Source of the DNA: a virus
Taxonomy: Duplodnaviria; Caudoviricetes
IMG/VR virus record: IMGVR_UViG_3300044642_000273
Location: 1 to 52,394 of that record
Direction: 5' to 3' (one strand)
Length of the DNA: 52,394 bases
The position numbers were made by a program, and so were the translations under genes. The notes below the pieces were generated by a model that had not been told where the DNA came from, did no database searches, and saw nothing but the letters and a program-made list of their open reading frames with translations. This document shows positions 1-52,394 of this stretch, piece after piece (positions within the stretch are counted from its first letter, which is position 1; every line of letters starts with the position of its first letter).

Positions 1-123
1 AGTTGGTTTCAACTGCGAACCAATATTACCAAAGCCGTCATATCTAATTTTAATCATTTCTATCCTATGCTAAATTTACTACATCTAAAATTCGTCCTGT
101 AGTCTGTAAAGTCATTGTATCTC

Positions 124-1170
124 CTAAGGAGTAATATTCGCTACATCTAAATAGCCAAATTCAATAAAAGTGCCATCACCATACTGACCATTAGTGTAAT
201 GTTGACAATAGATAGTAGTCCCAGTAGGAATAGAAATAGGAGCAGTAAACTCATACCCAGCTAAAGGCTGTTGACCCCAACCATGTGCACCATACCAACT
301 AGCGATAGCAGCTTCGTATAAAGTGCCATGCTCTTGAGTATAAATTCGTACGTTTGCGGTCACGTTGTAGTTACCACCAGGCTTAGCAAATACTCCTCTA
401 AACACACAAGAAGCACCGGCTCGAATCTCTGAGGTAGTTACTGCGCTTGCTGTTACTTGCTGTTGCATACCGCCGAAGTTCCAATACACAGACCCAAAGT
501 CTGCATATTCCCTTTGATCTGCAGATAAGCGTGGATCAGGAGTAGGAGAGCCATGGTCGATCTGTTCTTGATCGTCTACATCACTGTTTGCTACTCCTAC
601 GTTCCAACCTTGCTGCCTTAGCTCGTTTAATTGTACTTCATTTCTAGCTGGAGAGTATCCTTTTGCCATATAGATCTGAGATGTGCCAATCATAGCACAA
701 CCGTCAAAACTACGAGTTAATCGTAGCGTTGCACCTTTAGGAATATATGAAGTAACGTTAAAGATTCTCCATTGACCCCAATTGCTAGTTCCTTGACCAC
801 CCCAGTATCCTGCAATGGCTCCATCAATCAAAGTTATACCTTGATCTGGAAGAGTTAGAGTAGCGTAATTAGTGCCTGGGCAGTTGCAACAATTGCCACA
901 TCTTAACACGTATAATATTCTATCGCCAGAATTTAAATCTACTGGCAAGGCTTTGTCTATAGTCTCACCGCTACCCATTTCAGGATAAGAGGTCCACACG
1001 TACTCGCCTTGATATTTTTTCTTGCCATATAGTTGGGACATTGATATAAGACCACCATCGTCTTCTGCTAGATATCTAACTTGGTCTTCTCCTAATGAGA
1101 TGTCATCGGTGTCTCTAAGTTCTCTTTGAACATCACCAAGCGAAATTCTTCCAGATGTTTGTAGTGTCAT
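124..1170 (-). CDS. putative virion/tail-associated protein
   Basis: 348 aa ORF at the end of the fibre cluster; N-terminus (MTLQTSGRISLGDVQREL...ISMSQLYGK) resembles a common phage tail-associated N-terminal motif; beta-rich C-terminal part. Confidence 0.5.
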   Translation of the reverse strand: MTLQTSGRISLGDVQRELRDTDDISLGEDQVRYLAEDDGGLISMSQLYGKKKYQGEYVWTSYPEMGSGETIDKALPVDLNSGDRILYVLRCGNCCNCPGTNYATLTLPDQGITLIDGAIAGYWGGQGTSNWGQWRIFNVTSYIPKGATLRLTRSFDGCAMIGTSQIYMAKGYSPARNEVQLNELRQQGWNVGVANSDVDDQEQIDHGSPTPDPRLSADQREYADFGSVYWNFGGMQQQVTASAVTTSEIRAGASCVFRGVFAKPGGNYNVTANVRIYTQEHGTLYEAAIASWYGAHGWGQQPLAGYEFTAPISIPTGTTIYCQHYTNGQYGDGTFIEFGYLDVANITP

Positions 1171-1231
1171 ATTAATTTCCCAATAAAGAAACGGTGAGCA
1201 TACATTTGTACACCCACCTATAATTAATTAA

Positions 1232-1561
1232 TTACTTCTGTTCGTATATTACTTCTTTCCACTGTTTAGAAGCCTCATCCCAATGATATGCCTTAGTCTT
1301 ATCGATAGGCATTGCAACAGGAGGAGTCCATCTATTAGTGGTACCATTATAAACCCAGCTTGGAAAAGCTTTAGGTTTTTGAGGTGTAAACTTTTTACTT
1401 ACTTTGTCGTAGACGAATCCTACTCCTGGATACCAGACAGACTTCTCATCCACAGACACCGCAACCCAACTACTAGAGTTAGGAAGAGTGTCTATGAAAC
1501 CTTTGTCTGCCACAATCACAGTTTCGACAACATCGTTGACTACTTTAGCGAAATATGACAT
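1232..1561 (-). CDS. small phage tail-associated protein
   Basis: 109 aa with GGAG RBS; MSYFAKV..., P..FPSW.....W.PPVAMP......WDE pattern typical of small proteins next to Gly-rich fibre genes. Confidence 0.5.
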   Translation of the reverse strand: MSYFAKVVNDVVETVIVADKGFIDTLPNSSSWVAVSVDEKSVWYPGVGFVYDKVSKKFTPQKPKAFPSWVYNGTTNRWTPPVAMPIDKTKAYHWDEASKQWKEVIYEQK

Positions 1562-1570
1562 TAGTTCTCC

Positions 1571-3184
1571 TTAGAGAGGTAGAGGAGTTAGAGTGCCTGA
1601 AGATAGGAACTTGTGTACTGTGTAACCGTTGGCTTCGTACTGATCGCCACCAGTGAACTTCGCAGCACCTGGGTAGGCAACAATGACAAGACCTGACCCA
1701 CCTGGTTGAGGATTGGTATGACCAGACGTACTTGGTGCAGAACCACCACCACCGCCACCAGTGTTAGGTGCGCCAGCTGTTGAAGGTGTCTGTGCAGGAT
1801 CTCCGCCACCAGTACCACCACCACCATAACCACCAGCACCACCAAGGTCAGCAGCATGATTACATCCGCCACCACCACCGCCACCAACAGCGTAGACTTC
1901 ACCAGCAATAGTTGCATCGCCACCAGCACCACCAGCACCGCCAGGAGATACGAAGTAGCCATATAGACCATCATATCCACGTTCTTTCCAACCGCCACCG
2001 CCACCAGAAGATCCGCCATAATAGCACGGAGCACCAGGCATACCTTGGCCATCAGTACCAGCACCACCAGAACCACCATTGTCTCGACCGCCACCGCCAC
2101 CAGAACCACCACTTATACCGTTGCTATTCTGTCCGCCAGCGCCACCACCTATAGTAGCAATGTAAGTGTCTAAAGATGAACCAGATCCGTTGCCATCAAC
2201 AGAACCACCAGCACCAACAGTGATTACGTAGGATGTCTTATAGTCCATGACTAAACCTGTACTGTTCAAGACACCACCTGCGCCACCGCCACCGCCACCG
2301 CCATTGTTTCCATGTCCACCGCCACCGCCACCTGCGACTACTAAATAATCAACAGTGTATTGTGGGATGAAGATACTACCAGACTCATTACTCTCAGCAC
2401 TATTACCTACAGAGTTTGTAGCATAGACTTTGAATGTGTAGCTAGTATTTGGAGTCACACCACTAACAGTAATTACTCCACCACCTTCTTGAGTTACAGA
2501 GCCAGATAATCCTTCTGGTACTGAAACTGCTGTGTAAGATGTGATAGGAGTTCCACCATTAAATGCTGGAGCATCGAAAGCTACGTCAACTGTACTAGAA
2601 GAAGTAACTGTAGAAGATGTTACTACAGGAGCGTCTGGGACTGTCCAAGTTTTAATACTGCCACTGTAATCTGAGTAACTACCAACTCCAACAGGATTGT
2701 TAGCGTAAACTCTAAAAGTGTAATCAGTAAATGGAATAAGTCCATCAACTTGAATTGTACCAGAATCAGATCCTGCAAGAGAACCTGTCAACCCACCAGG
2801 AGTTGATACTGCTGTGTAAGACGAAACGCTATCTGTTACAGCATCTACATGAGCAGTAAAAGTCACTGTCGCAGAAGTGCTGCTGATAGCTGTAGCTGTT
2901 CCAATAGTAGGAGCAGAAGCATACCTGTCGTATTTGAATACTTGCCAGAATGATGCTCCATATCCTTCGTAACGATCTATGTCTGAGTTGTAGCCTAGCT
3001 GACCAGCAGAAGGAGCAACAGGACGAGTGGCGTTGGACCAAATTGAGATCCCACCTTCACCACCTCCTGAAGACTCTCCTGGGACAACTTCCCAAGCGTA
3101 CCCATTGAATCGATACAAGACGCCAGTGTCAGCTGTGTAGAAGTCGTTTACTTCAGGATTCTGTGGGAAATTTAAAATTGCCAT
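1571..3184 (-). CDS. fibre/adhesin-like protein with two FN3 domains and a glycine-rich C-terminal domain
   Basis: Two FN3-like repeats (YTFRVYANNPVG, YTFKVYATNSVG), then VDYLVVAGGGGGG...GGSGLVIVAY Gly-rich domain. Confidence 0.75.
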   Translation of the reverse strand: MAILNFPQNPEVNDFYTADTGVLYRFNGYAWEVVPGESSGGGEGGISIWSNATRPVAPSAGQLGYNSDIDRYEGYGASFWQVFKYDRYASAPTIGTATAISSTSATVTFTAHVDAVTDSVSSYTAVSTPGGLTGSLAGSDSGTIQVDGLIPFTDYTFRVYANNPVGVGSYSDYSGSIKTWTVPDAPVVTSSTVTSSSTVDVAFDAPAFNGGTPITSYTAVSVPEGLSGSVTQEGGGVITVSGVTPNTSYTFKVYATNSVGNSAESNESGSIFIPQYTVDYLVVAGGGGGGHGNNGGGGGGGAGGVLNSTGLVMDYKTSYVITVGAGGSVDGNGSGSSLDTYIATIGGGAGGQNSNGISGGSGGGGGRDNGGSGGAGTDGQGMPGAPCYYGGSSGGGGGWKERGYDGLYGYFVSPGGAGGAGGDATIAGEVYAVGGGGGGGCNHAADLGGAGGYGGGGTGGGDPAQTPSTAGAPNTGGGGGGSAPSTSGHTNPQPGGSGLVIVAYPGAAKFTGGDQYEANGYTVHKFLSSGTLTPLPL

Positions 3185-3198
3185 AATTTATCCTTTTC

Positions 3199-3948
3199 CT
3201 ATTCGTAAACAACAAATGAAACACCAGAAGTTGGGTCTTGACCAATGAAGAAATCAACTGAAGTTGTAGATCTTCCATTGACATGCCAAGGGCGAGAATA
3301 TTGATCAACAGGAGTATTGCCACCTATTACTACAGCATAATCTGCAGTTTCCATTGGTGTGGTAAATGTTACACTAATAGGATTAGATCCACTAACACTT
3401 GAAATATTAAACCCACGCATAATCGTTCCATTTAAAATATATCCCCATGCTTTAGCACCAGGAGCTGACGCACCAACAGGACCTTGGATACCTTGCTCGC
3501 CTTGAGGACCAGCAGGACCTTGAGGACCGTCTGCACCTACAACAGGACCAGCATTATCCCAAACAGATGTTGTGCTGTTCCAGATGTGAGCTTCACGAGT
3601 ATCGTTAGCAACGTAAACGTCACCATGAGTCTTCTCAGTGATAGCATCTAGTTCTGAAGCAGTTGCAATGCGACCGACATAGCGTAGACCAATACCTTGA
3701 GGACCTGTAGGACCTACTTCACCTTGGATACCTTGCTCTCCTTGCGGACCAGCAGGACCACCAGGACCAATAGGACCAATAGGACCTTGCGGACCAGCAG
3801 GACCTTCTGGCCCAGGAGGACCTTCCAAGCCTTCAACAGGATCAGTAGCTAAGTCCCAAGCGTAACCGTTAAACCTATACTTCACCCCAACAGGGGACGT
3901 GTAAACTTGTCCACCTGTAGGATTAGCAGGAAAATCTAGAATTGCCAT
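3199..3948 (-). CDS. collagen-like fibre protein
   Basis: Two Gly-X-Y tracts; N-terminal MAILDFP...YRFNGYAW shared with 1571..3184. Confidence 0.75.
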
Positions 3949-3950
3949 AG

Positions 3951-4166
3951 TTAAATCTCCTGATAGGTTGATTTGGTTCCATCACTGTATGTGATAGTCG
4001 CAGATTTTAATGTTAGTTCTAATTTCACTTTACCTTTAGAGTAGGATGGAAAGTTATCCACCACACCGCTCTTCAGCTTTCCAGTTGTCTTCAACATATT
4101 GAATATAACTTTGGCTTCGTTAGCAGCGATGCGAGATTCTATTTCACTAAGATTTATTGTTGCCAT
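3951..4166 (-). CDS. hypothetical protein
   Basis: 71 aa ORF with AGGAG RBS, tightly packed in the operon. Confidence 0.6.
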
Positions 4167-4178
4167 AGAGATCTCCTA

Positions 4179-6299
4179 TTAGATTGGGAAAGTGTACTCG
4201 AAGATATCCTGTCCAGATACGTGGAAGAATGAAGTTCTCAAGTTAATCATTGTAATGGTTGTACCGTCGTCACCAGTGCCCCAATAGCTAGAGTTGATGA
4301 ACACTGTTACAGTATTGTCTGCGTTACGTCTTGCAGCCATCTGCCATCCGTCTCCAGCAAACTGTACTAAACCTGGCTCGCCCCAACCTAACTTAAATAA
4401 GTTTTCGCGACGAACAGGATACATAGTACCAACGTCTGTTAGTGTAACCTGACCAACCTCGTTCCATGTAGAATAAGGACTGCTTGAGTTACCCATCACA
4501 AGTTCTCCTGGTGTTGCAGGACCAGACTGAGCTGCCCAATAACCAATTGTAGCTACGTATTGACCATCAACTAAATCGATAGACCAACCAGTGTCAGCTT
4601 GATAGCCTTCAAAACCAGTACTCATGTTGTGTAACTTCTTAGAGTTCATTGTCACACTGTTACTTGGTGCGCTAGATGCTGAGTTACCAGATGTATTAGT
4701 AGCGTAAACTGTAAATGTATATGCTTGACCATACTCGAACACATCAGTAAATGTGAATGTACCAGAGTCTGCAGTTTCAATTGTAGAAGTCATTCCACCT
4801 GGTTCTGCAACAGCAGTGTAAGATGTAATAGTCTGTCCACCGTTGTAAGCAGGTGCTGTGTATGGAACACTAATAGATGTCACAGATACAGTAGCTTCTC
4901 CAATAGTTGGAGTATCAGGAACTGACCAAGTCAATACTTCATTACTTGCAGCAGAACTTGCACCAGCACCGACAGCGTTGTTAGAGTGTACAGTGAATGT
5001 GTATCTTGTATTTGGATCTAATCCTTCTACAGTGATCGTGCCAGATTCAGACTGAGACAAGGTGGCAGTTAATCCACCAGGACTTGCTACAGCTGTGTGA
5101 GACACTACACCATCAGCACCAACATCAGCGTGAGCAGTGTAATCTACAGAGGCACTTGTGGTACCAGTAGTACGTGCCTCACCAATCTGAGGAGGACCAG
5201 CTTCTTTATCGTATTTCAATATTTGCCAGAATGATAAACCATAAACTTCGAGTCTGTCGAATGTTGTGTTGAATCTCATTTGGCCAGTAACTGGGCTTTC
5301 AGGACGTTCTTCGGTAGTGCCCATAGGCATCTTACCACCAGCTCCTGCGCCACCTACCAATACGCCAGTGTTGACCCATGAGCCTTCACCGCTAGTAGGA
5401 TTAATGTACCATACATACATGTTACCAGAGTCTGACTCGAACCACACTTCACCTTCAAGAGGTTCAGCAGGAGGAGCAGAGTCGATAGTTGTTGTAGTAT
5501 TACCAGTCTCGCCTTGGGGACCGACAGGACCTTGAGGACCATCTGTTAGATCGCCTGTAACTTTGATGATGTAGAGTAGAGAGTAGTATGGAGGTAAGTT
5601 TGCACCTACACCAGACACACCAGCTTCGTCTACTGAAATACCTGTACCAGCAGCTAATGCGCCAGCAGGTCTAGTTGTTGATCGCTGATCGTCACCACCA
5701 GAATCGCCTACATCGCCCCAACTGTTAGGAGCTTCACTACCACCAGAACCGATAGTAAACGCAGTATCGTGAGTGTGCGTAGGATCAGTTACAGAGTGGC
5801 TATGTGCTACGACTGTTGCGTCAGCACTACCACCAGTTGAACCAATAGGGTATGTTACACTAGATCCGATTACGAATCTATCGCGTAAGTCTGGACGACC
5901 ATCTTGACCGTCGCAAGGCATCCAACCTAAAGGTACACTTTCAGCAGTACCAGACCAAATAGCAATAGTGCCAATTGGTGTACCACCAGGAGCATTGGCT
6001 CCAGCAGGACCGACAGGTTGAGCGGATTCAATCCACTGCCCACTACCATCTGCATTGAGATAGTAGATAAAATTCTTTCCTGTATCAGATTCAAACCAAA
6101 CCTGACCAGATTTTGGATCTTGAGGAGGTACGTCTTGTACGATGACGCCACCACCGTTTCCAGTGGCAGCTGTCAACTGCACAGTCCCGTCTGGGAAAGC
6201 CAGAGGACCTGGCAACTGTGCTTCTTCGTCTATCGCGAGTTCTCCAAGAGCCACGACTTTACCTTCAACGTCATAGATTGGTTTTAATAAAATTGCCAT
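4179..6299 (-). CDS. tail fibre protein with collar-like domain and FN3 domains
   Basis: PIGTIAIWSG...GWMPCDG...PDLRDRFVIG...NLPPYYSLLYIIK collar-like domain; two VWFESD repeats; two FN3-like repeats. Confidence 0.75.
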   Translation of the reverse strand: MAILLKPIYDVEGKVVALGELAIDEEAQLPGPLAFPDGTVQLTAATGNGGGVIVQDVPPQDPKSGQVWFESDTGKNFIYYLNADGSGQWIESAQPVGPAGANAPGGTPIGTIAIWSGTAESVPLGWMPCDGQDGRPDLRDRFVIGSSVTYPIGSTGGSADATVVAHSHSVTDPTHTHDTAFTIGSGGSEAPNSWGDVGDSGGDDQRSTTRPAGALAAGTGISVDEAGVSGVGANLPPYYSLLYIIKVTGDLTDGPQGPVGPQGETGNTTTTIDSAPPAEPLEGEVWFESDSGNMYVWYINPTSGEGSWVNTGVLVGGAGAGGKMPMGTTEERPESPVTGQMRFNTTFDRLEVYGLSFWQILKYDKEAGPPQIGEARTTGTTSASVDYTAHADVGADGVVSHTAVASPGGLTATLSQSESGTITVEGLDPNTRYTFTVHSNNAVGAGASSAASNEVLTWSVPDTPTIGEATVSVTSISVPYTAPAYNGGQTITSYTAVAEPGGMTSTIETADSGTFTFTDVFEYGQAYTFTVYATNTSGNSASSAPSNSVTMNSKKLHNMSTGFEGYQADTGWSIDLVDGQYVATIGYWAAQSGPATPGELVMGNSSSPYSTWNEVGQVTLTDVGTMYPVRRENLFKLGWGEPGLVQFAGDGWQMAARRNADNTVTVFINSSYWGTGDDGTTITMINLRTSFFHVSGQDIFEYTFPI

Positions 6300-6311
6300 G
6301 GCTCAAACTCC

Positions 6312-7340
6312 TTAGATAAACTTAATAGGCTTCGATGCACCGTTTGTATCGAAGAACGGTAGTGCTTTCATTGCAACTTCTTGAATAGCGTCTTGAACTG
6401 TAGTAGACTTCACACCTTCAACTGGAGCATACTTAATAGCAGAAGCTACGTGAGCATCTTCAGTAGCGTTGATGTGGTCTTCTAAAGCGTCAGCATTAGC
6501 AGAGTTATTCTGTAAACCAACGATAGCTGTTTGAAGTTGATTCAAAGAACCTTGAACTTCAGTAGAACTAAGAATTGGACCAACGTTAAATGTGCGAACT
6601 TGTACAGCATTGTAATCGCCATCAGCAGGAGTTACAACACCTGAACGGCCATTGAAAGCATTTACATAATTACGACCTTCGATGTTCTGAACTTGAGATT
6701 CAATAACTCCAAGAGCGATGTCAGCTTGATCTAAAGCAGCTTGAACGTCTGTTCCTTTTAGAATCTTATTACCATCTGGATTGTAAGTTGTACCAGAAGC
6801 TACTTGAGCACGAGCTGAGTAAGCCAAATGAGTCCACTTAGCTGTACCTTCGTTGTAGATCAACCAGTCGCCAACTTCAACTGCAACACCAGCAGCGTCG
6901 CCAACAGTACGTTGACCAGCTGTGTTGAAGATGTAGTAAGGAACAACACCAGTGCCAGCTGCAGGTTTTGCAGGATCAGCGCTATTGAAGCCTAATGTGC
7001 CAGAGAACTTAGTAGCACCTTGAACGCTAGAAACTTGATTGGTAATTGCAACGAGTGCATCTTGAACGTTAGATGAACCAGCAACTAACGGTGATAATGT
7101 AACTTGGCTACCTGTGTAGTCGCCTGTTGCTGGTACAACATTACCTTTACGACCTGCGAAGCCTGTTACGTTTTCTGCAGGAATGTATGCTGTAGTTTGT
7201 TGCGTGCCATCTTCGAATTCGAGAGGACCAGGAACAATGGCAACGTCGCCTTGTACGAGTTCGCCTAAGCCAACTACTTTGCCTTCGATGTCTCGAATCG
7301 GTTTAATTAAAATTGCGGATACGTTTGTTGGATCTGCCAT
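6312..7340 (-). CDS. fibre/structural protein
   Basis: Repeated V..F.GR.G.V.P..GDY and ..VQ.AL.. motifs typical of phage fibre shafts. Confidence 0.65.
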   Translation of the reverse strand: MADPTNVSAILIKPIRDIEGKVVGLGELVQGDVAIVPGPLEFEDGTQQTTAYIPAENVTGFAGRKGNVVPATGDYTGSQVTLSPLVAGSSNVQDALVAITNQVSSVQGATKFSGTLGFNSADPAKPAAGTGVVPYYIFNTAGQRTVGDAAGVAVEVGDWLIYNEGTAKWTHLAYSARAQVASGTTYNPDGNKILKGTDVQAALDQADIALGVIESQVQNIEGRNYVNAFNGRSGVVTPADGDYNAVQVRTFNVGPILSSTEVQGSLNQLQTAIVGLQNNSANADALEDHINATEDAHVASAIKYAPVEGVKSTTVQDAIQEVAMKALPFFDTNGASKPIKFI

Positions 7341-7352
7341 AATGGAACTCCT

Positions 7353-7685
7353 TTAGGGGTTGAGTGGTACAGGTGATTCTGAGCCATCTGTATTGAAAAA
7401 CGGAAATGTTGATTTAACTGATAGCTTCGTAGTATTAGGCTCGATACCTGGCTCTATTAAGATACCAGGACCAGCTTCTAATTTTACTGCACCACCTTGG
7501 CCATCACCAGGCTCACCCTGTGGACCTACTAAACTTGCTAGCCATTCTTCCTCTGTGCCCACAAAGCCGTTCGCTAGAGCGACTTCGTAAGCAGAGAGGC
7601 CAGGATCGCCTTTTTCACCTTGCGGACCCTGTGGACCAGGAGTACCGCTAGATGGCATTACATATGTATCTGGAAAACCAGCCAT
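7353..7685 (-). CDS. short collagen-like structural protein
   Basis: Gly-X-Y tract plus the G.SAYEVALANGFVGTEEEWLASL.G motif common in phage collagen-like proteins. Confidence 0.7.
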   Translation of the reverse strand: MAGFPDTYVMPSSGTPGPQGPQGEKGDPGLSAYEVALANGFVGTEEEWLASLVGPQGEPGDGQGGAVKLEAGPGILIEPGIEPNTTKLSVKSTFPFFNTDGSESPVPLNP

Positions 7686-7696
7686 GATTTTCTCCT

Positions 7697-8101
7697 TTAT
7701 GCTGTGATAGTGATAGAGTATGTTGTACCACCGAACTCTGGATGTTCTGCACTACCTAAATCTTGACAGACTACTTCTTTCGTTCCGTAAGACTTATAGG
7801 CATGAACCATAACGTTTCCGCCATAGCCACCACCTTCGTTTGAAGTGTTAGGACCATCCCAATCCCAGTAATAAGTACCAGAACCACCTACAGCAGTAAA
7901 TTCGAATTCGCGAGTGTTACCAGTCTTACGCCATAAAATGTTAGACAGAGGACCGCCAGCAGCAGGAACAAGGTAGATGTCCTTCCAGACACCTCCGATG
8001 TTCACTTTAGCTGATGTTACAGGTTTCCATGCACCGCCTACGTTTACTTTCTCAGGAGTGCCTTCTTTCCAGGCACCGCCAACTTGAACGGCTACGGTCA
8101 T
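7697..8101 (-). CDS. small structural protein (GGAWK repeats plus PKD/Ig-like C-terminus)
   Basis: Three V..GGxWK repeats at the N-terminus; start overlaps the upstream stop (ATGA). Confidence 0.6.
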   Translation of the reverse strand: MTVAVQVGGAWKEGTPEKVNVGGAWKPVTSAKVNIGGVWKDIYLVPAAGGPLSNILWRKTGNTREFEFTAVGGSGTYYWDWDGPNTSNEGGGYGGNVMVHAYKSYGTKEVVCQDLGSAEHPEFGGTTYSITITA

Positions 8102-11100
8102 GGTGTATACCTCACTAACAATGCACCTTCAGGATAATCTGCAGCAGCAGGCTCAGTAGCTCCGTCAGCAACAGATACTATCGTTGCACCCGCTTTAGAG
8201 TCTACATACTGCTTAGTAGCAGCCTGTAACGCTGTAGTAGGGTCTGCAGGTAACACAACAGGTACCAGTGATGTATGCTCAGTGGAATCAAATTTAAACT
8301 TTTGAGAGCCACCTGTGTAAACACCGATACCAGTCCCAACTTTTGACATGTAACCGCCACCATTACCAAACTGAATTCCAATGCCAGTAGCAGGAGTAAT
8401 CAAAGGTTTATAGGCATAGATACCTGTACTACTTGCAGCCAATAAATCTGTGGCACCAAACCTAAACGACACGCCACCGTTGCCAGTGAACATTGAGTAG
8501 GTATTAGTAAAGTTCATTGCCGTGCCAACAGGCATAGTGATTGGACCTGTAAGTGTGCCACCAGCTAGAGGTAAGTAAGAACCAGATGCGCCACCACCCG
8601 CAGCTACTTTGTCATCGACATACTTCTTAGACGCAGCATGCTCATCTAATGTAGGAGCCACGAGGATTCTAAGTGGAACTGTTGCAGCGACATAATCTTC
8701 GTTGAAACCTAAGACAGATTTTGTGCCATAACGGAGAGCAGTGCTAGTCAAAACGGCTTGGAAATTAAAGCCATTGTCCATCATGAATGCAACAGCACCA
8801 TCGCCTTTAACGTTGATAGGACCAGTCATGTCTCCACCAGATGTTGGTAGATAGCCTGTGGGTTTTGAAACGTAAAGTAATCCGTCAGTGCCTAGTGTCG
8901 CAGTATTGTCTGCATCAGCAGAAACTGCAGTAGGACCAGCAGGACCAGTTTCACCTTTAGGACCAACAGCACCTTCAGGACCAGCTTCGCCTTGTGCACC
9001 TGTTGGACCAACGATAGGACCAGCATTCTCAAACGCAGAAACACTATCAGACCATACCCATGCATCGCCAGTCGCATCGACGATATACATATCGCCTTGC
9101 ACAGCAGTAGCAGGTAAGTCACCAACAGTCGCTACACGACCTTTGAATGTGATACCTAAACCAGGAATACCTTGATCACCTTGGTCACCTTTAGGACCGA
9201 CATCACCTTGCGGACCTTGTGGACCCATAGGACCTTCAGCACCAGCAGGACCAGCAGCACCAACTTCGCCTTGCGGACCAGTGTTACCGATGTCACCTTT
9301 AGGACCAACGTCGCCTTGTGGACCGAGATCGCCTTTAGGACCCATAGGACCTTCTGCTCCATCTTTACCATCAGCTCCTGCAGGACCAGTTTCGCCAGTG
9401 TCACCTTTAGGACCTTGAGGACCTTCAGCACCATCTGCACCAGCAGGACCAACTTCGCCTTGGATACCTTGTGGACCAACGTCTCCAGTATCGCCTTTAG
9501 GACCAACTGCACCATCAGCACCAGCAGGACCAGTTTCACCGATAGGACCTTGAGGACCTACTTCACCAGTGTCACCTTTAGGACCAACTTCGCCTTGGAT
9601 ACCTTGAGAGCCTTGAGGACCTGTTTCACCTTTTGGACCAACGATCTGACCAATGTCAATGTATTGAGCATCAGTCTCAGACCATGCATAAGCATTACCA
9701 TTCTCATCTACTACGTATGTGTCACCTTGAGCAGCACCAGTTGGTAAGTCTGCGACTGTAGGCACGTGACCTTTGAGGTTGATGCCCATGCCAGCAGGAC
9801 CTTGCGGACCAGCAGCACCAGCAGGACCTTCAGCGCCATCTGCACCAGCAGGACCTGTAGGACCTTGTGGACCAATAGGACCTGTATCGCCTTGCATACC
9901 GTCTTTACCTGGTAGACCAGCTTTACCTTGTTCGCCTTGTGGACCAGCAGGACCCATAGGACCTGTAGGACCCGCAGGACCAGTATCACCTTTAGGACCG
10001 CGAGGACCCATAGGACCTTGTGGACCAACAGTACCTTCGCCACCACCGCCTGTACCACCACTAGAAGTGGCAGCAGAGACCATGAGTTGCCAAGAGTCGC
10101 CAGAAGCGATCACTGCATCAGCACTTAGGAATTCTTGAGGAGATACTCCATTAGAATCCTTCTTAGATACGTATAAACTATTTGAATATGAAACTACATC
10201 ACCACGTTGGTAGGCACGATTAGAATTCCATAGACCTTTGAAGTCATTGATAGGTAATTCGTATGTGTCGTACTGAGTCAACCATTGTTTAGTAACCATG
10301 TCCTGAATCAAGCTGATTACAGGTAGGTCAAAAGAAATTCTAGAACCGTCGCTCTTGATGAATGACATCTCTTCAGAGTCGTAATCATACTGTACGTCTA
10401 GGATTTCTGATGCGTCTAAACCTTTCTCGCCTTGGATACCTTGCGGACCCATATCACCTTTGGCACCACGTTCACCACGCTTGACTAGAAGATTCCAGTC
10501 AGGAGTAGTTCCAGGCTCACCAGTAGGTTGGGCTTTGTTGGCTATCCAAGCAGACCCCGACGACGAGATGACGACGTCAAGTCTTTCATAAGTTGCGTCA
10601 GGACTCCAAGCCTTACGAAACTCGAAACCACGAAGTACAAGTGAATAAGCTGTACTATCACCAGGAATGCTATCACTATCTCGATTGGCAACATAATATC
10701 TTCCATTGTGTTCGATCCAAGAGCCTGCTTTAATCACAGTATCTGGAGTCCATTGTTGAACTTTACTTCTGTTAGCTTCTGCGATAGCCATTTCTAATTG
10801 AATAGATTTGGTCTTGGCTACAGCAATGGCTTCGTCGAATTCTTCGATCTGCCCAGCAACAGCCGCTTTAGACATTTCCACTAGCTCACTAGTAGCACTT
10901 TCTGCTTCTTCTAATGAGGCAGACTTAGTTACTTCTAACTCGTCTTGGAATGCCTTGATTTGGTCTTCGGCAGTAGCTAAGAATTCGCTTACTGTCTCTA
11001 ACTTTTCGTCTACTTTCGCCTGAGTGTCGCCAAGCGCTAATTCTAGTTGCTGACTAATGCTACTATTCACTTCAGAATAGAATGTCTCTAGTGACTTCTG

Positions 11101-11817
11101 GATGACCTCAGGGTCAATCTTGAGTGAATCAATTAGCTCTGAATCAGATTTAAACTTTTCATAGAAAGAGTCTACATCAAAGTCTTTACCATCAACACCA
11201 TCTGCGCCTTTGATAATGCCTAGGTCTACTGATTGACCATCTGACATTTCAATTGTAAGACTACCTTCTTCAGTAATCTCAAACGCCTTGATGCTAAGAC
11301 CTTCAGGACCTACTTCTCCTTGTGGTCCTTGCTCTCCTTGGATACCTTGGTCGCCAATAGCGCCGGTATCGCCTTTGTCGCCTTTTTCTCCGATGAGGGA
11401 TTTAACGAACTCGATGTCGAGAATAAGAGCGGACTTAACTTCTTCTGCTGTGACTGATTGACCATCTTGACCTCTTTCGCCTTGTGGACCTACTTCACCT
11501 TGAATTCCTTGCTCACCTTTTTCTCCAACGATAGACTTAACGAAGTCTTCATCTTGAAGAAAAGCTTGTTTTACTTCTTCGACAGACACTGATGTGCCAT
11601 CAAAACCTTTTTCACCTTGCGGGCCAACCTCACCTTGAGGTCCTTGATCGCCTTGCAAACCTTGCTCACCTTTTTCAGGTATGCGGCTTGCTAACTCTTT
11701 TACTAATTCGATACTAGCAAAGGCCTCATCAATCTTAGATTGAAGTTCTGCCTTCTGTTGATCGCTATAGTCTTTAAGGTTAGTCGCAACCAGTACTAGA
11801 CTTTTTTCTAGCTCCAT
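8098..11817 (-). CDS. large collagen-like virion fibre protein
   Basis: 1239 aa; several long Gly-X-Y tracts, acidic coiled-coil segment, W....Y..GDVV small beta repeats, YLP..GG.(M/L)TG and A(A/T).K.YVD fibre motifs. Confidence 0.8.
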
Positions 11818-11856
11818 TTTAATTCCTTATACAATGAGTTTGGCGAACAATCACAA

Positions 11857-12090
11857 TTATGAATTAGCAACTGCTAAAGCCTTGTCGATCGCTGTCTTTA
11901 ATCTTTTATTCGGTTCTTTGTCGTCTTCATTAAGACCTTCAATTAGAATATCTAAAAACTCTTTAACACCTTCTTCTGTAAGTGTTTCTTCTGTGTCTAG
12001 ATAATCTTGGAAAATATTCCATTCTGTTTCGAAGTCGTCTTGCTGGCCAAGATATTCGACAAATAAATCTAATGCATCATCTTTTGTCAT
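11857..12090 (-). CDS. small acidic protein (possible inhibitor/partner of the upstream HNH protein)
   Basis: 77 aa, strongly D/E-rich, immediately downstream of a basic HNH-domain protein; role is inference. Confidence 0.55.
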   Translation of the reverse strand: MTKDDALDLFVEYLGQQDDFETEWNIFQDYLDTEETLTEEGVKEFLDILIEGLNEDDKEPNKRLKTAIDKALAVANS

Positions 12091-12102
12091 AGTCGTATTC
12101 TC

Positions 12103-13260
12103 TTATTTAGTAGGTTGAATAGGATTCTTTACTAGATAACCACGCAATTCATTGATTGCATTATTAGACTGGTAAACAACGCCTTTCTTGTCAAACTTAA
12201 GTTTACTACCTTTCTTGTAGATGCCTGCTCTAATAGCAACATCCATATAAGGTTTTACTTGCTGGTTGATTCTGGCTTCTAACTTCTTAAATTCAGAAGC
12301 GCTCATTGGAGCTGAGCCATCTTTACCATACTTAGCATTACGTAACTTACCTGCTTGACTTCCTAATTGTTTAGTAATATTGTTTTGTGCTCGAGCCGCA
12401 GTAGCGACTTCAATTTGAGGATAAACACCGAGATTTCCTGGCTTAGTGCCACCTTTGGCAACTTTAATAGGATTAATCACAGCCTCTAACATATGAGCAA
12501 CCGTATGCTCACCACCATTTAGTAGTGCCATATTCTTACCACCGTTAGAGCCACCTTTACCACCGGAAATCTTATGATGCCATTCCCAATTCATAGTGGA
12601 TAAGCCTTTATCCTTCATGTATTTCTTTTGGCCTTGAGATTCAAACTTATGTTTGTCTACTTCTGAGCCTTGTCTTTTTGTAGCGTGAGCATATAAATCA
12701 TTCATCATAACACGAGCGGCAAATACTCCTGCTTCGCCTTGATTACGAAGATTGTCAATATCTTTCATAGACATTGGTGGCTTCCAAACTCCTTTAGAGG
12801 TAAAATCACCTTCTTTAACTGTAGGAGCTCTTGGCGCCTTAGGCATATCTGCTCCGTAACCTTTAGGAGGTTTCTCAGACTTGTCCCAATGACCACTATA
12901 ATAGATACCATTATCACTTGAGTCGCGTTTATAGAAAGGATCAGTAATAGCGTTATCTGAGTGATAAGCACCACTTACTTTACCTTTATCCATATCTCGT
13001 TTAGGACCGCCAGCAGCGTCTAGCTGAGCCTTCATTTTAGCGGACTCAGCTGCAGACATGGTTGGCTTAGCCTTTACGGCGCCACTTCCACCACTGCCAC
13101 CGCCTTTACCTCCTTTGCCGCCGCCTTCTGGTGCGGCACCGCCTACTCCACTACGAGAAGTAAATCTACCATTGCTTCTATCATGGTACGGATTTCGTTT
13201 TTCCATCAAAACTTCGTCAATTGCGGCCAAAGCCTTGGTAATCATACTACTAAAATCCAT
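12103..13260 (-). CDS. basic protein with NPYHD..GRF motif and HNH-like nuclease domain
   Basis: WEWHHKISGGKGGSN..KNMALL...EH...H fits an HNH fold; K/G-rich; directly downstream of portal. Confidence 0.6.
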   Translation of the reverse strand: MDFSSMITKALAAIDEVLMEKRNPYHDRSNGRFTSRSGVGGAAPEGGGKGGKGGGSGGSGAVKAKPTMSAAESAKMKAQLDAAGGPKRDMDKGKVSGAYHSDNAITDPFYKRDSSDNGIYYSGHWDKSEKPPKGYGADMPKAPRAPTVKEGDFTSKGVWKPPMSMKDIDNLRNQGEAGVFAARVMMNDLYAHATKRQGSEVDKHKFESQGQKKYMKDKGLSTMNWEWHHKISGGKGGSNGGKNMALLNGGEHTVAHMLEAVINPIKVAKGGTKPGNLGVYPQIEVATAARAQNNITKQLGSQAGKLRNAKYGKDGSAPMSASEFKKLEARINQQVKPYMDVAIRAGIYKKGSKLKFDKKGVVYQSNNAINELRGYLVKNPIQPTK

Positions 13261-13283
13261 ACTATCTCCTTATTATAGAATAA

Positions 13284-13320
13284 GTTTATAAGAGCGCTCA
13301 TTTCTAAACGCTCTGTAAAC
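13284..13320 (-). terminator. stem-loop after the portal gene (terminator or processing site)
   Basis: On the minus strand GUUUACAGAGCGUUUA-GAAA-UGAGCGCUCUUAUAAAC forms an imperfect G-U-containing hairpin with a GAAA loop. Confidence 0.45.
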
Positions 13321-13326
13321 CAACTC

Positions 13327-14769
13327 TTACTTCGTGACAAACACGCCTTTCAACATTAAGTTGAGTGCGTCCATGTCGATTTGTTTTTGTTGGGGTTTTA
13401 TTTCTTCTTCAGCTTCTTCTTTAGGAGCTTCAGCCTCAGTTGGCTTTGCTTCTATAGATGCGATCTGAGCTTGTGCTAAGTCGTTTTCACGAGCATTGCG
13501 GTCCATGGCATTATCTGCGTTAGCTTGCATAGGTTGGACCTGTGCTTGAGACACTAACTCATCCGCTACTCCAGGAACTGGAGCCAAGTCTAACTTAGCA
13601 CGAGCTTCGTTAGGCTTCATAATACCATTCAATACTAAACCTTTTAGCATCTCAGCTTTGTTCATTACTTCTGAACGAGCCAAATCACCAATATCTAAAA
13701 CCATCTCTTCGTACTTAGGAAGTTTGAAAGTAAATTCAAATGCTTGCTCAATAACCATACAGATAGAGAGCAAACCAGTGGTTCGCCATCCGTATAACAA
13801 CTGTTCTAGATTATTATAAGTAACGCCTGAGTTTTCGCCTAACATAATAGGTGGAATACCAAACGCTTTTGCAATATCTTTAGTTGTAAATCCTAGTAAC
13901 TGAACTACTTGGCTTTCATTCGCAGAAACAGATACTGGTTGGAAACGTAATCCATTAGAAAGGATAGGTGTTTCGCCTTGTTTCATCTTCTGAGACATTT
14001 CATTCCAACGCTCACGTAAACGAGTAGCTTGTTCGGAAGTCAATGAAGCATCTGTAGTCAATACACCAGATGGTTGGCCTTTGTTTGAGTGAAATGCTTC
14101 TTGTCCAGCACGCAATACTGAGCCAAGACCGATTGAGTTTGCATAAGAGTGCAAAGGACCTAACGCTCTCAAAGGATTGCGTGGGTCTACTTCAAATCTG
14201 CCATGGACTACGTAGCGTTGAGGAATATACATCCTACCTTGCTCGTCTGTCCACTCTTTCCAAGGCTCAGCAAGATGACTGTTCATGTCGTGGAAGTTGA
14301 TTTGGTAAAAGATTGAGCCATCTTCAGCAGCAATCATTTGGAAATCGTGTAGTGGATGAAGAGTCGATTGACGACCTCTACCATCTTCTTCTACGAAACA
14401 AGCAAACTCACCTTTAGTCAATAGACCATCAACAATAACACCGATCATCTCGGCCCACGTCATATAGATGTTGGGTCTAAAGATTACCTCAGAGAGCGCT
14501 GAAGTGCTAAATACTTCTACACTTGCGCCATCTGAATTACGTTTTACGTGAGTAGCAGGAACAGCCATAAGAGCGCGCTTATATAAAGATATAGCAGCAC
14601 TAACATCAGGGTTGAATGTTCTTTCATTACCAGGTGTGTAACCACGCTGATACCAGCCTGAGTCAAAGTGACTTGGGAAAAACCCTTCAAGGGTATTCCA
14701 GCCACCTTGCGCAGGAGTTTTCTCTATGTCGGAAGCGACGAGCGATTTAATTCTATCGAGTAATCCCAT
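13327..14769 (-). CDS. portal protein (HK97 family)
   Basis: RPN.YMT, P.GVL, IAKAFGIPPIMLG, YNNLEQ, GIMKPNEARAKL motifs typical of HK97-family portals. Confidence 0.92.
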   Translation of the reverse strand: MGLLDRIKSLVASDIEKTPAQGGWNTLEGFFPSHFDSGWYQRGYTPGNERTFNPDVSAAISLYKRALMAVPATHVKRNSDGASVEVFSTSALSEVIFRPNIYMTWAEMIGVIVDGLLTKGEFACFVEEDGRGRQSTLHPLHDFQMIAAEDGSIFYQINFHDMNSHLAEPWKEWTDEQGRMYIPQRYVVHGRFEVDPRNPLRALGPLHSYANSIGLGSVLRAGQEAFHSNKGQPSGVLTTDASLTSEQATRLRERWNEMSQKMKQGETPILSNGLRFQPVSVSANESQVVQLLGFTTKDIAKAFGIPPIMLGENSGVTYNNLEQLLYGWRTTGLLSICMVIEQAFEFTFKLPKYEEMVLDIGDLARSEVMNKAEMLKGLVLNGIMKPNEARAKLDLAPVPGVADELVSQAQVQPMQANADNAMDRNARENDLAQAQIASIEAKPTEAEAPKEEAEEEIKPQQKQIDMDALNLMLKGVFVTK

Positions 14770-14793
14770 AGGATTGCCTCCTTCCGATTATAG

Positions 14794-15381
14794 TTATACT
14801 GCTGGTGTCTCTTCTACTGGAGTTGGCTCAGGAGTAACTTCAGGAATTGGCTCTGGAGTTGGCTCTGGAGCAGCAGCTACAGGAGCAACTACAGTAATAG
14901 CAACTGTACCATTCTTGTTACCGTCAGCTGGGACGAATGTAACAGTGTAGTTACCAGCGGCAGCAAAGGTGTGGCCCATCTGACCATCAATAGCATTAGC
15001 TGTTGGTTTACCATCGCCAAAGTTGTATGTACCGGCGTTAGCAGGTGCAGCATCGAAATGATACTTCATAGGATCTGTAGCGTCAACCGTTGCAGTAATA
15101 ACGTAAGTTACTTGTTCAACAGGAGGAGGAACAACTACATCAGAGCCAGGTTTCACACCCAACATAGCCAATGAGAAATCGGATGTTGTTGGTGCTGCTA
15201 TAGCTGCTGCAGTGTTGTCTGGTGTTGCTGCGTTAGCGAAGTTAGTGCCTTCTAAATCAAGACCATTCTTTGCTACTACAAAAGTTTTTGCTTGTGCTGA
15301 GCTCATACCTAAGATTTGGCCAGCGTGCCATACGTTACCTTTTTTGTCAGTAACTGGCTTAAGAGTTAAAACTGCTTTCAT
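14794..15381 (-). CDS. PKD/Ig-like domain protein (head decoration candidate)
   Basis: YNFGDG...HTFAAAGNYTVT PKD signature, Pro-Glu tail; start moved to the ATG at 15381 (MKAVLT) behind a GGAG RBS. Confidence 0.65.
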   Translation of the reverse strand: MKAVLTLKPVTDKKGNVWHAGQILGMSSAQAKTFVVAKNGLDLEGTNFANAATPDNTAAAIAAPTTSDFSLAMLGVKPGSDVVVPPPVEQVTYVITATVDATDPMKYHFDAAPANAGTYNFGDGKPTANAIDGQMGHTFAAAGNYTVTFVPADGNKNGTVAITVVAPVAAAPEPTPEPIPEVTPEPTPVEETPAV

Positions 15382-15544
15382 TGAGTTCTCCTTCATTGGA
15401 ATTGGGTTCATCGTCTGCGTAAACACCGCATCCAGATGAGACTATTGCTAGAGCAAGGGCCGGATCTACGAAGTAAAACTCGTCCGCTCTAAATTGTTGT
15501 TTTTGTAATATCACTGTCTTACCAATATATACTTCTCTTTTCAT
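15359..15544 (-). CDS. hypothetical protein
   Basis: 61 aa; ATG overlaps the nrdB stop (ATGA). Confidence 0.5.
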   Translation of the reverse strand: MKREVYIGKTVILQKQQFRADEFYFVDPALALAIVSSGCGVYADDEPNSNEGELNESSFNS

Positions 15545-16548
15545 GCAGCCTTACCCCAAACGTCATTCCAGCTTCCAGACAAAGCGCCTTTAGCGTAATC
15601 TGTTACTCGGTTTTCGAAGAAGTTACCATGAATAGGAGCGTTAATCATCGACTCTACCCACGGTAATGGATTCGTTTTACGTTTGAAAATACCTTTTAGG
15701 CCTAATGAGATTAAGCGGCGATCTGCAATATAGCGAATGTATTCTTTTACATCACTAGCTTTTAAGTCGCGCATATCAGTACCAGCAAATGAAAGGTCAA
15801 TAAATTTATCTTCAAGCTCAACCATCTTCTCTGCAATAGAGTAGATTTTAGATTTCAATTCATCGTTCCAGATTTCTGGATTTTCTTTAATATATTCTTT
15901 AAAGAGTTTAATCATAGACTCTGCGTGCATTGTCTCATCAACAATAGACCATGTAACAATCTGTCCCATGCCTTTCATTAGACCATGACGCGTAAAGTTT
16001 AGTAACATGATAAAAGAAGAGAATAGTTGCATTCCTTCTGTAAACGCTGAGAATACGGCAATATGAGTGGCTGTTGACTCTAATGTGCCATTCTTATTAC
16101 TCAATTCTAAAACGTAATCATGTTTATCACGCATCTCTTGGTATTCAAGGAATTCGTTGTAAGTAGACTCAGGCATGCCGAGTGTTTCGATTAGATGCGA
16201 ATAGGCGGCGATATGAAGAGCTTCACGGGCCGCAAAGCCCATTAGCATCATACGCACTTCTGGTTGTGGGAAATATGGCAAGTAATTCTTAACATATCCA
16301 CCAGCAACGTCGATATCGCCTTGTGTGAAGAATCTAAAGATATTGGTCAAGAACTGTTTCTCACTAGGAGTCATTTTTCTTTTCCAGTCTTTTACATCTT
16401 CTGCCATTGGCACTTCTGTATGCATCCAATGAGATTGCTCATGTTTAAGCCAGGCTTCATAAGCCCATGGATAATTGAATGGCTTAAAGTGCGTTCTTGT
16501 ATCCGTTAAACGTGATTTAGTTTTTACCATTTTATCCTTCGCATGCAA
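15541..16548 (-). CDS. nrdB: ribonucleotide reductase class Ia beta subunit
   Basis: KPFNYPWA, W...EV....D, EALH...Y (radical Tyr), EG.QLFSSF, DET.H di-iron motifs; true start may be a few codons downstream (MVKTK). Confidence 0.96.
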   Translation of the reverse strand: MHAKDKMVKTKSRLTDTRTHFKPFNYPWAYEAWLKHEQSHWMHTEVPMAEDVKDWKRKMTPSEKQFLTNIFRFFTQGDIDVAGGYVKNYLPYFPQPEVRMMLMGFAAREALHIAAYSHLIETLGMPESTYNEFLEYQEMRDKHDYVLELSNKNGTLESTATHIAVFSAFTEGMQLFSSFIMLLNFTRHGLMKGMGQIVTWSIVDETMHAESMIKLFKEYIKENPEIWNDELKSKIYSIAEKMVELEDKFIDLSFAGTDMRDLKASDVKEYIRYIADRRLISLGLKGIFKRKTNPLPWVESMINAPIHGNFFENRVTDYAKGALSGSWNDVWGKAA

Positions 16549-18319
16549 TACATTCTACACCTTCAGTAAGAGAGTGTAGGTCAATTTCTTTAATAACTTC
16601 TCGTTCAATCTTCTTAGAGATCTTATCAGCTTTAGCAATCTTATCAGAACGACAGTAATACATAGTTTTCAAGCCTTGCTTCCATGCTTGGAAGTGTACA
16701 GCATGAATATACTTTATATGGCTATCTGGTCTGAAGAACACGTTAAGTGACTGGGCTTGGTCGATATATTCTTGTCGATCAGCAGCATGCTGGACCACCC
16801 ATCTCTGGTCAATTTCCATTGATGTTTTAAACACATCCCTGTCCCAGTCTGACATCCAGCTAAGATGCTGGACAGAACCATCATTGGCAATAATGCTAGA
16901 CCAAACCTCATCATACTCATCACCTTTTTGTTCACGGATAATCTTATCTAAATAACGATTACGTGTAAAGTGTGATCCAGATAAAGTGTCTTGGCGATAT
17001 GCATTTGCGCGATATGGCTCAATACTAGGAGACGTGTTGCCCATAAGAATCGATGAAGAGGCGTTAGGAGCAATAGCCATTAAATGACTAAAGCGTAGTC
17101 CTGTGCCTTTAGCATCAGGAGCTTCTCCACGTTCTTTACCAAGTTTCTTATTAGCAGCGTCAAGCTGACTTCTAATGTGTTTGAAGATTAGTTTATTACG
17201 GCCAATAGCCATAGGTGATTCCCAGGCTATGCTGTTCTTTTGCAAGTAAGCGTGCCATCCAAGCGCACCCACGCCAATTGATCGTTCTTGCATAGCGGAG
17301 TATCTTGCTCGCTCGATTGTAGAAGGAGCGTTATCAATAAAATACTGAAGAACATTGTCAAGAAGTTCTGCAACATCACTAAGGAAAATAGGATCCGATT
17401 TCCAATCGTCATAATACTCCAAGTTTAAAGAAGATAGACAACATACGGCTGTACGCTTTTCGTTAGTTGGTAGAATAATTTCGCTACATAAATTGGATTG
17501 GTGGACTTTTAATCCTAAATCTTTTAAATGCTTTGGTAGTTTACGGTTTGACTCATCTATGAAATGTAGATAAGGCTCGCCAGTAGTCATACGTAATTCT
17601 AAAATCTTTTGCCATAACTCACGAGCAGATACAGTCTCTCTAACCTCTTTCGAAGCAGGATCGATTAAATCCCATGAGTCATCAAAATCATTGTCTAACA
17701 TAGACTTCTCGATCAACTCCATAAAGGCGTCAGGAATATTAATTCCATGATGCAGATTTAGAGTACGCATGTTTTGATCGCCGGTTGGCTTGCGCATTTC
17801 TAAAAATGGGATGAGATCGGGATGAGAAATATCAAGATATGCCGCGTATGAACCTCTACGAGTGCGACCTTGACGGAACGCTAATGAGGACGCGTCATAC
17901 ATCTTTAGGTGTGGCATGACACCAGTTGATTTATCGTCAGCAGACCGAATACCGAATCCTACACCTACGCCGCCTCCTAGCATTGATAGCCAGTTGGTTT
18001 CAGATAGATTATCAACTAATCCTTCTGAAGTATCTTCTACATAGTTTAGGAAACACGAGATTGGTAGACCACGCTTACTGCGACCAAAAGAAAGGATTGG
18101 TGTAGAATAAGACAACCAATGCTTGCTACTATATTCATAGAGTCGTTGAGCGTGTTCAGGGTTACTACTGAAAGATTTACTTACAAAAGCAAAACGCTCT
18201 TGTGGACTTACTTCTTCGTCTGTCATGTAACTTTCTTTAAGACGGATCTTACCTAATTCATCAAATAGACTATCTCTAGAATAATCTACTTGGATACCGT
18301 GAACAGTATCTTTGCTCAT
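16532..18319 (-). CDS. nrdA: ribonucleotide reductase class I alpha subunit (no ATP cone evident)
   Basis: PISCFL, SNLCSEI catalytic motif, AIAPNASSS, KTMYYCRS, C-terminal CIACEG. Confidence 0.96.
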   Translation of the reverse strand: MSKDTVHGIQVDYSRDSLFDELGKIRLKESYMTDEEVSPQERFAFVSKSFSSNPEHAQRLYEYSSKHWLSYSTPILSFGRSKRGLPISCFLNYVEDTSEGLVDNLSETNWLSMLGGGVGVGFGIRSADDKSTGVMPHLKMYDASSLAFRQGRTRRGSYAAYLDISHPDLIPFLEMRKPTGDQNMRTLNLHHGINIPDAFMELIEKSMLDNDFDDSWDLIDPASKEVRETVSARELWQKILELRMTTGEPYLHFIDESNRKLPKHLKDLGLKVHQSNLCSEIILPTNEKRTAVCCLSSLNLEYYDDWKSDPIFLSDVAELLDNVLQYFIDNAPSTIERARYSAMQERSIGVGALGWHAYLQKNSIAWESPMAIGRNKLIFKHIRSQLDAANKKLGKERGEAPDAKGTGLRFSHLMAIAPNASSSILMGNTSPSIEPYRANAYRQDTLSGSHFTRNRYLDKIIREQKGDEYDEVWSSIIANDGSVQHLSWMSDWDRDVFKTSMEIDQRWVVQHAADRQEYIDQAQSLNVFFRPDSHIKYIHAVHFQAWKQGLKTMYYCRSDKIAKADKISKKIEREVIKEIDLHSLTEGVECIACEG

Positions 18320-18356
18320 ACAACTCCTTATTTTTGGGGGATTTAAATAAAAATAC

Positions 18357-18392
18357 TCTAAGACACTCCGAGAATCCTCAGAATGCCTTAGA
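18357..18392 (-). terminator. probable intrinsic terminator after the major capsid gene
   Basis: Minus-strand 16-bp stem with G-U pairs (UCUAAGGCAUUCUGAG-GAUU-CUCGGAGUGUCUUAGA) followed by GUAUUUUUAUUU. Confidence 0.65.
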
Positions 18393-18429
18393 TAGATTTA
18401 CTTAATTACTTAAGAGAATCTTTTAGCGA

Positions 18430-19707
18430 TTAAACTCCGCCTAGACCGTCAACGATCTGTACTGAGCCGCCACGTACGTCAGCCCAACCAGTGTTGGTGA
18501 TCATACGAATTGCCAACATATCTTGTTGGAACAATGAAGCGTTCAATGCAGGACCTGTTGCTGGAGCGTCGTCCATCTGCAATGCAGCTGTGTCGCTAAC
18601 TGCGAAGTTAGGTGAACCCAAACCGAAGTAAACTTCAGCAGCGTCAACCAACATGATGCTGTCAGCAGGAGCAGCATTAGATACCAATACGTCCATACCC
18701 ATCAAGCGGCCAGAAGCCAACTCAGATTGGAATACGAAAGAACCAGTAGCAGTCATAGTCATGCTCAAACCTAAATGTACAGCAGGAGTCATGATAGCGA
18801 CTGGCTTGCTTGTACGGTTCTGGTTAGACATAGCTGTAATAGCTTGTTTCAATGCCGCGATAACTTCTGCAGTTGTCACGCCAGTAGCTGTGATTGGTGT
18901 TACACCATTCAACAAACCAGCTGGAGACAATGGAGTTGCAGCAGCAGCAGAGAATGCTACTGAATCTAACAATGCAGCTGTATCACGAATGATAGCGTCA
19001 CGTAGGATTGGCTCGATCGCAGGAGTAGACTTGCGAAGGATCTCTGAAGTTGCAACAGTGATTACACCTAATTTGCTTGACTTGATAGTCTTGCTACCGA
19101 AAGATGTCTTCTTAACTGGAATTGATTGACCTTCGCCGATGAAAGCACCAGCCAACGCAGTTGTAGAACCAGCGTAGAATGGAATGATTACTTCGTTGTT
19201 CTTGTCAAATGACAATGATACGCCACCTTTAGCTGCCAACTGTGGCAACAAAGCTGCTGGACGTAGCAACTCAAGGAATGTACCATAAGATTCACGAACT
19301 AATTCTTGAGCCCAACCAGCCACGTCAGTGCGTGCTTCTGGAGTAGCTGCTTTAGTTACAGCGTAAACGCCAGAGTCTTGGCCGTATAGAGCCTCAGCAG
19401 CAGCCAATTGGCTCATGCCTTCAACTTTAGCTTTAACAGCAACTAGAGCTTGCTTCTCGAAAGAATACTCATTTGCTGATTTGTTACGGATAAATGCTGG
19501 AGCAGATTTCTGCACCAATACTTGCTCAGCCTTCTCTAAAGAAGCCATTTTAGCTTGGTCATCTTCGATAGACTTTGTTAGTTGCTCTAGAGTAGCAGCA
19601 TCTACATCTTCACCGTTAGCAGCTGCTTCGGCTAGTTTAGCCAACTCAGATTTCTTTTCAGCGATTGCAGATTTTGCAGCTTCAATTTTTGTAGAAATGT
19701 TAGACAT
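18430..19707 (-). CDS. major capsid protein (HK97 fold, with N-terminal delta/scaffold domain)
   Basis: N-terminal coiled coil, then A.FIGEG..IP, L.G..V..S, N..SLFQQDMLAIR motifs; follows the prohead protease. Confidence 0.92.
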   Translation of the reverse strand: MSNISTKIEAAKSAIAEKKSELAKLAEAAANGEDVDAATLEQLTKSIEDDQAKMASLEKAEQVLVQKSAPAFIRNKSANEYSFEKQALVAVKAKVEGMSQLAAAEALYGQDSGVYAVTKAATPEARTDVAGWAQELVRESYGTFLELLRPAALLPQLAAKGGVSLSFDKNNEVIIPFYAGSTTALAGAFIGEGQSIPVKKTSFGSKTIKSSKLGVITVATSEILRKSTPAIEPILRDAIIRDTAALLDSVAFSAAAATPLSPAGLLNGVTPITATGVTTAEVIAALKQAITAMSNQNRTSKPVAIMTPAVHLGLSMTMTATGSFVFQSELASGRLMGMDVLVSNAAPADSIMLVDAAEVYFGLGSPNFAVSDTAALQMDDAPATGPALNASLFQQDMLAIRMITNTGWADVRGGSVQIVDGLGGV

Positions 19708-19715
19708 GTTAATCC

Positions 19716-20435
19716 TTACTTTTTTATAACACTAACCGCTTTTTGATAAGCAGCTAGTAATTGAGGGTCAGTGATTTTAACTTGTTTGTTAAATACTGAG
19801 TTAGTGCTAATCGCATCTTTAGCGAGAAGGTCTTGAGCCTTTTGAAGCGCCAATGAACTTGGCAAAGGTGTATCATCATCAACATCAATGTCGGAATCGA
19901 CTCCGTCAATAGATACAAAGGTCTTAACTACATCGTTACTAATTTCCAAGGATTTAGCGATCCTTAGAGCGTTTTGATTTGCTGGCACTGATACGAGAGA
20001 TACCTCACGTAAAACAGCTTTATGCACAATCATGCCTTTCCGTGGGCGACCTTGAGCGTCTTTTCGTTTTTCGAAGTTTTTGACACCAAAGCCAACAGAA
20101 GTGGCGTTTAAGATTCCTGCTTCTACCAATGCGTTGGCGTATTTTAATACGTCACTTACTGGAGGCGCAAGAGTTAAATCTGCTACAGTCTCGTAACCAC
20201 CTTTTTGGCGAGCACGAGTTTGAATATTGGACCAACGACCTACAGGTTGTTTGTGGTCGTGTTGCAAAAGAGCAATCGGATTCGCATTGAATTCGTCTAG
20301 CTCCCAGCCGTCTTGTTTTACAATATCGCCATCACGATCTTCATCATCAGTGGAGATAATAAAACGATATGTTGGAGCGACTGTGCCTGCTACCTGCTCA
20401 ACAGGTGAGGTAAGTGCTTTGTTAATGATATCCAT
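19716..20435 (-). CDS. prohead (maturation) protease, HK97 type
   Basis: DRDGDIV...GW, L.QHDH..PVGRW, SVGF, LREVSLVSVPANQNA. Confidence 0.93.
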   Translation of the reverse strand: MDIINKALTSPVEQVAGTVAPTYRFIISTDDEDRDGDIVKQDGWELDEFNANPIALLQHDHKQPVGRWSNIQTRARQKGGYETVADLTLAPPVSDVLKYANALVEAGILNATSVGFGVKNFEKRKDAQGRPRKGMIVHKAVLREVSLVSVPANQNALRIAKSLEISNDVVKTFVSIDGVDSDIDVDDDTPLPSSLALQKAQDLLAKDAISTNSVFNKQVKITDPQLLAAYQKAVSVIKK

Positions 20436-20596
20436 TGATATCTCCTTTAGTGAAGCGGTATTAAGAAAGATACGTCATACTTAGTATCAAGTATCTCACT
20501 TGAGTTAAACAGAGGAGATCTCGCAACCTCCTCTGGAAACCCTAAGGGAATTCACTCCCCCAAGCTTCAACCCTTTCGAGTTTCAAGAAGCTTGTA

Positions 20597-21376
20597 TTAT
20601 CTAATAGCAGTGTTGGCGTTGTTAGCACTATTACCAGACATTGTACCAGAACCGATGTTAATCTGGTCGTTAGTACCGCGTTGGTAAATTAAAGGTAAAG
20701 CAGTATTTAGCAATGTGCTAATACCGTTTAGCTGTGCTTGTGCTTGCTGCTGTTGTTGCATTTGGTTTACGTTCTGAGTAACGTTAACTTCAGTTCCTAA
20801 AGCACGATGACTCGCGTCTAAAGTCGCTAAGCGATCTCGTAGAGTTTGAATCTCAGATTGTGCGATTGCTTGAAGAATTACAGCATTACCTTGCGCTACT
20901 TGGGTAGATAAATCCTTTGTAGCTAGTAAGTTATTAGTAGAACCAGTCATTACAGTATTGCCTAGTTGGTTTAAACCTTGGCAAATTTGATTGCTTTGCT
21001 GGAGAATAGCGTTTTGAGTTTGTGACGCAGTCAAAGGAATAGACCCTTGAATGTCGCCAAGTTTACTTAAAACTTCGGTTGTTGCAATTTGATTCACAGC
21101 ATTACCGTTGCCATCTCCGTTACCAAAGCCACCATTACGGCCAAATAGAGCGCCTAAAAGTAGACCAGCAACGATACCGCCGCCGCCAATACCACCAAAG
21201 CCGTCCATGCCATAGCCTCCGGCAACTCCACCTGCAGGTTTAAAGACATTAGTAATTTCAGGTATTTCATACATATGCGATTTCCTTTTCGAATGTTCCC
21301 ACAATTTGTCAATAGACGCTTCGTGGGCAGTTAGTTTATCCATCATTTCATGCATTTGTTTCTGCATTTCATCCAT
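20597..21376 (-). CDS. Gly/Asn/Gln-rich protein with one hydrophobic segment
   Basis: 259 aa; GGGGIVAGLLLGALFG hydrophobic stretch followed by Q/N-rich helical region; AAGGA RBS. Confidence 0.6.
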   Translation of the reverse strand: MDEMQKQMHEMMDKLTAHEASIDKLWEHSKRKSHMYEIPEITNVFKPAGGVAGGYGMDGFGGIGGGGIVAGLLLGALFGRNGGFGNGDGNGNAVNQIATTEVLSKLGDIQGSIPLTASQTQNAILQQSNQICQGLNQLGNTVMTGSTNNLLATKDLSTQVAQGNAVILQAIAQSEIQTLRDRLATLDASHRALGTEVNVTQNVNQMQQQQQAQAQLNGISTLLNTALPLIYQRGTNDQINIGSGTMSGNSANNANTAIR

Positions 21377-21505
21377 GATTTATTTTCCTTTCTTTTGATT
21401 AAGAATTGAAATGTATTGAGGGTACACTTCATATTCGTAACAAAAGGGGGATAGATAAGGAATTGTGGATTTAACTAACTTACAAAAAAAAGGATTGGTG
21501 CTACA

Positions 21506-21817
21506 TTACTCTATAGATTCCCATATCTTATTAAGTCTATACTCAATAAGTTGTGGAATCTCATCTAGTTGATACACGCCTGTTGACTCTAAATCGAATT
21601 CAATAGACTTATCACTTTCATCTAAAACGAAATCGTAAAATTCAAAATCGCCGTCGTCAAAAGATTTAAAATTTTCTCGTATCTGTAGGCCGGCAACGTA
21701 AGGACTTCCTAATGAAAATCCTACGGTACCGTCATCAGATTCTTGAATCTGTTCCATAATAAACGGAACAAGAGAAGCAGGTGTTCCCACTAACTCACTA
21801 AGTTTAATCATTCTCAT
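21506..21817 (-). CDS. small acidic protein
   Basis: 103 aa, D/E-rich, starts 2 nt after the stop of the basic RNAP-like ORF. Confidence 0.6.
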   Translation of the reverse strand: MRMIKLSELVGTPASLVPFIMEQIQESDDGTVGFSLGSPYVAGLQIRENFKSFDDGDFEFYDFVLDESDKSIEFDLESTGVYQLDEIPQLIEYRLNKIWESIE

Positions 21818-21819
21818 AC

Positions 21820-23787
21820 TTACTCCGATTTCTCAAACTCTAAGTGGTCAGTATTTGGAGGAATCGTTACTGAAGGAGGACGACCGTTAACGAATCCTGG
21901 GAAGCGCTTTACTGCGTCATTTATTTGTTTAACTTGTTTATCGTACATAGCTTTTGTATATGTTTTGTATTTGTAACCTGTGCGTTTACTTCCACCAACT
22001 CGGACAGGAGAACCGATTTGACGTGCTAACTGCGCCTTCATTTGACGTGCTAGGTCGTTAATAGGATCTGCTTTGTGAATCTTAGTGTAGGCGCTTGCTA
22101 CGGTTTCTCTAAGTTTAGGTAACTGAGATGTTGAAGTAATAGCGAACGCGTCATGTTTAGACATAACATTCTTAAGTCTAACAGCTACTTCGTCTTTTAC
22201 AGCAGCATCAAAAGATTGAACGAATAAAGGCATAGCAGAGCTTTTAGACTGCTGCGTATTCACTTCTCCAGGAGTGCGAATAGAAATCTTAAATGGATTA
22301 CCGTTTTGATCCTTGAGAGCCACTCGTGTAGACACCATATCGTGTTTCTGAAAGGCCATTTTGAATCCGTTAATAGGATTGGTGTAGACAAAGTTATCAG
22401 GCATTAGCTTGGCAACTTCGTTAAAGCCTTTTTCAAACTTAGCGATTGGAGTTAAGTCAAAATTATTAACCAACTTGGTAGCTAACGATTTAGCTTTTTC
22501 TTTTATAGCTGGAGTAGGGATATTCTTAGAATCGTTTCCATAACCTGCTTTATCTAGAATGGTTTGCGTCGTACTTAAGATAGTTTGACCAGGACGACCG
22601 CCATAAAGGCGTGGAGTATCAACAGCTTTAACAACTTTCTTGATATTTCCTTTATCTTTCATGAGCGTTCCAATATCTAAATCATCAGCAGTGATCTCAG
22701 TACCACCGTTTTTCTTTTGATTAAGAATCGCGTAATAGGGTTTCTCAGGATGCTCAATACCTAACTTCTTCGCAGTGGCAATTGCAGGAGTCTCTTTAAC
22801 CTTGCCGCCCCGTCCCAGTTTTACAGAATCAAGCAACTCTTGATTTCCAGTCATAGCCCCTACGTTAGCACGAGCTGATGATGTGGCGTCATACCATTTA
22901 TGATTTGGATATGTTTCTCCAAGAGTTTTCTCTCCCGCTTTGCGAGCAGCAGCGGTGATAGAAGAAACCTTTGTCTTTAAAAGCTCAGGTGCGTTCTTAT
23001 CGTTAGAATGCACTCGACCTTGAGGACCTAACTGTGAATTAGGAAAGGTTTTACGGCGTAACTCTAGAGACGCAAACGCTGTAGAAGAAGGATCTAATTC
23101 AAACTTTGTAGGGCGAGTATTTGATAAACTCTGTGTAATGGTGAATCCGCCGCCTTCTTTTTCAGCAGCATTTCTGCCTTTAGTAGTTAAACTGATGGCA
23201 TGCGACGTTTGAATTTCTATTTTAGCGTCTATACCTAATGCTCGTACCGTACTTCCACGCATAGGTTTGCCAGTGATTGGGTTTACTACCCTATTGCCGG
23301 TAGTCGCATCCGCATAAGCCCAATGACCGCCTTGCATTTTGCCGCGGCGTTCTACTCTAGTGACGTTTATAAGTCCTTCAGTCTGCAGACGAGACAAAGA
23401 ATCGCCAACAGCACGTGATAATTGCTTACCTTGCAATGATCCTGTATGCTGTGAAATAATGGCGGCTATGTCAGAGGCTTGAGAAGCACCTCGTTCGTTT
23501 AGAAAACGACCCATCTCAGATACGCGCATTGATTGCGTTATAATCGCTCGTCTAACTAATGAGTCTTGTTCAGAGCGCGAAAGTGTGTGGAAAGGAGCGG
23601 TACCAGAAGAAGAACCTGCTACCTTAGCGCCTACAGCGTGAGAAAATCCTTTACCACCCCAATGAGAAGCAAAGCGACCTTTTTCGTCACGATACGGATT
23701 ATAGCCTCGACCTCCAGTTTTACCGCCTTTTCCAGCGGCTTTCTCTATCACATCTAAAGTGACGTTGAAATACTTTCTCCAATCCAT
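21820..23787 (-). CDS. diverged single-subunit (T7-like) RNA polymerase-like protein, candidate virion RNAP
   Basis: Ordered motifs GPQGRVH (DxxGR-like), YDATSS (motif A), KKVVK-x7-YG (motif B), PLFVQSFDA (PNFVHSxD-like), KHDAF (motif C); N-terminal NPYRDEKGRF motif. Confidence 0.7.
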   Translation of the reverse strand: MDWRKYFNVTLDVIEKAAGKGGKTGGRGYNPYRDEKGRFASHWGGKGFSHAVGAKVAGSSSGTAPFHTLSRSEQDSLVRRAIITQSMRVSEMGRFLNERGASQASDIAAIISQHTGSLQGKQLSRAVGDSLSRLQTEGLINVTRVERRGKMQGGHWAYADATTGNRVVNPITGKPMRGSTVRALGIDAKIEIQTSHAISLTTKGRNAAEKEGGGFTITQSLSNTRPTKFELDPSSTAFASLELRRKTFPNSQLGPQGRVHSNDKNAPELLKTKVSSITAAARKAGEKTLGETYPNHKWYDATSSARANVGAMTGNQELLDSVKLGRGGKVKETPAIATAKKLGIEHPEKPYYAILNQKKNGGTEITADDLDIGTLMKDKGNIKKVVKAVDTPRLYGGRPGQTILSTTQTILDKAGYGNDSKNIPTPAIKEKAKSLATKLVNNFDLTPIAKFEKGFNEVAKLMPDNFVYTNPINGFKMAFQKHDMVSTRVALKDQNGNPFKISIRTPGEVNTQQSKSSAMPLFVQSFDAAVKDEVAVRLKNVMSKHDAFAITSTSQLPKLRETVASAYTKIHKADPINDLARQMKAQLARQIGSPVRVGGSKRTGYKYKTYTKAMYDKQVKQINDAVKRFPGFVNGRPPSVTIPPNTDHLEFEKSE

Positions 23788-23797
23788 TTATAACTCC

Positions 23798-25441
23798 TTA
23801 AACGATCATCGACTCAATGTCAGTTAGTGCCAAGTTGGCATCACTTAATAAATACACAGACATCGCTAAAGCCACTAAAGGGTCGATGCGTTGGCTTGAC
23901 TTAGATTTATCTAATTTTCTATTACCTGTTGGATCGGAAATAACGATCGCATTAGATGCTGCCATGTTTAACAATGGATGAGAAGCATGCCGTAGTAGTT
24001 TCTGTAGTAACAGAGACTCAAGTCCTTCTAGTCGCAACGAGAAATCTTTGAAGCCTTGGCCAACAGGCAACCATTCAGAGTCTTGTGCGAAGTTAGCCTT
24101 CTCAGCAGCAACTTTGAAGTCATCAATACGCCATCTATCGAATGACACAGAAGCGATATCCCAACCTGCAGTACGCAAGGCTAACTCTTCAGCTAACATC
24201 TCATAGTTTAAATGAGAGCCTGGAAGAGCGATAAGGAATCCGTCTTTGGCCCACTGATCGTAAGGAACGCGGTCTGTTAGAGATCGGTCCATTAGAGTAT
24301 CTAGTGGAGAAAAAACGAATGGTGTAGAATGCACTTCACCTGTTTCTGGGTCACGTACGCTAGCAACAGCAGCTGTCAAGTCGTTTCTTGAGGATAAGTC
24401 AAGACCGATATGCACAGGGTATTTTGTGAATAACTCTAAATCAACAGGACCGTTACACTCCTTCCAAACGCTTGGAGAGACGAATAATGTGAGTAATGAT
24501 ACTCTTTGATTTAGTAATAGGTTTCTTGCGGCTGCTTCGGCCGCGGGCATGCGGGCTGCTTTCTCTAACTGTTGGCGTAAGTCTTCAGAAGAGCGAAACA
24601 CACCTAATGCCGGATTGGCTTTAATCCATTGTGATTCGTCAAGAAGGTCACAGTCTTTCTCCGCCTCGTAAACGTGGCAGACAACTGTAGAGTCTTCGTT
24701 GCGTTCAGCATCGTCAATCCACATACTTAATAAATCAGAATCAGAAGCAGCTTGCGTCGAAATAACGAAAAGCAAAGGATCCTTATGCGCTCCTTGGGAT
24801 GTCGTGATCGCTTCGATAAAAGCGTCTCGAGGTCCCACAACCTGACCAACTTCATCTAGTACGGCAATGTAAGGCGATAAGCCTTGCGCTGTCGAACCAT
24901 CTTTTGCTAGTGCTTTGTATTCTGTATTGGTGGTGATGCCTTTTAAACGCTTTCCTGATGGAATAACTTGGCATCTTTTTGACATGTTAGGATTTAATCC
25001 TATCATCTTAGACATAGCGGTGAAAAGAATCGCCGCCTGTTCGCGTGATTGGGCACCTGACACGATCTGAGCATTCTTTGGCGCTAAAGGGCCGATGATA
25101 GACGCTAGTACGAGTGGTGCAATAATTGTTGATTTGCCGTTTTTACGTGCAATAGATAGAATTGCGGTTTTCGTTAGACGATTACCTTCACTATCTTTGT
25201 TGTCGTAAATAGAACGGATAAAAGCTCGCTGAAAAGGGAGCAATGTGATAGGCGTACCTACCAATGCGCCTTCTGGGACTAGACATTCTTTATGTACGAA
25301 CTGCATGACTTTCTCAGCGTCTGTGAGTAAATCCCACTTGATTTTCGAGAAATCTCTATCTCGAGGGATTGGACCGCTTTTTATAGCGGCTTGGACTTCA
25401 GGAGGAAAATCATACCATTCTGGTGTTGTGTAATCAATCAT
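23798..25441 (-). CDS. terL: terminase large subunit
   Basis: LLPFQ, ARKNGKS Walker A, AVLDE Walker B, ISTQ coupling motif, GLDLS and RIDP.VA nuclease motifs. Confidence 0.96.
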   Translation of the reverse strand: MIDYTTPEWYDFPPEVQAAIKSGPIPRDRDFSKIKWDLLTDAEKVMQFVHKECLVPEGALVGTPITLLPFQRAFIRSIYDNKDSEGNRLTKTAILSIARKNGKSTIIAPLVLASIIGPLAPKNAQIVSGAQSREQAAILFTAMSKMIGLNPNMSKRCQVIPSGKRLKGITTNTEYKALAKDGSTAQGLSPYIAVLDEVGQVVGPRDAFIEAITTSQGAHKDPLLFVISTQAASDSDLLSMWIDDAERNEDSTVVCHVYEAEKDCDLLDESQWIKANPALGVFRSSEDLRQQLEKAARMPAAEAAARNLLLNQRVSLLTLFVSPSVWKECNGPVDLELFTKYPVHIGLDLSSRNDLTAAVASVRDPETGEVHSTPFVFSPLDTLMDRSLTDRVPYDQWAKDGFLIALPGSHLNYEMLAEELALRTAGWDIASVSFDRWRIDDFKVAAEKANFAQDSEWLPVGQGFKDFSLRLEGLESLLLQKLLRHASHPLLNMAASNAIVISDPTGNRKLDKSKSSQRIDPLVALAMSVYLLSDANLALTDIESMIV

Positions 25442-26019
25442 AAATCAATCCAAACGTGCTTGTATCCTGTTTTAGTTTCGTAGCGTTTTGTCCAGGTCCA
25501 GCATGTAACTTTGCCATCATCTAATGAGACAACTTTACGAACTGACTTAGCCTGTGCTAGTTTAAATGAACCGTTCTTTACAACTGCTTCTCCGCCTTTT
25601 CGCGCTCTAATGGCTTTATCTTCATTAGATTGGTTAGCGTATCCTACCTTACCAGCTAAAGAGCGGGCAAGTCTACCTTCATCGGTTAGAGAGTATTCTT
25701 TAAGTTTGCGAGAAACGGTATTTCTAAAATTCTCTGATTGCCATAGTTTAGTGGACAACTCAGATTGAATCGCTGCTTTCTCAATAGGTGAGATTTTCAT
25801 ACGATTAGCGATAAGTTTGCAAGCCGCAAAATCGCGCTGTTCGTAATGAATAGCATAATGCTCGTCTATAGTGACAAGTTTGAGATTTTCAATACGATTA
25901 TCATTATGATTACCATTGATGTGATGAATCTCATAACTACGACCTTGCTCATCCTTTGGTATGGCGCCAAAGGCGTTTTCCCATACTTTACGGTATTTCT
26001 TAGTTTTGGTGATTACCAT
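25438..26019 (-). CDS. free-standing HNH homing endonuclease
   Basis: YEIHHINGNHNDNRIENLKLVTIDEHYAIH; basic C-terminal part. Confidence 0.85.
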   Translation of the reverse strand: MVITKTKKYRKVWENAFGAIPKDEQGRSYEIHHINGNHNDNRIENLKLVTIDEHYAIHYEQRDFAACKLIANRMKISPIEKAAIQSELSTKLWQSENFRNTVSRKLKEYSLTDEGRLARSLAGKVGYANQSNEDKAIRARKGGEAVVKNGSFKLAQAKSVRKVVSLDDGKVTCWTWTKRYETKTGYKHVWIDL

Positions 26020-26315
26020 TCACATCCTTTAGGGAATCCATCTAGGCCAATCTGTGGTTTTTCTTTGTACGTCTCAGAGCGACCTAGAGAGGTGCTAAGG
26101 CGTGCATGGCACGATGGGCATAATGTTCGAAGATTATTCAAATCTAATGATAAGTGTGGAAATTCTTTCAAAGGCTTTATGTGGTCAACTGTCATCCGGG
26201 GTGCATTTTTAAAACAGAGCACACAATGATTGTGGTCTCTAATTAGCACTAGTTTTCGGACTCTACGCCACTGTGGAGAGGCATAGAATTTCTCTGAAAT
26301 GGACTTAGCGGGCAT
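26013..26315 (-). CDS. terminase-associated HNH endonuclease (HK97 gp74-like)
   Basis: FY.S.QW...R..VL.RD...C..C...VDHIKP......NL.TLC..CH; likely start MPAKS at 26315. Confidence 0.85.
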   Translation of the reverse strand: MPAKSISEKFYASPQWRRVRKLVLIRDHNHCVLCFKNAPRMTVDHIKPLKEFPHLSLDLNNLRTLCPSCHARLSTSLGRSETYKEKPQIGLDGFPKGCEW

Positions 26316-26432
26316 AAGGACACCTTTGGTTTGATGCAAAACATACTTTATGAGTAACCCTGGAGGTATACCAGGATTACGGTAAAGCACGCTCTGAGTA
26401 ACCGCAAGTTTTAGCTTGCGTAAGCACAGCGT

Positions 26433-26882
26433 CTAGCTAGCGTATAACACAGTAACATCTTGGATTATGTCTGAAACTTGTTGGGCAGCTTTAGTCGCTC
26501 CATGAAAGCGAGAGGCTTGACCGTGAAGTTGAGACGGTGTAAGTTGTAAAGTGGTCTGTAAGGCACGGATCACAGGAATCTTAGAATTCGCCAAGCGGTT
26601 ATACTTCTCCGCTTCTTTGAGATCGTGAGCTATTGCAGCTTTAATCTCTAGCCGATTGTAGTGAGATGCCATATAGATCGCTTCACATAAAAGCTTGAGT
26701 TGCTCTACATATACTTCATTCCACCAGGTAACAGGTCTTAAAGGAATGGTCATTTCGATCATTCTTTGCACTGGACCTGGTGTTCCACGCTTGATTGCGT
26801 CTACTACGGGCTGTAGAGCCACAGCAGCGGCGTAGGCGTCTGTCATACCGTCTTGGGTATTTACTTTAGAGGCGTCATACAT
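26433..26882 (-). CDS. probable terminase small subunit
   Basis: 149 aa helical protein upstream of HNH/terL; W...L..LC.A and L.LTP motifs as in P27-family terS. Confidence 0.6.
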   Translation of the reverse strand: MYDASKVNTQDGMTDAYAAAVALQPVVDAIKRGTPGPVQRMIEMTIPLRPVTWWNEVYVEQLKLLCEAIYMASHYNRLEIKAAIAHDLKEAEKYNRLANSKIPVIRALQTTLQLTPSQLHGQASRFHGATKAAQQVSDIIQDVTVLYAS

Positions 26883-27104
26883 TGCAAAGGGCTCCTAGCG
26901 GGCGCGGTATGCGCGTTATGCGTGTGGGTGTGAAGGAAAAAGGAATGGTGAGCTTGTGTCGTGGCTCCGAGAAGCAGACGCAAATCAAAAAAAGAGGTAC
27001 GACGATTACGAGCCTACAGTGAAGATTTCCTCAATAGCCCCAATCAACTGCGGATTGAAATTATTTTAGAGTCATCACATGTAGGCGTGAGTAACACAGT
27101 ACTA

Positions 27105-27755
27105 CTATACTACGAGGTGGGCGTGGCGTGGGTACACGTGTAGAGAGGCCGCATTCCATATCATCTCACCTAACTCAAGAGTAGGGTAAGTGGTACGTAG
27201 GTCGGTCAACGCTTGAGCGTGTACGTAGTCATGCCATGCTTTATCTCCTTTATAGCCGAAGATAGCGTCGTTAGACCTCATGTAAACAAAGTAGTACAAC
27301 TTATCGTTACGAATAAACAATTGAGTAGAGTAGGTACAGATCATGTCTTTCATACCTAATCTAGTACTATCGGTATGTATAGACGGTCTAGTGTAGATCA
27401 TGTTACCCTGTCTACTATACCTATCTTTCTTTAGTGTATTGATTACATAATCGTATTGACTACCGTTCTCTTTACTCCAGATACACCAGCCGTAGTTACT
27501 ATTGACATTACCCTCTGTAGAGGCTATACTCCGCCAGATACTAGGTATAGGAGCAGGGATGTCCTGTATAGATAGACTCTGGCTCTTATACCACTGTAGC
27601 TCTCTAGCATTCCACTCCTGATTAACAGTACCAAAGATAGCTGTTTCATCTGCTACAAAACTAACATTCAATAGTTCTAACATACCTGTTTCATCAGGTT
27701 GTACAGTCCTAAAGAAGTTTCTAATACTTTCAACATTATAAGTTGTAGTCAACAT
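27105..27755 (-). CDS. dCMP hydroxymethylase (T4 gp42-like, thymidylate synthase fold)
   Basis: NSNYGWCIWS, SRQGNMIYTRPS, GMKDMICT (catalytic Cys), MRSNDAIFGYKGD.AW with Asp at the dCMP-specificity position, WNAASLHVYPRH; closely follows T4 gp42. Confidence 0.85.
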   Translation of the reverse strand: MLTTTYNVESIRNFFRTVQPDETGMLELLNVSFVADETAIFGTVNQEWNARELQWYKSQSLSIQDIPAPIPSIWRSIASTEGNVNSNYGWCIWSKENGSQYDYVINTLKKDRYSRQGNMIYTRPSIHTDSTRLGMKDMICTYSTQLFIRNDKLYYFVYMRSNDAIFGYKGDKAWHDYVHAQALTDLRTTYPTLELGEMIWNAASLHVYPRHAHLVV

Positions 27756-28375
27756 TATTCTTTATCCTTAAAAGGAGTACCTGATTGAGGCCGATCATCA
27801 CCCTGTTTATTGATATAAGAGTGTTCGATCATAAATAAAATGTTACAAGCGGCATGAGCTAAATGAGAAAGTTTAGTTTCTTCATCTAAATCTTCGCCAG
27901 ACCAGAATTGCATTAAATGCCTTTGTGTGGCAGAATAACATCTTGACCAGGCAATCATTTCGCCTTCTCTCCAAGAATTTGCACCATACTTATCAGCACC
28001 GATAGACAATACTTCGGCAATGTCTTTTAATGGACGTACAGGAAGTAAATCTAATCTTACTTTGCCAGAATCAAACTTTGGCGCTTTACCTTCGATAAAC
28101 TCAACTTTATCTTTAGTTTCAATTTTGCATTCTCTAGTTGTCATAATACTTTCTTTATTTGATGTTGGGCTCCCAAGCAACTCTTGAGTTGGGCTCCTAG
28201 GCGTCTTAGCGCTACTAGGCATAGGCTCAGTAATCGCCAAGACTGTAGGCCAAGGATGAGTAGCCTTGAGTTCGTCTTGCTGTCTCTGATTCTCTAACTC
28301 ATTCTCTCTACGAGCTACGTAATCTGCCAAAGTCATATCTAGACGATAGGCCTTTCTTTTATCACGGAAGCTCAT
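27755..28375 (-). CDS. dATP/dGTP diphosphohydrolase-domain (DUF5664-like) protein
   Basis: KFDSGK.R.DLLP, GADKYG.NSW..G, RH...F..GED.DEE..L.HLAHAACN; probable start MSFRD at 28375 overlapping the upstream stop. Confidence 0.85.
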   Translation of the reverse strand: MSFRDKRKAYRLDMTLADYVARRENELENQRQQDELKATHPWPTVLAITEPMPSSAKTPRSPTQELLGSPTSNKESIMTTRECKIETKDKVEFIEGKAPKFDSGKVRLDLLPVRPLKDIAEVLSIGADKYGANSWREGEMIAWSRCYSATQRHLMQFWSGEDLDEETKLSHLAHAACNILFMIEHSYINKQGDDRPQSGTPFKDKE

Positions 28376-28785
28376 TCTACATTCTCCATAGCCAAAGTAC
28401 GCTGGACTAAGATTTGAGTATGAGTGTCTTCTGGACCTTTCCATCCTTCTGGCTTTACTAGGTCGGTTTTAAAACCACCTCTCTTGTTTCCGTTCTGACC
28501 AACCTCTTTGGCGAGGTTACAAGCCATCACAGCATCAAAGCCACTTTGGAGTGGAAAACCATGTTTGTCTAAACTACCTACAGCGAATACTATCAAGTCT
28601 AACAAAGCATCATACTGCTCTACTAGAGTATCGGCTTCGGCATACTCGTTTAATTCTTCTTGCATTGCGGCTATTCTAAACGCCTTCTCTTCGTAAGGGA
28701 GGTGTCTAGGCGGACCGTTATAATCGATACCAAACTTGGTATGCATGGTATTCAAGGCGGTTAGTAGGTTATTCTCTGCTGTCAT
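28372..28785 (-). CDS. MazG-like / PRA-PH family NTP pyrophosphohydrolase
   Basis: EELNEY...DALLDL.VFA.G, V..CNLAK, LVKPEGW.GP. Confidence 0.8.
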   Translation of the reverse strand: MTAENNLLTALNTMHTKFGIDYNGPPRHLPYEEKAFRIAAMQEELNEYAEADTLVEQYDALLDLIVFAVGSLDKHGFPLQSGFDAVMACNLAKEVGQNGNKRGGFKTDLVKPEGWKGPEDTHTQILVQRTLAMENVE

Positions 28786-28992
28786 GTTATCTGCTCACTC
28801 TTGGTTAATGTAATCTTTAGGTAACCTAAGCATATCCTATACAGGTCTTTGCTAGGTCTATAGTAAGGTTATTTATAGTAGTATCTATAGAGTAGTATCC
28901 CTAGGCTAAATACCTAGGACTGCTAAGGATATCTTATACTACTCCTATAGGGATACCGGGCAGGTGGTATGTAGTGGTAACCACACGGCTTC

Positions 28993-29011
28993 TTTATAGG
29001 GATACTCAAGT
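28993..29011 (-). promoter_or_regulatory. 19-bp repeat copy 1 (ACTTGAGTATCCCTATAAA on minus), candidate phage-RNAP promoter
   Basis: Identical to 29172-29190; 14-bp core recurs on plus at 40265-40278. Confidence 0.5.
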
Positions 29012-29171
29012 CATTCTTACAGGTTATGTCGTGGTGGGCTAAAGATGTAGTGGTCGCTGAACTGCTGTATAAGATACTTCCTAATCTTCTCTTATACCTT
29101 ATCCTATACATCGTCTTTGACGGATAGGAGCGCTCTATGATCTTGCCCAAAGACGAAACCCCTGTTTTTGG

Positions 29172-29190
29172 TTTATAGGGATACTCAAGT
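29172..29190 (-). promoter_or_regulatory. 19-bp repeat copy 2, candidate phage-RNAP promoter
   Basis: Exact repeat of 28993-29011. Confidence 0.5.
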
Positions 29191-29204
29191 TAGCTACTAT
29201 CACA

Positions 29205-29367
29205 TAAGTTATTGATTTGTATACCTTTTTATCCCAAGGAGCTAAGTTATTGATTTTAAACACTATTTTATAGACACCGAAGGTATACCGACAAACGATG
29301 GAAAAGTGCTCTAAGTTATTGATTTTAAACGAATTGTGAAATCCAGGCTAAGTTATTGATTTTAAAC
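29205..29367. promoter_or_regulatory. four TAAGTTATTGATT repeats matching the IHF consensus
   Basis: Copies start at 29205, 29243, 29312, 29349; reverse complement AATCAATAACTTA fits WATCAANNNNTTR. Confidence 0.6.
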
Positions 29368-29520
29368 GATTTTTCAACAATACCCTGAAAAACGACCTTA
29401 GATCAATACCCGGTATACCCTAGATGTCCATTTTTGTACTGGTACCCAAGAAAAGATAATTTAGCTGAAAAGACTGAATAATCTCACTTACTTATTATTA
29501 GTATTAATATGTTACTAGAT

Positions 29521-29615
29521 TAACTGAATATCGAATATCGATAACTGGCGTAATAAATATAATAACTGAATATCTTAACGGATAACTGGAATAATATGAA
29601 TCGTGAGATTAACTG
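29521..29615 (+). repeat. phased TAACTG direct repeats in AT-rich DNA
   Basis: TAACTG at 29521, 29542, 29563, 29583, 29610. Confidence 0.5.
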
Positions 29616-29667
29616 GAAATTATCTAATCTATATATTAATTTCATATTAACTTAAAGGATAAATATT

Positions 29668-30015
29668 ATGAAAAACTTTATTACTGTATCTCTTGATGGT
29701 TTAGGTAAATTCGTATTAACTGAAACTCGTTTAGTAGTTCAAAACACTGTTATTGTTGAAACCGATAATACAGCTGAATTAACTACAGCTATTTCTAATT
29801 TAACTGAATATAAACGTGCTCAGTTTACAGAAGACGCTAAAAGCGAATTTAAACGAATTGAAAAGGAAGCCAAAATGGCTAACAAACTTAAAAACGACGT
29901 AAAACGTCAAGAACGTGAAGCTAAGAAAGCAGAACGTAAACAAGCTCAAGAAGCTAAGCTAATCGAAAGAATGGCTAAACTTCAAGCACAACTTGAAAAA
30001 GTAAAATCAGCATAA
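29668..30015 (+). CDS. first early gene, basic coiled-coil C-terminus
   Basis: AAAGGA RBS; 115 aa; TAA stop lies in stem I of hammerhead 1. Confidence 0.75.
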   Translation: MKNFITVSLDGLGKFVLTETRLVVQNTVIVETDNTAELTTAISNLTEYKRAQFTEDAKSEFKRIEKEAKMANKLKNDVKRQEREAKKAERKQAQEAKLIERMAKLQAQLEKVKSA

Positions 30016-30061
30016 CTGATGAGTCCTTTATGGACGAAACTACCGAAAGGTAGTCTTATGC
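30010..30061 (+). ncRNA. hammerhead ribozyme 1 (type I)
   Basis: GCAUAA-CUGAUGA-GUCC(UUUAU)GGAC-GAAA-CUACC(GAAA)GGUAG-UC/UUAUGC; predicted cut after 30055. Confidence 0.95.
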
Positions 30062-30487
30062 ACAGAGTGAGCGAAAGCTAATACTTAACCTGCTATTATC
30101 GATTAAGAAGTACGATAAAATACGGGTATTATGAAAAATCAACGAGCAATACGTAATACTGTGGGTGCAAACACTAATCATGTTAGATTCAAGAGGAATG
30201 GACTTGTAAGACTATTCAAACCAAAGTATATGACTAGAGCATATGCAGTTAATTAGTATCTAGAAACTAATTCTTATCCATGAGAGTTCATGAGATCGTT
30301 CGTTATATCGAATCGTTAAAAGAATATAAACGGTTAAGTGGATATGCCGTTCTTACCACAGTAGAGTAATGCACTTAAAATCAGACGCATTCATCGAGCC
30401 AGTGATCTGCAGAACGATGTAAAAGTAATCGAACAGATCCGTTTTGAGGACAACGTAAAAGTCCTCACCAATTATAGTAAAGGAAAT

Positions 30488-30634
30488 ATGAATAAAATTA
30501 TATATAATGGACTTACACGTCCGCAAATGGTTTCTATGATTCACATGGAAACTGATACTTCATTCTGGTGCTACAAAGTGTCTGATGAAGAATTAATCGA
30601 AGGTTTTAAACAAATCTTTGGTACATCTAACTGA
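30488..30634 (+). CDS. small hypothetical protein (48 aa, not in the ORF track)
   Basis: AAGGA RBS, ATG 30488, MNKIIYNGL...FGTSN; TGA stop is inside the CUGAUGA core of hammerhead 2. Confidence 0.6.
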   Translation: MNKIIYNGLTRPQMVSMIHMETDTSFWCYKVSDEELIEGFKQIFGTSN

Positions 30635-30741
30635 TGAGTCCGTAAGGACGAAACCACCCAATATGAAATTCAACAAAACATCGTTGAGCGTATGCGACGA
30701 GCATCCCATTGGAGCTCCAAACTCCCAGAGTGGTCTTAGAT
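30625..30741 (+). ncRNA. hammerhead ribozyme 2 (type I) with 72-nt insertion in stem III
   Basis: AUCUAA-CUGAUGA-GUCC(GUAA)GGAC-GAAA-CCAC[72 nt]GUGG-UC/UUAGAU; predicted cut after 30735. Confidence 0.85.
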
Positions 30742-30755
30742 TAAAAGGAATTATT

Positions 30756-30968
30756 ATGAGTATTTATACAAGTGCATTAGCACGAATCGAAGAAGTAAAT
30801 CGATTAAACAAAAACTTAGGTCATAAAGACGAATGTGGAATTACTGAATCGAAAGATCCAGTCGGCGAAGTAGATCGCTCAGAAGCTGCTTACATTGTTA
30901 AGCGTGCTAAAGAGTTAGGTATTACTCCGTTTGAATTCATTATGAAACCTCTATCAGAGAAGAAATAA
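30756..30968 (+). CDS. hypothetical early protein
   Basis: ATG at 30756 behind AAAAGGA; shorter than the ORF-track call that runs through the ribozyme. Confidence 0.65.
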   Translation: MSIYTSALARIEEVNRLNKNLGHKDECGITESKDPVGEVDRSEAAYIVKRAKELGITPFEFIMKPLSEKK

Positions 30969-31092
30969 TGGATCACAGTAGTCCTAGTGTAACTGAAATT
31001 ATCGAATGGATAGCGACCATTGCGATGTGTACATCATTCTTTGTGATTACATCTTATATTATCGCTAAAATAATTTAATTAAAGGAAATATT

Positions 31093-31350
31093 ATGAAAAG
31101 AGACTATATTGCAGCTTACAATCAACTACAAAAGATCGGCGTTCCTGTATATGAGCATAGTGATGATAAAGGAAACTTTAGCATTGATGCAGAACATCCA
31201 GAATCGTATCTTTGGTGTGATTACTACGATGGTAGCTCCATCCCAGATTGGGACTTTGGCGTTAATCCAAAAATCGGACAAATCCTCTCAAAACGTGGAT
31301 TGTTCGCAGAATGGGTTAATCCAGGACGACTCGCTGTTTACATTATTTAA
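31093..31350 (+). CDS. hypothetical early protein
   Basis: AAAGGA RBS; 85 aa. Confidence 0.7.
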   Translation: MKRDYIAAYNQLQKIGVPVYEHSDDKGNFSIDAEHPESYLWCDYYDGSSIPDWDFGVNPKIGQILSKRGLFAEWVNPGRLAVYII

Positions 31351-31442
31351 AGTAAACGGAAAAGAGTATCACATACTTGCCTACGCTATGCAAATGGCGA
31401 ATGGCAAGGAAATAGAAATCATTAAACATAAAGGAAATTAAT

Positions 31443-31694
31443 ATGAACATGGAACAATTTAAAGAGTTGCAGCAGTATTATGCGCACGATCTATTTGACT
31501 TCGTCTATGGCGAAGGCTTATCATACGAGCTTTACGATAAACTATTTACCATCTATACCGAATCAGGTGAGATGCCTTATGGTGTCGCTAAAGCTCGAAC
31601 TGACGATCCATATACATGGATTGATGATCGCTTTACAGCGTTTATTGAGCAGAACAATCTGCAAGATGAATGTGCAATTGAAAACATTAATTAA
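31443..31694 (+). CDS. hypothetical acidic early protein
   Basis: AAAGGA RBS; GEMPYGVAKART.DP..WI motif. Confidence 0.7.
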   Translation: MNMEQFKELQQYYAHDLFDFVYGEGLSYELYDKLFTIYTESGEMPYGVAKARTDDPYTWIDDRFTAFIEQNNLQDECAIENIN

Positions 31695-31801
31695 GGAAAA
31701 CTTATGAAATATTATTTCGTATTACAAGATGGTTCAGTAGTGTTTGCAAAAACATACGTAGAGCTTAAAGATAAAATTAAACAATACATAGAAAGTAACT
31801 A

Positions 31802-31978
31802 ATGGAATTTATTACAGCACTTATAATCTTAGCAATTTTCGTAGTAGCGGTTATTGGTTATATCATGAACATTGTTAAACTTGTCAGATCTACAGAAATG
31901 ACAGGTAAAACTATTGCACGTGGAATTGGAATATTCTTCTTCCCATTGGGTGCAATCTTAGGTTATGTGTCTAACTGA
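31802..31978 (+). CDS. small membrane protein (58 aa, not in the ORF track)
   Basis: MEFITALIILAIFVVAVIGY...GIFFFPLGAILGYVSN; TGA stop lies in the core of hammerhead 3. Confidence 0.65.
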   Translation: MEFITALIILAIFVVAVIGYIMNIVKLVRSTEMTGKTIARGIGIFFFPLGAILGYVSN

Positions 31979-32019
31979 TGAGTCGGTAACGACGAAACCG
32001 TAGTGATACGGTCTTAGAC
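31969..32019 (+). ncRNA. hammerhead ribozyme 3 (type I)
   Basis: GUCUAA-CUGAUGA-GUCG(GUAA)CGAC-GAAA-CCGUA(GUGA)UACGG-UC/UUAGAC; predicted cut after 32013. Confidence 0.95.
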
Positions 32020-32043
32020 TAAAAGGAGTAGTAAACACTTATT

Positions 32044-32544
32044 ATGAAAAATAATATAAAAGTTGTTATATTGGCTACGTTGATCTTTTTATTAGGTTTG
32101 TTAATCGGTGTAATGATTAAACAAGAAAAAGAAGAGCCAATGATTGTAAAGCCTGTAACAACACAACAGTACGTGAAATACATACGACAAGAAGCTAAAA
32201 AGATCGGTTTAGATCCTGAATTAGCTCTTGCAGTGGCGATTACAGAAAGTGAATTGAACCCTGATGCTAGAAGTAAAGTAGGTGCTATTGGTATTATGCA
32301 AGTAATGCCGACAACTGCTAAATATCTAGGATTTGATCCACACGATCCTACAGAAAATATTAAAGGTGGCTTAGCTTACCTTAAATATCTTGTAGAAAAG
32401 TTTGGTGTAGAGCATGGTGTAGCAGCTTATAACGCTGGTCCAACCCGTATGCATAAAGTGCGTGCTGGTGCTTCAACAATGCCACGTGAAACTAAACACT
32501 ACATCAAGAAAGTAATCGCTAAGAAAAATGAATTAGAAGTTTAA
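32044..32544 (+). CDS. membrane-anchored lytic transglycosylase (SLT domain)
   Basis: N-terminal TM; ITES, GAIGIMQVMPTT, AAYNAGP, ET.HY motifs. Confidence 0.9.
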   Translation: MKNNIKVVILATLIFLLGLLIGVMIKQEKEEPMIVKPVTTQQYVKYIRQEAKKIGLDPELALAVAITESELNPDARSKVGAIGIMQVMPTTAKYLGFDPHDPTENIKGGLAYLKYLVEKFGVEHGVAAYNAGPTRMHKVRAGASTMPRETKHYIKKVIAKKNELEV

Positions 32545-32562
32545 TATTATAAAGGAAATAAA

Positions 32563-32709
32563 ATGGAAATGAAGTATTTAATTATCGCAATCGGTATAGT
32601 GTATTTACTAATTGGTATCGATCAGCTTCGCAAAGGAGCTGTTGGTAACTTTATTATTTATGCTGGATATGCGTTTAGTAACGTCGGCCTATTTATGATG
32701 GCCAAATAA
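32563..32709 (+). CDS. small membrane protein (48 aa, not in the ORF track)
   Basis: AAAGGA RBS; MEMKYLIIAIGIVYLLIG... hydrophobic. Confidence 0.6.
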   Translation: MEMKYLIIAIGIVYLLIGIDQLRKGAVGNFIIYAGYAFSNVGLFMMAK

Positions 32710-32860
32710 GATTGCCTGGTTGGAGCATCACGAAAGTGAAAACAACCTAGCGCTTATTCGCTCTACCCTTTGATCGGGTAAGCGCACGCTTTTGCATCTT
32801 GAGCGGAAAAATCAAGGTGCCATTTGGAATGCATTTTACACTAGAATGTATTCCCAATGA
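32705..32860 (+). ncRNA. candidate structured RNA element
   Basis: Four consecutive helical domains in an intergenic gap, including a GAAA-capped hairpin and G-U-containing stems; family not recognised. Confidence 0.4.
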
Positions 32861-32902
32861 CTCAACTATTACGTAAGTTATTGATTTTAATAAGGAAATT
32901 TT

Positions 32903-33250
32903 ATGAATATACAAGAAATGAGAGCCAACTTTCTAAATGGCAAATTATATGCAATGCATCATGCTTACTCAGACGTTAATCCGTATGAAGTATTACGAGT
33001 TGTAAGTGATAATTGTTTGGAGATACGTGCAATGGACCATGAAAATGATCCTAACGATATGCCAAAGTTTATAGCAGGTGGCTTTAGCGTCATTTGCACT
33101 CATTTTGGATCTCGAGTAATCACTTCAAATCCAAATAATCGTGTAATTCGTATTAGACGTAGAAAGAAAGATCCAAATAGATGGGTTCACAAAGGTATGA
33201 GATTTACCTTAGATGTAGAACCTCATGCTTATTACGATCATAATTTCTAA
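32903..33250 (+). CDS. hypothetical protein
   Basis: AAGGA RBS; 115 aa. Confidence 0.7.
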   Translation: MNIQEMRANFLNGKLYAMHHAYSDVNPYEVLRVVSDNCLEIRAMDHENDPNDMPKFIAGGFSVICTHFGSRVITSNPNNRVIRIRRRKKDPNRWVHKGMRFTLDVEPHAYYDHNF

Positions 33251-33367
33251 TATGATAATACTAATACTATTACTGGGTATTATGACCATCAACGTTATAC
33301 TAGCTTTTGTTTTACGCAAGTATAGCATTTATAAAGATTCAGATTTTAAAGGAAAAGATAAGAAATA

Positions 33368-33637
33368 ATGTATAATCAATTTAGAGAACATGTAAGATTT
33401 AAAGACTATGGCACTACTAGAGCAGAGCTAATCGAAGAGTTTAGAAAATTCTATGACGCTGATTTAGAGAAAGCCACTAAACAGTTTGAGTTTCATGAAG
33501 AGATGGCAGGACACAATTTCCTAGTTGTTGCAGTTACTAGACAACCAGTCAATTCTTTAGGACATCATACTATTGAGGTAACATTGGCACCAATAGACAA
33601 AGTAGATGATGATTTAATCTACCCGGAAGGAGACTAA
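33368..33637 (+). CDS. hypothetical protein
   Basis: 89 aa ORF abutting the ligase gene. Confidence 0.6.
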   Translation: MYNQFREHVRFKDYGTTRAELIEEFRKFYDADLEKATKQFEFHEEMAGHNFLVVAVTRQPVNSLGHHTIEVTLAPIDKVDDDLIYPEGD

Positions 33638-33638
33638 T

Positions 33639-34472
33639 ATGAGTGAATTTAAACTAATGTTAGCATCTGTATGTGATCCAGCAAAGCTTGTCTTTCCTAA
33701 ACTCGCATCACCAAAACTTGACGGTATTCGTTGCACCATTCGTAATGGCACTGCGCTAAGCCGTAACGGTAAACCTATTCGAAATAAGTTTGTGCAGTCC
33801 ATTATTGGTAACAATCACTTAAACGGATTGGATGGCGAACTTATGGTTGGCGATCCAACTGCAAGTGATGCTTTCCGTCAAGCAACGTCTGGCGTTATGT
33901 CAGAAGACGGTGAGCCAAAGTTTACGTTTATGGTGTTTGACTATTACCATTCAGACTTAGGCTTTAGTGACCGCTTACAGTTAGCGAAAGAGATGGTGCA
34001 AGACTTTGGCGTACCTAAATACGTAAAGATTGTGCCACATAAGAAAGTAAAAGACATCGCTCAGCTAGACGCTCTTGAAGAGAAATGGCTTGAAGATGGA
34101 TACGAAGGTGTTATGCTACGTTCATTAGATGGTCCATACAAACTTGGACGATCAAGCGTAACTGAAGGACATTTACTGAAAGTGAAACGCTTTAGCGATG
34201 CTGAAGCTACTATCGTAAGCTACGTAGAAGAAATCCATGGCAAAACACAATTGCCAAAGAATTCTTTAGGTAAGTTTATGTGCCGTACACCAGAAGGTAT
34301 TGTATTCGGTGTAGGTGGTGGATATAGCGCTAAAGAGCGCAAAGAGTTTTGGGAAAATCGAGATGCGATGATTGGACTTACGTTGAAGTATAAATACTTT
34401 ACTGTAGGTATGAAAGATGCTCCACGATTCCCGACATTCTTAGGTATTCGTGATGAAAACGATATGAGTTAA
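33639..34472 (+). CDS. lig: ATP-dependent DNA ligase
   Basis: KLDGIR adenylation motif, LDGEL, FD, EGVMLR, LKVK, PRFP.F. Confidence 0.95.
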   Translation: MSEFKLMLASVCDPAKLVFPKLASPKLDGIRCTIRNGTALSRNGKPIRNKFVQSIIGNNHLNGLDGELMVGDPTASDAFRQATSGVMSEDGEPKFTFMVFDYYHSDLGFSDRLQLAKEMVQDFGVPKYVKIVPHKKVKDIAQLDALEEKWLEDGYEGVMLRSLDGPYKLGRSSVTEGHLLKVKRFSDAEATIVSYVEEIHGKTQLPKNSLGKFMCRTPEGIVFGVGGGYSAKERKEFWENRDAMIGLTLKYKYFTVGMKDAPRFPTFLGIRDENDMS

Positions 34473-34518
34473 ACTGATGAGGCTTTAGTAGCCGAAACGC
34501 CGTGACGGCGTCTTTAAC
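34468..34518 (+). ncRNA. hammerhead ribozyme 4 (type I)
   Basis: GUUAAA-CUGAUGA-GGCU(UUAGU)AGCC-GAAA-CGCCG(UGA)CGGCG-UC/UUUAAC; predicted cut after 34512; ligase TAA lies in stem I. Confidence 0.95.
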
Positions 34519-34536
34519 ATTTTATAAAGGAATATT

Positions 34537-34923
34537 ATGGGATTAGATATGTTTGCGCATAGCGTCGCTAAAAATAACGCTATTGATGACCTCACTATGA
34601 CTAGTGATACTGACAGTCCACAAGATAACGTTGAAATTTTCTATTGGAGAAAACATCACGATTTGCATGGATGGATGAAAGAGCTATTTCATTCTAAAGG
34701 TGGTGAAGGTGAGTTTAATCTTCAACCTATTCGTCTTACATTAGATGATTTAGATAAACTCGAAGCAGCGGTGTTACAAAACACTCTACCTTTTACTACA
34801 GGAATGTTTTTCGGAAACAACCCGCCTGATGAAGAATCGCAGACGCGTGATTTAACGTTTATTGACAAAGCACGCTCACACATCTATGTTGGACGTGAAA
34901 TTTATTATAACTCTTGGTGGTAA
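34537..34923 (+). CDS. conserved phage hypothetical protein
   Basis: MGLDM...YWRKH..LHGWM...YYNSWW pattern; AAAGGA RBS. Confidence 0.75.
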   Translation: MGLDMFAHSVAKNNAIDDLTMTSDTDSPQDNVEIFYWRKHHDLHGWMKELFHSKGGEGEFNLQPIRLTLDDLDKLEAAVLQNTLPFTTGMFFGNNPPDEESQTRDLTFIDKARSHIYVGREIYYNSWW

Positions 34924-34925
34924 TC

Positions 34926-35156
34926 ATGGAAAAATGGCTTACCTTAACCAAATGGTTAGGAACTATTTTGTGTCTAACAGGTATAGCACTTACTAGCTTC
35001 AACATTTATCCGTTAAATATTGTACTAAGCCTTATAGGCAGCTTACTATGGACAGTGGCAGGATTCCTTCAAAAGGATCCTCCATTAATCTTAGTAGAAG
35101 CAGCTGCGGTTGGGCTTTACTTTATTGGTATAATTACTTATTTAGGAACATTATGA
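34926..35156 (+). CDS. small membrane protein
   Basis: Three hydrophobic segments; probable ATG at 34926. Confidence 0.65.
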   Translation: MEKWLTLTKWLGTILCLTGIALTSFNIYPLNIVLSLIGSLLWTVAGFLQKDPPLILVEAAAVGLYFIGIITYLGTL

Positions 35157-35410
35157 AAAAATTTAAGATAGGAGATTTAGTCGCTGTAAACACTTTACCT
35201 GATTGCCAAGTATATCATCTATACGAGCAACATCAGAGAAATAAGTTTATGTTTTATCTAACTTACTACTCAAATGGGAAGTTGTGCGGCGGAGGTTGGT
35301 TAGACGTTAGCGCTTTTCGCGAACCGTCAAAGGATCAACTTAAAAACTACATAGCTACATCGCTGCCTGAAATCGGCGTATCTGCTACTGAAGATGCAGT
35401 AACAAATTAA
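35153..35410 (+). CDS. hypothetical protein
   Basis: Probable start MKKFKIGD at 35153 overlapping the upstream stop (ATGA). Confidence 0.6.
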   Translation: MKKFKIGDLVAVNTLPDCQVYHLYEQHQRNKFMFYLTYYSNGKLCGGGWLDVSAFREPSKDQLKNYIATSLPEIGVSATEDAVTN

Positions 35411-35427
35411 TTTATAAGGAAAACATT

Positions 35428-35889
35428 ATGAAAGAAAATAAATTGGCTCAAATGCCAGCAGGTAAGTATTGGATTGGTGACTTGTGTTATGTAATGCACG
35501 ATAATTGGGATGAGTTTTGCCAAAAAGCTTACGACAGTGAAACTGGTAAAGACAACAATGGTCTTATGGTTCTCAATAACGGCACCAAAGTCGCATGGTT
35601 TAACACTAAGTGGGGCGATGGACTCTATCGCGATACCAGAGGTAATAGGTATCCTGTAGACGCAGGTCTTATTGGGTGCATAAAGATGAACGACATCGAC
35701 TTTGACCATCCGCATAACGATCTACTTGGAGGCAATATAGTCTCATTCAAAGAAGATTTCGAATGTGGATATGAAAATGGTCTTATTTGGTTTGGTCATG
35801 GCAAAGACTCAGTTGAAATTCAAACTGACGATATGTATGGCGAAGACGAAGAGGAAGAAGACGAAGATTACGAACAATCTTATAACTAA
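35428..35889 (+). CDS. conserved phage hypothetical protein with acidic tail
   Basis: YWIGDLCYVM, T.WGDG.Y, VDAGLIG motifs. Confidence 0.7.
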   Translation: MKENKLAQMPAGKYWIGDLCYVMHDNWDEFCQKAYDSETGKDNNGLMVLNNGTKVAWFNTKWGDGLYRDTRGNRYPVDAGLIGCIKMNDIDFDHPHNDLLGGNIVSFKEDFECGYENGLIWFGHGKDSVEIQTDDMYGEDEEEEDEDYEQSYN

Positions 35890-36070
35890 GGAAAAAACAA
35901 ATGGACATTATTGCACAACGTGAAAGAATGCGTAATCGCAAAAAAGTATTAACAGAGCAAGTTAAGACATTGTTAGCACAAGAAGAGTATGACGATTACG
36001 TTGTTGCTCTTGCTAAAGGAAGAGTGTTTGAACTTGAAGAACAGTATTATGAATTATTTGGAGAAGATTT

Positions 36071-36397
36071 ATGAAATCTAATAAACAACGAACAGAAAAC
36101 TGGGTCGCTACTCTACCTACACTCACCTCGCCAGAAGACCAAATGGCCTTAGCAGCCATTAAGTCGTCTGTAAAGGCTATCAACATGCAAAATGCGCATC
36201 ACGATCACTTAGCTTATGGCAAAGGGTGGAGAAGTTATAAGCGTTTCGATGCTGATTGTAACGAGCGCCGCTTACCTCGCTATCGCGTCACCATTAGAGC
36301 GCGTGGTCCAGTTGATGGACATAAGTATGGATGGGGCGGGTATCTCAAACTCGCTGGTGGTAGCCGCTTTGACATCTACATTCACGAAAGACGCTAA
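36071..36397 (+). CDS. hypothetical protein
   Basis: GGAG RBS; 108 aa. Confidence 0.6.
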   Translation: MKSNKQRTENWVATLPTLTSPEDQMALAAIKSSVKAINMQNAHHDHLAYGKGWRSYKRFDADCNERRLPRYRVTIRARGPVDGHKYGWGGYLKLAGGSRFDIYIHERR

Positions 36398-36591
36398 TGA
36401 CTAAATTTATCGTAGTGGAAACAACTAAAGAAAATAAAGATCGTAAACTCGCTGTAAAAGACTCTTTAGCTGAAGCTATGAAAGAGCAAAAGAAACAGCG
36501 AAAGCTAGTGCCTGATACTTCAGCTGTCAGTATTGCTGAGAAAGACACTTACGATTTTATTCAAAAGCATAACAAGAAAAAGTCAAACTGA
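36397..36591 (+). CDS. small basic hypothetical protein
   Basis: TAATG overlap with the upstream gene; TGA stop lies in the core of hammerhead 5. Confidence 0.65.
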   Translation: MTKFIVVETTKENKDRKLAVKDSLAEAMKEQKKQRKLVPDTSAVSIAEKDTYDFIQKHNKKKSN

Positions 36592-36632
36592 TGAGTCCTC
36601 AATGGACGAAACGCCGAGATGGCGTATTTGAC
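36582..36632 (+). ncRNA. hammerhead ribozyme 5 (type I, GUA site)
   Basis: GUCAAA-CUGAUGA-GUCC(UCAAU)GGAC-GAAA-CGCC(GAGAU)GGCG-UA/UUUGAC; predicted cut after 36626. Confidence 0.93.
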
Positions 36633-36692
36633 ACTCCGTATCGCTACGGAGACCCAACTATAACGTAAGTTATTGATTATAAAGGACTTATT

Positions 36693-37031
36693 ATGAAAGA
36701 GTTATTAACATTAATACGTAGACGCTTAAGCGACGCAAAAGAGCGCGTAAATAAGCAAGCAAAGAAATCACGATATTTAGAGTTTAACGTGACTGTAGAG
36801 TATTTACTACAACTATGGATGAAACAGAATGGAAAATGCGCTATTGAGAATATTCCACTATCAATAGAAACACACTCTATTACAATTGCTTCATTAGACA
36901 GAATTAACTCTGATGTTGGATACGTAGAAGGAAACGTTCAATGGGTTACAAAGCGCGTAAATATCGCAAAAAGTAATCTATCTGACGCTGACTTTAAAGC
37001 AATGATTTTCAACGCTTACAAAGGACTTTAA
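36693..37031 (+). CDS. HNH-like endonuclease-fold protein
   Basis: LW.KQ.GKCA, SLDRINS..GY..GNVQWV...VN.AK. Confidence 0.75.
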   Translation: MKELLTLIRRRLSDAKERVNKQAKKSRYLEFNVTVEYLLQLWMKQNGKCAIENIPLSIETHSITIASLDRINSDVGYVEGNVQWVTKRVNIAKSNLSDADFKAMIFNAYKGL

Positions 37032-37032
37032 T

Positions 37033-37305
37033 ATGGCTGGAGAGCAAGCAAGTAGTGTATCAACGCGAGAATTTAAAGGCTATAAAGTAAAGCCTCATAA
37101 TAAACCACCATCATCGGTATATTTCAATCAAATTAAAAAGTTTATAATTGAGAGATATCCAACGATGTATACTATATGCAAAGAACGGTATGGAGAAAAA
37201 GAGTGGTGGGAGATTGTGTATAAAGAAATGACAGAATACACTTTCGACTTTGAAGACAATCAAGCAAGATTTCTATACGCAAAGTACGTAAAGGAGTTTA
37301 AATGA
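37033..37305 (+). CDS. hypothetical protein
   Basis: AAGGA RBS; 90 aa. Confidence 0.6.
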   Translation: MAGEQASSVSTREFKGYKVKPHNKPPSSVYFNQIKKFIIERYPTMYTICKERYGEKEWWEIVYKEMTEYTFDFEDNQARFLYAKYVKEFK

Positions 37306-37784
37306 ATATTTTCTACTTAGCAGCAGATCCGTATGTGGCAGCATCTATGCATTGTGATAAACACGTTTGTAAAATGATTATTGAAACAGCACAAATGTTG
37401 TCATCAGTGCAAGCAAGGTATGGATCAGACAATACTCCTTACAAACCTACTCACGTAAAACATCCATCAACGTTATGGGCAGGTGATTCTGCTTCTAACT
37501 ATAAATGGCTAGTGAGCTTAGGTAAAGGCTTATGTAATGAATACACTAGACGGTATGGCAAAATCCATAAGACGCAAGAGATTATAGACAAATTGTCGGA
37601 ATCTCCTGATGGTCTACCGGATGTTGGATATACTAAGATGCCACAGTGTATGCCTGAAGAGTATAAGACTGAAGATTCTATTACTGCTTATCGTAATTAT
37701 TACATTGCTGATAAAATGCGATTTGCAAAATGGAAATATACAGAAACACCAGCATGGTGGCCAAGTGTAACTGAAGAGGCTTGA
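37302..37784 (+). CDS. pyrimidine-dimer DNA glycosylase / endonuclease V-like family protein
   Basis: MNIFYL, HCDKHV.KMI.E.AQMLS, YKPTH..HP, EY..RYGK.H, AYR.YY motifs. Confidence 0.7.
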   Translation: MNIFYLAADPYVAASMHCDKHVCKMIIETAQMLSSVQARYGSDNTPYKPTHVKHPSTLWAGDSASNYKWLVSLGKGLCNEYTRRYGKIHKTQEIIDKLSESPDGLPDVGYTKMPQCMPEEYKTEDSITAYRNYYIADKMRFAKWKYTETPAWWPSVTEEA

Positions 37785-37815
37785 ATAGCCGAAACGCCGA
37801 GATGGCGTCTTACAC
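37765..37815 (+). ncRNA. hammerhead ribozyme 6 (type I, CUGAAGA core)
   Basis: GUGUAA-CUGAAGA-GGCU(UGAAU)AGCC-GAAA-CGCC(GAGAU)GGCG-UC/UUACAC; predicted cut after 37809. Confidence 0.93.
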
Positions 37816-37832
37816 ATTATTAAAGGAGGAAG

Positions 37833-39389
37833 ATGAGTACAGTAAAAGAAAAGTTGTACGTCCTTCGACGTGAAAAATCGGTCTTAGAGGCCGACTTGCG
37901 ATCTCTAAAAGCGAGACGTGAGAATGCCAAGCGCGCTAACAGACAGGCTATTGACGTAGGTCCTGATCCGTTTTACTATCGCGTAGGTATGGACTTTCGC
38001 GGTCGCCTTTACTATAAAGGTGCCCACTTAAATCCACAAATGGGTGATGATGTAAAGGTAGTATTGACGTTAGCCAATAAGAAACCTCTAGGCACTAATG
38101 GACTCCATTGGTTATGTTGGGGAGTCGCTTCTGCGGCTGGCTACGATAAAGCCGCTTTTGGTGCACGTGTTACATACACTCGTGAGCATTTGCAAGAGAT
38201 ACGTAAGGCAGTAGAAGACCCATCAACATCAGATTATTTTATAAACACTGTGATGAAAGATGGTGAGCCTGCGCTATTTCTTCAACGCGCTAATGAGTTG
38301 ATTAATGCGATAGATAGTGGTGATAGCGCTTCATACGAGACTGATGTAACGATCGCTATGGACGCTACATGCTCTGGTTTGCAGATTCTATCAGCAGTCG
38401 CTAAGGATCGTCAAGGTGGTAGTTTAGTAAACATCACTGAAACTCCTGAAACGCAGACTGAAAAGGCTGATGTGTATGGCACAGTTGCAAAACTAATCTT
38501 GAAGAAGTATTCACAACTTCCAGAAAACTATTTTGCACAATGGGTAATTCTAAATGGAATACCTCGAAGATTTACTAAGCGTCCTGTTATGACATTACCT
38601 TATTCAGCTACTATTCGTAGTGCTATCGGTTATGTCCAGACAGAGTTGCAAGGTAATTCAGAAAAAGGTATTGCACCTTATCCTTTACCACCATCAGAAG
38701 AAGATAGACGACGTTTACAACTATCAATTAAATCTCTAATGGGTAAAGAAGAATCAGGCGAAGTAAAGTTGGACGATAATTCACTTTATTACGGTATGGC
38801 AACTCTTATTGCGCGTGACATTCACGGCGTATGTAGAGAAACTATTCCTGCCGCAATGACTCTTCTTGAATTCTTTAAATCTACACCAAAGAAGTTATAC
38901 GATCACGCTATTTGGAATACTCCTGATGGCTTATATGTAAAACAGCGCTATGGCGTTGAAGAAGAGAGTCGTACTAAGTATACGCTAACATGGGTAGACC
39001 AAGATACTGGTGAGATTTGCCAGAAACTTATCCAACGTAGATATGCGTATATCGACCCAAGTGATAGAGATAGAAGTAAAGCGTCTAACGGTATGCCTCC
39101 TAATTGGGTGCACTCTTTAGATGGCACATTAGTGCGTAGAGTTATGCTAAGCGCTCCTTTTGAGATTATCGCCATCCATGATTCATTCGCTGCACATCCT
39201 GCAGACTGTGATGATTTGGCTAGAATCTTACGTGAGCAATTCGTATGGATCGTTGAGCAAGAGCCTTTGCAACGCTTAATCGATCAGCTTAACGCGCAAG
39301 TTGGAGAAGAGGTCTTTAAGTCAGAGCCACTTATGTTAAATACGTGGAATCCTAAAGAAGCCTTAAACTCTGAATTTCTATTTTGTTAA
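37833..39389 (+). CDS. T7-like RNA polymerase, C-terminal (catalytic) subunit
   Basis: DFRGRLY, DATCSGLQ (motif A), R-x3-K-x7-YS (motif B), PNWVHSLDG, IHDSF (motif C), C-terminal FLFC; lacks the N-terminal domain. Confidence 0.95.
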   Translation: MSTVKEKLYVLRREKSVLEADLRSLKARRENAKRANRQAIDVGPDPFYYRVGMDFRGRLYYKGAHLNPQMGDDVKVVLTLANKKPLGTNGLHWLCWGVASAAGYDKAAFGARVTYTREHLQEIRKAVEDPSTSDYFINTVMKDGEPALFLQRANELINAIDSGDSASYETDVTIAMDATCSGLQILSAVAKDRQGGSLVNITETPETQTEKADVYGTVAKLILKKYSQLPENYFAQWVILNGIPRRFTKRPVMTLPYSATIRSAIGYVQTELQGNSEKGIAPYPLPPSEEDRRRLQLSIKSLMGKEESGEVKLDDNSLYYGMATLIARDIHGVCRETIPAAMTLLEFFKSTPKKLYDHAIWNTPDGLYVKQRYGVEEESRTKYTLTWVDQDTGEICQKLIQRRYAYIDPSDRDRSKASNGMPPNWVHSLDGTLVRRVMLSAPFEIIAIHDSFAAHPADCDDLARILREQFVWIVEQEPLQRLIDQLNAQVGEEVFKSEPLMLNTWNPKEALNSEFLFC

Positions 39390-39397
39390 GGAGTTAC

Positions 39398-40285
39398 ATG
39401 AATTTACATCAAAGAGAGATTGAATTAGAGAATGCTAAGTTGGCAAAGGATCGCCACTTAGAGATTCGTCAGAAACTTGACTCTATTTCAATCGAATTCT
39501 CGAAAGAGATTATTGACTTAAGCTTTCACATTGATAAATGGAGAAAGGTAGATAGAAAACCTAGAGAAGTTGAAAGACTAGCTTATGCTAGCTTGTTAAA
39601 TAAAGTGCCTTCTATCGTTCTAGCAGAAAACGTTGTTCGTGCTTTATTCGAATCATACATTAACGTAGACATTGGAGCACCTTTAACGTATGCTACTGTT
39701 GTTAACAATAAGTTAATTCAGCAGAGATTACGTAGTTTACTTCCTAACGAGGAAACAGCAATACCGATACAGTTTAAATTCTCTTTAGTAGATTTACTAG
39801 TATCCCGTACTGTTAGATATCTTCCTTCATTATTTATCGATGTTGAAAGTAGAAAACTTGGTACTCCAGACTCCATCGAACTCACAAAAGTCGCAAAAGA
39901 GCGTTTAGGCAAGATTTCTATTCAGGAATTGTTAACTGACGTTCCAATGAGATGCAAACCTGCGAAATGGACTTCAGTATTTCATGGTGGTTTCTTAACA
40001 TCAGAAATGCAGCGTGGAAATCCACTGATTGGGTCTCGTTATCACGATTATAAAGAATTGATTGAAATCGATAAGTCTTTGCAAAGTAATCCTGAAATTT
40101 TAGAATCTGTAAATAAAATGCAAAACGTAGCATTTAAAATCGATCCTAACTTTCAGAAATATCAAAAGATTATTGATGATATTCGAAAATCGAAGATAAA
40201 AGAGATTCAAACTCAAATCGACAAGAAGCGAGAAGAGATTTCACGATGTGAAAAGGAGTTAGATTTGAGTATCCCTATTAGATAG
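39398..40285 (+). CDS. T7-like RNA polymerase, N-terminal subunit
   Basis: HQREIELE, IELT, PMRCKPAKW....GGF, VNKMQNVAFKID match T7 RNAP N-terminal motifs (QLALEHE, IELA, PCVVPPKPW...GGGY, INIAQNTAWKIN); ATG 39398 behind AAGGAG. Confidence 0.82.
   Translation: MNLHQREIELENAKLAKDRHLEIRQKLDSISIEFSKEIIDLSFHIDKWRKVDRKPREVERLAYASLLNKVPSIVLAENVVRALFESYINVDIGAPLTYATVVNNKLIQQRLRSLLPNEETAIPIQFKFSLVDLLVSRTVRYLPSLFIDVESRKLGTPDSIELTKVAKERLGKISIQELLTDVPMRCKPAKWTSVFHGGFLTSEMQRGNPLIGSRYHDYKELIEIDKSLQSNPEILESVNKMQNVAFKIDPNFQKYQKIIDDIRKSKIKEIQTQIDKKREEISRCEKELDLSIPIR
40265..40278 (+). promoter_or_regulatory. TTGAGTATCCCTAT, candidate phage-RNAP promoter for the replication genes
   Basis: 14-bp identity with the two minus-strand repeats at 28993 and 29172; about 50 nt upstream of the SSB start. 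Confidence 0.5.
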
Positions 40286-40329
40286 ACCATACGGGATATC
40301 TAGTTTTTAACTTATGGAGAATAGCCAAG

Positions 40330-40884
40330 ATGGCAAAACTAAAAACTGCAATTACACCGAAAGGTACTTTATCATGGCCATACATTGGTCGTCCTGATAC
40401 AAGATACAATCCTGAAGGTGTCTATAAGACCAGCTTAATTGTACCGGCAGCTGAAGCCGAATCGCTGATGGAAACATGCAAACAGATGTTTATTGATGAG
40501 TATGGTAATGCCAAACTCGCCAAAGCGAACATGCCTTTCTCACCTGAAGTCGATGACCAAGGTAACGAAACAGGCAACATCGTGTTTAAGTTTAAATCTA
40601 AACGACAGCCAAAACTGTATGACGCTAAAGGTAAAGTAATTACTAAAAACCTTCAAGTTGCATCAGGCACAGTGGCTAAAGTCGCTACAGCGATTAATCC
40701 TTACGCTACAGGTATCAACGTTGGTGTTTCACTTTATTTGAACGACGTTCAGATTATCGAGTTAGTAGAATACGGCAAAGGCAGCCTATTCGGACAAGAA
40801 GATGGTTTCGAGTTCGACGACGATGGTGAGCCTAACGAACCTTCTACTACTGGATCGAAGAGTGAAGAAAACGCGGACTTCTAA
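40330..40884 (+). CDS. single-stranded DNA-binding protein (T7 gp2.5-like)
   Basis: TPKG...P....PD...P.G.YK, FKFK, P..YDAKG, GVSL.L..VQIIELVE, acidic tail ending in DF. Confidence 0.9.
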   Translation: MAKLKTAITPKGTLSWPYIGRPDTRYNPEGVYKTSLIVPAAEAESLMETCKQMFIDEYGNAKLAKANMPFSPEVDDQGNETGNIVFKFKSKRQPKLYDAKGKVITKNLQVASGTVAKVATAINPYATGINVGVSLYLNDVQIIELVEYGKGSLFGQEDGFEFDDDGEPNEPSTTGSKSEENADF

Positions 40885-41269
40885 GCAAGTTGGAATTTAT
40901 CACGGATTTCGAAGTGGTCTTGAGGAACGCATAGCGGAGCAATTGACAACGCTTAACGTTCCTTTCACCTTTGAAGAGGTCAAGATAAAGTATGTGAAAC
41001 CTCAACGATCTGCTACCTATTGTCCGGATTTTATCCTGTCGAATGGTATCATCGTTGAGACTAAAGGTCGTTTCCTAACGGCTGATAGACAAAAGCACAT
41101 ACTGATTAAAGAGCAGCATCCTGAGTTGGACTTACGTTTTGTATTTAGTAACTCAAATGCACGTATCTCTAAGACTTCGAAAACTACATACGCAGATTGG
41201 TGTATTAAAAATGGGTTTGTCTTTGCAGATAAACTTATTCCAATCGAATGGATAAACGAAACACGCTAA
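40862..41269 (+). CDS. endonuclease I / Holliday junction resolvase (T7 gp3-like)
   Basis: FRSGLE, Y.PDF.L.NGIIVETKG, DRQKH.LIKEQHPELD.RFVF; start uncertain (GTG 40862). Confidence 0.93.
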   Translation: MKKTRTSKQVGIYHGFRSGLEERIAEQLTTLNVPFTFEEVKIKYVKPQRSATYCPDFILSNGIIVETKGRFLTADRQKHILIKEQHPELDLRFVFSNSNARISKTSKTTYADWCIKNGFVFADKLIPIEWINETR

Positions 41270-41279
41270 GGAGAATACG

Positions 41280-42899
41280 TTGATTGAAAATGAAGAGTCG
41301 AGATTCCTAAGACACGAATCCTGCGACAGTTGCGGATCGAGCGACGCTAAGGCAGTTTATTCGAATGGATCGACCTTTTGCTTCGCTTGTCAAGTTTCTA
41401 CTCGCAGTGAAGGTGGCAAAACTAAGGTGATGAATAACACATCTCCTTCTCTTGCACCATTCTTTGACGCTCAAATAGAGCCACTCGCCGCTAGAGGTAT
41501 TTCCGAAGCGACTTGTAAACGGTTTGGCGTACGTAAAGGTGATTTAAATGGACGTAATGTCCACTTCTATCCTTACGTTGTAGATGGTGAAGTAGTTGCC
41601 GCTAAGACTAGAGATAAAGACAAAAACTTCAAGATTATTGGAGATGGAAAAGACTTACCATTCTTTGGTCAGCATCTTACTCCTAATCCAAGTGATAAAC
41701 TTACTTTAGTTGTTACTGAAGGTGAGATCGATGCGCTATCTATGTCTCAGATTATGGGAAATAAATGGCCTGTTGTATCTATTCCACAAGGAGCTCAAGG
41801 CGCCATAAAAACTTTTAGAAGCCAAATTGAATGGCTAGATAAGTTTAAAGATGTTGTTATCATGTTTGATAATGATGGTGCTGGTAGAGATGCCGCTCTG
41901 AAATGTGCTGAAGTATTACGACCTGGTAAAGCCAGAATCGCTTCACTTCCGCTCAAAGACGCCAACGAAATGTTGATGGCTGAGCGTACTGAGGAGTTGA
42001 TGAAGGCGTTTTGGGACGCTAAGCACTTCCGTCCGGATGGTATTCTATCTGGAAATGAGTTGTGGGAATCTGTATCACGTGAAGAGTCTACCATCACAGT
42101 AGAGTATCCTTTCTCGAAACTAAATGAAACTACTTTAGGTATTCGTAGAGGTGAGCTAGTGACTGTTACGGCAGGCTCAGGTATTGGTAAGTCAGCGTTT
42201 ATGCGAGAAATCGCGCATCATTTACTTTCACTAGGTGAGACAGTGGGTATGGTGATGTTAGAAGAAAATCCTAGACGAACTGCATTAGGTCTTATGGGAT
42301 TATCTTTGAATAAACCTTTGCACTTATCTCGTGACGGTGTATCTAATGAAGAGTTACGCAAAGCGTTTGATGACACATTAGGCACCAATCGTGTATTCTT
42401 ATACGATCACTTTGGTAGTACGGAAGTAGATTACCTTATGAATAAATTAAGGTATATGGTAAAAGGTTTACAGTGTAATTGGTTGATTCTTGACCACCTA
42501 TCCATTCTTGTATCAGGATTGGAAGGCGTAGATGAGCGTAGACTTATCGATCAAGCAATGACTATGTTACGTACCTTTGTTGAAGAAACAGGTTGTGGAT
42601 TGTTGTTAGTAAGCCATTTACGACGGCCAGATGGAAAAGGCCATGAAGAAGGAGCTGCTACATCACTATCACAATTGCGTGGATCACATGCCATCGCTCA
42701 ACTCTCTGACATTGTAGTCGGTTTAGAGCGTAATCAACAAGGTGACAATCCTAATGAAACTCAAATTAGAGTATTAAAGAATCGTTTCTCTGGTCAAACT
42801 GGAGAAGCTGGTAAACTTTACTTTAATCGAGAGACAGGACGATTGACTGAAACATTTACTATGGCACCTGAAACATTCACAGCAAGTTCGGATTTTTAA
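41280..42899 (+). CDS. primase-helicase (T7 gp4-like)
   Basis: Cys4 zinc finger (C..CGSSD...CF.C), TOPRIM EGEID and FDND, AGSGIGKS Walker A, LDH, LRGS..IAQLSD, KNRF.G.TG. Confidence 0.96.
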   Translation: MIENEESRFLRHESCDSCGSSDAKAVYSNGSTFCFACQVSTRSEGGKTKVMNNTSPSLAPFFDAQIEPLAARGISEATCKRFGVRKGDLNGRNVHFYPYVVDGEVVAAKTRDKDKNFKIIGDGKDLPFFGQHLTPNPSDKLTLVVTEGEIDALSMSQIMGNKWPVVSIPQGAQGAIKTFRSQIEWLDKFKDVVIMFDNDGAGRDAALKCAEVLRPGKARIASLPLKDANEMLMAERTEELMKAFWDAKHFRPDGILSGNELWESVSREESTITVEYPFSKLNETTLGIRRGELVTVTAGSGIGKSAFMREIAHHLLSLGETVGMVMLEENPRRTALGLMGLSLNKPLHLSRDGVSNEELRKAFDDTLGTNRVFLYDHFGSTEVDYLMNKLRYMVKGLQCNWLILDHLSILVSGLEGVDERRLIDQAMTMLRTFVEETGCGLLLVSHLRRPDGKGHEEGAATSLSQLRGSHAIAQLSDIVVGLERNQQGDNPNETQIRVLKNRFSGQTGEAGKLYFNRETGRLTETFTMAPETFTASSDF

Positions 42900-42916
42900 C
42901 TTTATTGGAGAATTAA

Positions 42917-43186
42917 ATGTCAACACAATTATACTTTGCAGTAAAAGCAATTAAAGAAAACAAAAACGGCGCTACTTCGCAACACTTAGCGAAATACGGT
43001 ATCAAGAATGCCTCAGCCGTAATCTCAACACTACGCAAACGTGGCCACACTATTGTGACACAATTCGTAACCAAGAATGGTCAACGTGTTGGTAAATATT
43101 TGATGCCTTTTGGCACACGTACTGAAGAAGCAAAACTTACTAAAACAGCTCGTAAGGCAATTGCCAAGGAGTTTGGGTTAGCATAA
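42917..43186 (+). CDS. small basic winged-helix-like DNA-binding protein
   Basis: GI.N.SA.IS.LRK.GH.I pattern; GGAG RBS. Confidence 0.6.
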   Translation: MSTQLYFAVKAIKENKNGATSQHLAKYGIKNASAVISTLRKRGHTIVTQFVTKNGQRVGKYLMPFGTRTEEAKLTKTARKAIAKEFGLA

Positions 43187-43241
43187 ATGTAACTTATTAT
43201 ATACAAAATAGCATGTTTATGTATATTATATGATACAATCA

Positions 43242-43301
43242 GTCTGACTGATGAGCCTTAAATAGGCGAAACCGCCACTCGGGAGAGTCGCGGTCTCAGA
43301 C
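43242..43301 (+). ncRNA. hammerhead ribozyme 7 (type I)
   Basis: GUCUGA-CUGAUGA-GCCU(UAAAU)AGGC-GAAA-CCGC.ACUC(GGGA)GAGU.GCGG-UC/UCAGAC; predicted cut after 43295. Confidence 0.93.
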
Positions 43302-43371
43302 ACTCAAAACTATATCGATAAACTGAATCGAATCCTCCTGTAGTTTTAACATCCAATAGGAGTTAAATACT

Positions 43372-43782
43372 ATGAGCATTAAATCGCAAATTATTATGTC
43401 AAGCCGAGAGCATTACAAGGCTCACATTCGTAAACATGTCACTAACATCAACGCAATTCTTGCTAATCCAATCGCTATTCCTGAGCACACAGACATCATG
43501 GACTCGGTTGAAAAAGAACTGTTTGTCATTAGTGAATACGAAAGCAAATTACAAGCATTAGACAAATACATTAAAGATGAGTCTGATGATAATGGTAATA
43601 ACGGCAACAATGGTAATGGCAACGGTGGTAATAATGGAAACAACGGTAATAATGACACAAGCACTACTACCGAATCTTCTACAACTACCGAGACTAATGA
43701 GACTTCAACCACTCAACAAGAAGCCACCATTACAGTCGGTGCAGGCTCTCATTTAACTATTGAGAGACCTTTTACAGTCTAA
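43372..43782 (+). CDS. helical protein with Asn/Gly- and Thr/Glu-rich low-complexity tail
   Basis: AGGAG RBS; TAA stop lies in stem I of hammerhead 8. Confidence 0.7.
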   Translation: MSIKSQIIMSSREHYKAHIRKHVTNINAILANPIAIPEHTDIMDSVEKELFVISEYESKLQALDKYIKDESDDNGNNGNNGNGNGGNNGNNGNNDTSTTTESSTTTETNETSTTQQEATITVGAGSHLTIERPFTV

Positions 43783-43828
43783 CTGATGAGTCCTACATGG
43801 ACGAAACCGTAGTGATACGGTCTTAGAC
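43777..43828 (+). ncRNA. hammerhead ribozyme 8 (type I)
   Basis: GUCUAA-CUGAUGA-GUCC(UACAU)GGAC-GAAA-CCGUA(GUGA)UACGG-UC/UUAGAC; predicted cut after 43822. Confidence 0.95.
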
Positions 43829-43897
43829 AATCCCAACTACATCATAAGTAGTTGAATTGATTACAAATATTTACCCTACCAAGTAGAATAGGATAAA

Positions 43898-45697
43898 ATG
43901 AAACGATTAGTATTTGACATTGAGTCGGATGGACTTCTCGACACCATTTCTAAAGTGCATTGCCTTGTAATACAGGATGCCGACGATGGTAAAGTGATGT
44001 CTTATGTAGGTCACGACGAAGTATTGAAAGGTATTGAGGTATTAAATGCGGCTGATGAAGTCGCTGGACATAACATTATTGGTTATGACATACCTGCACT
44101 TGAAAAGATTTTTCCTGGAAAGTTAAACGTAACTTCAAAAGCGTTTGACACTCTATTGGCTAGTAAGTTGAGCGCTCCTGACATTTACATGTTTGACGTT
44201 GCTAAACGCTATCCAAAACTAGAAATCAAGAGTTATGGCTCATACTCATTAGAGGCTTGGGGCCAACGCTTAGGAAACTTCAAGGCATCAAAGCCAGTAG
44301 ACTTTAAAGTGTTTACCGATGAGATGCTAAAGTATTGTATTCAAGACGTTGACACTAACGTTACGCTATACAAATACCTTAAGAGTTTGAAAATGTCTGA
44401 ACGAGCACTTCAGATGGAAACTTTATTCTGGGTTAACACAATTGACATGGCTAACTCAGGATTTCCATTTGATGCCGTTAAGGCTCAAAACATGTATGCT
44501 AAATTGTCTTCAGAACGTGAAGAGATTCGTAAAGAATTGACTACACTGTTTCCGACAAGAACGATTGAGCGTACATCTGAAAAGACAGGTAAATCTTTAA
44601 AACCGAAGGTGATTGAGTTTAATCCATCATCTCGCGATCACATCGCTTATTGGTTTAAAGAGAAATACAACTGGCAACCTAAAGACTTTACACCGTCTGG
44701 AAAACCAGAAATCAACGCGGACATTCTAGAAACATTAGAGTATCCTGAAGCGGCCGAACTTAAACGCTACTTTATTCTCGATAAAATCATCGGAATGGTA
44801 GCAGAAGGTAAGAATGCTTGGTTGACTATGGTTGGAAACGACGGTCGTATGCATGGTAGAATAAACACCATTGGTGCAGCTTCTACACGATGCACACATA
44901 CTTCGCCAAACATGGCGCAAGTGCCAGGTGCCAGAAAAGAGTTTGGATTAGATTGCCGTTCACTATTCCATGCTCCAAAAGGTTACAAACAAATCGGTAC
45001 GGACTTAAACGCTATCGAACTTCGATGCTTTGCGCATTATCTAGCAGCGTATGATGAAGGTGAATATACCAACATTATTTTGAGTGGTGACATTCACTGG
45101 ACAAATGCTGTAGCGGCAGGTTTCCATCCTCCATTACCTGAAGGTGAAGTTTACAGCAGCGATGTGAAGGCTCAGAAACTTGCACGTGACCAAGCAAAGA
45201 CATTGATTTATGCTATGATTTATGGCGCAGGTGATGCTAAGCTCGGTGAGATTGTTGGCGGTGCTACTAAAGAAGGTAAAATGATTCGTAAGAAGTTTTA
45301 CGAAAGTTTTCCAGCGATTGAGCGTCTAACCAACGAAGTAAAGAAAGCAGCTGAAGCTCGAGGTAGTATTAAACTACTTCACGGTGCTATGATTCCTGTG
45401 CGTAAAGCCTTTGCAGCGCTAAACACTCTTTTACAAGGTGCTGGCGCGGTAGTTGCAAAAGAATGGCTAAACGTCGCTAGAGAAATGGCTGAAGATCGTG
45501 GATGGGTTTATGACAAGGACTTCTGGTTCGCTGGGCACATCCATGACGAAATTCAGGCAATCGCTAGAGAAGACATCGCTAAAGAATTTGCAGAGTTGAT
45601 GGAAGCATCTGCGCAAGAAGCTGGCAATCGTTTAGGCATGAGATGTAGAGTAGATGCTGAAGCGAAAGTCGGTCAGAATTGGGCAGATTGCCACTAA
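43898..45697 (+). CDS. DNA polymerase family A (T7 gp5-like)
   Basis: FDIESDG exonuclease I, GHNIIGYD, FNPSSRDHI, DLNAIELR (A), R..AKT.IYA..YG (B), HDE (C), W.DCH end. Confidence 0.97.
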   Translation: MKRLVFDIESDGLLDTISKVHCLVIQDADDGKVMSYVGHDEVLKGIEVLNAADEVAGHNIIGYDIPALEKIFPGKLNVTSKAFDTLLASKLSAPDIYMFDVAKRYPKLEIKSYGSYSLEAWGQRLGNFKASKPVDFKVFTDEMLKYCIQDVDTNVTLYKYLKSLKMSERALQMETLFWVNTIDMANSGFPFDAVKAQNMYAKLSSEREEIRKELTTLFPTRTIERTSEKTGKSLKPKVIEFNPSSRDHIAYWFKEKYNWQPKDFTPSGKPEINADILETLEYPEAAELKRYFILDKIIGMVAEGKNAWLTMVGNDGRMHGRINTIGAASTRCTHTSPNMAQVPGARKEFGLDCRSLFHAPKGYKQIGTDLNAIELRCFAHYLAAYDEGEYTNIILSGDIHWTNAVAAGFHPPLPEGEVYSSDVKAQKLARDQAKTLIYAMIYGAGDAKLGEIVGGATKEGKMIRKKFYESFPAIERLTNEVKKAAEARGSIKLLHGAMIPVRKAFAALNTLLQGAGAVVAKEWLNVAREMAEDRGWVYDKDFWFAGHIHDEIQAIAREDIAKEFAELMEASAQEAGNRLGMRCRVDAEAKVGQNWADCH

Positions 45698-45710
45698 TTG
45701 GAGAAGCACC

Positions 45711-45977
45711 ATGGAAATTAGACATATTCACATTATGCCATTCATCGATCAAGGTGAATTGGTAGTTGAATTGCATGTTGATGGACAAGAGGTAGCTCCT
45801 GTCGCTCAGCGCTTAGAGCAAATCTTTGAAGAGTATTTAGATTATCGCCGTAATCCTGAAGATAGTGGACTCGATCCACAACATCGTGAAGAAACGGTAA
45901 ATCTTATTGCAACTTTGAGATATATTGCCCAACAACTTGAACGTGAAACAGATGACTTGCGAAGGACACTACAATGA
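45711..45977 (+). CDS. hypothetical protein
   Basis: Probable ATG 45711 behind GGAG. Confidence 0.6.
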   Translation: MEIRHIHIMPFIDQGELVVELHVDGQEVAPVAQRLEQIFEEYLDYRRNPEDSGLDPQHREETVNLIATLRYIAQQLERETDDLRRTLQ

Positions 45978-46735
45978 GGTTGGCAATTGACGCAGATATA
46001 ATTTTGTATCAGGCGAGTTTAGGCGCTCAAAATAAAATAGATTGGGGTGATGAAACTGTTTCAGTAGAAGCAGACATCAACAAAGCCAAGGCGATTGTAA
46101 AGAGTACGATACGTGAGTATCAAAACTATACAGGAGTCAAGGAGTTTGTGCTATGCCTATCTCATTATGAGAATTTTAGAAAGACTGTATGGTCAGACTA
46201 TAAATTATCTCGTAAAGATAGCGAACGTCCTGTCTTACTAAAACCTTTAAGAGAATGGGTAGAGGAGACATACCCAACGATGGTGATTGAGAAACTTGAA
46301 GCAGACGATGTTTTAGGTATCTTAGCCACCACGTATCCAGGTGAGATTATCCACTGTACGATGGATAAAGACTTACAATGCGTTCCAGGTAAGATGTTAC
46401 ATGTAAAGAAAAACAAGAAACATTTACTATTAGACATTTCAGAAGACAGTGCGAAAAGGTTTCATTACATTCAAACTATGACTGGTGACATGTGTGATGG
46501 TGTGCCTGGCGTTTATGGTATTGGCCCAAAGAAGGCTGAAAAGTATTTAGACAAGTATGGTGTAAAGTGGTCTACAGTCGTCAAATGTTATACTGACAAT
46601 GGTATGACAGAAGAAGAGGCGCTACGTAATGCCATTATGGTAAAGATGTTAGACAATACTTTATATGTTAATGGTGAAATTAAATTGTGGGAGCCTCCTA
46701 TCGATGAACGATCAACGGTTACAACAACCGCTTAA
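45974..46735 (+). CDS. 5'-3' exonuclease (T7 gp6-like)
   Basis: IDAD, NFRK....YK..R, LEADDVLGI, DKDL, GD..DG.PG..GIG. Confidence 0.93.
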   Translation: MRLAIDADIILYQASLGAQNKIDWGDETVSVEADINKAKAIVKSTIREYQNYTGVKEFVLCLSHYENFRKTVWSDYKLSRKDSERPVLLKPLREWVEETYPTMVIEKLEADDVLGILATTYPGEIIHCTMDKDLQCVPGKMLHVKKNKKHLLLDISEDSAKRFHYIQTMTGDMCDGVPGVYGIGPKKAEKYLDKYGVKWSTVVKCYTDNGMTEEEALRNAIMVKMLDNTLYVNGEIKLWEPPIDERSTVTTTA

Positions 46736-46943
46736 CGATCTTATAGATGAATACAGGCGTAAGTTTTTAGAAGTCCACGCATACAACATGGTCTTTCTTC
46801 CAACTCCTTTAACAAAGGAATGGTTGATTGACCAATTGCATGCACTGGAATGGTATAAACATTACGAAACATCTATTGAGTTAAAACCTCAAAAAGAGAT
46901 TGTAAAGCGAAAAGTAGTAAGAAATACAAATCCATTTAAATAG
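46704..46943 (+). CDS. hypothetical protein
   Basis: Probable ATG 46704 overlapping the end of the exonuclease gene. Confidence 0.5.
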   Translation: MNDQRLQQPLNDLIDEYRRKFLEVHAYNMVFLPTPLTKEWLIDQLHALEWYKHYETSIELKPQKEIVKRKVVRNTNPFK

Positions 46944-46950
46944 GAATTTT

Positions 46951-48147
46951 ATGACAAGAGTTGCACACGTTTTAGGAAGAGGTATCGAAGGTTGTGGAGT
47001 TACCATGGCCGCAGTCCAATTACAGAAATCTGTAGGTGGAAAGATACTTGCTGAGATGAGTAAGAAATGGCCACGTGGTAAAGGTATTACCTTTGACCGT
47101 ATTGAATTTAAGGCAGGAGATTCTGCACTTAAAATGGCCGAACTAATTAACAGTGAATTTGATTTAGTAGTATTTCACTCTGTACCATCAACAGGTCACC
47201 CAGACGAATGTAAAGCGGGTTTCTTGGAAATGGTAAAGGCGATTAAGGTACGCAAGGCACTCCTTCAACATGACCATAAGATGGCTTCAGTTACGCGTAA
47301 TGCGAACTTGAAAGAAATCTGTGCGAATGTTGATGTTATGGCCACGCACTCCTTAAATGGCGACTTTGTGAAATGGCTGAATCGCAATGAGGTCACAACA
47401 CCTGTTAAGAAGATGGAGTTAGGTTTCGATTATGATGGCCATCGCGCTAAGTATTGGAAGCCTATTGAAGCACAGCGATCTAATGTATTACGTTGGATTG
47501 GTAGAGCCGCTGGATGGAAGAATCCAAAATTGATGATTGACTTTCATGAGCAGTCGTTGATAGATGTAGGCTTTATAACCGTATTAGAAGGTCTTGAGGC
47601 CTCGATTGGTTATAAGGATTTATTGTATAGAGACGTGGATGACCCATCTACTCGTCGAAAGGTATCTAATTACTTTAGACAAGAGAAGGAATACGGTGAG
47701 TCTGGCAAACATACTCATGGTAACGAAGTAGTGAATGTTGGTGCGTATCTTTTGCCACCATTTACTAACGTAGAAGCCATGGAGCGTTTAAGCCTTTCAG
47801 CGTTTGGTTCGAATCTATACAATCTTGGACCTGAGTATCACCAGAATAACATTGAGTATTGTCACGCAGAAGTTATCGCGTCTGGTGCAGTGCCGGTTTT
47901 TCACAAAGGTTTGTTAGACACTCTTATCCATAAGAAGATTGGTGACCCAGTAAGCAAGTGTGTAAACACAGGCACCATCGGATTGGATTACAGTAACTTT
48001 GCTGAAGTTAAAGATCGAATGGAATTCTTAAAGAGCGACTTAGGAGCTCGTAATGAGCAACGAGAAATGGCTTTTGAATTCTGGAAATCCCATAACGACA
48101 TTTCAGTAATTGGCAAATCTACAATTCAACAATTAAGTAAGGAATAA
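46951..48147 (+). CDS. agt: DNA alpha-glucosyltransferase (T4 Agt-like)
   Basis: RGIEGCGVT, SVP, QHDH, HS.NGDF, RWIGR..WK, DFHE, EGLE, EY.H.E..A.G..PVF follow T4 alpha-glucosyltransferase in order. Confidence 0.85.
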   Translation: MTRVAHVLGRGIEGCGVTMAAVQLQKSVGGKILAEMSKKWPRGKGITFDRIEFKAGDSALKMAELINSEFDLVVFHSVPSTGHPDECKAGFLEMVKAIKVRKALLQHDHKMASVTRNANLKEICANVDVMATHSLNGDFVKWLNRNEVTTPVKKMELGFDYDGHRAKYWKPIEAQRSNVLRWIGRAAGWKNPKLMIDFHEQSLIDVGFITVLEGLEASIGYKDLLYRDVDDPSTRRKVSNYFRQEKEYGESGKHTHGNEVVNVGAYLLPPFTNVEAMERLSLSAFGSNLYNLGPEYHQNNIEYCHAEVIASGAVPVFHKGLLDTLIHKKIGDPVSKCVNTGTIGLDYSNFAEVKDRMEFLKSDLGARNEQREMAFEFWKSHNDISVIGKSTIQQLSKE

Positions 48148-48152
48148 ATTAT

Positions 48153-48416
48153 ATGACACAAGAAAGAGAAGCACTACCGCCAGAGGTAGTCGAAGCGGCA
48201 CGTAAAGCATTGGTAATTAGTTTAGCAGATGCTGTATCAACGCTAGATGAGTTTGACCGATACTTGATGCCATTACTAACCGAAGCAGTACTAAAAGCGG
48301 AAACTGACATTAAACTCAGAGCTGCTTTAAACCGTATGTTGTTTACCTCTCGCAATTCTACCTTCGCACAGCAGTGCAAGATTGAGTTGGCTAAATATAA
48401 AGAGAAACAACAATAG
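48153..48416 (+). CDS. hypothetical protein
   Basis: AAGGA RBS; 87 aa. Confidence 0.6.
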   Translation: MTQEREALPPEVVEAARKALVISLADAVSTLDEFDRYLMPLLTEAVLKAETDIKLRAALNRMLFTSRNSTFAQQCKIELAKYKEKQQ

Positions 48417-48422
48417 GAGATA

Positions 48423-48929
48423 TTGATGCGAGTCTTTAAATCACTAACTATCTTATTAACCTTGGCGGCAATGGCAACTTCTGCCGGAACCGCTACGGCT
48501 CAAGAAATAGAGCGTTCATGGAAAGATCGCCTCACTGAGTACGTTGCAGACACTTACAAAATAAGTAATGCAAAAACTATCGTTGACATCGTTATCGATA
48601 TCTCTGAAAGTAGAAACGTAGAACCATCATTAGTTCTTGCAATGATTAGCGTCGAATCAGGCTTTAATCCAAAAGCAAGAAATATTAGTGGAGCTAAAGG
48701 TCTAATGCAAGTCATGACACCTTTACATAGCAAGCGTTTCCCTAGTCACCATTTCTATTATGACCCAATGACAAACATTGAAGTTGGATTGGATATTTGG
48801 CAAGAGTGTGAAGCACGCTCAAAGTCATTTAACCAAGCTGCTAAATGTTATTCAGGTGGATCATTGACATGGGCTAAAAAAGTAAAAACACAGCAACAAA
48901 AATTTGATAAACTTAAGGAGTTCTTATGA
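48423..48929 (+). CDS. exported lytic transglycosylase (SLT domain)
   Basis: Signal-peptide-like N-terminus; SVESGFNP.A, GAKGLMQVM, NI.VG motifs. Confidence 0.85.
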   Translation: MMRVFKSLTILLTLAAMATSAGTATAQEIERSWKDRLTEYVADTYKISNAKTIVDIVIDISESRNVEPSLVLAMISVESGFNPKARNISGAKGLMQVMTPLHSKRFPSHHFYYDPMTNIEVGLDIWQECEARSKSFNQAAKCYSGGSLTWAKKVKTQQQKFDKLKEFL

Positions 48930-49114
48930 AACACACAGTCGCACCGGATATTAACAATCCACAATGGAAGTATGTAACAGCCGCAGAAACAAACGTTAAA
49001 CAACGCTTTGAAGATCACGGCCATAAATTTAAAGATTCCATGTTCAAGAAGACTTATGACTTCCGTCCATTACATTATTGGATGTGGGTGATTACTCACA
49101 AGGAAGAGGTGTGA
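48926..49114 (+). CDS. hypothetical protein
   Basis: AAGGAG RBS; ATGA overlap. Confidence 0.55.
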   Translation: MKHTVAPDINNPQWKYVTAAETNVKQRFEDHGHKFKDSMFKKTYDFRPLHYWMWVITHKEEV

Positions 49115-49115
49115 T

Positions 49116-49595
49116 ATGACAATCATTATTGGTGATCCAGAAAGAATGCTTCTTGTATCTGATTCTCAAGTATCTGACGAGGACAGTGATACAAAATCTT
49201 ATGGCAATCAAAAGGTATTTAGGATTCAACATCCTCAAGTGCCTGACGGTTGGTTAGGAGGAGCAGGTGACTTTCGCTCAATTCACAAAGTAGTTGATTG
49301 GTTTAATTCAGGTAAGAAAGACAAGGATAAACCAGAGATTACTTCTGAATTCGATGCGGATTTCATGTTACTTACTTCAGAAGGTCTATTTGTCTCTGAT
49401 AAAGAGTTAGAGTTTTGGAAGTTAAGTAAAATCGATGCTATCGGTAGTGGCCAAGCAGCTGCTATGGGAGCTGCAACATATGGTGCTGACGTTGAAGACG
49501 CTGCATGGGCTGCAACGCAAGTAGACTTATATTCTGGCGGTGACGTCGTAGTATATAGTCTCAAGAAAGCACCAACTATCTACAAACATGGCTAA
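49116..49595 (+). CDS. Ntn-hydrolase (proteasome-beta/HslV-like) protein
   Basis: Thr at position 2, DSQ..., K, GAG, AIGSG...A.GA, D.YSGG pattern. Confidence 0.6.
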   Translation: MTIIIGDPERMLLVSDSQVSDEDSDTKSYGNQKVFRIQHPQVPDGWLGGAGDFRSIHKVVDWFNSGKKDKDKPEITSEFDADFMLLTSEGLFVSDKELEFWKLSKIDAIGSGQAAAMGAATYGADVEDAAWAATQVDLYSGGDVVVYSLKKAPTIYKHG

Positions 49596-49635
49596 TGGCA
49601 TTTCGCCATACAGACCAAACAATAGGAGTATTACA

Positions 49636-49947
49636 ATGTTTAACATTTTTAAAATGCAAGATGAAAACTTTAAACTAGAATTCGACAAGCGCGTAGCTGA
49701 ATTCGATAATTGGTTTCTAAAACAAGTCAAAGAGGCGCAATCAATGGTGCCTAAAGTAGAAGACACAAAGGATAGCGTAACTGTTACGTTTAAAGGTCCT
49801 AACGTCGTAACTACTATTACTACAAGCAAAGACCTGCTACCATCAGTATTGAAAGATTTGGGAGTAGAATTACCTAAGTCTGCGACTGTACTTGGAGCAG
49901 AGACAGAAAAGCGTGTAACTAAGCAGCGCAAAACGACTGCGAAGTAA
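49636..49947 (+). CDS. hypothetical protein
   Basis: Probable ATG 49636 behind AGGAG. Confidence 0.55.
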   Translation: MFNIFKMQDENFKLEFDKRVAEFDNWFLKQVKEAQSMVPKVEDTKDSVTVTFKGPNVVTTITTSKDLLPSVLKDLGVELPKSATVLGAETEKRVTKQRKTTAK

Positions 49948-50029
49948 TACTGAGAGGCCATTCCACGAGAGTGGTCTCGATTGTATTTCTTTGTAAAAAT
50001 GCCTAGGTAAAAATTACCTGGCGATTCAA

Positions 50030-50296
50030 ATGCACTTGGAGAATATGATGACAGTGAACTTTAAAAGATTAGATTGTACGGATGGTTGTTGTAAAGACAA
50101 GATGAAGTTTCTCTTTGAGAAGGAGTTCGCAGTGCAAGACGACATGTATAACATTCTTGCAGCAGAAAACATTTCTCTTGGAAACTTTGTAGTAGATGAA
50201 ATCATGCCGTTCTTAGAAAGACGAACATTGATTGGTGATACGGCAGCTGAAGACTTACTTATAGACCTTACAAGCGTCTTAGCAGGCAAGTCATGA
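50030..50296 (+). CDS. hypothetical acidic protein
   Basis: About 85 aa; GGAG RBS precedes an ATG near 50045. Confidence 0.55.
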   Translation: MHLENMMTVNFKRLDCTDGCCKDKMKFLFEKEFAVQDDMYNILAAENISLGNFVVDEIMPFLERRTLIGDTAAEDLLIDLTSVLAGKS

Positions 50297-50775
50297 TACA
50301 CAATCATCATATAATACCTAAACATAATGGTGGATTAGATTGTAAAACTAATATCGCTCATTTAACTGCGTATGAACATGCTGAAGCACATTGGATTCTA
50401 TACTTCACTCATAAAAGATGGCAAGACAAACTAGCAGCTCAAGCGCTTGAAGGATGGATAGGTAAAGAAGAAGTAATACGACGTAGGATTTCTGATAGTA
50501 ACAAGAATCGCAAGAATCCATGGGTTGGTAGAAAGCATTCTGACGCCACACGCCAAAAGATGTCGGATAGCCATCCAAGAAATGCGCCAATGAAAGGCAA
50601 AAATCATTCAGAAGAGACTAAGAATAGAATGTCTTTGTCACGTCTTGGGAAAACACAGTCTCAAGAGACAATACAAAAACGCATGGATAAGGTAAGAGGA
50701 AGAGTGCAATCAGATCTAGAGAAAGAAAAAAGATCGGCTGCTATGAAAAAGTGGCATCAAGATAAAAGGAAATAA
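50293..50775 (+). CDS. HNH homing endonuclease with NUMOD3-like repeats
   Basis: HHIIPKH.GG.D...N...LT..EHA.AH plus G..HS..T..KMS repeats. Confidence 0.85.
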   Translation: MIHNHHIIPKHNGGLDCKTNIAHLTAYEHAEAHWILYFTHKRWQDKLAAQALEGWIGKEEVIRRRISDSNKNRKNPWVGRKHSDATRQKMSDSHPRNAPMKGKNHSEETKNRMSLSRLGKTQSQETIQKRMDKVRGRVQSDLEKEKRSAAMKKWHQDKRK

Positions 50776-50779
50776 TATA

Positions 50780-51178
50780 ATGAAACATGATACATTCATG
50801 AAAATTGCTGATGTAATTGCGCAAGAAAGTAAAGCAGTGCGATATAAAGTTGGATCAGTAATTGTTAAGAACGATAGGATTATTAGCTGCGGCTATAATG
50901 GGACACCGTCAGGATTTGATAACGCAGCGGAGGATGAAAATGGAAATACTAAAACGACCGTCATACATTCAGAAGTTAATGCTATCTTTGCTGCTAGCAA
51001 GGTCGGTATCGAGATTAATGACAGCAGTATGTATTGCAATCTTAGTCCCTGTGTACCTTGTGCTCTTGCCATTTGCAGTGTTGGAATACGCAATTTCTAC
51101 TACCGGGATGCTTATCGTGATAGCAGCGGTTTGCAGTTACTTCTTGATGCTGGTATAAATGTGGAGAAAGTAGAATGA
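50780..51178 (+). CDS. dCMP deaminase
   Basis: GYNGTPSG, HSEVNA, PCVPC zinc-binding motifs. Confidence 0.92.
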   Translation: MKHDTFMKIADVIAQESKAVRYKVGSVIVKNDRIISCGYNGTPSGFDNAAEDENGNTKTTVIHSEVNAIFAASKVGIEINDSSMYCNLSPCVPCALAICSVGIRNFYYRDAYRDSSGLQLLLDAGINVEKVE

Positions 51179-51798
51179 AGGTATACATTAGCGACTACCG
51201 ATACAATTGGATAAGCCCATACACTATGATTGAGTATGTTTTCTTTTGGACTGCATGGTCTAAATGTGGCCGCAGTAAAGAGATTGTAAAAGATACAGAT
51301 TGGGTTGCAGCACCTGAGTGGGTTGATACAGTTGCAGACAAACTTAGATGGATAAGTGTCTCTATTCAATGGGTGCTAGATAAAATTCGTCCTAGAATTA
51401 CTTACGTAAAGATCGATAAGTATGATACATGGTCTATGGACAATACTTTAGCGCTCCTAATCGTTCCTATGCTAAAGCAATTGAAAGCAACAAAGCATGG
51501 AGTGCCAATGTCTTTTGCGCACCATGTCGATCCAAGGACTGGCAAAGAAATCACATTCGGCAAAGCTGAGCGAGAGTGGAATAAAACTCTTGATAAAATG
51601 ATTTGGTCGTTTGAGCAACTGCTTGACGATACCAGTGAAGATCAGTTTTGGAGCGGTGAAGACGATAAGGACCTTGACATCTTAGAGATTGGTAAAAGTA
51701 AGCGTAAGTTAGATTACAAAGCGCTTCAAAAGCATGATGCTAAGATTCAAGAAGGCTTAGAGTTGTTTGGAAAATATTACAGAAATTTATGGGACTAA
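51175..51798 (+). CDS. conserved phage hypothetical protein
   Basis: DTWSMD.TLA.I..PMLKQLK..KHG and GL.LFGKYY..LWD pattern. Confidence 0.7.
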   Translation: MKVYISDYRYNWISPYTMIEYVFFWTAWSKCGRSKEIVKDTDWVAAPEWVDTVADKLRWISVSIQWVLDKIRPRITYVKIDKYDTWSMDNTLALLIVPMLKQLKATKHGVPMSFAHHVDPRTGKEITFGKAEREWNKTLDKMIWSFEQLLDDTSEDQFWSGEDDKDLDILEIGKSKRKLDYKALQKHDAKIQEGLELFGKYYRNLWD

Positions 51799-51799
51799 T

Positions 51800-52153
51800 A
51801 TGACAGCGAAATTTACAGGAAGTATTAGCACTCATATGTGTGATGACATCCTAAACGTACTAAAAGCTTTACCCGTTTTTAAAGCAGCGCCTGATCTTGC
51901 TCAAATCAATTTTGAGTTGATTCAAGGTGCCGATCATGGAGCTTGGGCTTGGTCTTGGGAATCAGATACAAAAGAATGGACAATTCAAATTGACATCGAT
52001 CGAAACAATTCGTTGAGAAAACTTATTGGGACCATCGCTCATGAATTAATCCACGTTATGCTAAATAACTATGAAGACGAAGACCAGCACGGTCCTAAGT
52101 TTCAAAAAGTATTGAAGCAAGTAACAGCACAACTAGGTATGGAGGTGGCATGA
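51800..52153 (+). CDS. zinc metallopeptidase-like (HExxH, SprT-like) protein
   Basis: TIAHELIH...HGPKF; probable ATG 51800. Confidence 0.65.
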   Translation: MTAKFTGSISTHMCDDILNVLKALPVFKAAPDLAQINFELIQGADHGAWAWSWESDTKEWTIQIDIDRNNSLRKLIGTIAHELIHVMLNNYEDEDQHGPKFQKVLKQVTAQLGMEVA

Positions 52154-52332
52154 GAGAAATCTCTACTTACATCTCAGCAGGTCGCTCAGCAATCATTAAA
52201 CAAGATTGTGATGGCGTATTCATTGTAGACCTATTCGAAAATGGAGAAGTAAAAGAGTGTCGAGCATTGCAAGGCAAAAGCCAATGTTATGCCGAAGACA
52301 CCGCTGAGAATTGGATTTTAAACATTATTTAG
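52150..52332 (+). CDS. hypothetical protein
   Basis: GGAGG RBS; YAEDTAENW motif. Confidence 0.6.
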   Translation: MREISTYISAGRSAIIKQDCDGVFIVDLFENGEVKECRALQGKSQCYAEDTAENWILNII

Positions 52333-52394
52333 GAGTAATATGTCTTGTGATAAACATGACGTGTATTCACAGATTGCCTCACTAGAGGACGACA

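Follow-up and report, generated by a model that had tools for sequence, protein, structure and literature searches.

Eight type I hammerhead ribozymes at gene borders in the early/replication module of a lake phage, a probable array for transcript processing

We have found exactly eight type I hammerhead ribozymes (HH1–HH8), spanning 13.8 kb, on the + strand of the window, by which we mean the whole 52,394-nucleotide stretch of phage DNA analysed. The eight are probably active (we put the probability at about 0.65) and would split the rightward early/replication mRNAs of this lake phage into separate mRNAs. The long transcripts, their cleavage in vivo and all consequences for stability and translation are what we infer; none of the RNA runs searched for the window sequence carries it. 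The elements are listed here with their scores in a covariance model built from the eight.

HH1, 30010–30061, + strand: type I; cut after 30055 (GUC); 73.4 bits; MFE structure is the hammerhead fold, z −4.5; TAA stop of ORF 29668–30015 in the stem I 5' strand; 75-nt leader to ATG 30131.
HH2, 30625–30741, + strand: type I with an insertion of ~70 nt in stem III; cut after 30735; 52.2 bits; stop of ORF 30488–30634 is the UGA of the CUGA core; 20-nt leader to ATG 30756.
HH3, 31969–32019, + strand: type I; cut after 32013; 70.3 bits; stop of ORF 31802–31978 is the core UGA; 30-nt leader to the SLT-domain gene 32044–32544.
HH4, 34468–34518, + strand: type I with a weak, AU-rich stem I; cut after 34512; 67.4 bits; TAA stop of the DNA ligase gene 33639–34472 in stem I; 24-nt leader to ATG 34537.
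HH5, 36582–36632, + strand: type I, GUA site; cut after 36626; 70.0 bits; stop of ORF 36397–36591 is the core UGA; 66-nt leader with a 7-bp hairpin and a 12-mer at 36667.
HH6, 37765–37815, + strand: type I, core CUGAAGA; cut after 37809; 69.5 bits; ORF 37302–37784 stops in the stem II loop; 23-nt leader to the gene for the RNA polymerase catalytic part at 37833.
HH7, 43242–43301, + strand: type I; cut after 43295; 64.8 bits; 55 nt past ORF 42917–43186, downstream of the primase/helicase gene; 76-nt leader to gene 43372.
HH8, 43777–43828, + strand: type I; cut after 43822; 76.1 bits; TAA stop of gene 43372–43782 in stem I; 75-nt leader to the DNA polymerase gene 43898.

All eight share the sequence CUGA(U/A)GA, a 4-bp stem II, GAAA, stem III and a 6-bp stem I; the core positions are intact in every copy and the cleavage site is GUC everywhere except in HH5. 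Stem III of HH7 is longer, with 4 bp, a C-C mismatch, a further 4 bp and a tetraloop. At the position of HH2, a variant from a lake metagenome (run X4) has a short stem III. The spacings between successive predicted cuts are 680, 1278, 2499, 2114, 1183, 5486 and 527 nt. A strict type I descriptor gave eight matches on the + strand and none on the − strand, against a mean of 0.005 in 200 dinucleotide shuffles of the window, and a chance origin of the eight elements is excluded. The covariance model, run with filters off, scores the eight between 52.2 and 76.1 bits, a range that is circular for its own copies; its informative part is the rest of the window, without matches (the next is at 13.5 bits, E 0.2). 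Descriptor and model thus bear out the sequence-only reading, which had placed eight complete type I hammerheads at these coordinates, all on this strand, and its motifs, stem I sequences, cut positions and piece lengths are confirmed, with the arithmetic right. A search with Rfam model RF00163 agreed in part: HH8 alone is above threshold (36.9 versus 34 bits), and the other seven are either below the curated threshold (HH3 28.6, HH1 27.8, HH2 20.8 and HH5 12.4 bits) or, in the case of HH4, HH6 and HH7, not among the matches listed for the window. MFE folding returned the three-way hammerhead junction in seven of the eight, the exception being HH4, where stem I is absent from the MFE structure.

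The stem sequences had also been said to differ between copies with pairing kept, and compensatory changes measured against 500 shuffles bear this out. Among HH1–HH8, pairing is kept in 98.4% of 125 cells, and both partners have changed in 11 of 16 pairs; on four of five measures no shuffle reached the observed covariation (0/500), and on the fifth, the count of pair types, 10/500 did so. When the hammerheads of two related genomes (G001 and G002) are added to those of the window, giving 19 elements, 99.3% of 297 cells are paired, 72 cells have changes on both sides compared with 16.9 in shuffles, and sliding one strand lowers pairing to 29–40%. All 19 match the model over their full length and have a like core, in which the seventh position varies among U, A and C. 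The analysis adds to earlier work a covariation of loop II type with the bases flanking stem I, which is no more than a hint of the tertiary contacts on which rapid cleavage at cellular Mg2+ levels depends.

The elements sit at gene junctions, as had been claimed, and in seven of the eight window copies the stop codon of the upstream ORF lies inside the element. From cut to start codon, the leader is short behind HH2, HH3, HH4 and HH6 (20, 30, 24 and 23 nt, so that the earlier claim of four cuts 20–30 nt before start codons, including that of the RNA polymerase, was right) and long behind HH1, HH5, HH7 and HH8 (75, 66, 76 and 75 nt). The short leaders carry AAGGA/GGAG-type motifs; the long ones show only a modest gain in folding over shuffles (z −0.4 to −2.5). 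The region, read earlier as an early/middle transcript of a phage, is an early/replication module with T7-like replication genes, encoding a ligase, a split RNA polymerase, a gp2.5-like SSB, an endonuclease, a primase/helicase, a DNA polymerase and an exonuclease; no integrase was seen in the window. Terminator-like sites within the array number 15, no excess over the 10.1 ± 3.4 in shuffles. A 12-mer, AAGTTATTGATT, occurs in six exact copies and looks like a promoter element:

29206–29361, + strand: four tandem copies, starting at 29206, 29244, 29313 and 29350, at the head of the + strand module.
32875–32886, + strand: fifth copy, inside the array, ahead of ORF 32903–33250.
36667–36678, + strand: sixth copy, 41 nt past the HH5 cut and 15 nt before ATG 36693.

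Because two of these promoter-like 12-mers lie inside the array, the cuts alone probably do not define the pieces, and initiation instead of cutting may account for some of the 5' ends.

In the processing model, the ribozymes would be transcribed within the rightward early/replication mRNAs, and each would fold on emerging from the polymerase and cleave at its GUC or GUA, between that triplet and the 3' strand of stem I. With the cut 3' of the whole ribozyme, the upstream mRNA would retain its stop codon, and its 3' end would consist of two compact hairpins, stems II and III, and a 2',3'-cyclic phosphate. The downstream mRNA would begin with a 5'-OH, six bases formerly of stem I and a short leader with a ribosome-binding site. 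The outcome would be separate mRNAs of one to several genes, translated and degraded independently of their neighbours. Against this model, the long stem III insertion of HH2 may slow folding, stem I of HH4 is predicted to be marginal, and where a stop codon lies inside stem I a terminating ribosome would compete with folding.

The source is an uncultured lake phage. Its closest cultured relative found, Ralstonia phage DU_RP_I, has a primase 58% identical to that of the window, and neither it nor T7 gave a hammerhead match. Other relatives carry hammerheads: eight in G001, three in 10.4 kb of G002, two in G003, and three, three and two matches in L146, L120 and L149, with primase identities to the window of 77%, 59% and 63%. 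In G001 (primase 79% identical), four of the eight are at matching junctions, namely before the RNA polymerase, after the primase block and after the homologues of ORFs 29668–30015 and 31802–31978. The G001 element at 13314–13362 is at the HH6 junction, that at 18963–19022 differs from HH7 by one base, and the best candidate upstream ORF ends inside the element or at most 3 nt before it in all eight cases. Arrays on one strand also occur in IMG/VR contigs with no replication genes in common with the phage (seven elements in 5.3 kb of L177, five in L168, four in L105); at most of their elements an ORF ends on or beside the ribozyme and the next starts a few tens of nucleotides later.

Comparison with G001 also locates a gene cassette that is bounded by hammerheads:

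43302–43828, + strand: leader, gene 43372–43782 (136 aa) and HH8 body; absent in G001.

In G001 a single element stands at this place, with the body of HH7 and, behind it, the leader found after HH8 in the window, which puts the breakpoint at the 3' end of the hammerhead. In L120, a homologue of gene 43372–43782 again lies between two hammerheads, relocated directly behind the RNA polymerase gene and not before the DNA polymerase gene. Hammerhead borders are exactly where gene cassettes are gained and lost, an addition to the published picture. One alternative is that hammerheads are mainly module borders, whose shared 15–30 nt let cassettes of leader, gene and ribozyme swap, insert and vanish by recombination; self-cleavage would then be the insulation that permits expression of a new gene anywhere, and the array would record cassette traffic more than designed processing. 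Several further observations point the same way. The last 29 nt of HH3 and HH8, 11.8 kb apart, are identical (repeat family D11), and the G001 element at the HH1 junction has the stem III of HH3 and HH8. Small early genes are much reshuffled between the window and G001, with eight hammerheads in both. Contigs from other lake samples join at the borders (30058 to 30756 and 30058 to 30494 in X10; 32021 to 32551 in X5, skipping the SLT gene directly behind HH3), although such joints, taken from short metagenome contigs at 85% likeness, can stem from other phages or repeats. Against it, synteny with G001 is also broken at many places away from hammerheads, the base-by-base analysis covers one cassette, and the full catalytic core kept in every copy is unexplained unless cleavage is selected. 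As an account of the array we consider it possible though rather unlikely; since core retention needs selected cleavage, it complements the processing model.

A less probable alternative, which we regard as doubtful, is that cleavage serves to down-regulate or time expression. Host 5'–3' exonuclease would attack the 5'-OH end, or a stabilising 5' triphosphate would be lost, so that genes behind a ribozyme were expressed less or more briefly, with ribozyme speeds (those of HH4 and HH2, for example) setting the doses. A precedent comes from Bacillus subtilis, where RNase J1 breaks down the 5'-OH product of the glmS ribozyme. The copies do vary in predicted stability and architecture, and regulated cleavage is raised for phage hammerheads in the available text of Perreault et al. 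(PMC3088659). The genes directly behind ribozymes include, however, those of the essential RNA and DNA polymerases, with good ribosome-binding motifs 20–75 nt away, which fits expression better, and the elements have no apparent ligand-binding or switching structure. Both this outcome and any protection by the 5'-OH end depend on the RNases of the host.

It is very improbable that segments between two ribozymes, once released, become circular or spliced RNAs through an RtcB-type ligase. Seven segments do have a ribozyme at either end, the established chemistry of RtcB suits the 5'-OH and cyclic phosphate termini, and the possibility was raised by Perreault et al. (PMC3088659). The segments are, however, ordinary coding blocks of 0.5–5.5 kb with stop codons, an RNA ligase or end-healing enzyme is absent among the 29 + strand proteins searched, and the same authors report, as data not shown, that they sought spliced or circular products and found none (PMC3088659). 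That the matches are chance hits or decayed, inactive relics is barely credible despite seven of eight scoring under the RF00163 threshold, with eight on one strand against 0.005 expected per window, cores intact in all printed copies and pairs kept through compensatory change across the 19 elements.

The preferred reading, active hammerheads that process the transcript, would give the ribozymes the task that host RNase III performs at T7 hairpins, in cis, with one catalyst per transcript and no host enzyme. In T7, the RNA at the junctions on either side of gene 1 and ahead of gene 4.7 folds into strong hairpins. Matching junctions are occupied by HH6, in front of the RNA polymerase gene, and by HH7/HH8, in the stretch from the primase/helicase block to the DNA polymerase gene. 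That the ribozymes may replace RNase III is an analogy drawn from these positions. The names of the T7 RNase III sites reportedly go back to Dunn and Studier in 1983. The T7 sites (PMC4858673) resemble the window in their co-transcriptional intergenic cuts in a long early/middle transcript (predicted in our case), in an upstream product that ends in a hairpin and in often lying beside promoters; in T7 a host protein cuts double-stranded hairpins and leaves 5'-phosphate and 3'-OH ends. In the window, by contrast, the RNA is predicted to cut itself and to leave 5'-OH and 2',3'-cyclic phosphate ends.

Synthetic insulators of the RiboJ type place a hammerhead between variable upstream sequence and the ribosome-binding site and so strip the upstream context, and some designs add a hairpin past the cut, as in the long leaders of the window. 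These parts are engineered, single and derived from a type III satellite-RNA hammerhead, whereas the window has natural type I elements repeated along an operon.

The closest likeness is to prophages. According to the available text of Perreault et al. 2011 (PMC3088659), multiple hammerheads flank genes or short gene blocks there, and their proposed role is to cut long phage transcripts into gene- or operon-length mRNAs; prophage triple hammerheads were shown to cut at every site in vitro, and one of them was also seen to cleave in E. coli. The one-strand arrangement around genes or blocks and the proposed role are the same as in the window. The tested cases are triplets in ~2 kb of bacterial chromosomes, whereas the window has eight over 13.8 kb with T7-like replication genes, all of type I; their stem I is 6 bp long throughout, and the upstream stop codon forms part of the ribozyme. 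The haloarchaeal viruses HF1 and HF2 likewise have a ribozyme a few nucleotides before the start of an early replication (helicase) gene, and in HF2 a transcript 5' end lies within 3 nt of the hammerhead cut; unlike the window they carry a single core-variant ribozyme that requires high Mg2+, in an archaeal virus and without an array (PMC3088659). With that work and the IMG/VR arrays of four to seven elements, the earlier suggestion that such an operon-wide array may not have been described was too strong. The interpretation is, as far as the available text of PMC3088659 goes, only partly new; the feature itself is real, a large and clear-cut case of a layout reported for the first time in 2011, from prophages.

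A search with the hammerhead core pattern returned 15 matches in the window against 4.5 expected, with eight core matches on the + strand in the elements HH1 to HH8 listed below. A strict type I descriptor found eight on the + strand and none on the − strand; in 200 shuffles that preserve dinucleotides the mean was 0.005 per window. HH1-HH8 were used to build a covariance model (hereafter our model), which, applied to the window with every filter disabled, scored them at 52.2-76.1 bits and everything else at 13.5 bits or less. Thus, there are exactly eight copies and no decayed ones. The sequence-only reading had placed eight ribozymes here, and pattern search, descriptor and model all agree with it; its stems, cut positions and fragment sizes were all correct on recheck. 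The feature is real and was accurately described.

Hammerhead elements of the window: coordinates, strand, name, core match, location of the upstream stop codon, and leader length
30010-30061, + strand: HH1; core match at 30016; stop in the 5' strand of stem I; leader 75 nt
30625-30741, + strand: HH2; core match at 30631; stop is the UGA of the CUGA core; leader 20 nt
31969-32019, + strand: HH3; core match at 31975; stop is the UGA of the CUGA core; leader 30 nt
34468-34518, + strand: HH4; core match at 34474; stop in the 5' strand of stem I; leader 24 nt
36582-36632, + strand: HH5; core match at 36588; stop is the UGA of the CUGA core; leader 66 nt
37765-37815, + strand: HH6; core match at 37771; stop in the loop of stem II; leader 23 nt
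43242-43301, + strand: HH7; core match at 43248; begins 55 nt 3' of its upstream ORF; leader 76 nt
43777-43828, + strand: HH8; core match at 43783; stop in the 5' strand of stem I; leader 75 nt

The catalytic core, defined for type I as CUGANGA, GAAA, a stem III closed by an A-U pair and any base but G at the cleavage site, is intact in all eight copies, and the same core is found in 11 additional elements from G001, a relative with a primase 79% identical, and G002, a further related IMG/VR record. At the variable core position seven copies have U and HH6 has A; all cleavage sites are GUC except that of HH5, which is GUA. Every copy has a 6-bp stem I, a 4-bp stem II with a loop of 4 or 5 nt, and a stem III. 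Stem I is open, stems II and III are closed by loops, and the predicted cut falls immediately before the 3' strand of stem I, as in the type I topology. The minimum free energy structure is the hammerhead junction in 7/8; that of HH4 includes stems II and III but lacks the AU-rich stem I.

That the stems differ between copies with pairing kept was borne out by the covariation. Standard pairs fill 98.4% of 125 cells in the eight copies, against 29-38% in slid-strand controls, and double-sided changes occur in 11 of 16 pairs. On four of five covariation measures none of 500 shuffles reaches the observed value, and on the fifth, the pair-type count, 10 do. When all 19 distinct elements from the window, G001 and G002 are taken together, 99.3% of 297 cells are paired (slid controls 29-40%) and 72 cells are changed on both sides, against 16.9 in shuffles. 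All three helices around the core are backed by compensatory changes, as expected of a hammerhead.

Irregular double-stranded hairpins of the RNase III type do not describe these elements, which are three-way junctions with a hammerhead core, and an Rfam scan of the window for other ribozyme classes at E <= 10 gave hammerhead-clan and chance snoRNA-type matches only. In the suggested check with Rfam hammerhead models, HH8, at 36.9 bits, passes the RF00163 threshold of 34, and the other seven are either below it (HH3 28.6, HH1 27.8, HH2 20.8 and HH5 12.4 bits) or unlisted (HH4, HH6 and HH7). The copies unlisted for RF00163 show weak matches to related hammerhead models only, and the RAGATH-1 hammerhead model matches HH7 (27.0 bits) and HH1 (26.6 bits) weakly against a threshold of 56.3 bits.

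The record is linear, 41% complete by CheckV and has a GC content of 41%. Its terminase, portal, head, tail and T7-like replication genes identify it as a phage, and the genes fall into two modules on opposite strands.

Gene features of the window
124-29150, − strand: module with terminase, portal, major head and tail-fibre genes
16532-18319, − strand: ribonucleotide reductase large subunit
21820-23787, − strand: 655-aa ORF adjoining the terminase gene, with a weak match to phrog_414 (C-terminal part of the phage RNA polymerase family; E 6e-9)
29668 to window end, + strand: module of small early genes followed by a T7-like replication set, which includes a gp2.5-like SSB, an endonuclease and an exonuclease
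32044-32544, + strand: first of two SLT-type transglycosylase genes, directly 3' of HH3
33639-34472, + strand: ATP-dependent DNA ligase
36693-37031, + strand: HNH endonuclease
37833-39389 and 39383-40285, + strand: single-subunit RNA polymerase (RNAP), in two genes
41280-42899, + strand: primase/helicase
43898-45697, + strand: family A DNA polymerase (DNAP)
46951-48147: PHROG match to alpha-glucosyltransferase
48423-48929, + strand: second SLT-type transglycosylase gene
49116-49595: HslV-like peptidase
50780-51178: PHROG match to dCMP deaminase

The RNAP is split into two genes with their order swapped (37833-40285, +). The first (518 aa) resembles T7 RNAP from about residue 411 on, with the best stretch at 411-578, and its residues 84-496 are spanned by the Pfam RNA_pol domain; the second (300 aa) aligns weakly to T7 RNAP residues ~270-369. 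The same two-gene order is found in G001 and in the IMG/VR locus L146. Judging from its weak family match, the ORF at 21820-23787 may be a second, divergent RNAP for the leftward late genes, and the alpha-glucosyltransferase and dCMP deaminase matches possibly point to DNA base modification. The ORF at 29668-30015 was considered as an Ocr-like anti-restriction gene and rejected, being basic (pI 9.6) and without a family match. No tRNA in the window exceeds the Rfam threshold; G001 has a tRNA gene (locus L100, 11936-12007, 53.4 bits). Three copies of a 20-nt repeat family of the TAACTGAATAT type, with further related TAACTGG motifs, lie on the + strand at 29512-29811, just 5' of and within the first + strand gene, and these may be regulator sites or an origin.

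All eight ribozymes lie on the + strand within 13.8 kb, between + strand ORFs, so that the claimed placement on the coding strand at gene borders holds; several coding-strand copies flanking genes or short blocks is the arrangement of clustered phage hammerheads. In 7/8 the stop codon of the upstream ORF is within the ribozyme itself. Because of the type I topology, the predicted cut is 3' of the entire ribozyme, and the upstream product would retain its stop and end with stems II and III. On the predicted downstream product, six stem I bases come first and then the leader. The short leaders (HH2, HH3, HH4 and HH6) carry a motif of the AAGGA/GGAG type, and several of the long ones (HH1, HH5, HH7 and HH8) start with a hairpin, a weak signal with z of -0.4 to -2.5.

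The best reading of these features is that the eight elements are probably active ribozymes cutting rightward transcripts at gene borders, a published idea of which the window would be a larger and tidier case. Rightward transcripts would cut themselves at the eight borders, leaving the upstream message with a structured 3' end bearing a cyclic phosphate and the downstream message with a short 5'-OH leader and an exposed ribosome-binding site. We infer effects on stability and translation, the direction of which would depend on the host.

Other signals of transcription were sought in the same region. The region 28800-46000 shows no enrichment of terminator-like sites (15 against 10.1 ± 3.4), and those on the + strand fall within ORFs. 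A sigma-70-type promoter scan was uninformative (56 against 52.9 in shuffles). A 12-mer is present in six exact copies, all on the + strand (29206, 29244, 29313, 29350, 32875 and 36667), with four in tandem spanning 29206-29361 at the head of the early module, where they recall the tandem early promoters annotated in T7. The copy at 36667 is 41 nt 3' of the predicted HH5 cut, and diverged copies are found in the leader behind HH8, before the DNAP gene, and in the matching G001 leader. The 12-mers look like candidate promoter elements. If so, some fragments would start from initiation, and some ribozymes would end one unit just before the next promoter. The window or part of it is contained in 22 sequencing runs, none of them on record as RNA.

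Some relatives of the phage also carry hammerheads. Our model (E <= 0.01, default filters) was run on 80 loci fetched from IMG/VR with the primase/helicase, and it matched four: L006, with a primase gene identical to that of the window, L008 (79%), and L009 and L010 (both 68%). The remaining 76 gave no match; among them are L007, a 4.2-kb fragment with 81% identity, and all those no more than 58% identical. G001, the 66.8-kb record behind L008, has at least 8 hammerheads, all on the coding strand, and G002 at least 3 in 10.4 kb; such whole-record counts are lower bounds, since the first-look filter used for them loses copies (4 matches for the record of locus L177, against 7 by cmsearch on the locus). 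By protein comparison, four G001 ribozymes lie at junctions matching HH1, HH3, HH6 (before the RNAP) and HH7 (after the primase block). Its other ribozyme junctions differ from those of the window, and extensive reshuffling separates the small early genes of the two. A motif scan added three clade members: L146 (3 hammerheads, primase 77% identical), L149 (2, 63%) and L120 (3, 59%).

An Rfam scan at gathering thresholds found nothing in five hammerhead-free relatives (L011, L012, L013, L014 and L016); the same scan also took in L099, L100 and L009, and its two matches, a tRNA and a hammerhead, both lie in G001. Against GenBank phages there was no megablast match to 29500-44500 and no blastn match to HH8 at E <= 1. 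The best cultured primase/helicase match found is Ralstonia phage DU_RP_I (58% identical). Our model found nothing at E <= 1 in the whole of T7 or DU_RP_I, an empty result that is weak evidence, by a search route that recovered 8 in G001.

Arrays also occur in more distant phages. An IMG/VR scan for one version of the core and stem II gave at least 120 stretches, and in the 80 loci listed our model made 93 matches. Among the matches listed, at least seven loci have three or more hammerheads, always on one strand: L177 has 7 in 5.3 kb (6752-12067), L168 has 5 (1042-3366), L105 has 4 (2403-3881), and L120, L146, L170 and L129 have 3 each. Five whole records were searched, and each has at least 4-7. 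L177, L168 and L105 have no replication genes in common with the window and a GC content of 36-48%. Their arrays part nearly every gene over 1.5-5.3 kb, mostly with the end of an ORF on or adjoining the ribozyme and the next ORF a few tens of nucleotides later.

The descriptor was applied to the window, L099, L009 and L101-L180, giving 93 distinct type I hammerheads, a set biased by the fetching motif. In 78 of the 93, stem I measures exactly 6 bp. Within these 78, a U-N-N-A-U loop II goes with A on both sides of stem I (32/32) and a G-N-R-A loop II with C/U and U flanking stem I (7/7). This covariation of loop and flank suggests a tertiary contact between loop II and the end of stem I. Natural hammerheads that cleave fast at cellular Mg2+ need a contact of this kind.

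Where the window has HH7 and HH8, between the primase block and the DNAP gene, G001 carries one hammerhead only, with a body one base away from HH7 and followed by a leader homologous to the one behind HH8. Relative to G001, the window and L146 thus have one unit more ('leader, gene 43372-43782, HH8 body'), and the joint falls precisely on the 3' end of a hammerhead. In L120 a homologue of gene 43372-43782 is also between two hammerheads, but after the RNAP gene. HH3 and HH8 have an identical 29-nt 3' half, and the SLT gene at 32044-32544 has no counterpart at the matching place in G001.

Contigs from four lake sequencing runs (X3, X4, X5 and X10; DNA only) were compared over 29500-44500. Some of their joints begin or stop at hammerhead borders, although these are short contigs at 85% likeness and are to be read with care; one joint in X5, from 32021 to 32551, omits the SLT gene directly after HH3. 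Contig depth is several-fold higher in most bins that hold a hammerhead, reaching 408.6 in X4 at 36600 against 1-7 in most other bins, indicating that more abundant phages of those lakes have ribozymes like these. HH2 also occurs in one lake variant whose stem III is short.

The cassette evidence suggests that the hammerheads are also module borders, a role compatible with processing; if killing the cores were to change nothing, it would gain weight. More broadly, the type I hammerhead could be the standard connector of a modular gene system ('leader, gene, ribozyme') in the lineage of the window and several unrelated ones. It would have the stop built in, would give host-independent processing with one catalyst per transcript in place of the RNase III hairpins of T7, and would offer a conserved border for cassette exchange between phages. 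We put this forward tentatively, with a probability of about 0.3. If true, phages would possess a natural plug-and-play insulator system, and the hammerheads of bacteria and phages would gain a defined biological role. If the role in processing and insulation holds by itself, it would explain a widespread phage feature and supply natural, mutually different insulator parts for synthetic operons.

Processing by multiple hammerheads is already in the literature. In the part of Perreault et al. (2011, PMC3088659) considered here, multiple hammerheads in prophages often flank single genes or short blocks, the implied role being to cut long phage transcripts into mRNAs of operon or gene length. That part also reports full in vitro cleavage for three 'tandem' arrangements, cleavage of a triple arrangement from Agrobacterium in E. 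coli, and no circular or spliced products. The corresponding part of a 2019 review (Weinberg, Weinberg and Hammann, PMC6765202) has the same idea and calls the purpose of hundreds of bacterial and phage hammerheads still undefined, noting that 'additional work is needed'; that of a 2021 method paper describes the detection in Desulfovibrio of three type II hammerheads, active and close to phage-like genes (PMC8782182). In our literature search no paper brought hammerhead, ribozyme and Autographiviridae together, and none dealt with hammerheads in transcriptomes of phage infection or followed them during infection. The supposed novelty is therefore narrower than first proposed. The kind of array was described before, as that part of PMC3088659 makes plain, and arrays as large as this one may be in its figures or supplements; the scale, the T7-like context, the embedded stops, the cassette borders and the loop-flank rule are new.

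In the parts of PMC4858673 considered, RNase III in T7 infection is scarce, is boosted by a phage kinase and is dispensable under standard conditions. The sequence-only reading had the ribozymes replacing this enzyme. The T7 junctions corresponding to HH6 and to HH7/HH8 fold as strong hairpins, and this match supports the analogy that the elements work like the RNase III sites of T7; replacement itself is not established by it. The sites of the window match the presumed places of these T7 sites, which the T7 record does not annotate, and the elements are alike to them in position and presumed role only. With eight intact copies, a gene order comparable with that of T7 and a relative that shows which sites are kept and which are cassette-borne, the window is one of the cleanest natural cases for work on phage hammerheads.

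Follow-up and report, generated by a model that had tools for sequence, protein, structure and literature searches.

Co-selection of loop II ends with the bases flanking stem I in type I phage hammerheads, and two candidate docking solutions

No small ribozyme has been studied more thoroughly than the hammerhead, whose minimal and natural forms differ in activity by several orders of magnitude; a contact between stem I and loop II accounts for this difference. The closest described contact is a reverse-Hoogsteen A:U pair, in which the last base of loop II meets the first unpaired base past a 6-bp stem I (the UNmYN / RNnA motif, AL-last:U1.7), as set out in PMC2632901 and PMC6155905. A contact of the Hoogsteen type, AL4:U1.7, was proposed by O'Rourke et al. 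2015 to activate minimal hammerheads, according to the account given in PMC11875169. The preliminary description of the DNA studied here had called such a contact between a GNRA loop II and the U beyond stem I established. This agrees with that second-hand account, although U1.7 (U7) was not essential for enhancement in the trans constructs of the same paper under its conditions. In the CChMVd (-) hammerhead, activity was partly rescued in a U1A/A8U double mutant (Dufour et al. 2009, PMC2632901). Many natural hammerheads have no recognised contact, and others are stabilised by pseudoknots, i.e., helices of several Watson-Crick pairs (Perreault et al. 2011, PMC3088659).

Eight type I hammerheads in the window

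The window, which is the whole stretch of 52,394 nt that was analysed, was scanned with our own parser. Exactly eight type I hammerheads were found, all on the + strand. They are assigned below to two classes, class 1 with a loop II ending in A and class 2 with a loop II that begins and ends in U. Positions 2.7 and 1.7 are the bases immediately 5' and 3' of stem I, and the bit score is that of a covariance model built from the eight copies.

Hammerhead 1, class 2, 30009..30062, + strand: stem I from 30010 to 30061 (GCAUAA/UUAUGC); loop II UUUAU; A2.7 (30009), A1.7 (30062); GAAA caps stem III; 71.2 bits; RF00163 27.8 bits, under the cut-off
Hammerhead 2, class 1, 30624..30742, + strand: stem I from 30625 to 30741 (AUCUAA/UUAGAU); loop II GUAA; C2.7, U1.7 (30742); unusually long stem III of 82 nt; 51.8 bits
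Hammerhead 3, class 1, 31968..32020, + strand: stem I from 31969 to 32019; loop II GUAA; U2.7, U1.7 (32020); 67.4 bits
Hammerhead 4, class 2, 34467..34519, + strand: stem I from 34468 to 34518; loop II UUAGU; A2.7, A1.7 (34519); 69.8 bits
Hammerhead 5, class 2, 36581..36633, + strand: stem I from 36582 to 36632; loop II UCAAU; A2.7, A1.7 (36633); cleavage triplet GUA, not GUC; 72.7 bits
Hammerhead 6, class 2, 37764..37816, + strand: stem I from 37765 to 37815; loop II UGAAU; A2.7, A1.7 (37816); core CUGAAGA; 71.2 bits
Hammerhead 7, class 2, 43241..43302, + strand: stem I from 43242 to 43301; loop II UAAAU; A2.7, A1.7 (43302); stem III of 24 nt; 67.6 bits
Hammerhead 8, class 2, 43776..43829, + strand: stem I from 43777 to 43828; loop II UACAU; A2.7, A1.7 (43829); 74.9 bits

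In all eight copies three helices surround the core and stem I is open, with both the 5' and the 3' end in it. Stem I is 6 bp and stem II is 4 bp in every copy. Each core has CUGANGA, GAAA, and a cleavage triplet ending in H after U16.1; the variants in copy 6 (A at N7) and copy 5 (the GUA triplet) are within the allowed range. By these features all eight are genuine hammerhead ribozymes of type I, and cleavage is predicted for them. The preliminary description had placed eight hammerheads with a 6-bp stem I at coordinates that the parser returned without exception. Its further observations, that U follows stem I in the GUAA copies 2 and 3 and that A stands on both sides of stem I in the six copies with a U-N-N-N-U loop, were reproduced as well. 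In four DNA contig sets, related lake contigs have a short stem III at the site of the long one of copy 2, and the hammerhead stretches draw in contigs from other phages.

When the covariance model was searched over the whole window with filters off, the same eight copies were found at 51.8-74.9 bits. The next-best match scored just 11.8 bits (E 0.81), and so there is no ninth copy in the window. The Rfam gathering score (34 bits) passes just one of these eight hammerheads, the copy at 43777 (36.9 bits with RF00163), and four further copies score 12-29 bits with RF00163 (clan CL00010), below the cut-off. This exposes an annotation gap.

How do these copies compare with the known contact? Copies 2 and 3 fit it. 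They alone have A at the 3' end of loop II, an unpaired U1.7 past the 6-bp stem I, and a purine (G) at the 5' end of loop II. They also resemble the AL4:U1.7 design, as given in PMC11875169, in their GNRA-type tetraloop, 4-bp stem II, 6-bp stem I, and unpaired U1.7; the minimal hammerheads of that design are engineered trans constructs and include no class 2 counterpart. In contrast, the six class 2 copies have U at both ends of loop II and A at 1.7, together with a conserved A2.7 and a G2.6-C1.6 pair, which the reverse-Hoogsteen contact lacks. Their stem I has no loop or bulge, and the candidate partners of loop II are bases of the transcript flanking the helix.

Coupling of loop II ends with the flanks of stem I

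A perfect split of two versus six among eight copies has a chance of 1/28. Because of this chance and because the copies are paralogous, the window alone is weak evidence, and support for a coupling comes from other sequences. An external sample of 370 unique type I hammerheads from 250 loci was pooled from four pattern scans with at least 120 loci each. The seed pattern was restricted to cores reading CUGAUGAG and three stem II families. The genome-contig scan yielded mostly type III hammerheads of Patescibacteria MAGs, just 19 of its sequences entering the type I tables. All external counts given in this report are among the matches listed. Stem I was 6 bp in 301 of the 370, and the rule was tested on the 325 unique type I hammerheads outside the window whose stem I was at least 6 bp.

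Among the matches listed, a loop II ending in U had A1.7 in 195/196 cases and one ending in A had U1.7 in 67/80, the other 13 missing U1.7 (Fisher p 2e-53 at the sequence level). These are counts of sequences and not of independent events, as the hammerheads of one phage are paralogues. The two classes reported for the window exist in this larger set of matches, and the correlation between the loop end and 1.7 persists in it. It was seen in each of three viral sets, where the U-last loops with A1.7 and the A-last loops with U1.7 numbered 67/68 and 20/22 (V1), 77/77 and 8/13 (V4), and 48/48 and 23/28 (V5), respectively, among the matches listed. A lineage control based on single-linkage clustering, which is crude, gave 59 clusters among the matches listed; A-last loops had U1.7 in 18 clusters and A1.7 in three, whereas for U-last loops the figures were 30 clusters with A1.7 and none with U1.7. 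Both classes were present together in 11 loci, where 34 of the 39 hammerheads listed obeyed the rule. The type III hammerheads of the sampled loci also fit the reverse-Hoogsteen contact, as A-last loops had U1.7 in 62/66 viral and 116/118 genome matches listed.

The coupling is strongest at 1.7 and 2.7 and is gone one base farther out. The last loop base shared 0.63 bits of mutual information with 1.7, as opposed to values of just 0.02 for 1.8 and 0.03 for 2.8 (shuffle maximum 0.07). Between the first loop base and 2.7 the value was 0.45 bits, and for the second loop base nothing exceeded the shuffles. Loop positions 2-4 shared at most 0.14 bits with 1.7-1.10 or 2.7-2.10 (shuffle maximum 0.09). 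Since there is little or no coupling at these middle positions, at most one pair per side is indicated. The co-selection of the loop II ends with 1.7 and 2.7 is thus real and localised. A pseudoknot-stabilised form was also considered and was rejected, because a helix of several pairs between loop II and the tail of stem I is unsupported at values of 0.14 bits or less for loop positions 2-4. The window hammerheads are like the pseudoknot hammerheads of PMC3088659 (Perreault et al. 2011) in forming intergenic arrays in phages or prophages and, as proposed below, in having stems I and II parallel; they are unlike them in that the pseudoknots described there comprise several Watson-Crick pairs.

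Pair counts were taken from an alignment of 150 pentaloop hammerheads, a random draw from 184 that included six from the window. Position 2.7 and the first loop base read AU in 144 sequences, UA in two, GU in one, and other combinations in three. The last loop base and 1.7 read UA in 105, AU in 14, GC in three, and other combinations in 28. In the same alignment, 99-100% of cells in stems I-III were standard pairs, and changes on both sides were seen in 63-107 sequences per inner stem I pair (columns 4-7) and in 18 and 22 sequences for the end pairs. A MAFFT alignment of 67 tetraloop hammerheads misplaced the 3' ends in many rows; it was therefore not used for pair counts, and parser counts were used instead.

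Loops with mixed ends extend the picture. Among the matches listed, A-NNN-A loops had U/U flanks in five of six cases, and U-NNN-A loops had a paired A2.7-U1.7 in 15/23 and A/A flanks in 8/23. These mixed loops would fit two contacts, one at each end of the loop. U-NNN-G loops had A1.7, with A/A flanks, in 25 of the 33 listed. G-last loops had C1.7 in 21/27 of the matches listed, of which 19 share one common stem I; this group is essentially one lineage and adds no independent covariation. Targeted scans for G-last and C-last loops gave 65 and 10 loci, and the few C-last type I hammerheads recovered in them were too few for a C:G state. Given the U-NNN-G loops, the U-NNN-A loops, and the A-last exceptions, the last-loop-base rule, as read from these sequences, is not a clean pair rule.

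Class 2 accounted for 195 of the 325 phage-contig type I hammerheads among the matches listed. Within it, A2.7 and A1.7 were each found in 194/195, G2.6-C1.6 in 189/195, and a stem I of exactly 6 bp in 195/195. The third loop position was A in 119/129, and A stood at position 3 or 4 in 129/129 of the matches listed. Elsewhere the listed class 2 sequences varied widely: the inner part of stem I took 67 different sequences and stem III took 150, the stem II strand came in 24 versions, and neither 2.8 nor 1.8 was constant.

Proposed docking of loop II and competing explanations

We favor a model, at a probability of roughly 0.7, in which type I hammerheads of these phages use two docking solutions. 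A stem I of exactly 6 bp would set an unpaired seventh layer, with 2.7 on the 5' side and 1.7 on the 3' side, beside loop II, and the ends of loop II would be co-selected with this layer. In class 1 (copies 2 and 3), the A that ends the loop would meet an unpaired U1.7 opposite a pyrimidine at 2.7 and form the known reverse-Hoogsteen A:U pair. In class 2 (the six other copies), a U-N-A/N-N-U loop would face A2.7 and A1.7, which sit on G2.6-C1.6. The last loop U may pair with A1.7, i.e., the known pair with its roles swapped, and the first loop U may pair with A2.7, both pairs stacking on the G-C pair. We infer that such contacts would keep stem I parallel to stem II and in this way favor cleavage at low Mg2+.

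A reversed U-A contact in the second class had been suggested in the preliminary description, and this suggestion survives in part. The role swap is plausible in view of the partial rescue of the U1A/A8U mutant, and class 2 could be seen as a natural use of the swapped pair made artificially there (PMC2632901). However, class 2 comprises more than a swapped pair: it also has A2.7 and G2.6-C1.6, its loop opens with U, and an A occupies the third or fourth place of that loop. A1.7 is also taken by the U-NNN-G loops in the proportion listed above. The CChMVd (-) ribozyme of that paper differs from class 2, as it is a type III viroid hammerhead with large loops and without an A2.7/G-C frame or a U-first pentaloop. 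No published description of the U...U / A-A class was found in a literature search that covered main texts. Class 2 most probably represents a new version of the contact that hammerheads make between stem I and loop II. A stronger version is more tentative, and we rate it somewhat below an even chance. In it, class 2 would be a minimal tertiary motif in its own right: a U-N-A-N-U loop, possibly in a U-turn, would open so that its terminal U's pair with A2.7 and A1.7, and the two inter-helix U:A pairs would stack on G2.6-C1.6. Some 50 nt, with neither loop nor bulge in stem I, would then suffice for cleavage at full speed at cellular Mg2+.

Could the loop and the flanks be coupled without base-to-base pairs? 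The flanking A's may act as stacking caps that end stem I at 6 bp and make its terminus more stable, and the U-N-A-N-U loop may owe its selection to the way it folds by itself (a UNR-type turn); caps and loop would then be co-selected through overall folding or docking geometry. The invariant 6-bp stem I of class 2, its G-C closure in 189 of the listed sequences, and the A at its third or fourth loop position are in line with this, as are the U-NNN-G loops with A/A flanks, a combination left unaccounted for by a strict U:A pair. Nevertheless, indirect coupling leaves unexplained the switch to U1.7 in the 67/80 listed A-last loops, the U/U flanks of the A-NNN-A loops, and why the ends of the loop rather than its middle hold the information. 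We consider it unlikely, though the strongest of the alternatives.

Descent by itself is somewhat less probable still. Two or three lineages could each have kept their ancestral loop with its flanks and been dispersed from phage to phage through duplication and recombination, with no contact involved. Paralogous hammerhead arrays are indeed common among the sampled loci listed, the G-last/C1.7 group is one such lineage, and single-linkage clustering merges many sequences into the 59 clusters. Yet class 2 has diverged elsewhere, including at 2.8 and 1.8, while 2.7, 1.7, and 2.6-1.6 stay fixed, and the drop in mutual information between 1.7 and 1.8 is steep. The association also persists at the cluster level and in the 11 listed loci that hold both classes. 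Furthermore, copies 3 and 8 have identical stems I and III (similarity 1.0) and differ just in the stem II hairpin with its loop and in both flanks. Finally, an A-G...C-A frame that serves as an mRNA-end signal (at the downstream 5' end or upstream 3' end, for stability, repair, or translation factors) or reflects codon or stop-codon constraint of an overlapping ORF is very improbable, because, even though stem I 5' strands overlap upstream stop codons and, in several copies, a Shine-Dalgarno-like sequence follows the predicted cleavage point by 15-35 nt, such a signal is not expected to track loop II about 25-30 nt away and the frame is kept at loci with unrelated neighbor genes.

Genomic setting and significance

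In this uncultivated lake phage the hammerheads are placed in the gaps between genes, and across gene ends, of a T7-like module for replication and transcription. For example, hammerhead 4 overlaps the stop codon of a DNA ligase ORF (33639-34472), an RNA polymerase ORF (37833-39389) is directly downstream of hammerhead 6, and a DNA polymerase ORF (43898-45697) is directly downstream of hammerhead 8. The hammerheads would cut the polycistronic transcript of this module. Phage T7 has RNase III processing sites between its early and middle genes. By analogy of role, and judging from gene content, the hammerheads resemble these sites in making predicted intergenic cuts in the polycistronic transcript of a T7-like module, but differ in that the cutter would be the RNA itself, with no host enzyme. 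In searches against cultured phages, no megablast match to 15 kb of the window and no blastn match to copy 8 were found, and model R1 had matches in none of five complete Autographiviridae genomes picked by DNA polymerase similarity. Within these searches, an isolate carrying these ribozymes was therefore not found. Among sequencing runs, no RNA data set was listed as containing the stretch.

Should class 2 prove to be a true docking motif, a contact would be assigned to 195 of the 325 sampled phage-contig type I hammerheads among the matches listed. It would also follow that the two bases of the conserved A:U contact can trade roles. In addition, class 2 would offer a self-cleaving module of about 50 nt that needs nothing outside itself but one A per side, which would be handy for transcript insulators.

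The hammerhead array and its genomic setting

The record consists of 52,394 nt of viral DNA without end repeats. A motif search together with our own parser identified eight type I hammerheads in the window; they span 30010 to 43828 and share the + strand. All eight contain the CUGANGA and GAAA core, and in each of them stem II measures 4 bp and stem I exactly 6 bp. The cleavage triplet is GUC, except for a GUA in the copy at 36582, and the stem III hairpin is 15-82 nt long. A covariance model built from these copies, and run on both strands of the window with filters off, recovered the same eight at 51.8-74.9 bits and no further hammerheads. Since the next best match scored at most 11.8 bits, eight is the complete hammerhead count of the window. 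Only one copy (at 43777) reached the gathering score of Rfam RF00163, and therefore routine annotation would overlook most of the array. The 82-nt stem III of hammerhead 2 (30654-30735) seems to reflect an insertion into the ribozyme, because at the matching position related lake-phage contigs have a short stem III capped by a tetraloop.

The DNA sequencing runs containing this stretch bear lake water metagenome labels. The ORFs around the array code for a transglycosylase-like protein, an ATP-dependent DNA ligase, an endonuclease VII-like protein, a DNA-binding protein, an RNA polymerase, a gp2.5-like single-strand-binding protein, an endonuclease, a primase/helicase, and a DNA polymerase that is ~40% identical to Autographiviridae polymerases. 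The gene content and order of 29900-44000 resemble those of the T7 replication module, and the hammerheads occupy positions comparable to the RNase III sites of T7. The covariance model found no such ribozyme in the five complete Autographiviridae genomes searched. The window hammerheads precede the next gene and overlap stop codons of upstream ORFs. The stop codons at 30013-30015, 34470-34472, and 36589-36591 fall inside stem I, on its 5' strand, or inside the core CUGA, so that ribozyme and coding sequence overlap. Passages of PMC3088659 describe the same between-gene arrangement for phage and prophage hammerhead arrays.

The ORF at 37833-39389 (518 aa) encodes a catalytic RNA polymerase domain (PF00940, E 2e-60) and aligns to positions 348-816 of the phrog_414 profile. 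The downstream ORF at 39383-40285 (300 aa) weakly matches positions 210-326 (E 9e-12), the N-terminal part of the same polymerase, and scores 23.3 bits against PF14700, below the cut-off. These matches suggest a single-subunit RNA polymerase split over two ORFs (37833-40285), the N-terminal-like part being encoded downstream of the catalytic one.

Association of loop II with the stem I flanks

The preliminary description proposed that loop II covaries with the base immediately 3' of stem I (position 1.7), dividing the array into two tertiary-contact classes. Its coordinates and letters all proved correct in our parser. In class 1, two copies with a GUAA loop have U1.7 (30742, 32020). In class 2, the U...U class, six copies with a U-NNN-U loop have A1.7 (30062, 34519, 36633, 37816, 43302, 43829) and also A immediately 5' of stem I (position 2.7). 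A perfect 2/6 split would occur by chance with a probability of 1/28 in the window alone, and the copies are paralogous. For these reasons, other sequences were sampled by four exact-pattern scans, three of IMG/VR and one of prokaryotic genomes, with at least 120 loci matched per scan. The patterns fix only the core and one stem II family. The same parser was applied to every hammerhead in the fetched loci, whatever its stem II, leaving out identical sequences and loops II longer than 7 nt.

Among the matches listed, filtering yielded 370 type I hammerheads from 250 loci, and 301 of them have a 6-bp stem I. In the 325 with a stem I of at least 6 bp, loops ending in U were accompanied by A1.7 in 195/196 cases, and loops ending in A by U1.7 in 67/80 (the others being 10 with A and 3 with C). 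The viral sets, taken one by one, all reproduce this rule. The association is confirmed; it persists beyond the window and generalises strongly.

Shared descent was addressed by several controls. Single-linkage clustering on stems I and III gave 59 clusters among the matches listed. A-ending loops occur with U1.7 in 18 clusters and with A1.7 in 3; U-ending loops occur with A1.7 in 30 and with U1.7 in none. Mutual information between the last loop base and 1.7 was 0.63 bits in these matches (shuffle maximum 0.07), compared to 0.31-0.35 bits for 1.6, 2.6, and 2.7 and 0.02-0.03 bits for 1.8 and 2.8; the second loop base of the sampled hammerheads showed none exceeding shuffles. Both classes are present in 11 of the listed loci, where 34/39 hammerheads obey the rule. 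Copies 3 (31969) and 8 (43777) are a natural swap within the window: their stems I and III are identical, and the only differences lie in stem II, loop II, and the two flanks.

A random 150 of 184 pentaloop hammerheads, six from the window and the others among the matches listed, were aligned. The last loop base and 1.7 formed UA in 105 rows, AU in 14, GC in 3, and other combinations in 28; 2.7 and the first loop base formed AU in 144, UA in 2, GU in 1, and others in 3. Stems I-III were paired in 99-100%, and slid controls all gave 24-35%.

The conserved frame of class 2

Among the matches listed, class 2 is marked by A2.7, A1.7, a 4-bp stem II, and a purine-pyrimidine sixth stem I pair (2.6-1.6) that is nearly always G-C. 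Its loop II starts and ends with U and is 5 nt long in 173/195; the pentaloops have A at position 3 in 119/129 and at position 3 or 4 in 129/129. Within the class, the inner part of stem I takes 67 different sequences, stem III 150, and the stem II strand 24; positions 2.8 and 1.8 vary as well. Despite this divergence, a further control for descent, the class keeps A2.7 in 194/195, A1.7 in 194/195, and G2.6-C1.6 in 189/195.

Intermediate loop forms in the listed matches are instructive. A-NNN-A loops have U/U flanks in 5/6. U-NNN-A loops have A2.7 with U1.7, able to form a seventh pair, in 15/23 and A/A in 8. UNNA tetraloops have U1.7 in 5/5 (flanks Y/U in 4, A/U in 1). U-NNN-G loops have A2.7 in 33/33 and A1.7 in 25/33, and A-U at 2.6-1.6 in 12/38 compared to 3/173 for U-NNN-U loops (Fisher p 5e-8). 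These patterns fit a model in which two contacts, first loop base with 2.7 and last loop base with 1.7, would stack on the sixth stem I pair. They leave the contact geometry unfixed, and the G-ending loops indicate that the second contact follows no strict Watson-Crick rule. NNNG tetraloops with C1.7 (21/27 among the matches listed) make up a third state, discounted as covariation because 19 of the 27 share one stem I, essentially one lineage. Loops ending in C are scarce (10 loci across IMG/VR for the scanned stem II).

Relation to known contacts

Class 1 is the established hammerhead contact. O'Rourke et al. 2015, as cited in PMC11875169, proposed it to be sufficient in minimal constructs; a passage of PMC11875169 reports that U7 was not essential in that paper's own experiments. 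Among the matches listed, type III hammerheads ending loop II in A have U1.7 in 62/66 at viral loci and 116/118 at genome loci. Loops ending in U are rare in type III (6 and 2, respectively) and patternless, which suggests that class 2 is a type I form carried by virus contigs. The listed prokaryotic-genome loci that match this core and stem II are mostly Patescibacteria MAGs; these matches are type III, with an AAAA loop II and a 6-bp stem I followed by a loop I whose first base is U.

Class 2 does not belong with the pseudoknotted hammerheads of Perreault et al. 2011, because in the sampled sequences its inner loop bases are coupled to the flanks only slightly or not at all. Part of that paper (PMC3088659) states that many hammerheads match no recognised contact. 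A literature search confined to main texts turned up no account of the U...U / A-A class, and an earlier mention is possible.

How does class 2 dock? Most likely it uses the A:U contact with the roles swapped. The swapped pair has been tried experimentally: in PMC2632901, the activity of a viroid hammerhead was restored in part by the double mutation U1A/A8U. We put the probability that class 2 represents a direct contact at about 0.7. The proposal of two docking classes is partly supported: both exist, the first was already known, and the second, more than a reversed pair, sits in a larger conserved frame that the preliminary description did not include. Class 2 may bear on ribozyme structure and design.

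Follow-up and report, generated by a model that had tools for sequence, protein, structure and literature searches.

Can two adjacent phage genes, of which the first resembles the catalytic C-terminal half and the second the N-terminal half of a T7-type RNA polymerase (RNAP), make up one enzyme? The question is raised by a pair of open reading frames (ORFs) in a 52,394-nt stretch of DNA (this whole stretch is called the window) from an uncultured lake-water phage, where they look like a natural two-subunit form of the normally single-chain polymerase. An initial annotation had reported both ORFs in this permuted order, each behind its own ribosome-binding site, and the sequence does contain them, with the following features:

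37822-37829, plus strand: Shine-Dalgarno sequence of the C-part gene, AAAGGAGG, taken from the sequence
37833-39389, plus strand: C-part gene, 518 aa; second thumb helix, DFRGR, palm, fingers, motifs A, B and C, C-terminal FLFC
37833-37964, plus strand: C-part codons 1-44, N-terminal helix, taken as the descending thumb helix
39387-39397, plus strand: junction; stop TAA 39387-39389, GGAG 39390-39393, 4-nt spacer, then ATG
39398-40285, plus strand: N-part gene, 295 aa; shortened N-terminal domain, beta-hairpin, long C-terminal helix
N-part residues 146-162: beta-hairpin, aligning with the T7 intercalating-hairpin region
N-part residues 252-291: C-terminal helix in the AF2 model, taken as the ascending thumb helix
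39602-39901, plus strand: mosaic cassette within the N-part gene (residues ~69-168)

The Shine-Dalgarno GGAG of the N-part gene lies directly 3' of the C-part stop, and the intergenic gap of only 8 nt suggests translational coupling. The N-part start at ATG 39398 agrees with the N-termini of 12 aligned relatives, while TTG 39383 is open too. The split pair is followed by a gp2.5-like SSB gene at 40330-40884.

Identity of the two halves

The 518-aa product is matched by PF00940 (E 2e-60) and by positions 348-816 of the 816 in PHROG 414 'RNA polymerase' (E 5e-101), and hhalign pairs it with T7 RNAP 412-883 up to the last residue (E 2e-35), leaving unaligned the helix of residues ~1-44, which precedes T7 residue 412. 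Its catalytic residues, namely the DFRGR noticed in the initial annotation (residues 54-58), D177 of motif A, K249 and Y257 of motif B, and H449 D450 of motif C, align to their T7 counterparts and are invariant in all seven aligned relatives. The C-terminal foot F-x-F-x is kept as well: FLFC occupies the position of the last four T7 residues and ends 7/7 aligned C-parts, and the copy of locus L011 terminates in FLFS. Residues ~377-405 stand where T7 has its specificity loop. The identity of this subunit to any GenBank phage RNAP is below 35%.

The earlier proposal that the 39398-40285 product aligns to the RNAP N-terminal domain has also been upheld. Its homology is accepted because it matches PHROG 414 (positions 210-326, E 9e-12), because hhalign equates it with T7 181-344 (E 2e-5), and because PF14700 (RPOL_N) is found at E<=0.001 in 13/13 family members (best 1e-10); the window's own N-part reaches 23.4 bits with PF14700, under the Pfam cut-off of 30.1, and phmmer against the PDB finds T7 RNAP at E 0.059 only. 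Across 13 N-parts, with identity down to ~41%, 59 columns are invariant. The AF2 model of the isolated N-part has a pLDDT of 71.6, with residues 172-216 below 50, and a fold search with it returned nothing at E<=0.001, the best match being MarR-like proteins (E 0.07) and T7 RNAP chains standing at E 0.17 or worse. N-part residues 1-96 align to nothing in T7, so that promoter recognition may differ. Among GenBank phages no N-part relative was found except one weak match in Burkholderia phage Paku (E 2e-4), and in the genome contigs of 185,579 species neither the N-part family nor protein P0018 has relatives.

Conservation of the permuted order

The C-part precedes the N-part in 14/14 related metagenomic loci in which both are present (nine distinct IMG/VR and five metagenome loci, of which L017 and L018 show identities equal to those of L007 and may be redundant), with 6-14 nt between the genes, and both ORFs are intact in each, including the loci at 41-52% identity. 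Contigs from 4/4 lake-water sequencing runs, one of which (X2) may be the source sample, span 39380-39400 without joints. Thus, the earlier assertion that the reversed order is no artefact is borne out by the shared order and by the bridged junction, where no sign of mis-assembly was seen. Both genes are under purifying selection, dN/dS being 0.025-0.145 over the unsaturated pairs (0.03-0.09 in the C-part and 0.07-0.15 in the N-part).

Stand-alone N-part homologues (n=15) are 290-322 aa long, and no fused or longer form was met among 5599 candidates, which is weak evidence by the tool's own statement. The closest full-length RNAPs among 1.84 billion representatives are only 33-40% identical. 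In the phylogeny proposed by the initial annotation, the stand-alone C-parts form one clade separate from 46 full-length RNAPs (SH-aLRT 98), the support going down to 78 in a second tree with the most distant stand-alone C-part, P0023; N4 gp16 falls outside the split clade, on a branch of 4.1 substitutions/site that makes its placement uncertain. In IMG/VR, the distant stand-alone C-parts P0018 and P0023 match only remote RNAPs at 24-27% identity, or nothing.

The N-part also bears marks of exchange. Compared with locus L001, the cassette has 59-70% nucleotide identity, whereas its flanking windows have 90% and 97% and most of the remaining 6 kb has 95-100%. Between L002 and L004, pN is 0.007 in the C-part and 0.142 in the N-part.

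The break in the thumb

The T7 residues covered by the N-part end at 344 and those covered by the C-part begin at 412. T7 345-411 (67 residues) thus falls to the 33 + 44 helical residues (~77) left over at the break, in agreement with the earlier placement of the break in the thumb, and the helix sequences quoted then are present at these ends. By this alignment the break falls on the thumb hairpin's tip, and the 'elongated' thumb of the initial annotation would be a matter of arithmetic, 77 versus 67 residues.

A model of the complex, as suggested earlier, scored an ipSAE of 0.85 (median of three runs) against 0.00 for the best control, a mark attained by 58/80 solved complexes and 2/110 mismatched pairs, although this score may stem from the model's memory of T7 structures and is no proof of binding. 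The runs share at least 84% of their contacts, which number 278-302, and the partner pLDDT is at least 72. The two terminal helices are paired in it: C-part residues 4-5, 7-8, 11-12, 14-15 and 18-19, followed by 21-22, 25-26, 28-29, 32 and 35-36, contact N-part residues 255-288 with a periodicity of 3-4 residues. Ordinary packing of the N-domain against the palm is included in the modelled interface.

Proposed enzyme and alternative explanations

It is considered likely that each of the two genes encodes a subunit of the same T7-family RNAP, derived from a single-chain ancestor that was cut at the thumb tip; to judge from the sequence, it is a real and old heterodimeric enzyme of the single-subunit type, and probably a functional one. 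After this cut, the pieces of the ancestral gene would have come to lie as C-part and then N-part, the likeliest routes being either a tandem duplication followed by the loss of the 5' part of the first copy and the 3' part of the second, or a fission followed by rearrangement. As the genes are 8 nt apart and the second Shine-Dalgarno stands right behind the first stop, both subunits are probably made from one mRNA in roughly equal amounts. The chains would reassemble through the normal N-domain/palm interface and, as modelled, through the antiparallel thumb helices, one per chain, in the manner of a zipper. The C-part would supply all the catalytic motifs and the N-part the promoter-melting hairpin region; with these motifs, the specificity-loop segment and the melting hairpin, the holoenzyme would transcribe phage genes from its own promoters. 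The reversed order means that neither a simple deletion nor read-through re-fuses the gene, which may explain the persistence of the split across a deep clade. No RNA run was found to contain the stretch, and the expression and activity of the pair are predicted.

The position of the catalytic motifs and the specificity-loop region, all within the C-part, would also suit a self-sufficient polymerase, for which the N-part were a dissociable sigma-like factor, serving at promoters only and maybe exchanged between strains. Such a division of labour would agree with the recombination of the N-part cassette, whose history is uncoupled from that of the C-part, and with the engineered T7 fragments that act as exchangeable 'sigma' parts in the available text of PMC4299498. 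It is nevertheless distinctly unlikely: the exchanged cassette is a part of the N-part and not the whole gene, the coupled 8-nt layout suggests 1:1 synthesis, the interface in the model is an extensive one of 278-302 contacts with the ordinary N-domain/palm packing, and in the same text the engineered system is inactive with any fragment missing.

That the pair is the decaying remnant of a rearranged RNAP gene, the transcription being left to the host or to a second RNAP-like protein, is very improbable given that the ORFs are intact in 14/14 loci, even at 41-52% identity, that dN/dS is 0.03-0.15, and that the catalytic residues are invariant; what speaks for decay is that the window encodes another polymerase, whose motifs A, B and C are invariant, and that a promoter for the split enzyme was not found. 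Scarcely credible is the proposal that the order arose in assembly or annotation, or that the chains are rejoined by a split intein or through a hammerhead-circularised RNA. Metagenome assemblies are sometimes chimeric and hammerheads do flank the gene block; however, the junction is common to independent contigs of IMG/VR, of JGI/ENA metagenomes and of the four runs. A split intein was rejected, as thumb sequence accounts for the 33 + 44 residues there and leaves no space for intein halves, and so was the circularisation, as the next hammerhead lies at 43248, three genes downstream, and both ORFs are closed by stops, so that a circular RNA cannot give a fused N-to-C frame.

Comparison with known systems

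To our knowledge, RNAP II of phage N4 is the only established kind of natural heterodimeric T7-family RNAP. It depends on the cofactors gp1 and gp2 and on a recruiter that binds single-stranded DNA. The split pair resembles it as a natural T7-family RNAP of two polypeptides from adjacent same-strand genes, with motifs A, B and C within the larger subunit (for N4, in the accessible text of PMC4496689). The initial annotation was right that N4 has its N-part gene ahead and the DxxGR motif in the smaller subunit; according to that text, DX2GR is carried by gp15. In N4 the N-part gene is first (gp15 4603-5412, gp16 5460-6674) and DX2GR is in the small subunit, whereas here the C-part gene is first and DFRGR is in the large subunit. 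The thumb and N-domain of N4 are described as truncated in the part of PMC4496689 consulted, whereas the thumb of the split pair has ~77 residues. The break points are not the same either, as had been claimed: residues 225-266 of gp15 align to C-part 43-84 and residues 8-264 of gp16 to C-part 92-446, so that gp16 starts at about C-part residue 92 and the N4 break follows DX2GR, in the palm, ~90 residues downstream of the break of the split pair.

With T7 and the other single-chain RNAPs of Autographiviridae or mitochondria, the pair shares the fold, the motifs, the foot and DxxGR, T7 181-344 and 412-883 being covered; it differs from T7 by the two chains, the reversed gene order, and an N-terminal domain that is ~80 residues shorter and has unalignable residues 1-96. 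Closest to the pair comes an engineered T7 phage whose RNAP fragments are in reverse order and bear antiparallel zippers, and which was viable (PMC6009699, as far as its available text goes); an effect of zippers on T7 RNAP fragments is described in PMC4299498, likewise available in part. In both the engineered phage and the split pair, the C-fragment lies 5' of the N-fragment, with a short intervening spacer and a start of its own, and an antiparallel coiled coil aids, or here would aid, the assembly. However, the engineered phage is artificial, with added SynZIP zippers and a low initial fitness (PMC6009699, same extent), whereas the split pair is cut between two native helices and its state is old and conserved. 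The beta-sigma breakpoint of that phage (Segall-Shapiro et al.) is taken to be the residue-601 site of PMC4299498 and not the thumb; 'thumb' is absent as a word from the available text of the latter paper, which has 36 split sites. In Alteromonas phages AltAD45, too, a phage RNAP of the single-subunit type has come apart in nature into two polypeptides, encoded by neighbouring genes; that case, however, is a homologue of the giant N4-type virion RNAP with its N-part first, and not a T7-like thumb cut (available text of PMC3821669).

A search of 8.1 million PMC papers in full text and of 0.36 million bioRxiv preprints yielded no account of the present arrangement. If true, it would be a second independent solution to the heterodimer, with another break point and an inverted gene order. 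The thumb tip may prove to be a place where a split is tolerated in nature, with an inbuilt antiparallel helical 'zipper', of direct use for the split-T7 RNAP biosensors and resource allocators that now rely on added synthetic zippers. The locus parallels in nature the engineered reverse-order T7 phage, and it would serve as a test case of whether reversed order stabilises gene fission over evolutionary time.

Second polymerase, hammerheads and promoters

A second, very divergent RNAP-like gene, with a 654-aa product and invariant motifs A, B and C, lies on the minus strand at 21820-23787, beside the terminase gene; it was not found in five related records, which carries no weight as all of them are fragments. 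With a second RNAP-like protein in the window, the main transcriptase of the phage may be another than the split enzyme. Ahead of the split pair stands an associated feature:

37763-37818, plus strand: type I hammerhead ribozyme, which covers the stop codon of the preceding gene, 37302-37784

The hammerhead core, CTGAAGAG...CGAAAC at 37771-37795, has 8 matches, all on the plus strand, against 0.01 expected. The 37763-37818 copy is under every Rfam threshold, and the fold obtained for it is a three-way junction (z -2.7); if cut at its predicted site, behind GUC 37807-37809, it would leave 23 nt of leader ahead of the C-part ATG. A core is found ~60 nt upstream of the C-part start in L002, L003, L004, L007, L008, L009, L010, L017 and L018, and between the two genes in no locus.

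An unlikely, wider view would be that an N4-like programme of several polymerases arose independently in this lineage. Transcription would begin with the compact, fast-evolving RNAP of the head-gene cluster, which may be packaged and injected, and the permuted RNAP would take over. The reversed gene order, working like a ratchet, would hold the enzyme in its split state and let the melting subunit with its recombining cassette be swapped independently of the catalytic one, and the hammerheads would divide long transcripts into units, one starting 23 nt before the polymerase genes.

The scan of the window for sigma-70 promoters was not above shuffles (53 found, shuffle mean 46.7), TATAGGGATAC was not enriched (10 versus 12.6 expected), the intergenic regions of the minus arm had no shared motif by eye, and no phage promoter consensus could be assigned for the split RNAP. 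The sequence AAGTTATTGATTTTAAAC is present five times where 0.16 copies are expected, each time on the plus strand (29244, 29313, 29350, 32875 and 36667), and these repeats are a candidate promoter or operator.

Order and break point of the two genes

The two-gene, permuted RNA polymerase (RNAP) of the T7 family is real, and its earlier reading, with the C-terminal half encoded first, holds in every part open to testing. The genes are the following:

37833-39389, plus strand: C-part gene, 518 aa; polymerase domain of T7-type RNAP (PF00940, E 2e-60; PHROG 414 positions 348-816 of 816)
39398-40285, plus strand: N-part gene, 295 aa; PHROG 414 positions 210-326 (E 9e-12), PF14700 RPOL_N under its cut-off

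They are separated by 8 nt, and each has its own ribosome-binding site, as the initial annotation had it: a Shine-Dalgarno sequence was read ahead of both, with the GGAG of the N-part (39390-39393) abutting the TAA of the C-part gene. In the comparison of the T7 RNAP reference (from NC_001604) with the profiles of both halves, C-part 45-518 was aligned to T7 412-883, reaching the T7 last residue (E 2e-35), and N-part 97-262 to T7 181-344 (E 2e-5, probability 77%). The N-part tail 263-295 (33 aa) and the C-part head 1-44 are unaligned at the break and, because the flanking alignments end and start there, occupy the place of T7 345-411, in agreement with the break in the thumb claimed originally; the T7 thumb is taken here to be residues 326-411. 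By arithmetic alone, the thumb stretch is about 10 residues longer than that of T7.

With the N-part and the N-part family alignment as queries, 9 distinct IMG/VR loci (L005 being the same as L003, and L006 as L004) and 6 metagenome loci were found. Both parts are present in 14 of these 15 loci, the fifteenth, L021, being a 1.3-kb fragment that begins within the N-part, and the C-part lies directly upstream of the N-part in 14/14, with an intergenic gap of 6-14 nt in all related loci. The N-parts are 41-85% and the C-parts 49-99% identical to those of the window; the figures of L017 and L018 equal those of L007, and these loci may be redundant. The permuted order, for which mis-assembly had been considered at the outset, is not an assembly artefact: the stretch 39380-39400 is bridged without joints by contigs from four lake-water sequencing runs, three of which count as independent, since X2 may be the source sample:

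38145-40059: bridging contig, run X2, record 4
39326-39565: bridging contig, run X3, record 13
39066-39567: bridging contig, run X4, record 20
38814-39573: bridging contig, run X5, record 27

Conservation and modelled assembly

Judged from the sequence comparisons, the split RNAP is conserved and selected. The DFRGR motif, motif A (D177), motif B (K249, Y257) and motif C (H449-D450), and likewise the PNWVHSLDG block and the terminal FLFC, are invariant in 7/7 aligned C-parts; among 13 N-parts, 59 columns are invariant, and all 13 match PF14700 at E<=0.001. The dN/dS values (Nei-Gojobori, pairs with unsaturated dS) are 0.025-0.089 for the C-part and 0.065-0.145 for the N-part. The N-part homologues (n=15) are all stand-alone, of 290-322 aa, and no longer or fused form was found in the search, which is weak evidence. 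The best matches of the C-part among 1.84 billion cluster representatives are also stand-alone (521, 498 and 528 aa; identity 76%, 40% and 33%), with DxxGR at residues 51-54, and full-length RNAPs of about 800-820 aa rank next, at 33-40% identity.

Inside the N-part gene, a 300-nt cassette (39602-39901, plus strand), aligning to T7 residues about 150-252, has 59-70% identity to the related locus L001, as against 90% and 97% in the flanking windows and 95-100% over most of the remaining 6 kb. Two sequence types of this segment occur among the relatives, and the pattern resembles recombination confined to this stretch.

When the N-part is modelled by itself with AF2, a terminal helix of 40 residues (252-291) is predicted. 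The complex modelling of both ORFs, proposed earlier as a check, gave an ipSAE of 0.85 (median of three runs) vs 0.00 for the best of three controls, the 0.85 mark being reached by 58/80 solved complexes and 2/110 mismatched pairs; the runs showed at least 84% contact agreement and a partner pLDDT of at least 72. In the modelled complex, N-part 255-288 contacts C-part 4-36 with a 3-4 residue period, in addition to the usual N-domain/palm contacts. Models of this kind were trained on data that include T7 RNAP structures, so the result speaks for likeness to T7 RNAP and is not proof of binding; the assembly of the two parts into one enzyme has the model as its sole support so far.

Origin of the split and known split polymerases

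In a rapidly built maximum-likelihood tree of 54 rows and 485 columns, the eight stand-alone C-parts group as a single clade (SH-aLRT 98) that excludes the 46 full-length enzymes, T7 among them. In a second tree of 42 rows, with N4 gp16 and two short matches added and every second full-length match kept, the support for this clade was 96 without the distant stand-alone protein P0023 and 78 with it, and N4 gp16 was unplaced, its branch being 4.1 substitutions per site long. Because the stand-alone C-parts group together, the simplest reading is a thumb split that arose once, long ago. The permuted order was read in 14 loci, with the stand-alone C-parts P0018 and P0023, whose neighbourhoods were not recovered, outside that count; it could have arisen by duplication and two partial deletions or by fission and later rearrangement, both of which fit.

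A fission shared with phage N4 RNAP II is opposed by gene order and break point. Thus, gp15 precedes gp16 in the N4 record, in the order opposite to that of the window pair, and the alignments of gp15 225-266 to C-part 43-84 (E 3e-4, probability only 38%) and gp16 8-264 to C-part 92-446 (E 9e-13) put the N4 break about 90 residues downstream. Therefore, the window fission is different from and independent of that of N4, as had been proposed, and the enzyme appears as a new form of the already known heterodimeric T7-family RNAP. Full-text searches of PMC papers and bioRxiv preprints turned up no account of a natural RNAP that is permuted or split in the thumb. The nearest layout analogue is artificial: according to PMC6009699, an engineered T7 phage with RNAP fragments in reversed order was viable, with low fitness, and later adapted. 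Its fragments came from a bisection map, and antiparallel SynZIP zippers raised their activity more than tenfold, as stated in PMC4299498. Unlike these zipper-joined fragments, the window RNAP is cut between two native antiparallel helices, and the native thumb helices may, by analogy, do the same job.

Genome setting and second polymerase-like gene

The record (52,394 bp, IMG/VR, classed linear; CheckV completeness estimate 41%) has two arms:

124-28785, minus strand: tail-fibre, portal, ribonucleotide reductase, major capsid, protease and large terminase genes
from about 29670, plus strand: ligase, gp2.5-like SSB, endonuclease I, primase-helicase, DNA polymerase and exonuclease genes

The genome is a mosaic of modules. 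The large terminase (TerL; 23798-25441, minus strand) has about 50% identity to the terminases of lambdoid siphoviruses (HK75, mEpX2 and Cronobacter phage ENT39118, for example), and the replication genes (gp2.5 SSB, endonuclease I, fused primase-helicase and family A DNA polymerase) are T7-like. Long collagen-like GXY repeats lie within the tail-fibre genes (3443-3840, 8915-10050). The runs that contain the stretch are all labelled lake water or 'metagenome', with no RNA runs among those listed.

A second, very divergent T7-family RNAP-like gene (21820-23787, minus strand, 654 aa) lies between the large terminase and the protease/capsid genes. Its product matches PHROG 414 weakly (E 6e-9) and PF00940 slightly below the cut-off (21.7 vs 22 bits), with no sequence match in PDB and none among GenBank phages. 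Motifs A (YDATSS), B (K..YG) and C (HDAF) are invariant in 13 homologues, and the top Foldseek matches of the AF2 model (pLDDT 78.5) are T7 and mitochondrial RNAPs (E 2.5e-7, TMq about 0.3). The related loci L023, L024, L026 and L027 share the gene order TerL, 654-aa gene, protease, capsid, and the shorter contigs L022 and L025 show the same arrangement as far as they reach; between L023 and the window, the 654-aa protein has only 47% identity vs 83% for TerL and 98% for the capsid protein. The protein may serve as a packaged or a late polymerase.

The ORF 27755-28444 (minus strand) matches PHROGs annotated 'endolysin; inhibits RNA polymerase' (T7 lysozyme-like; phrog_2252, E 1e-31), and its better-scoring match is the dATP/dGTP pyrophosphohydrolase family (phrog_801, E 7e-40). 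If its product is a T7-lysozyme homologue, it might act as a regulator of one of the two RNAPs of the phage.

Repeated 18-mer and hammerhead ribozymes

The 18-mer AAGTTATTGATTTTAAAC occurs in three exact copies within 125 nt (29244-29367, plus strand) where the plus arm begins, and in two further plus-strand copies with 2 mismatches (32875-32892 and 36667-36684), a total of 5 vs 0.16 expected. By eye, it lacks a proper sigma-70 -10 partner; a role as phage promoter or operator is possible.

Eight hammerhead cores (0.01 expected by chance) lie between genes of the early/replication arm:

30016, 30631, 31975, 34474, 36588, 37771, 43248 and 43783, plus strand: hammerhead core matches

One, at 43777-43828 (36.9 bits), passes the Rfam gathering score; the canonical three-way junction fold is found in 6/8, with stem I sequences that differ yet stay complementary (covarying). 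Phage and prophage genomes with multiple hammerheads flanking genes are already described (PMC3088659). The hammerheads of the relatives sit at matching places, with none between the two RNAP genes in the loci examined, and nine related loci retain a core some 60 nt ahead of the C-part gene. In the window, cleavage of the hammerhead at 37763-37818 is predicted after 37809, 23 nt ahead of the C-part ATG, and the hammerheads probably cut a long early transcript into units.
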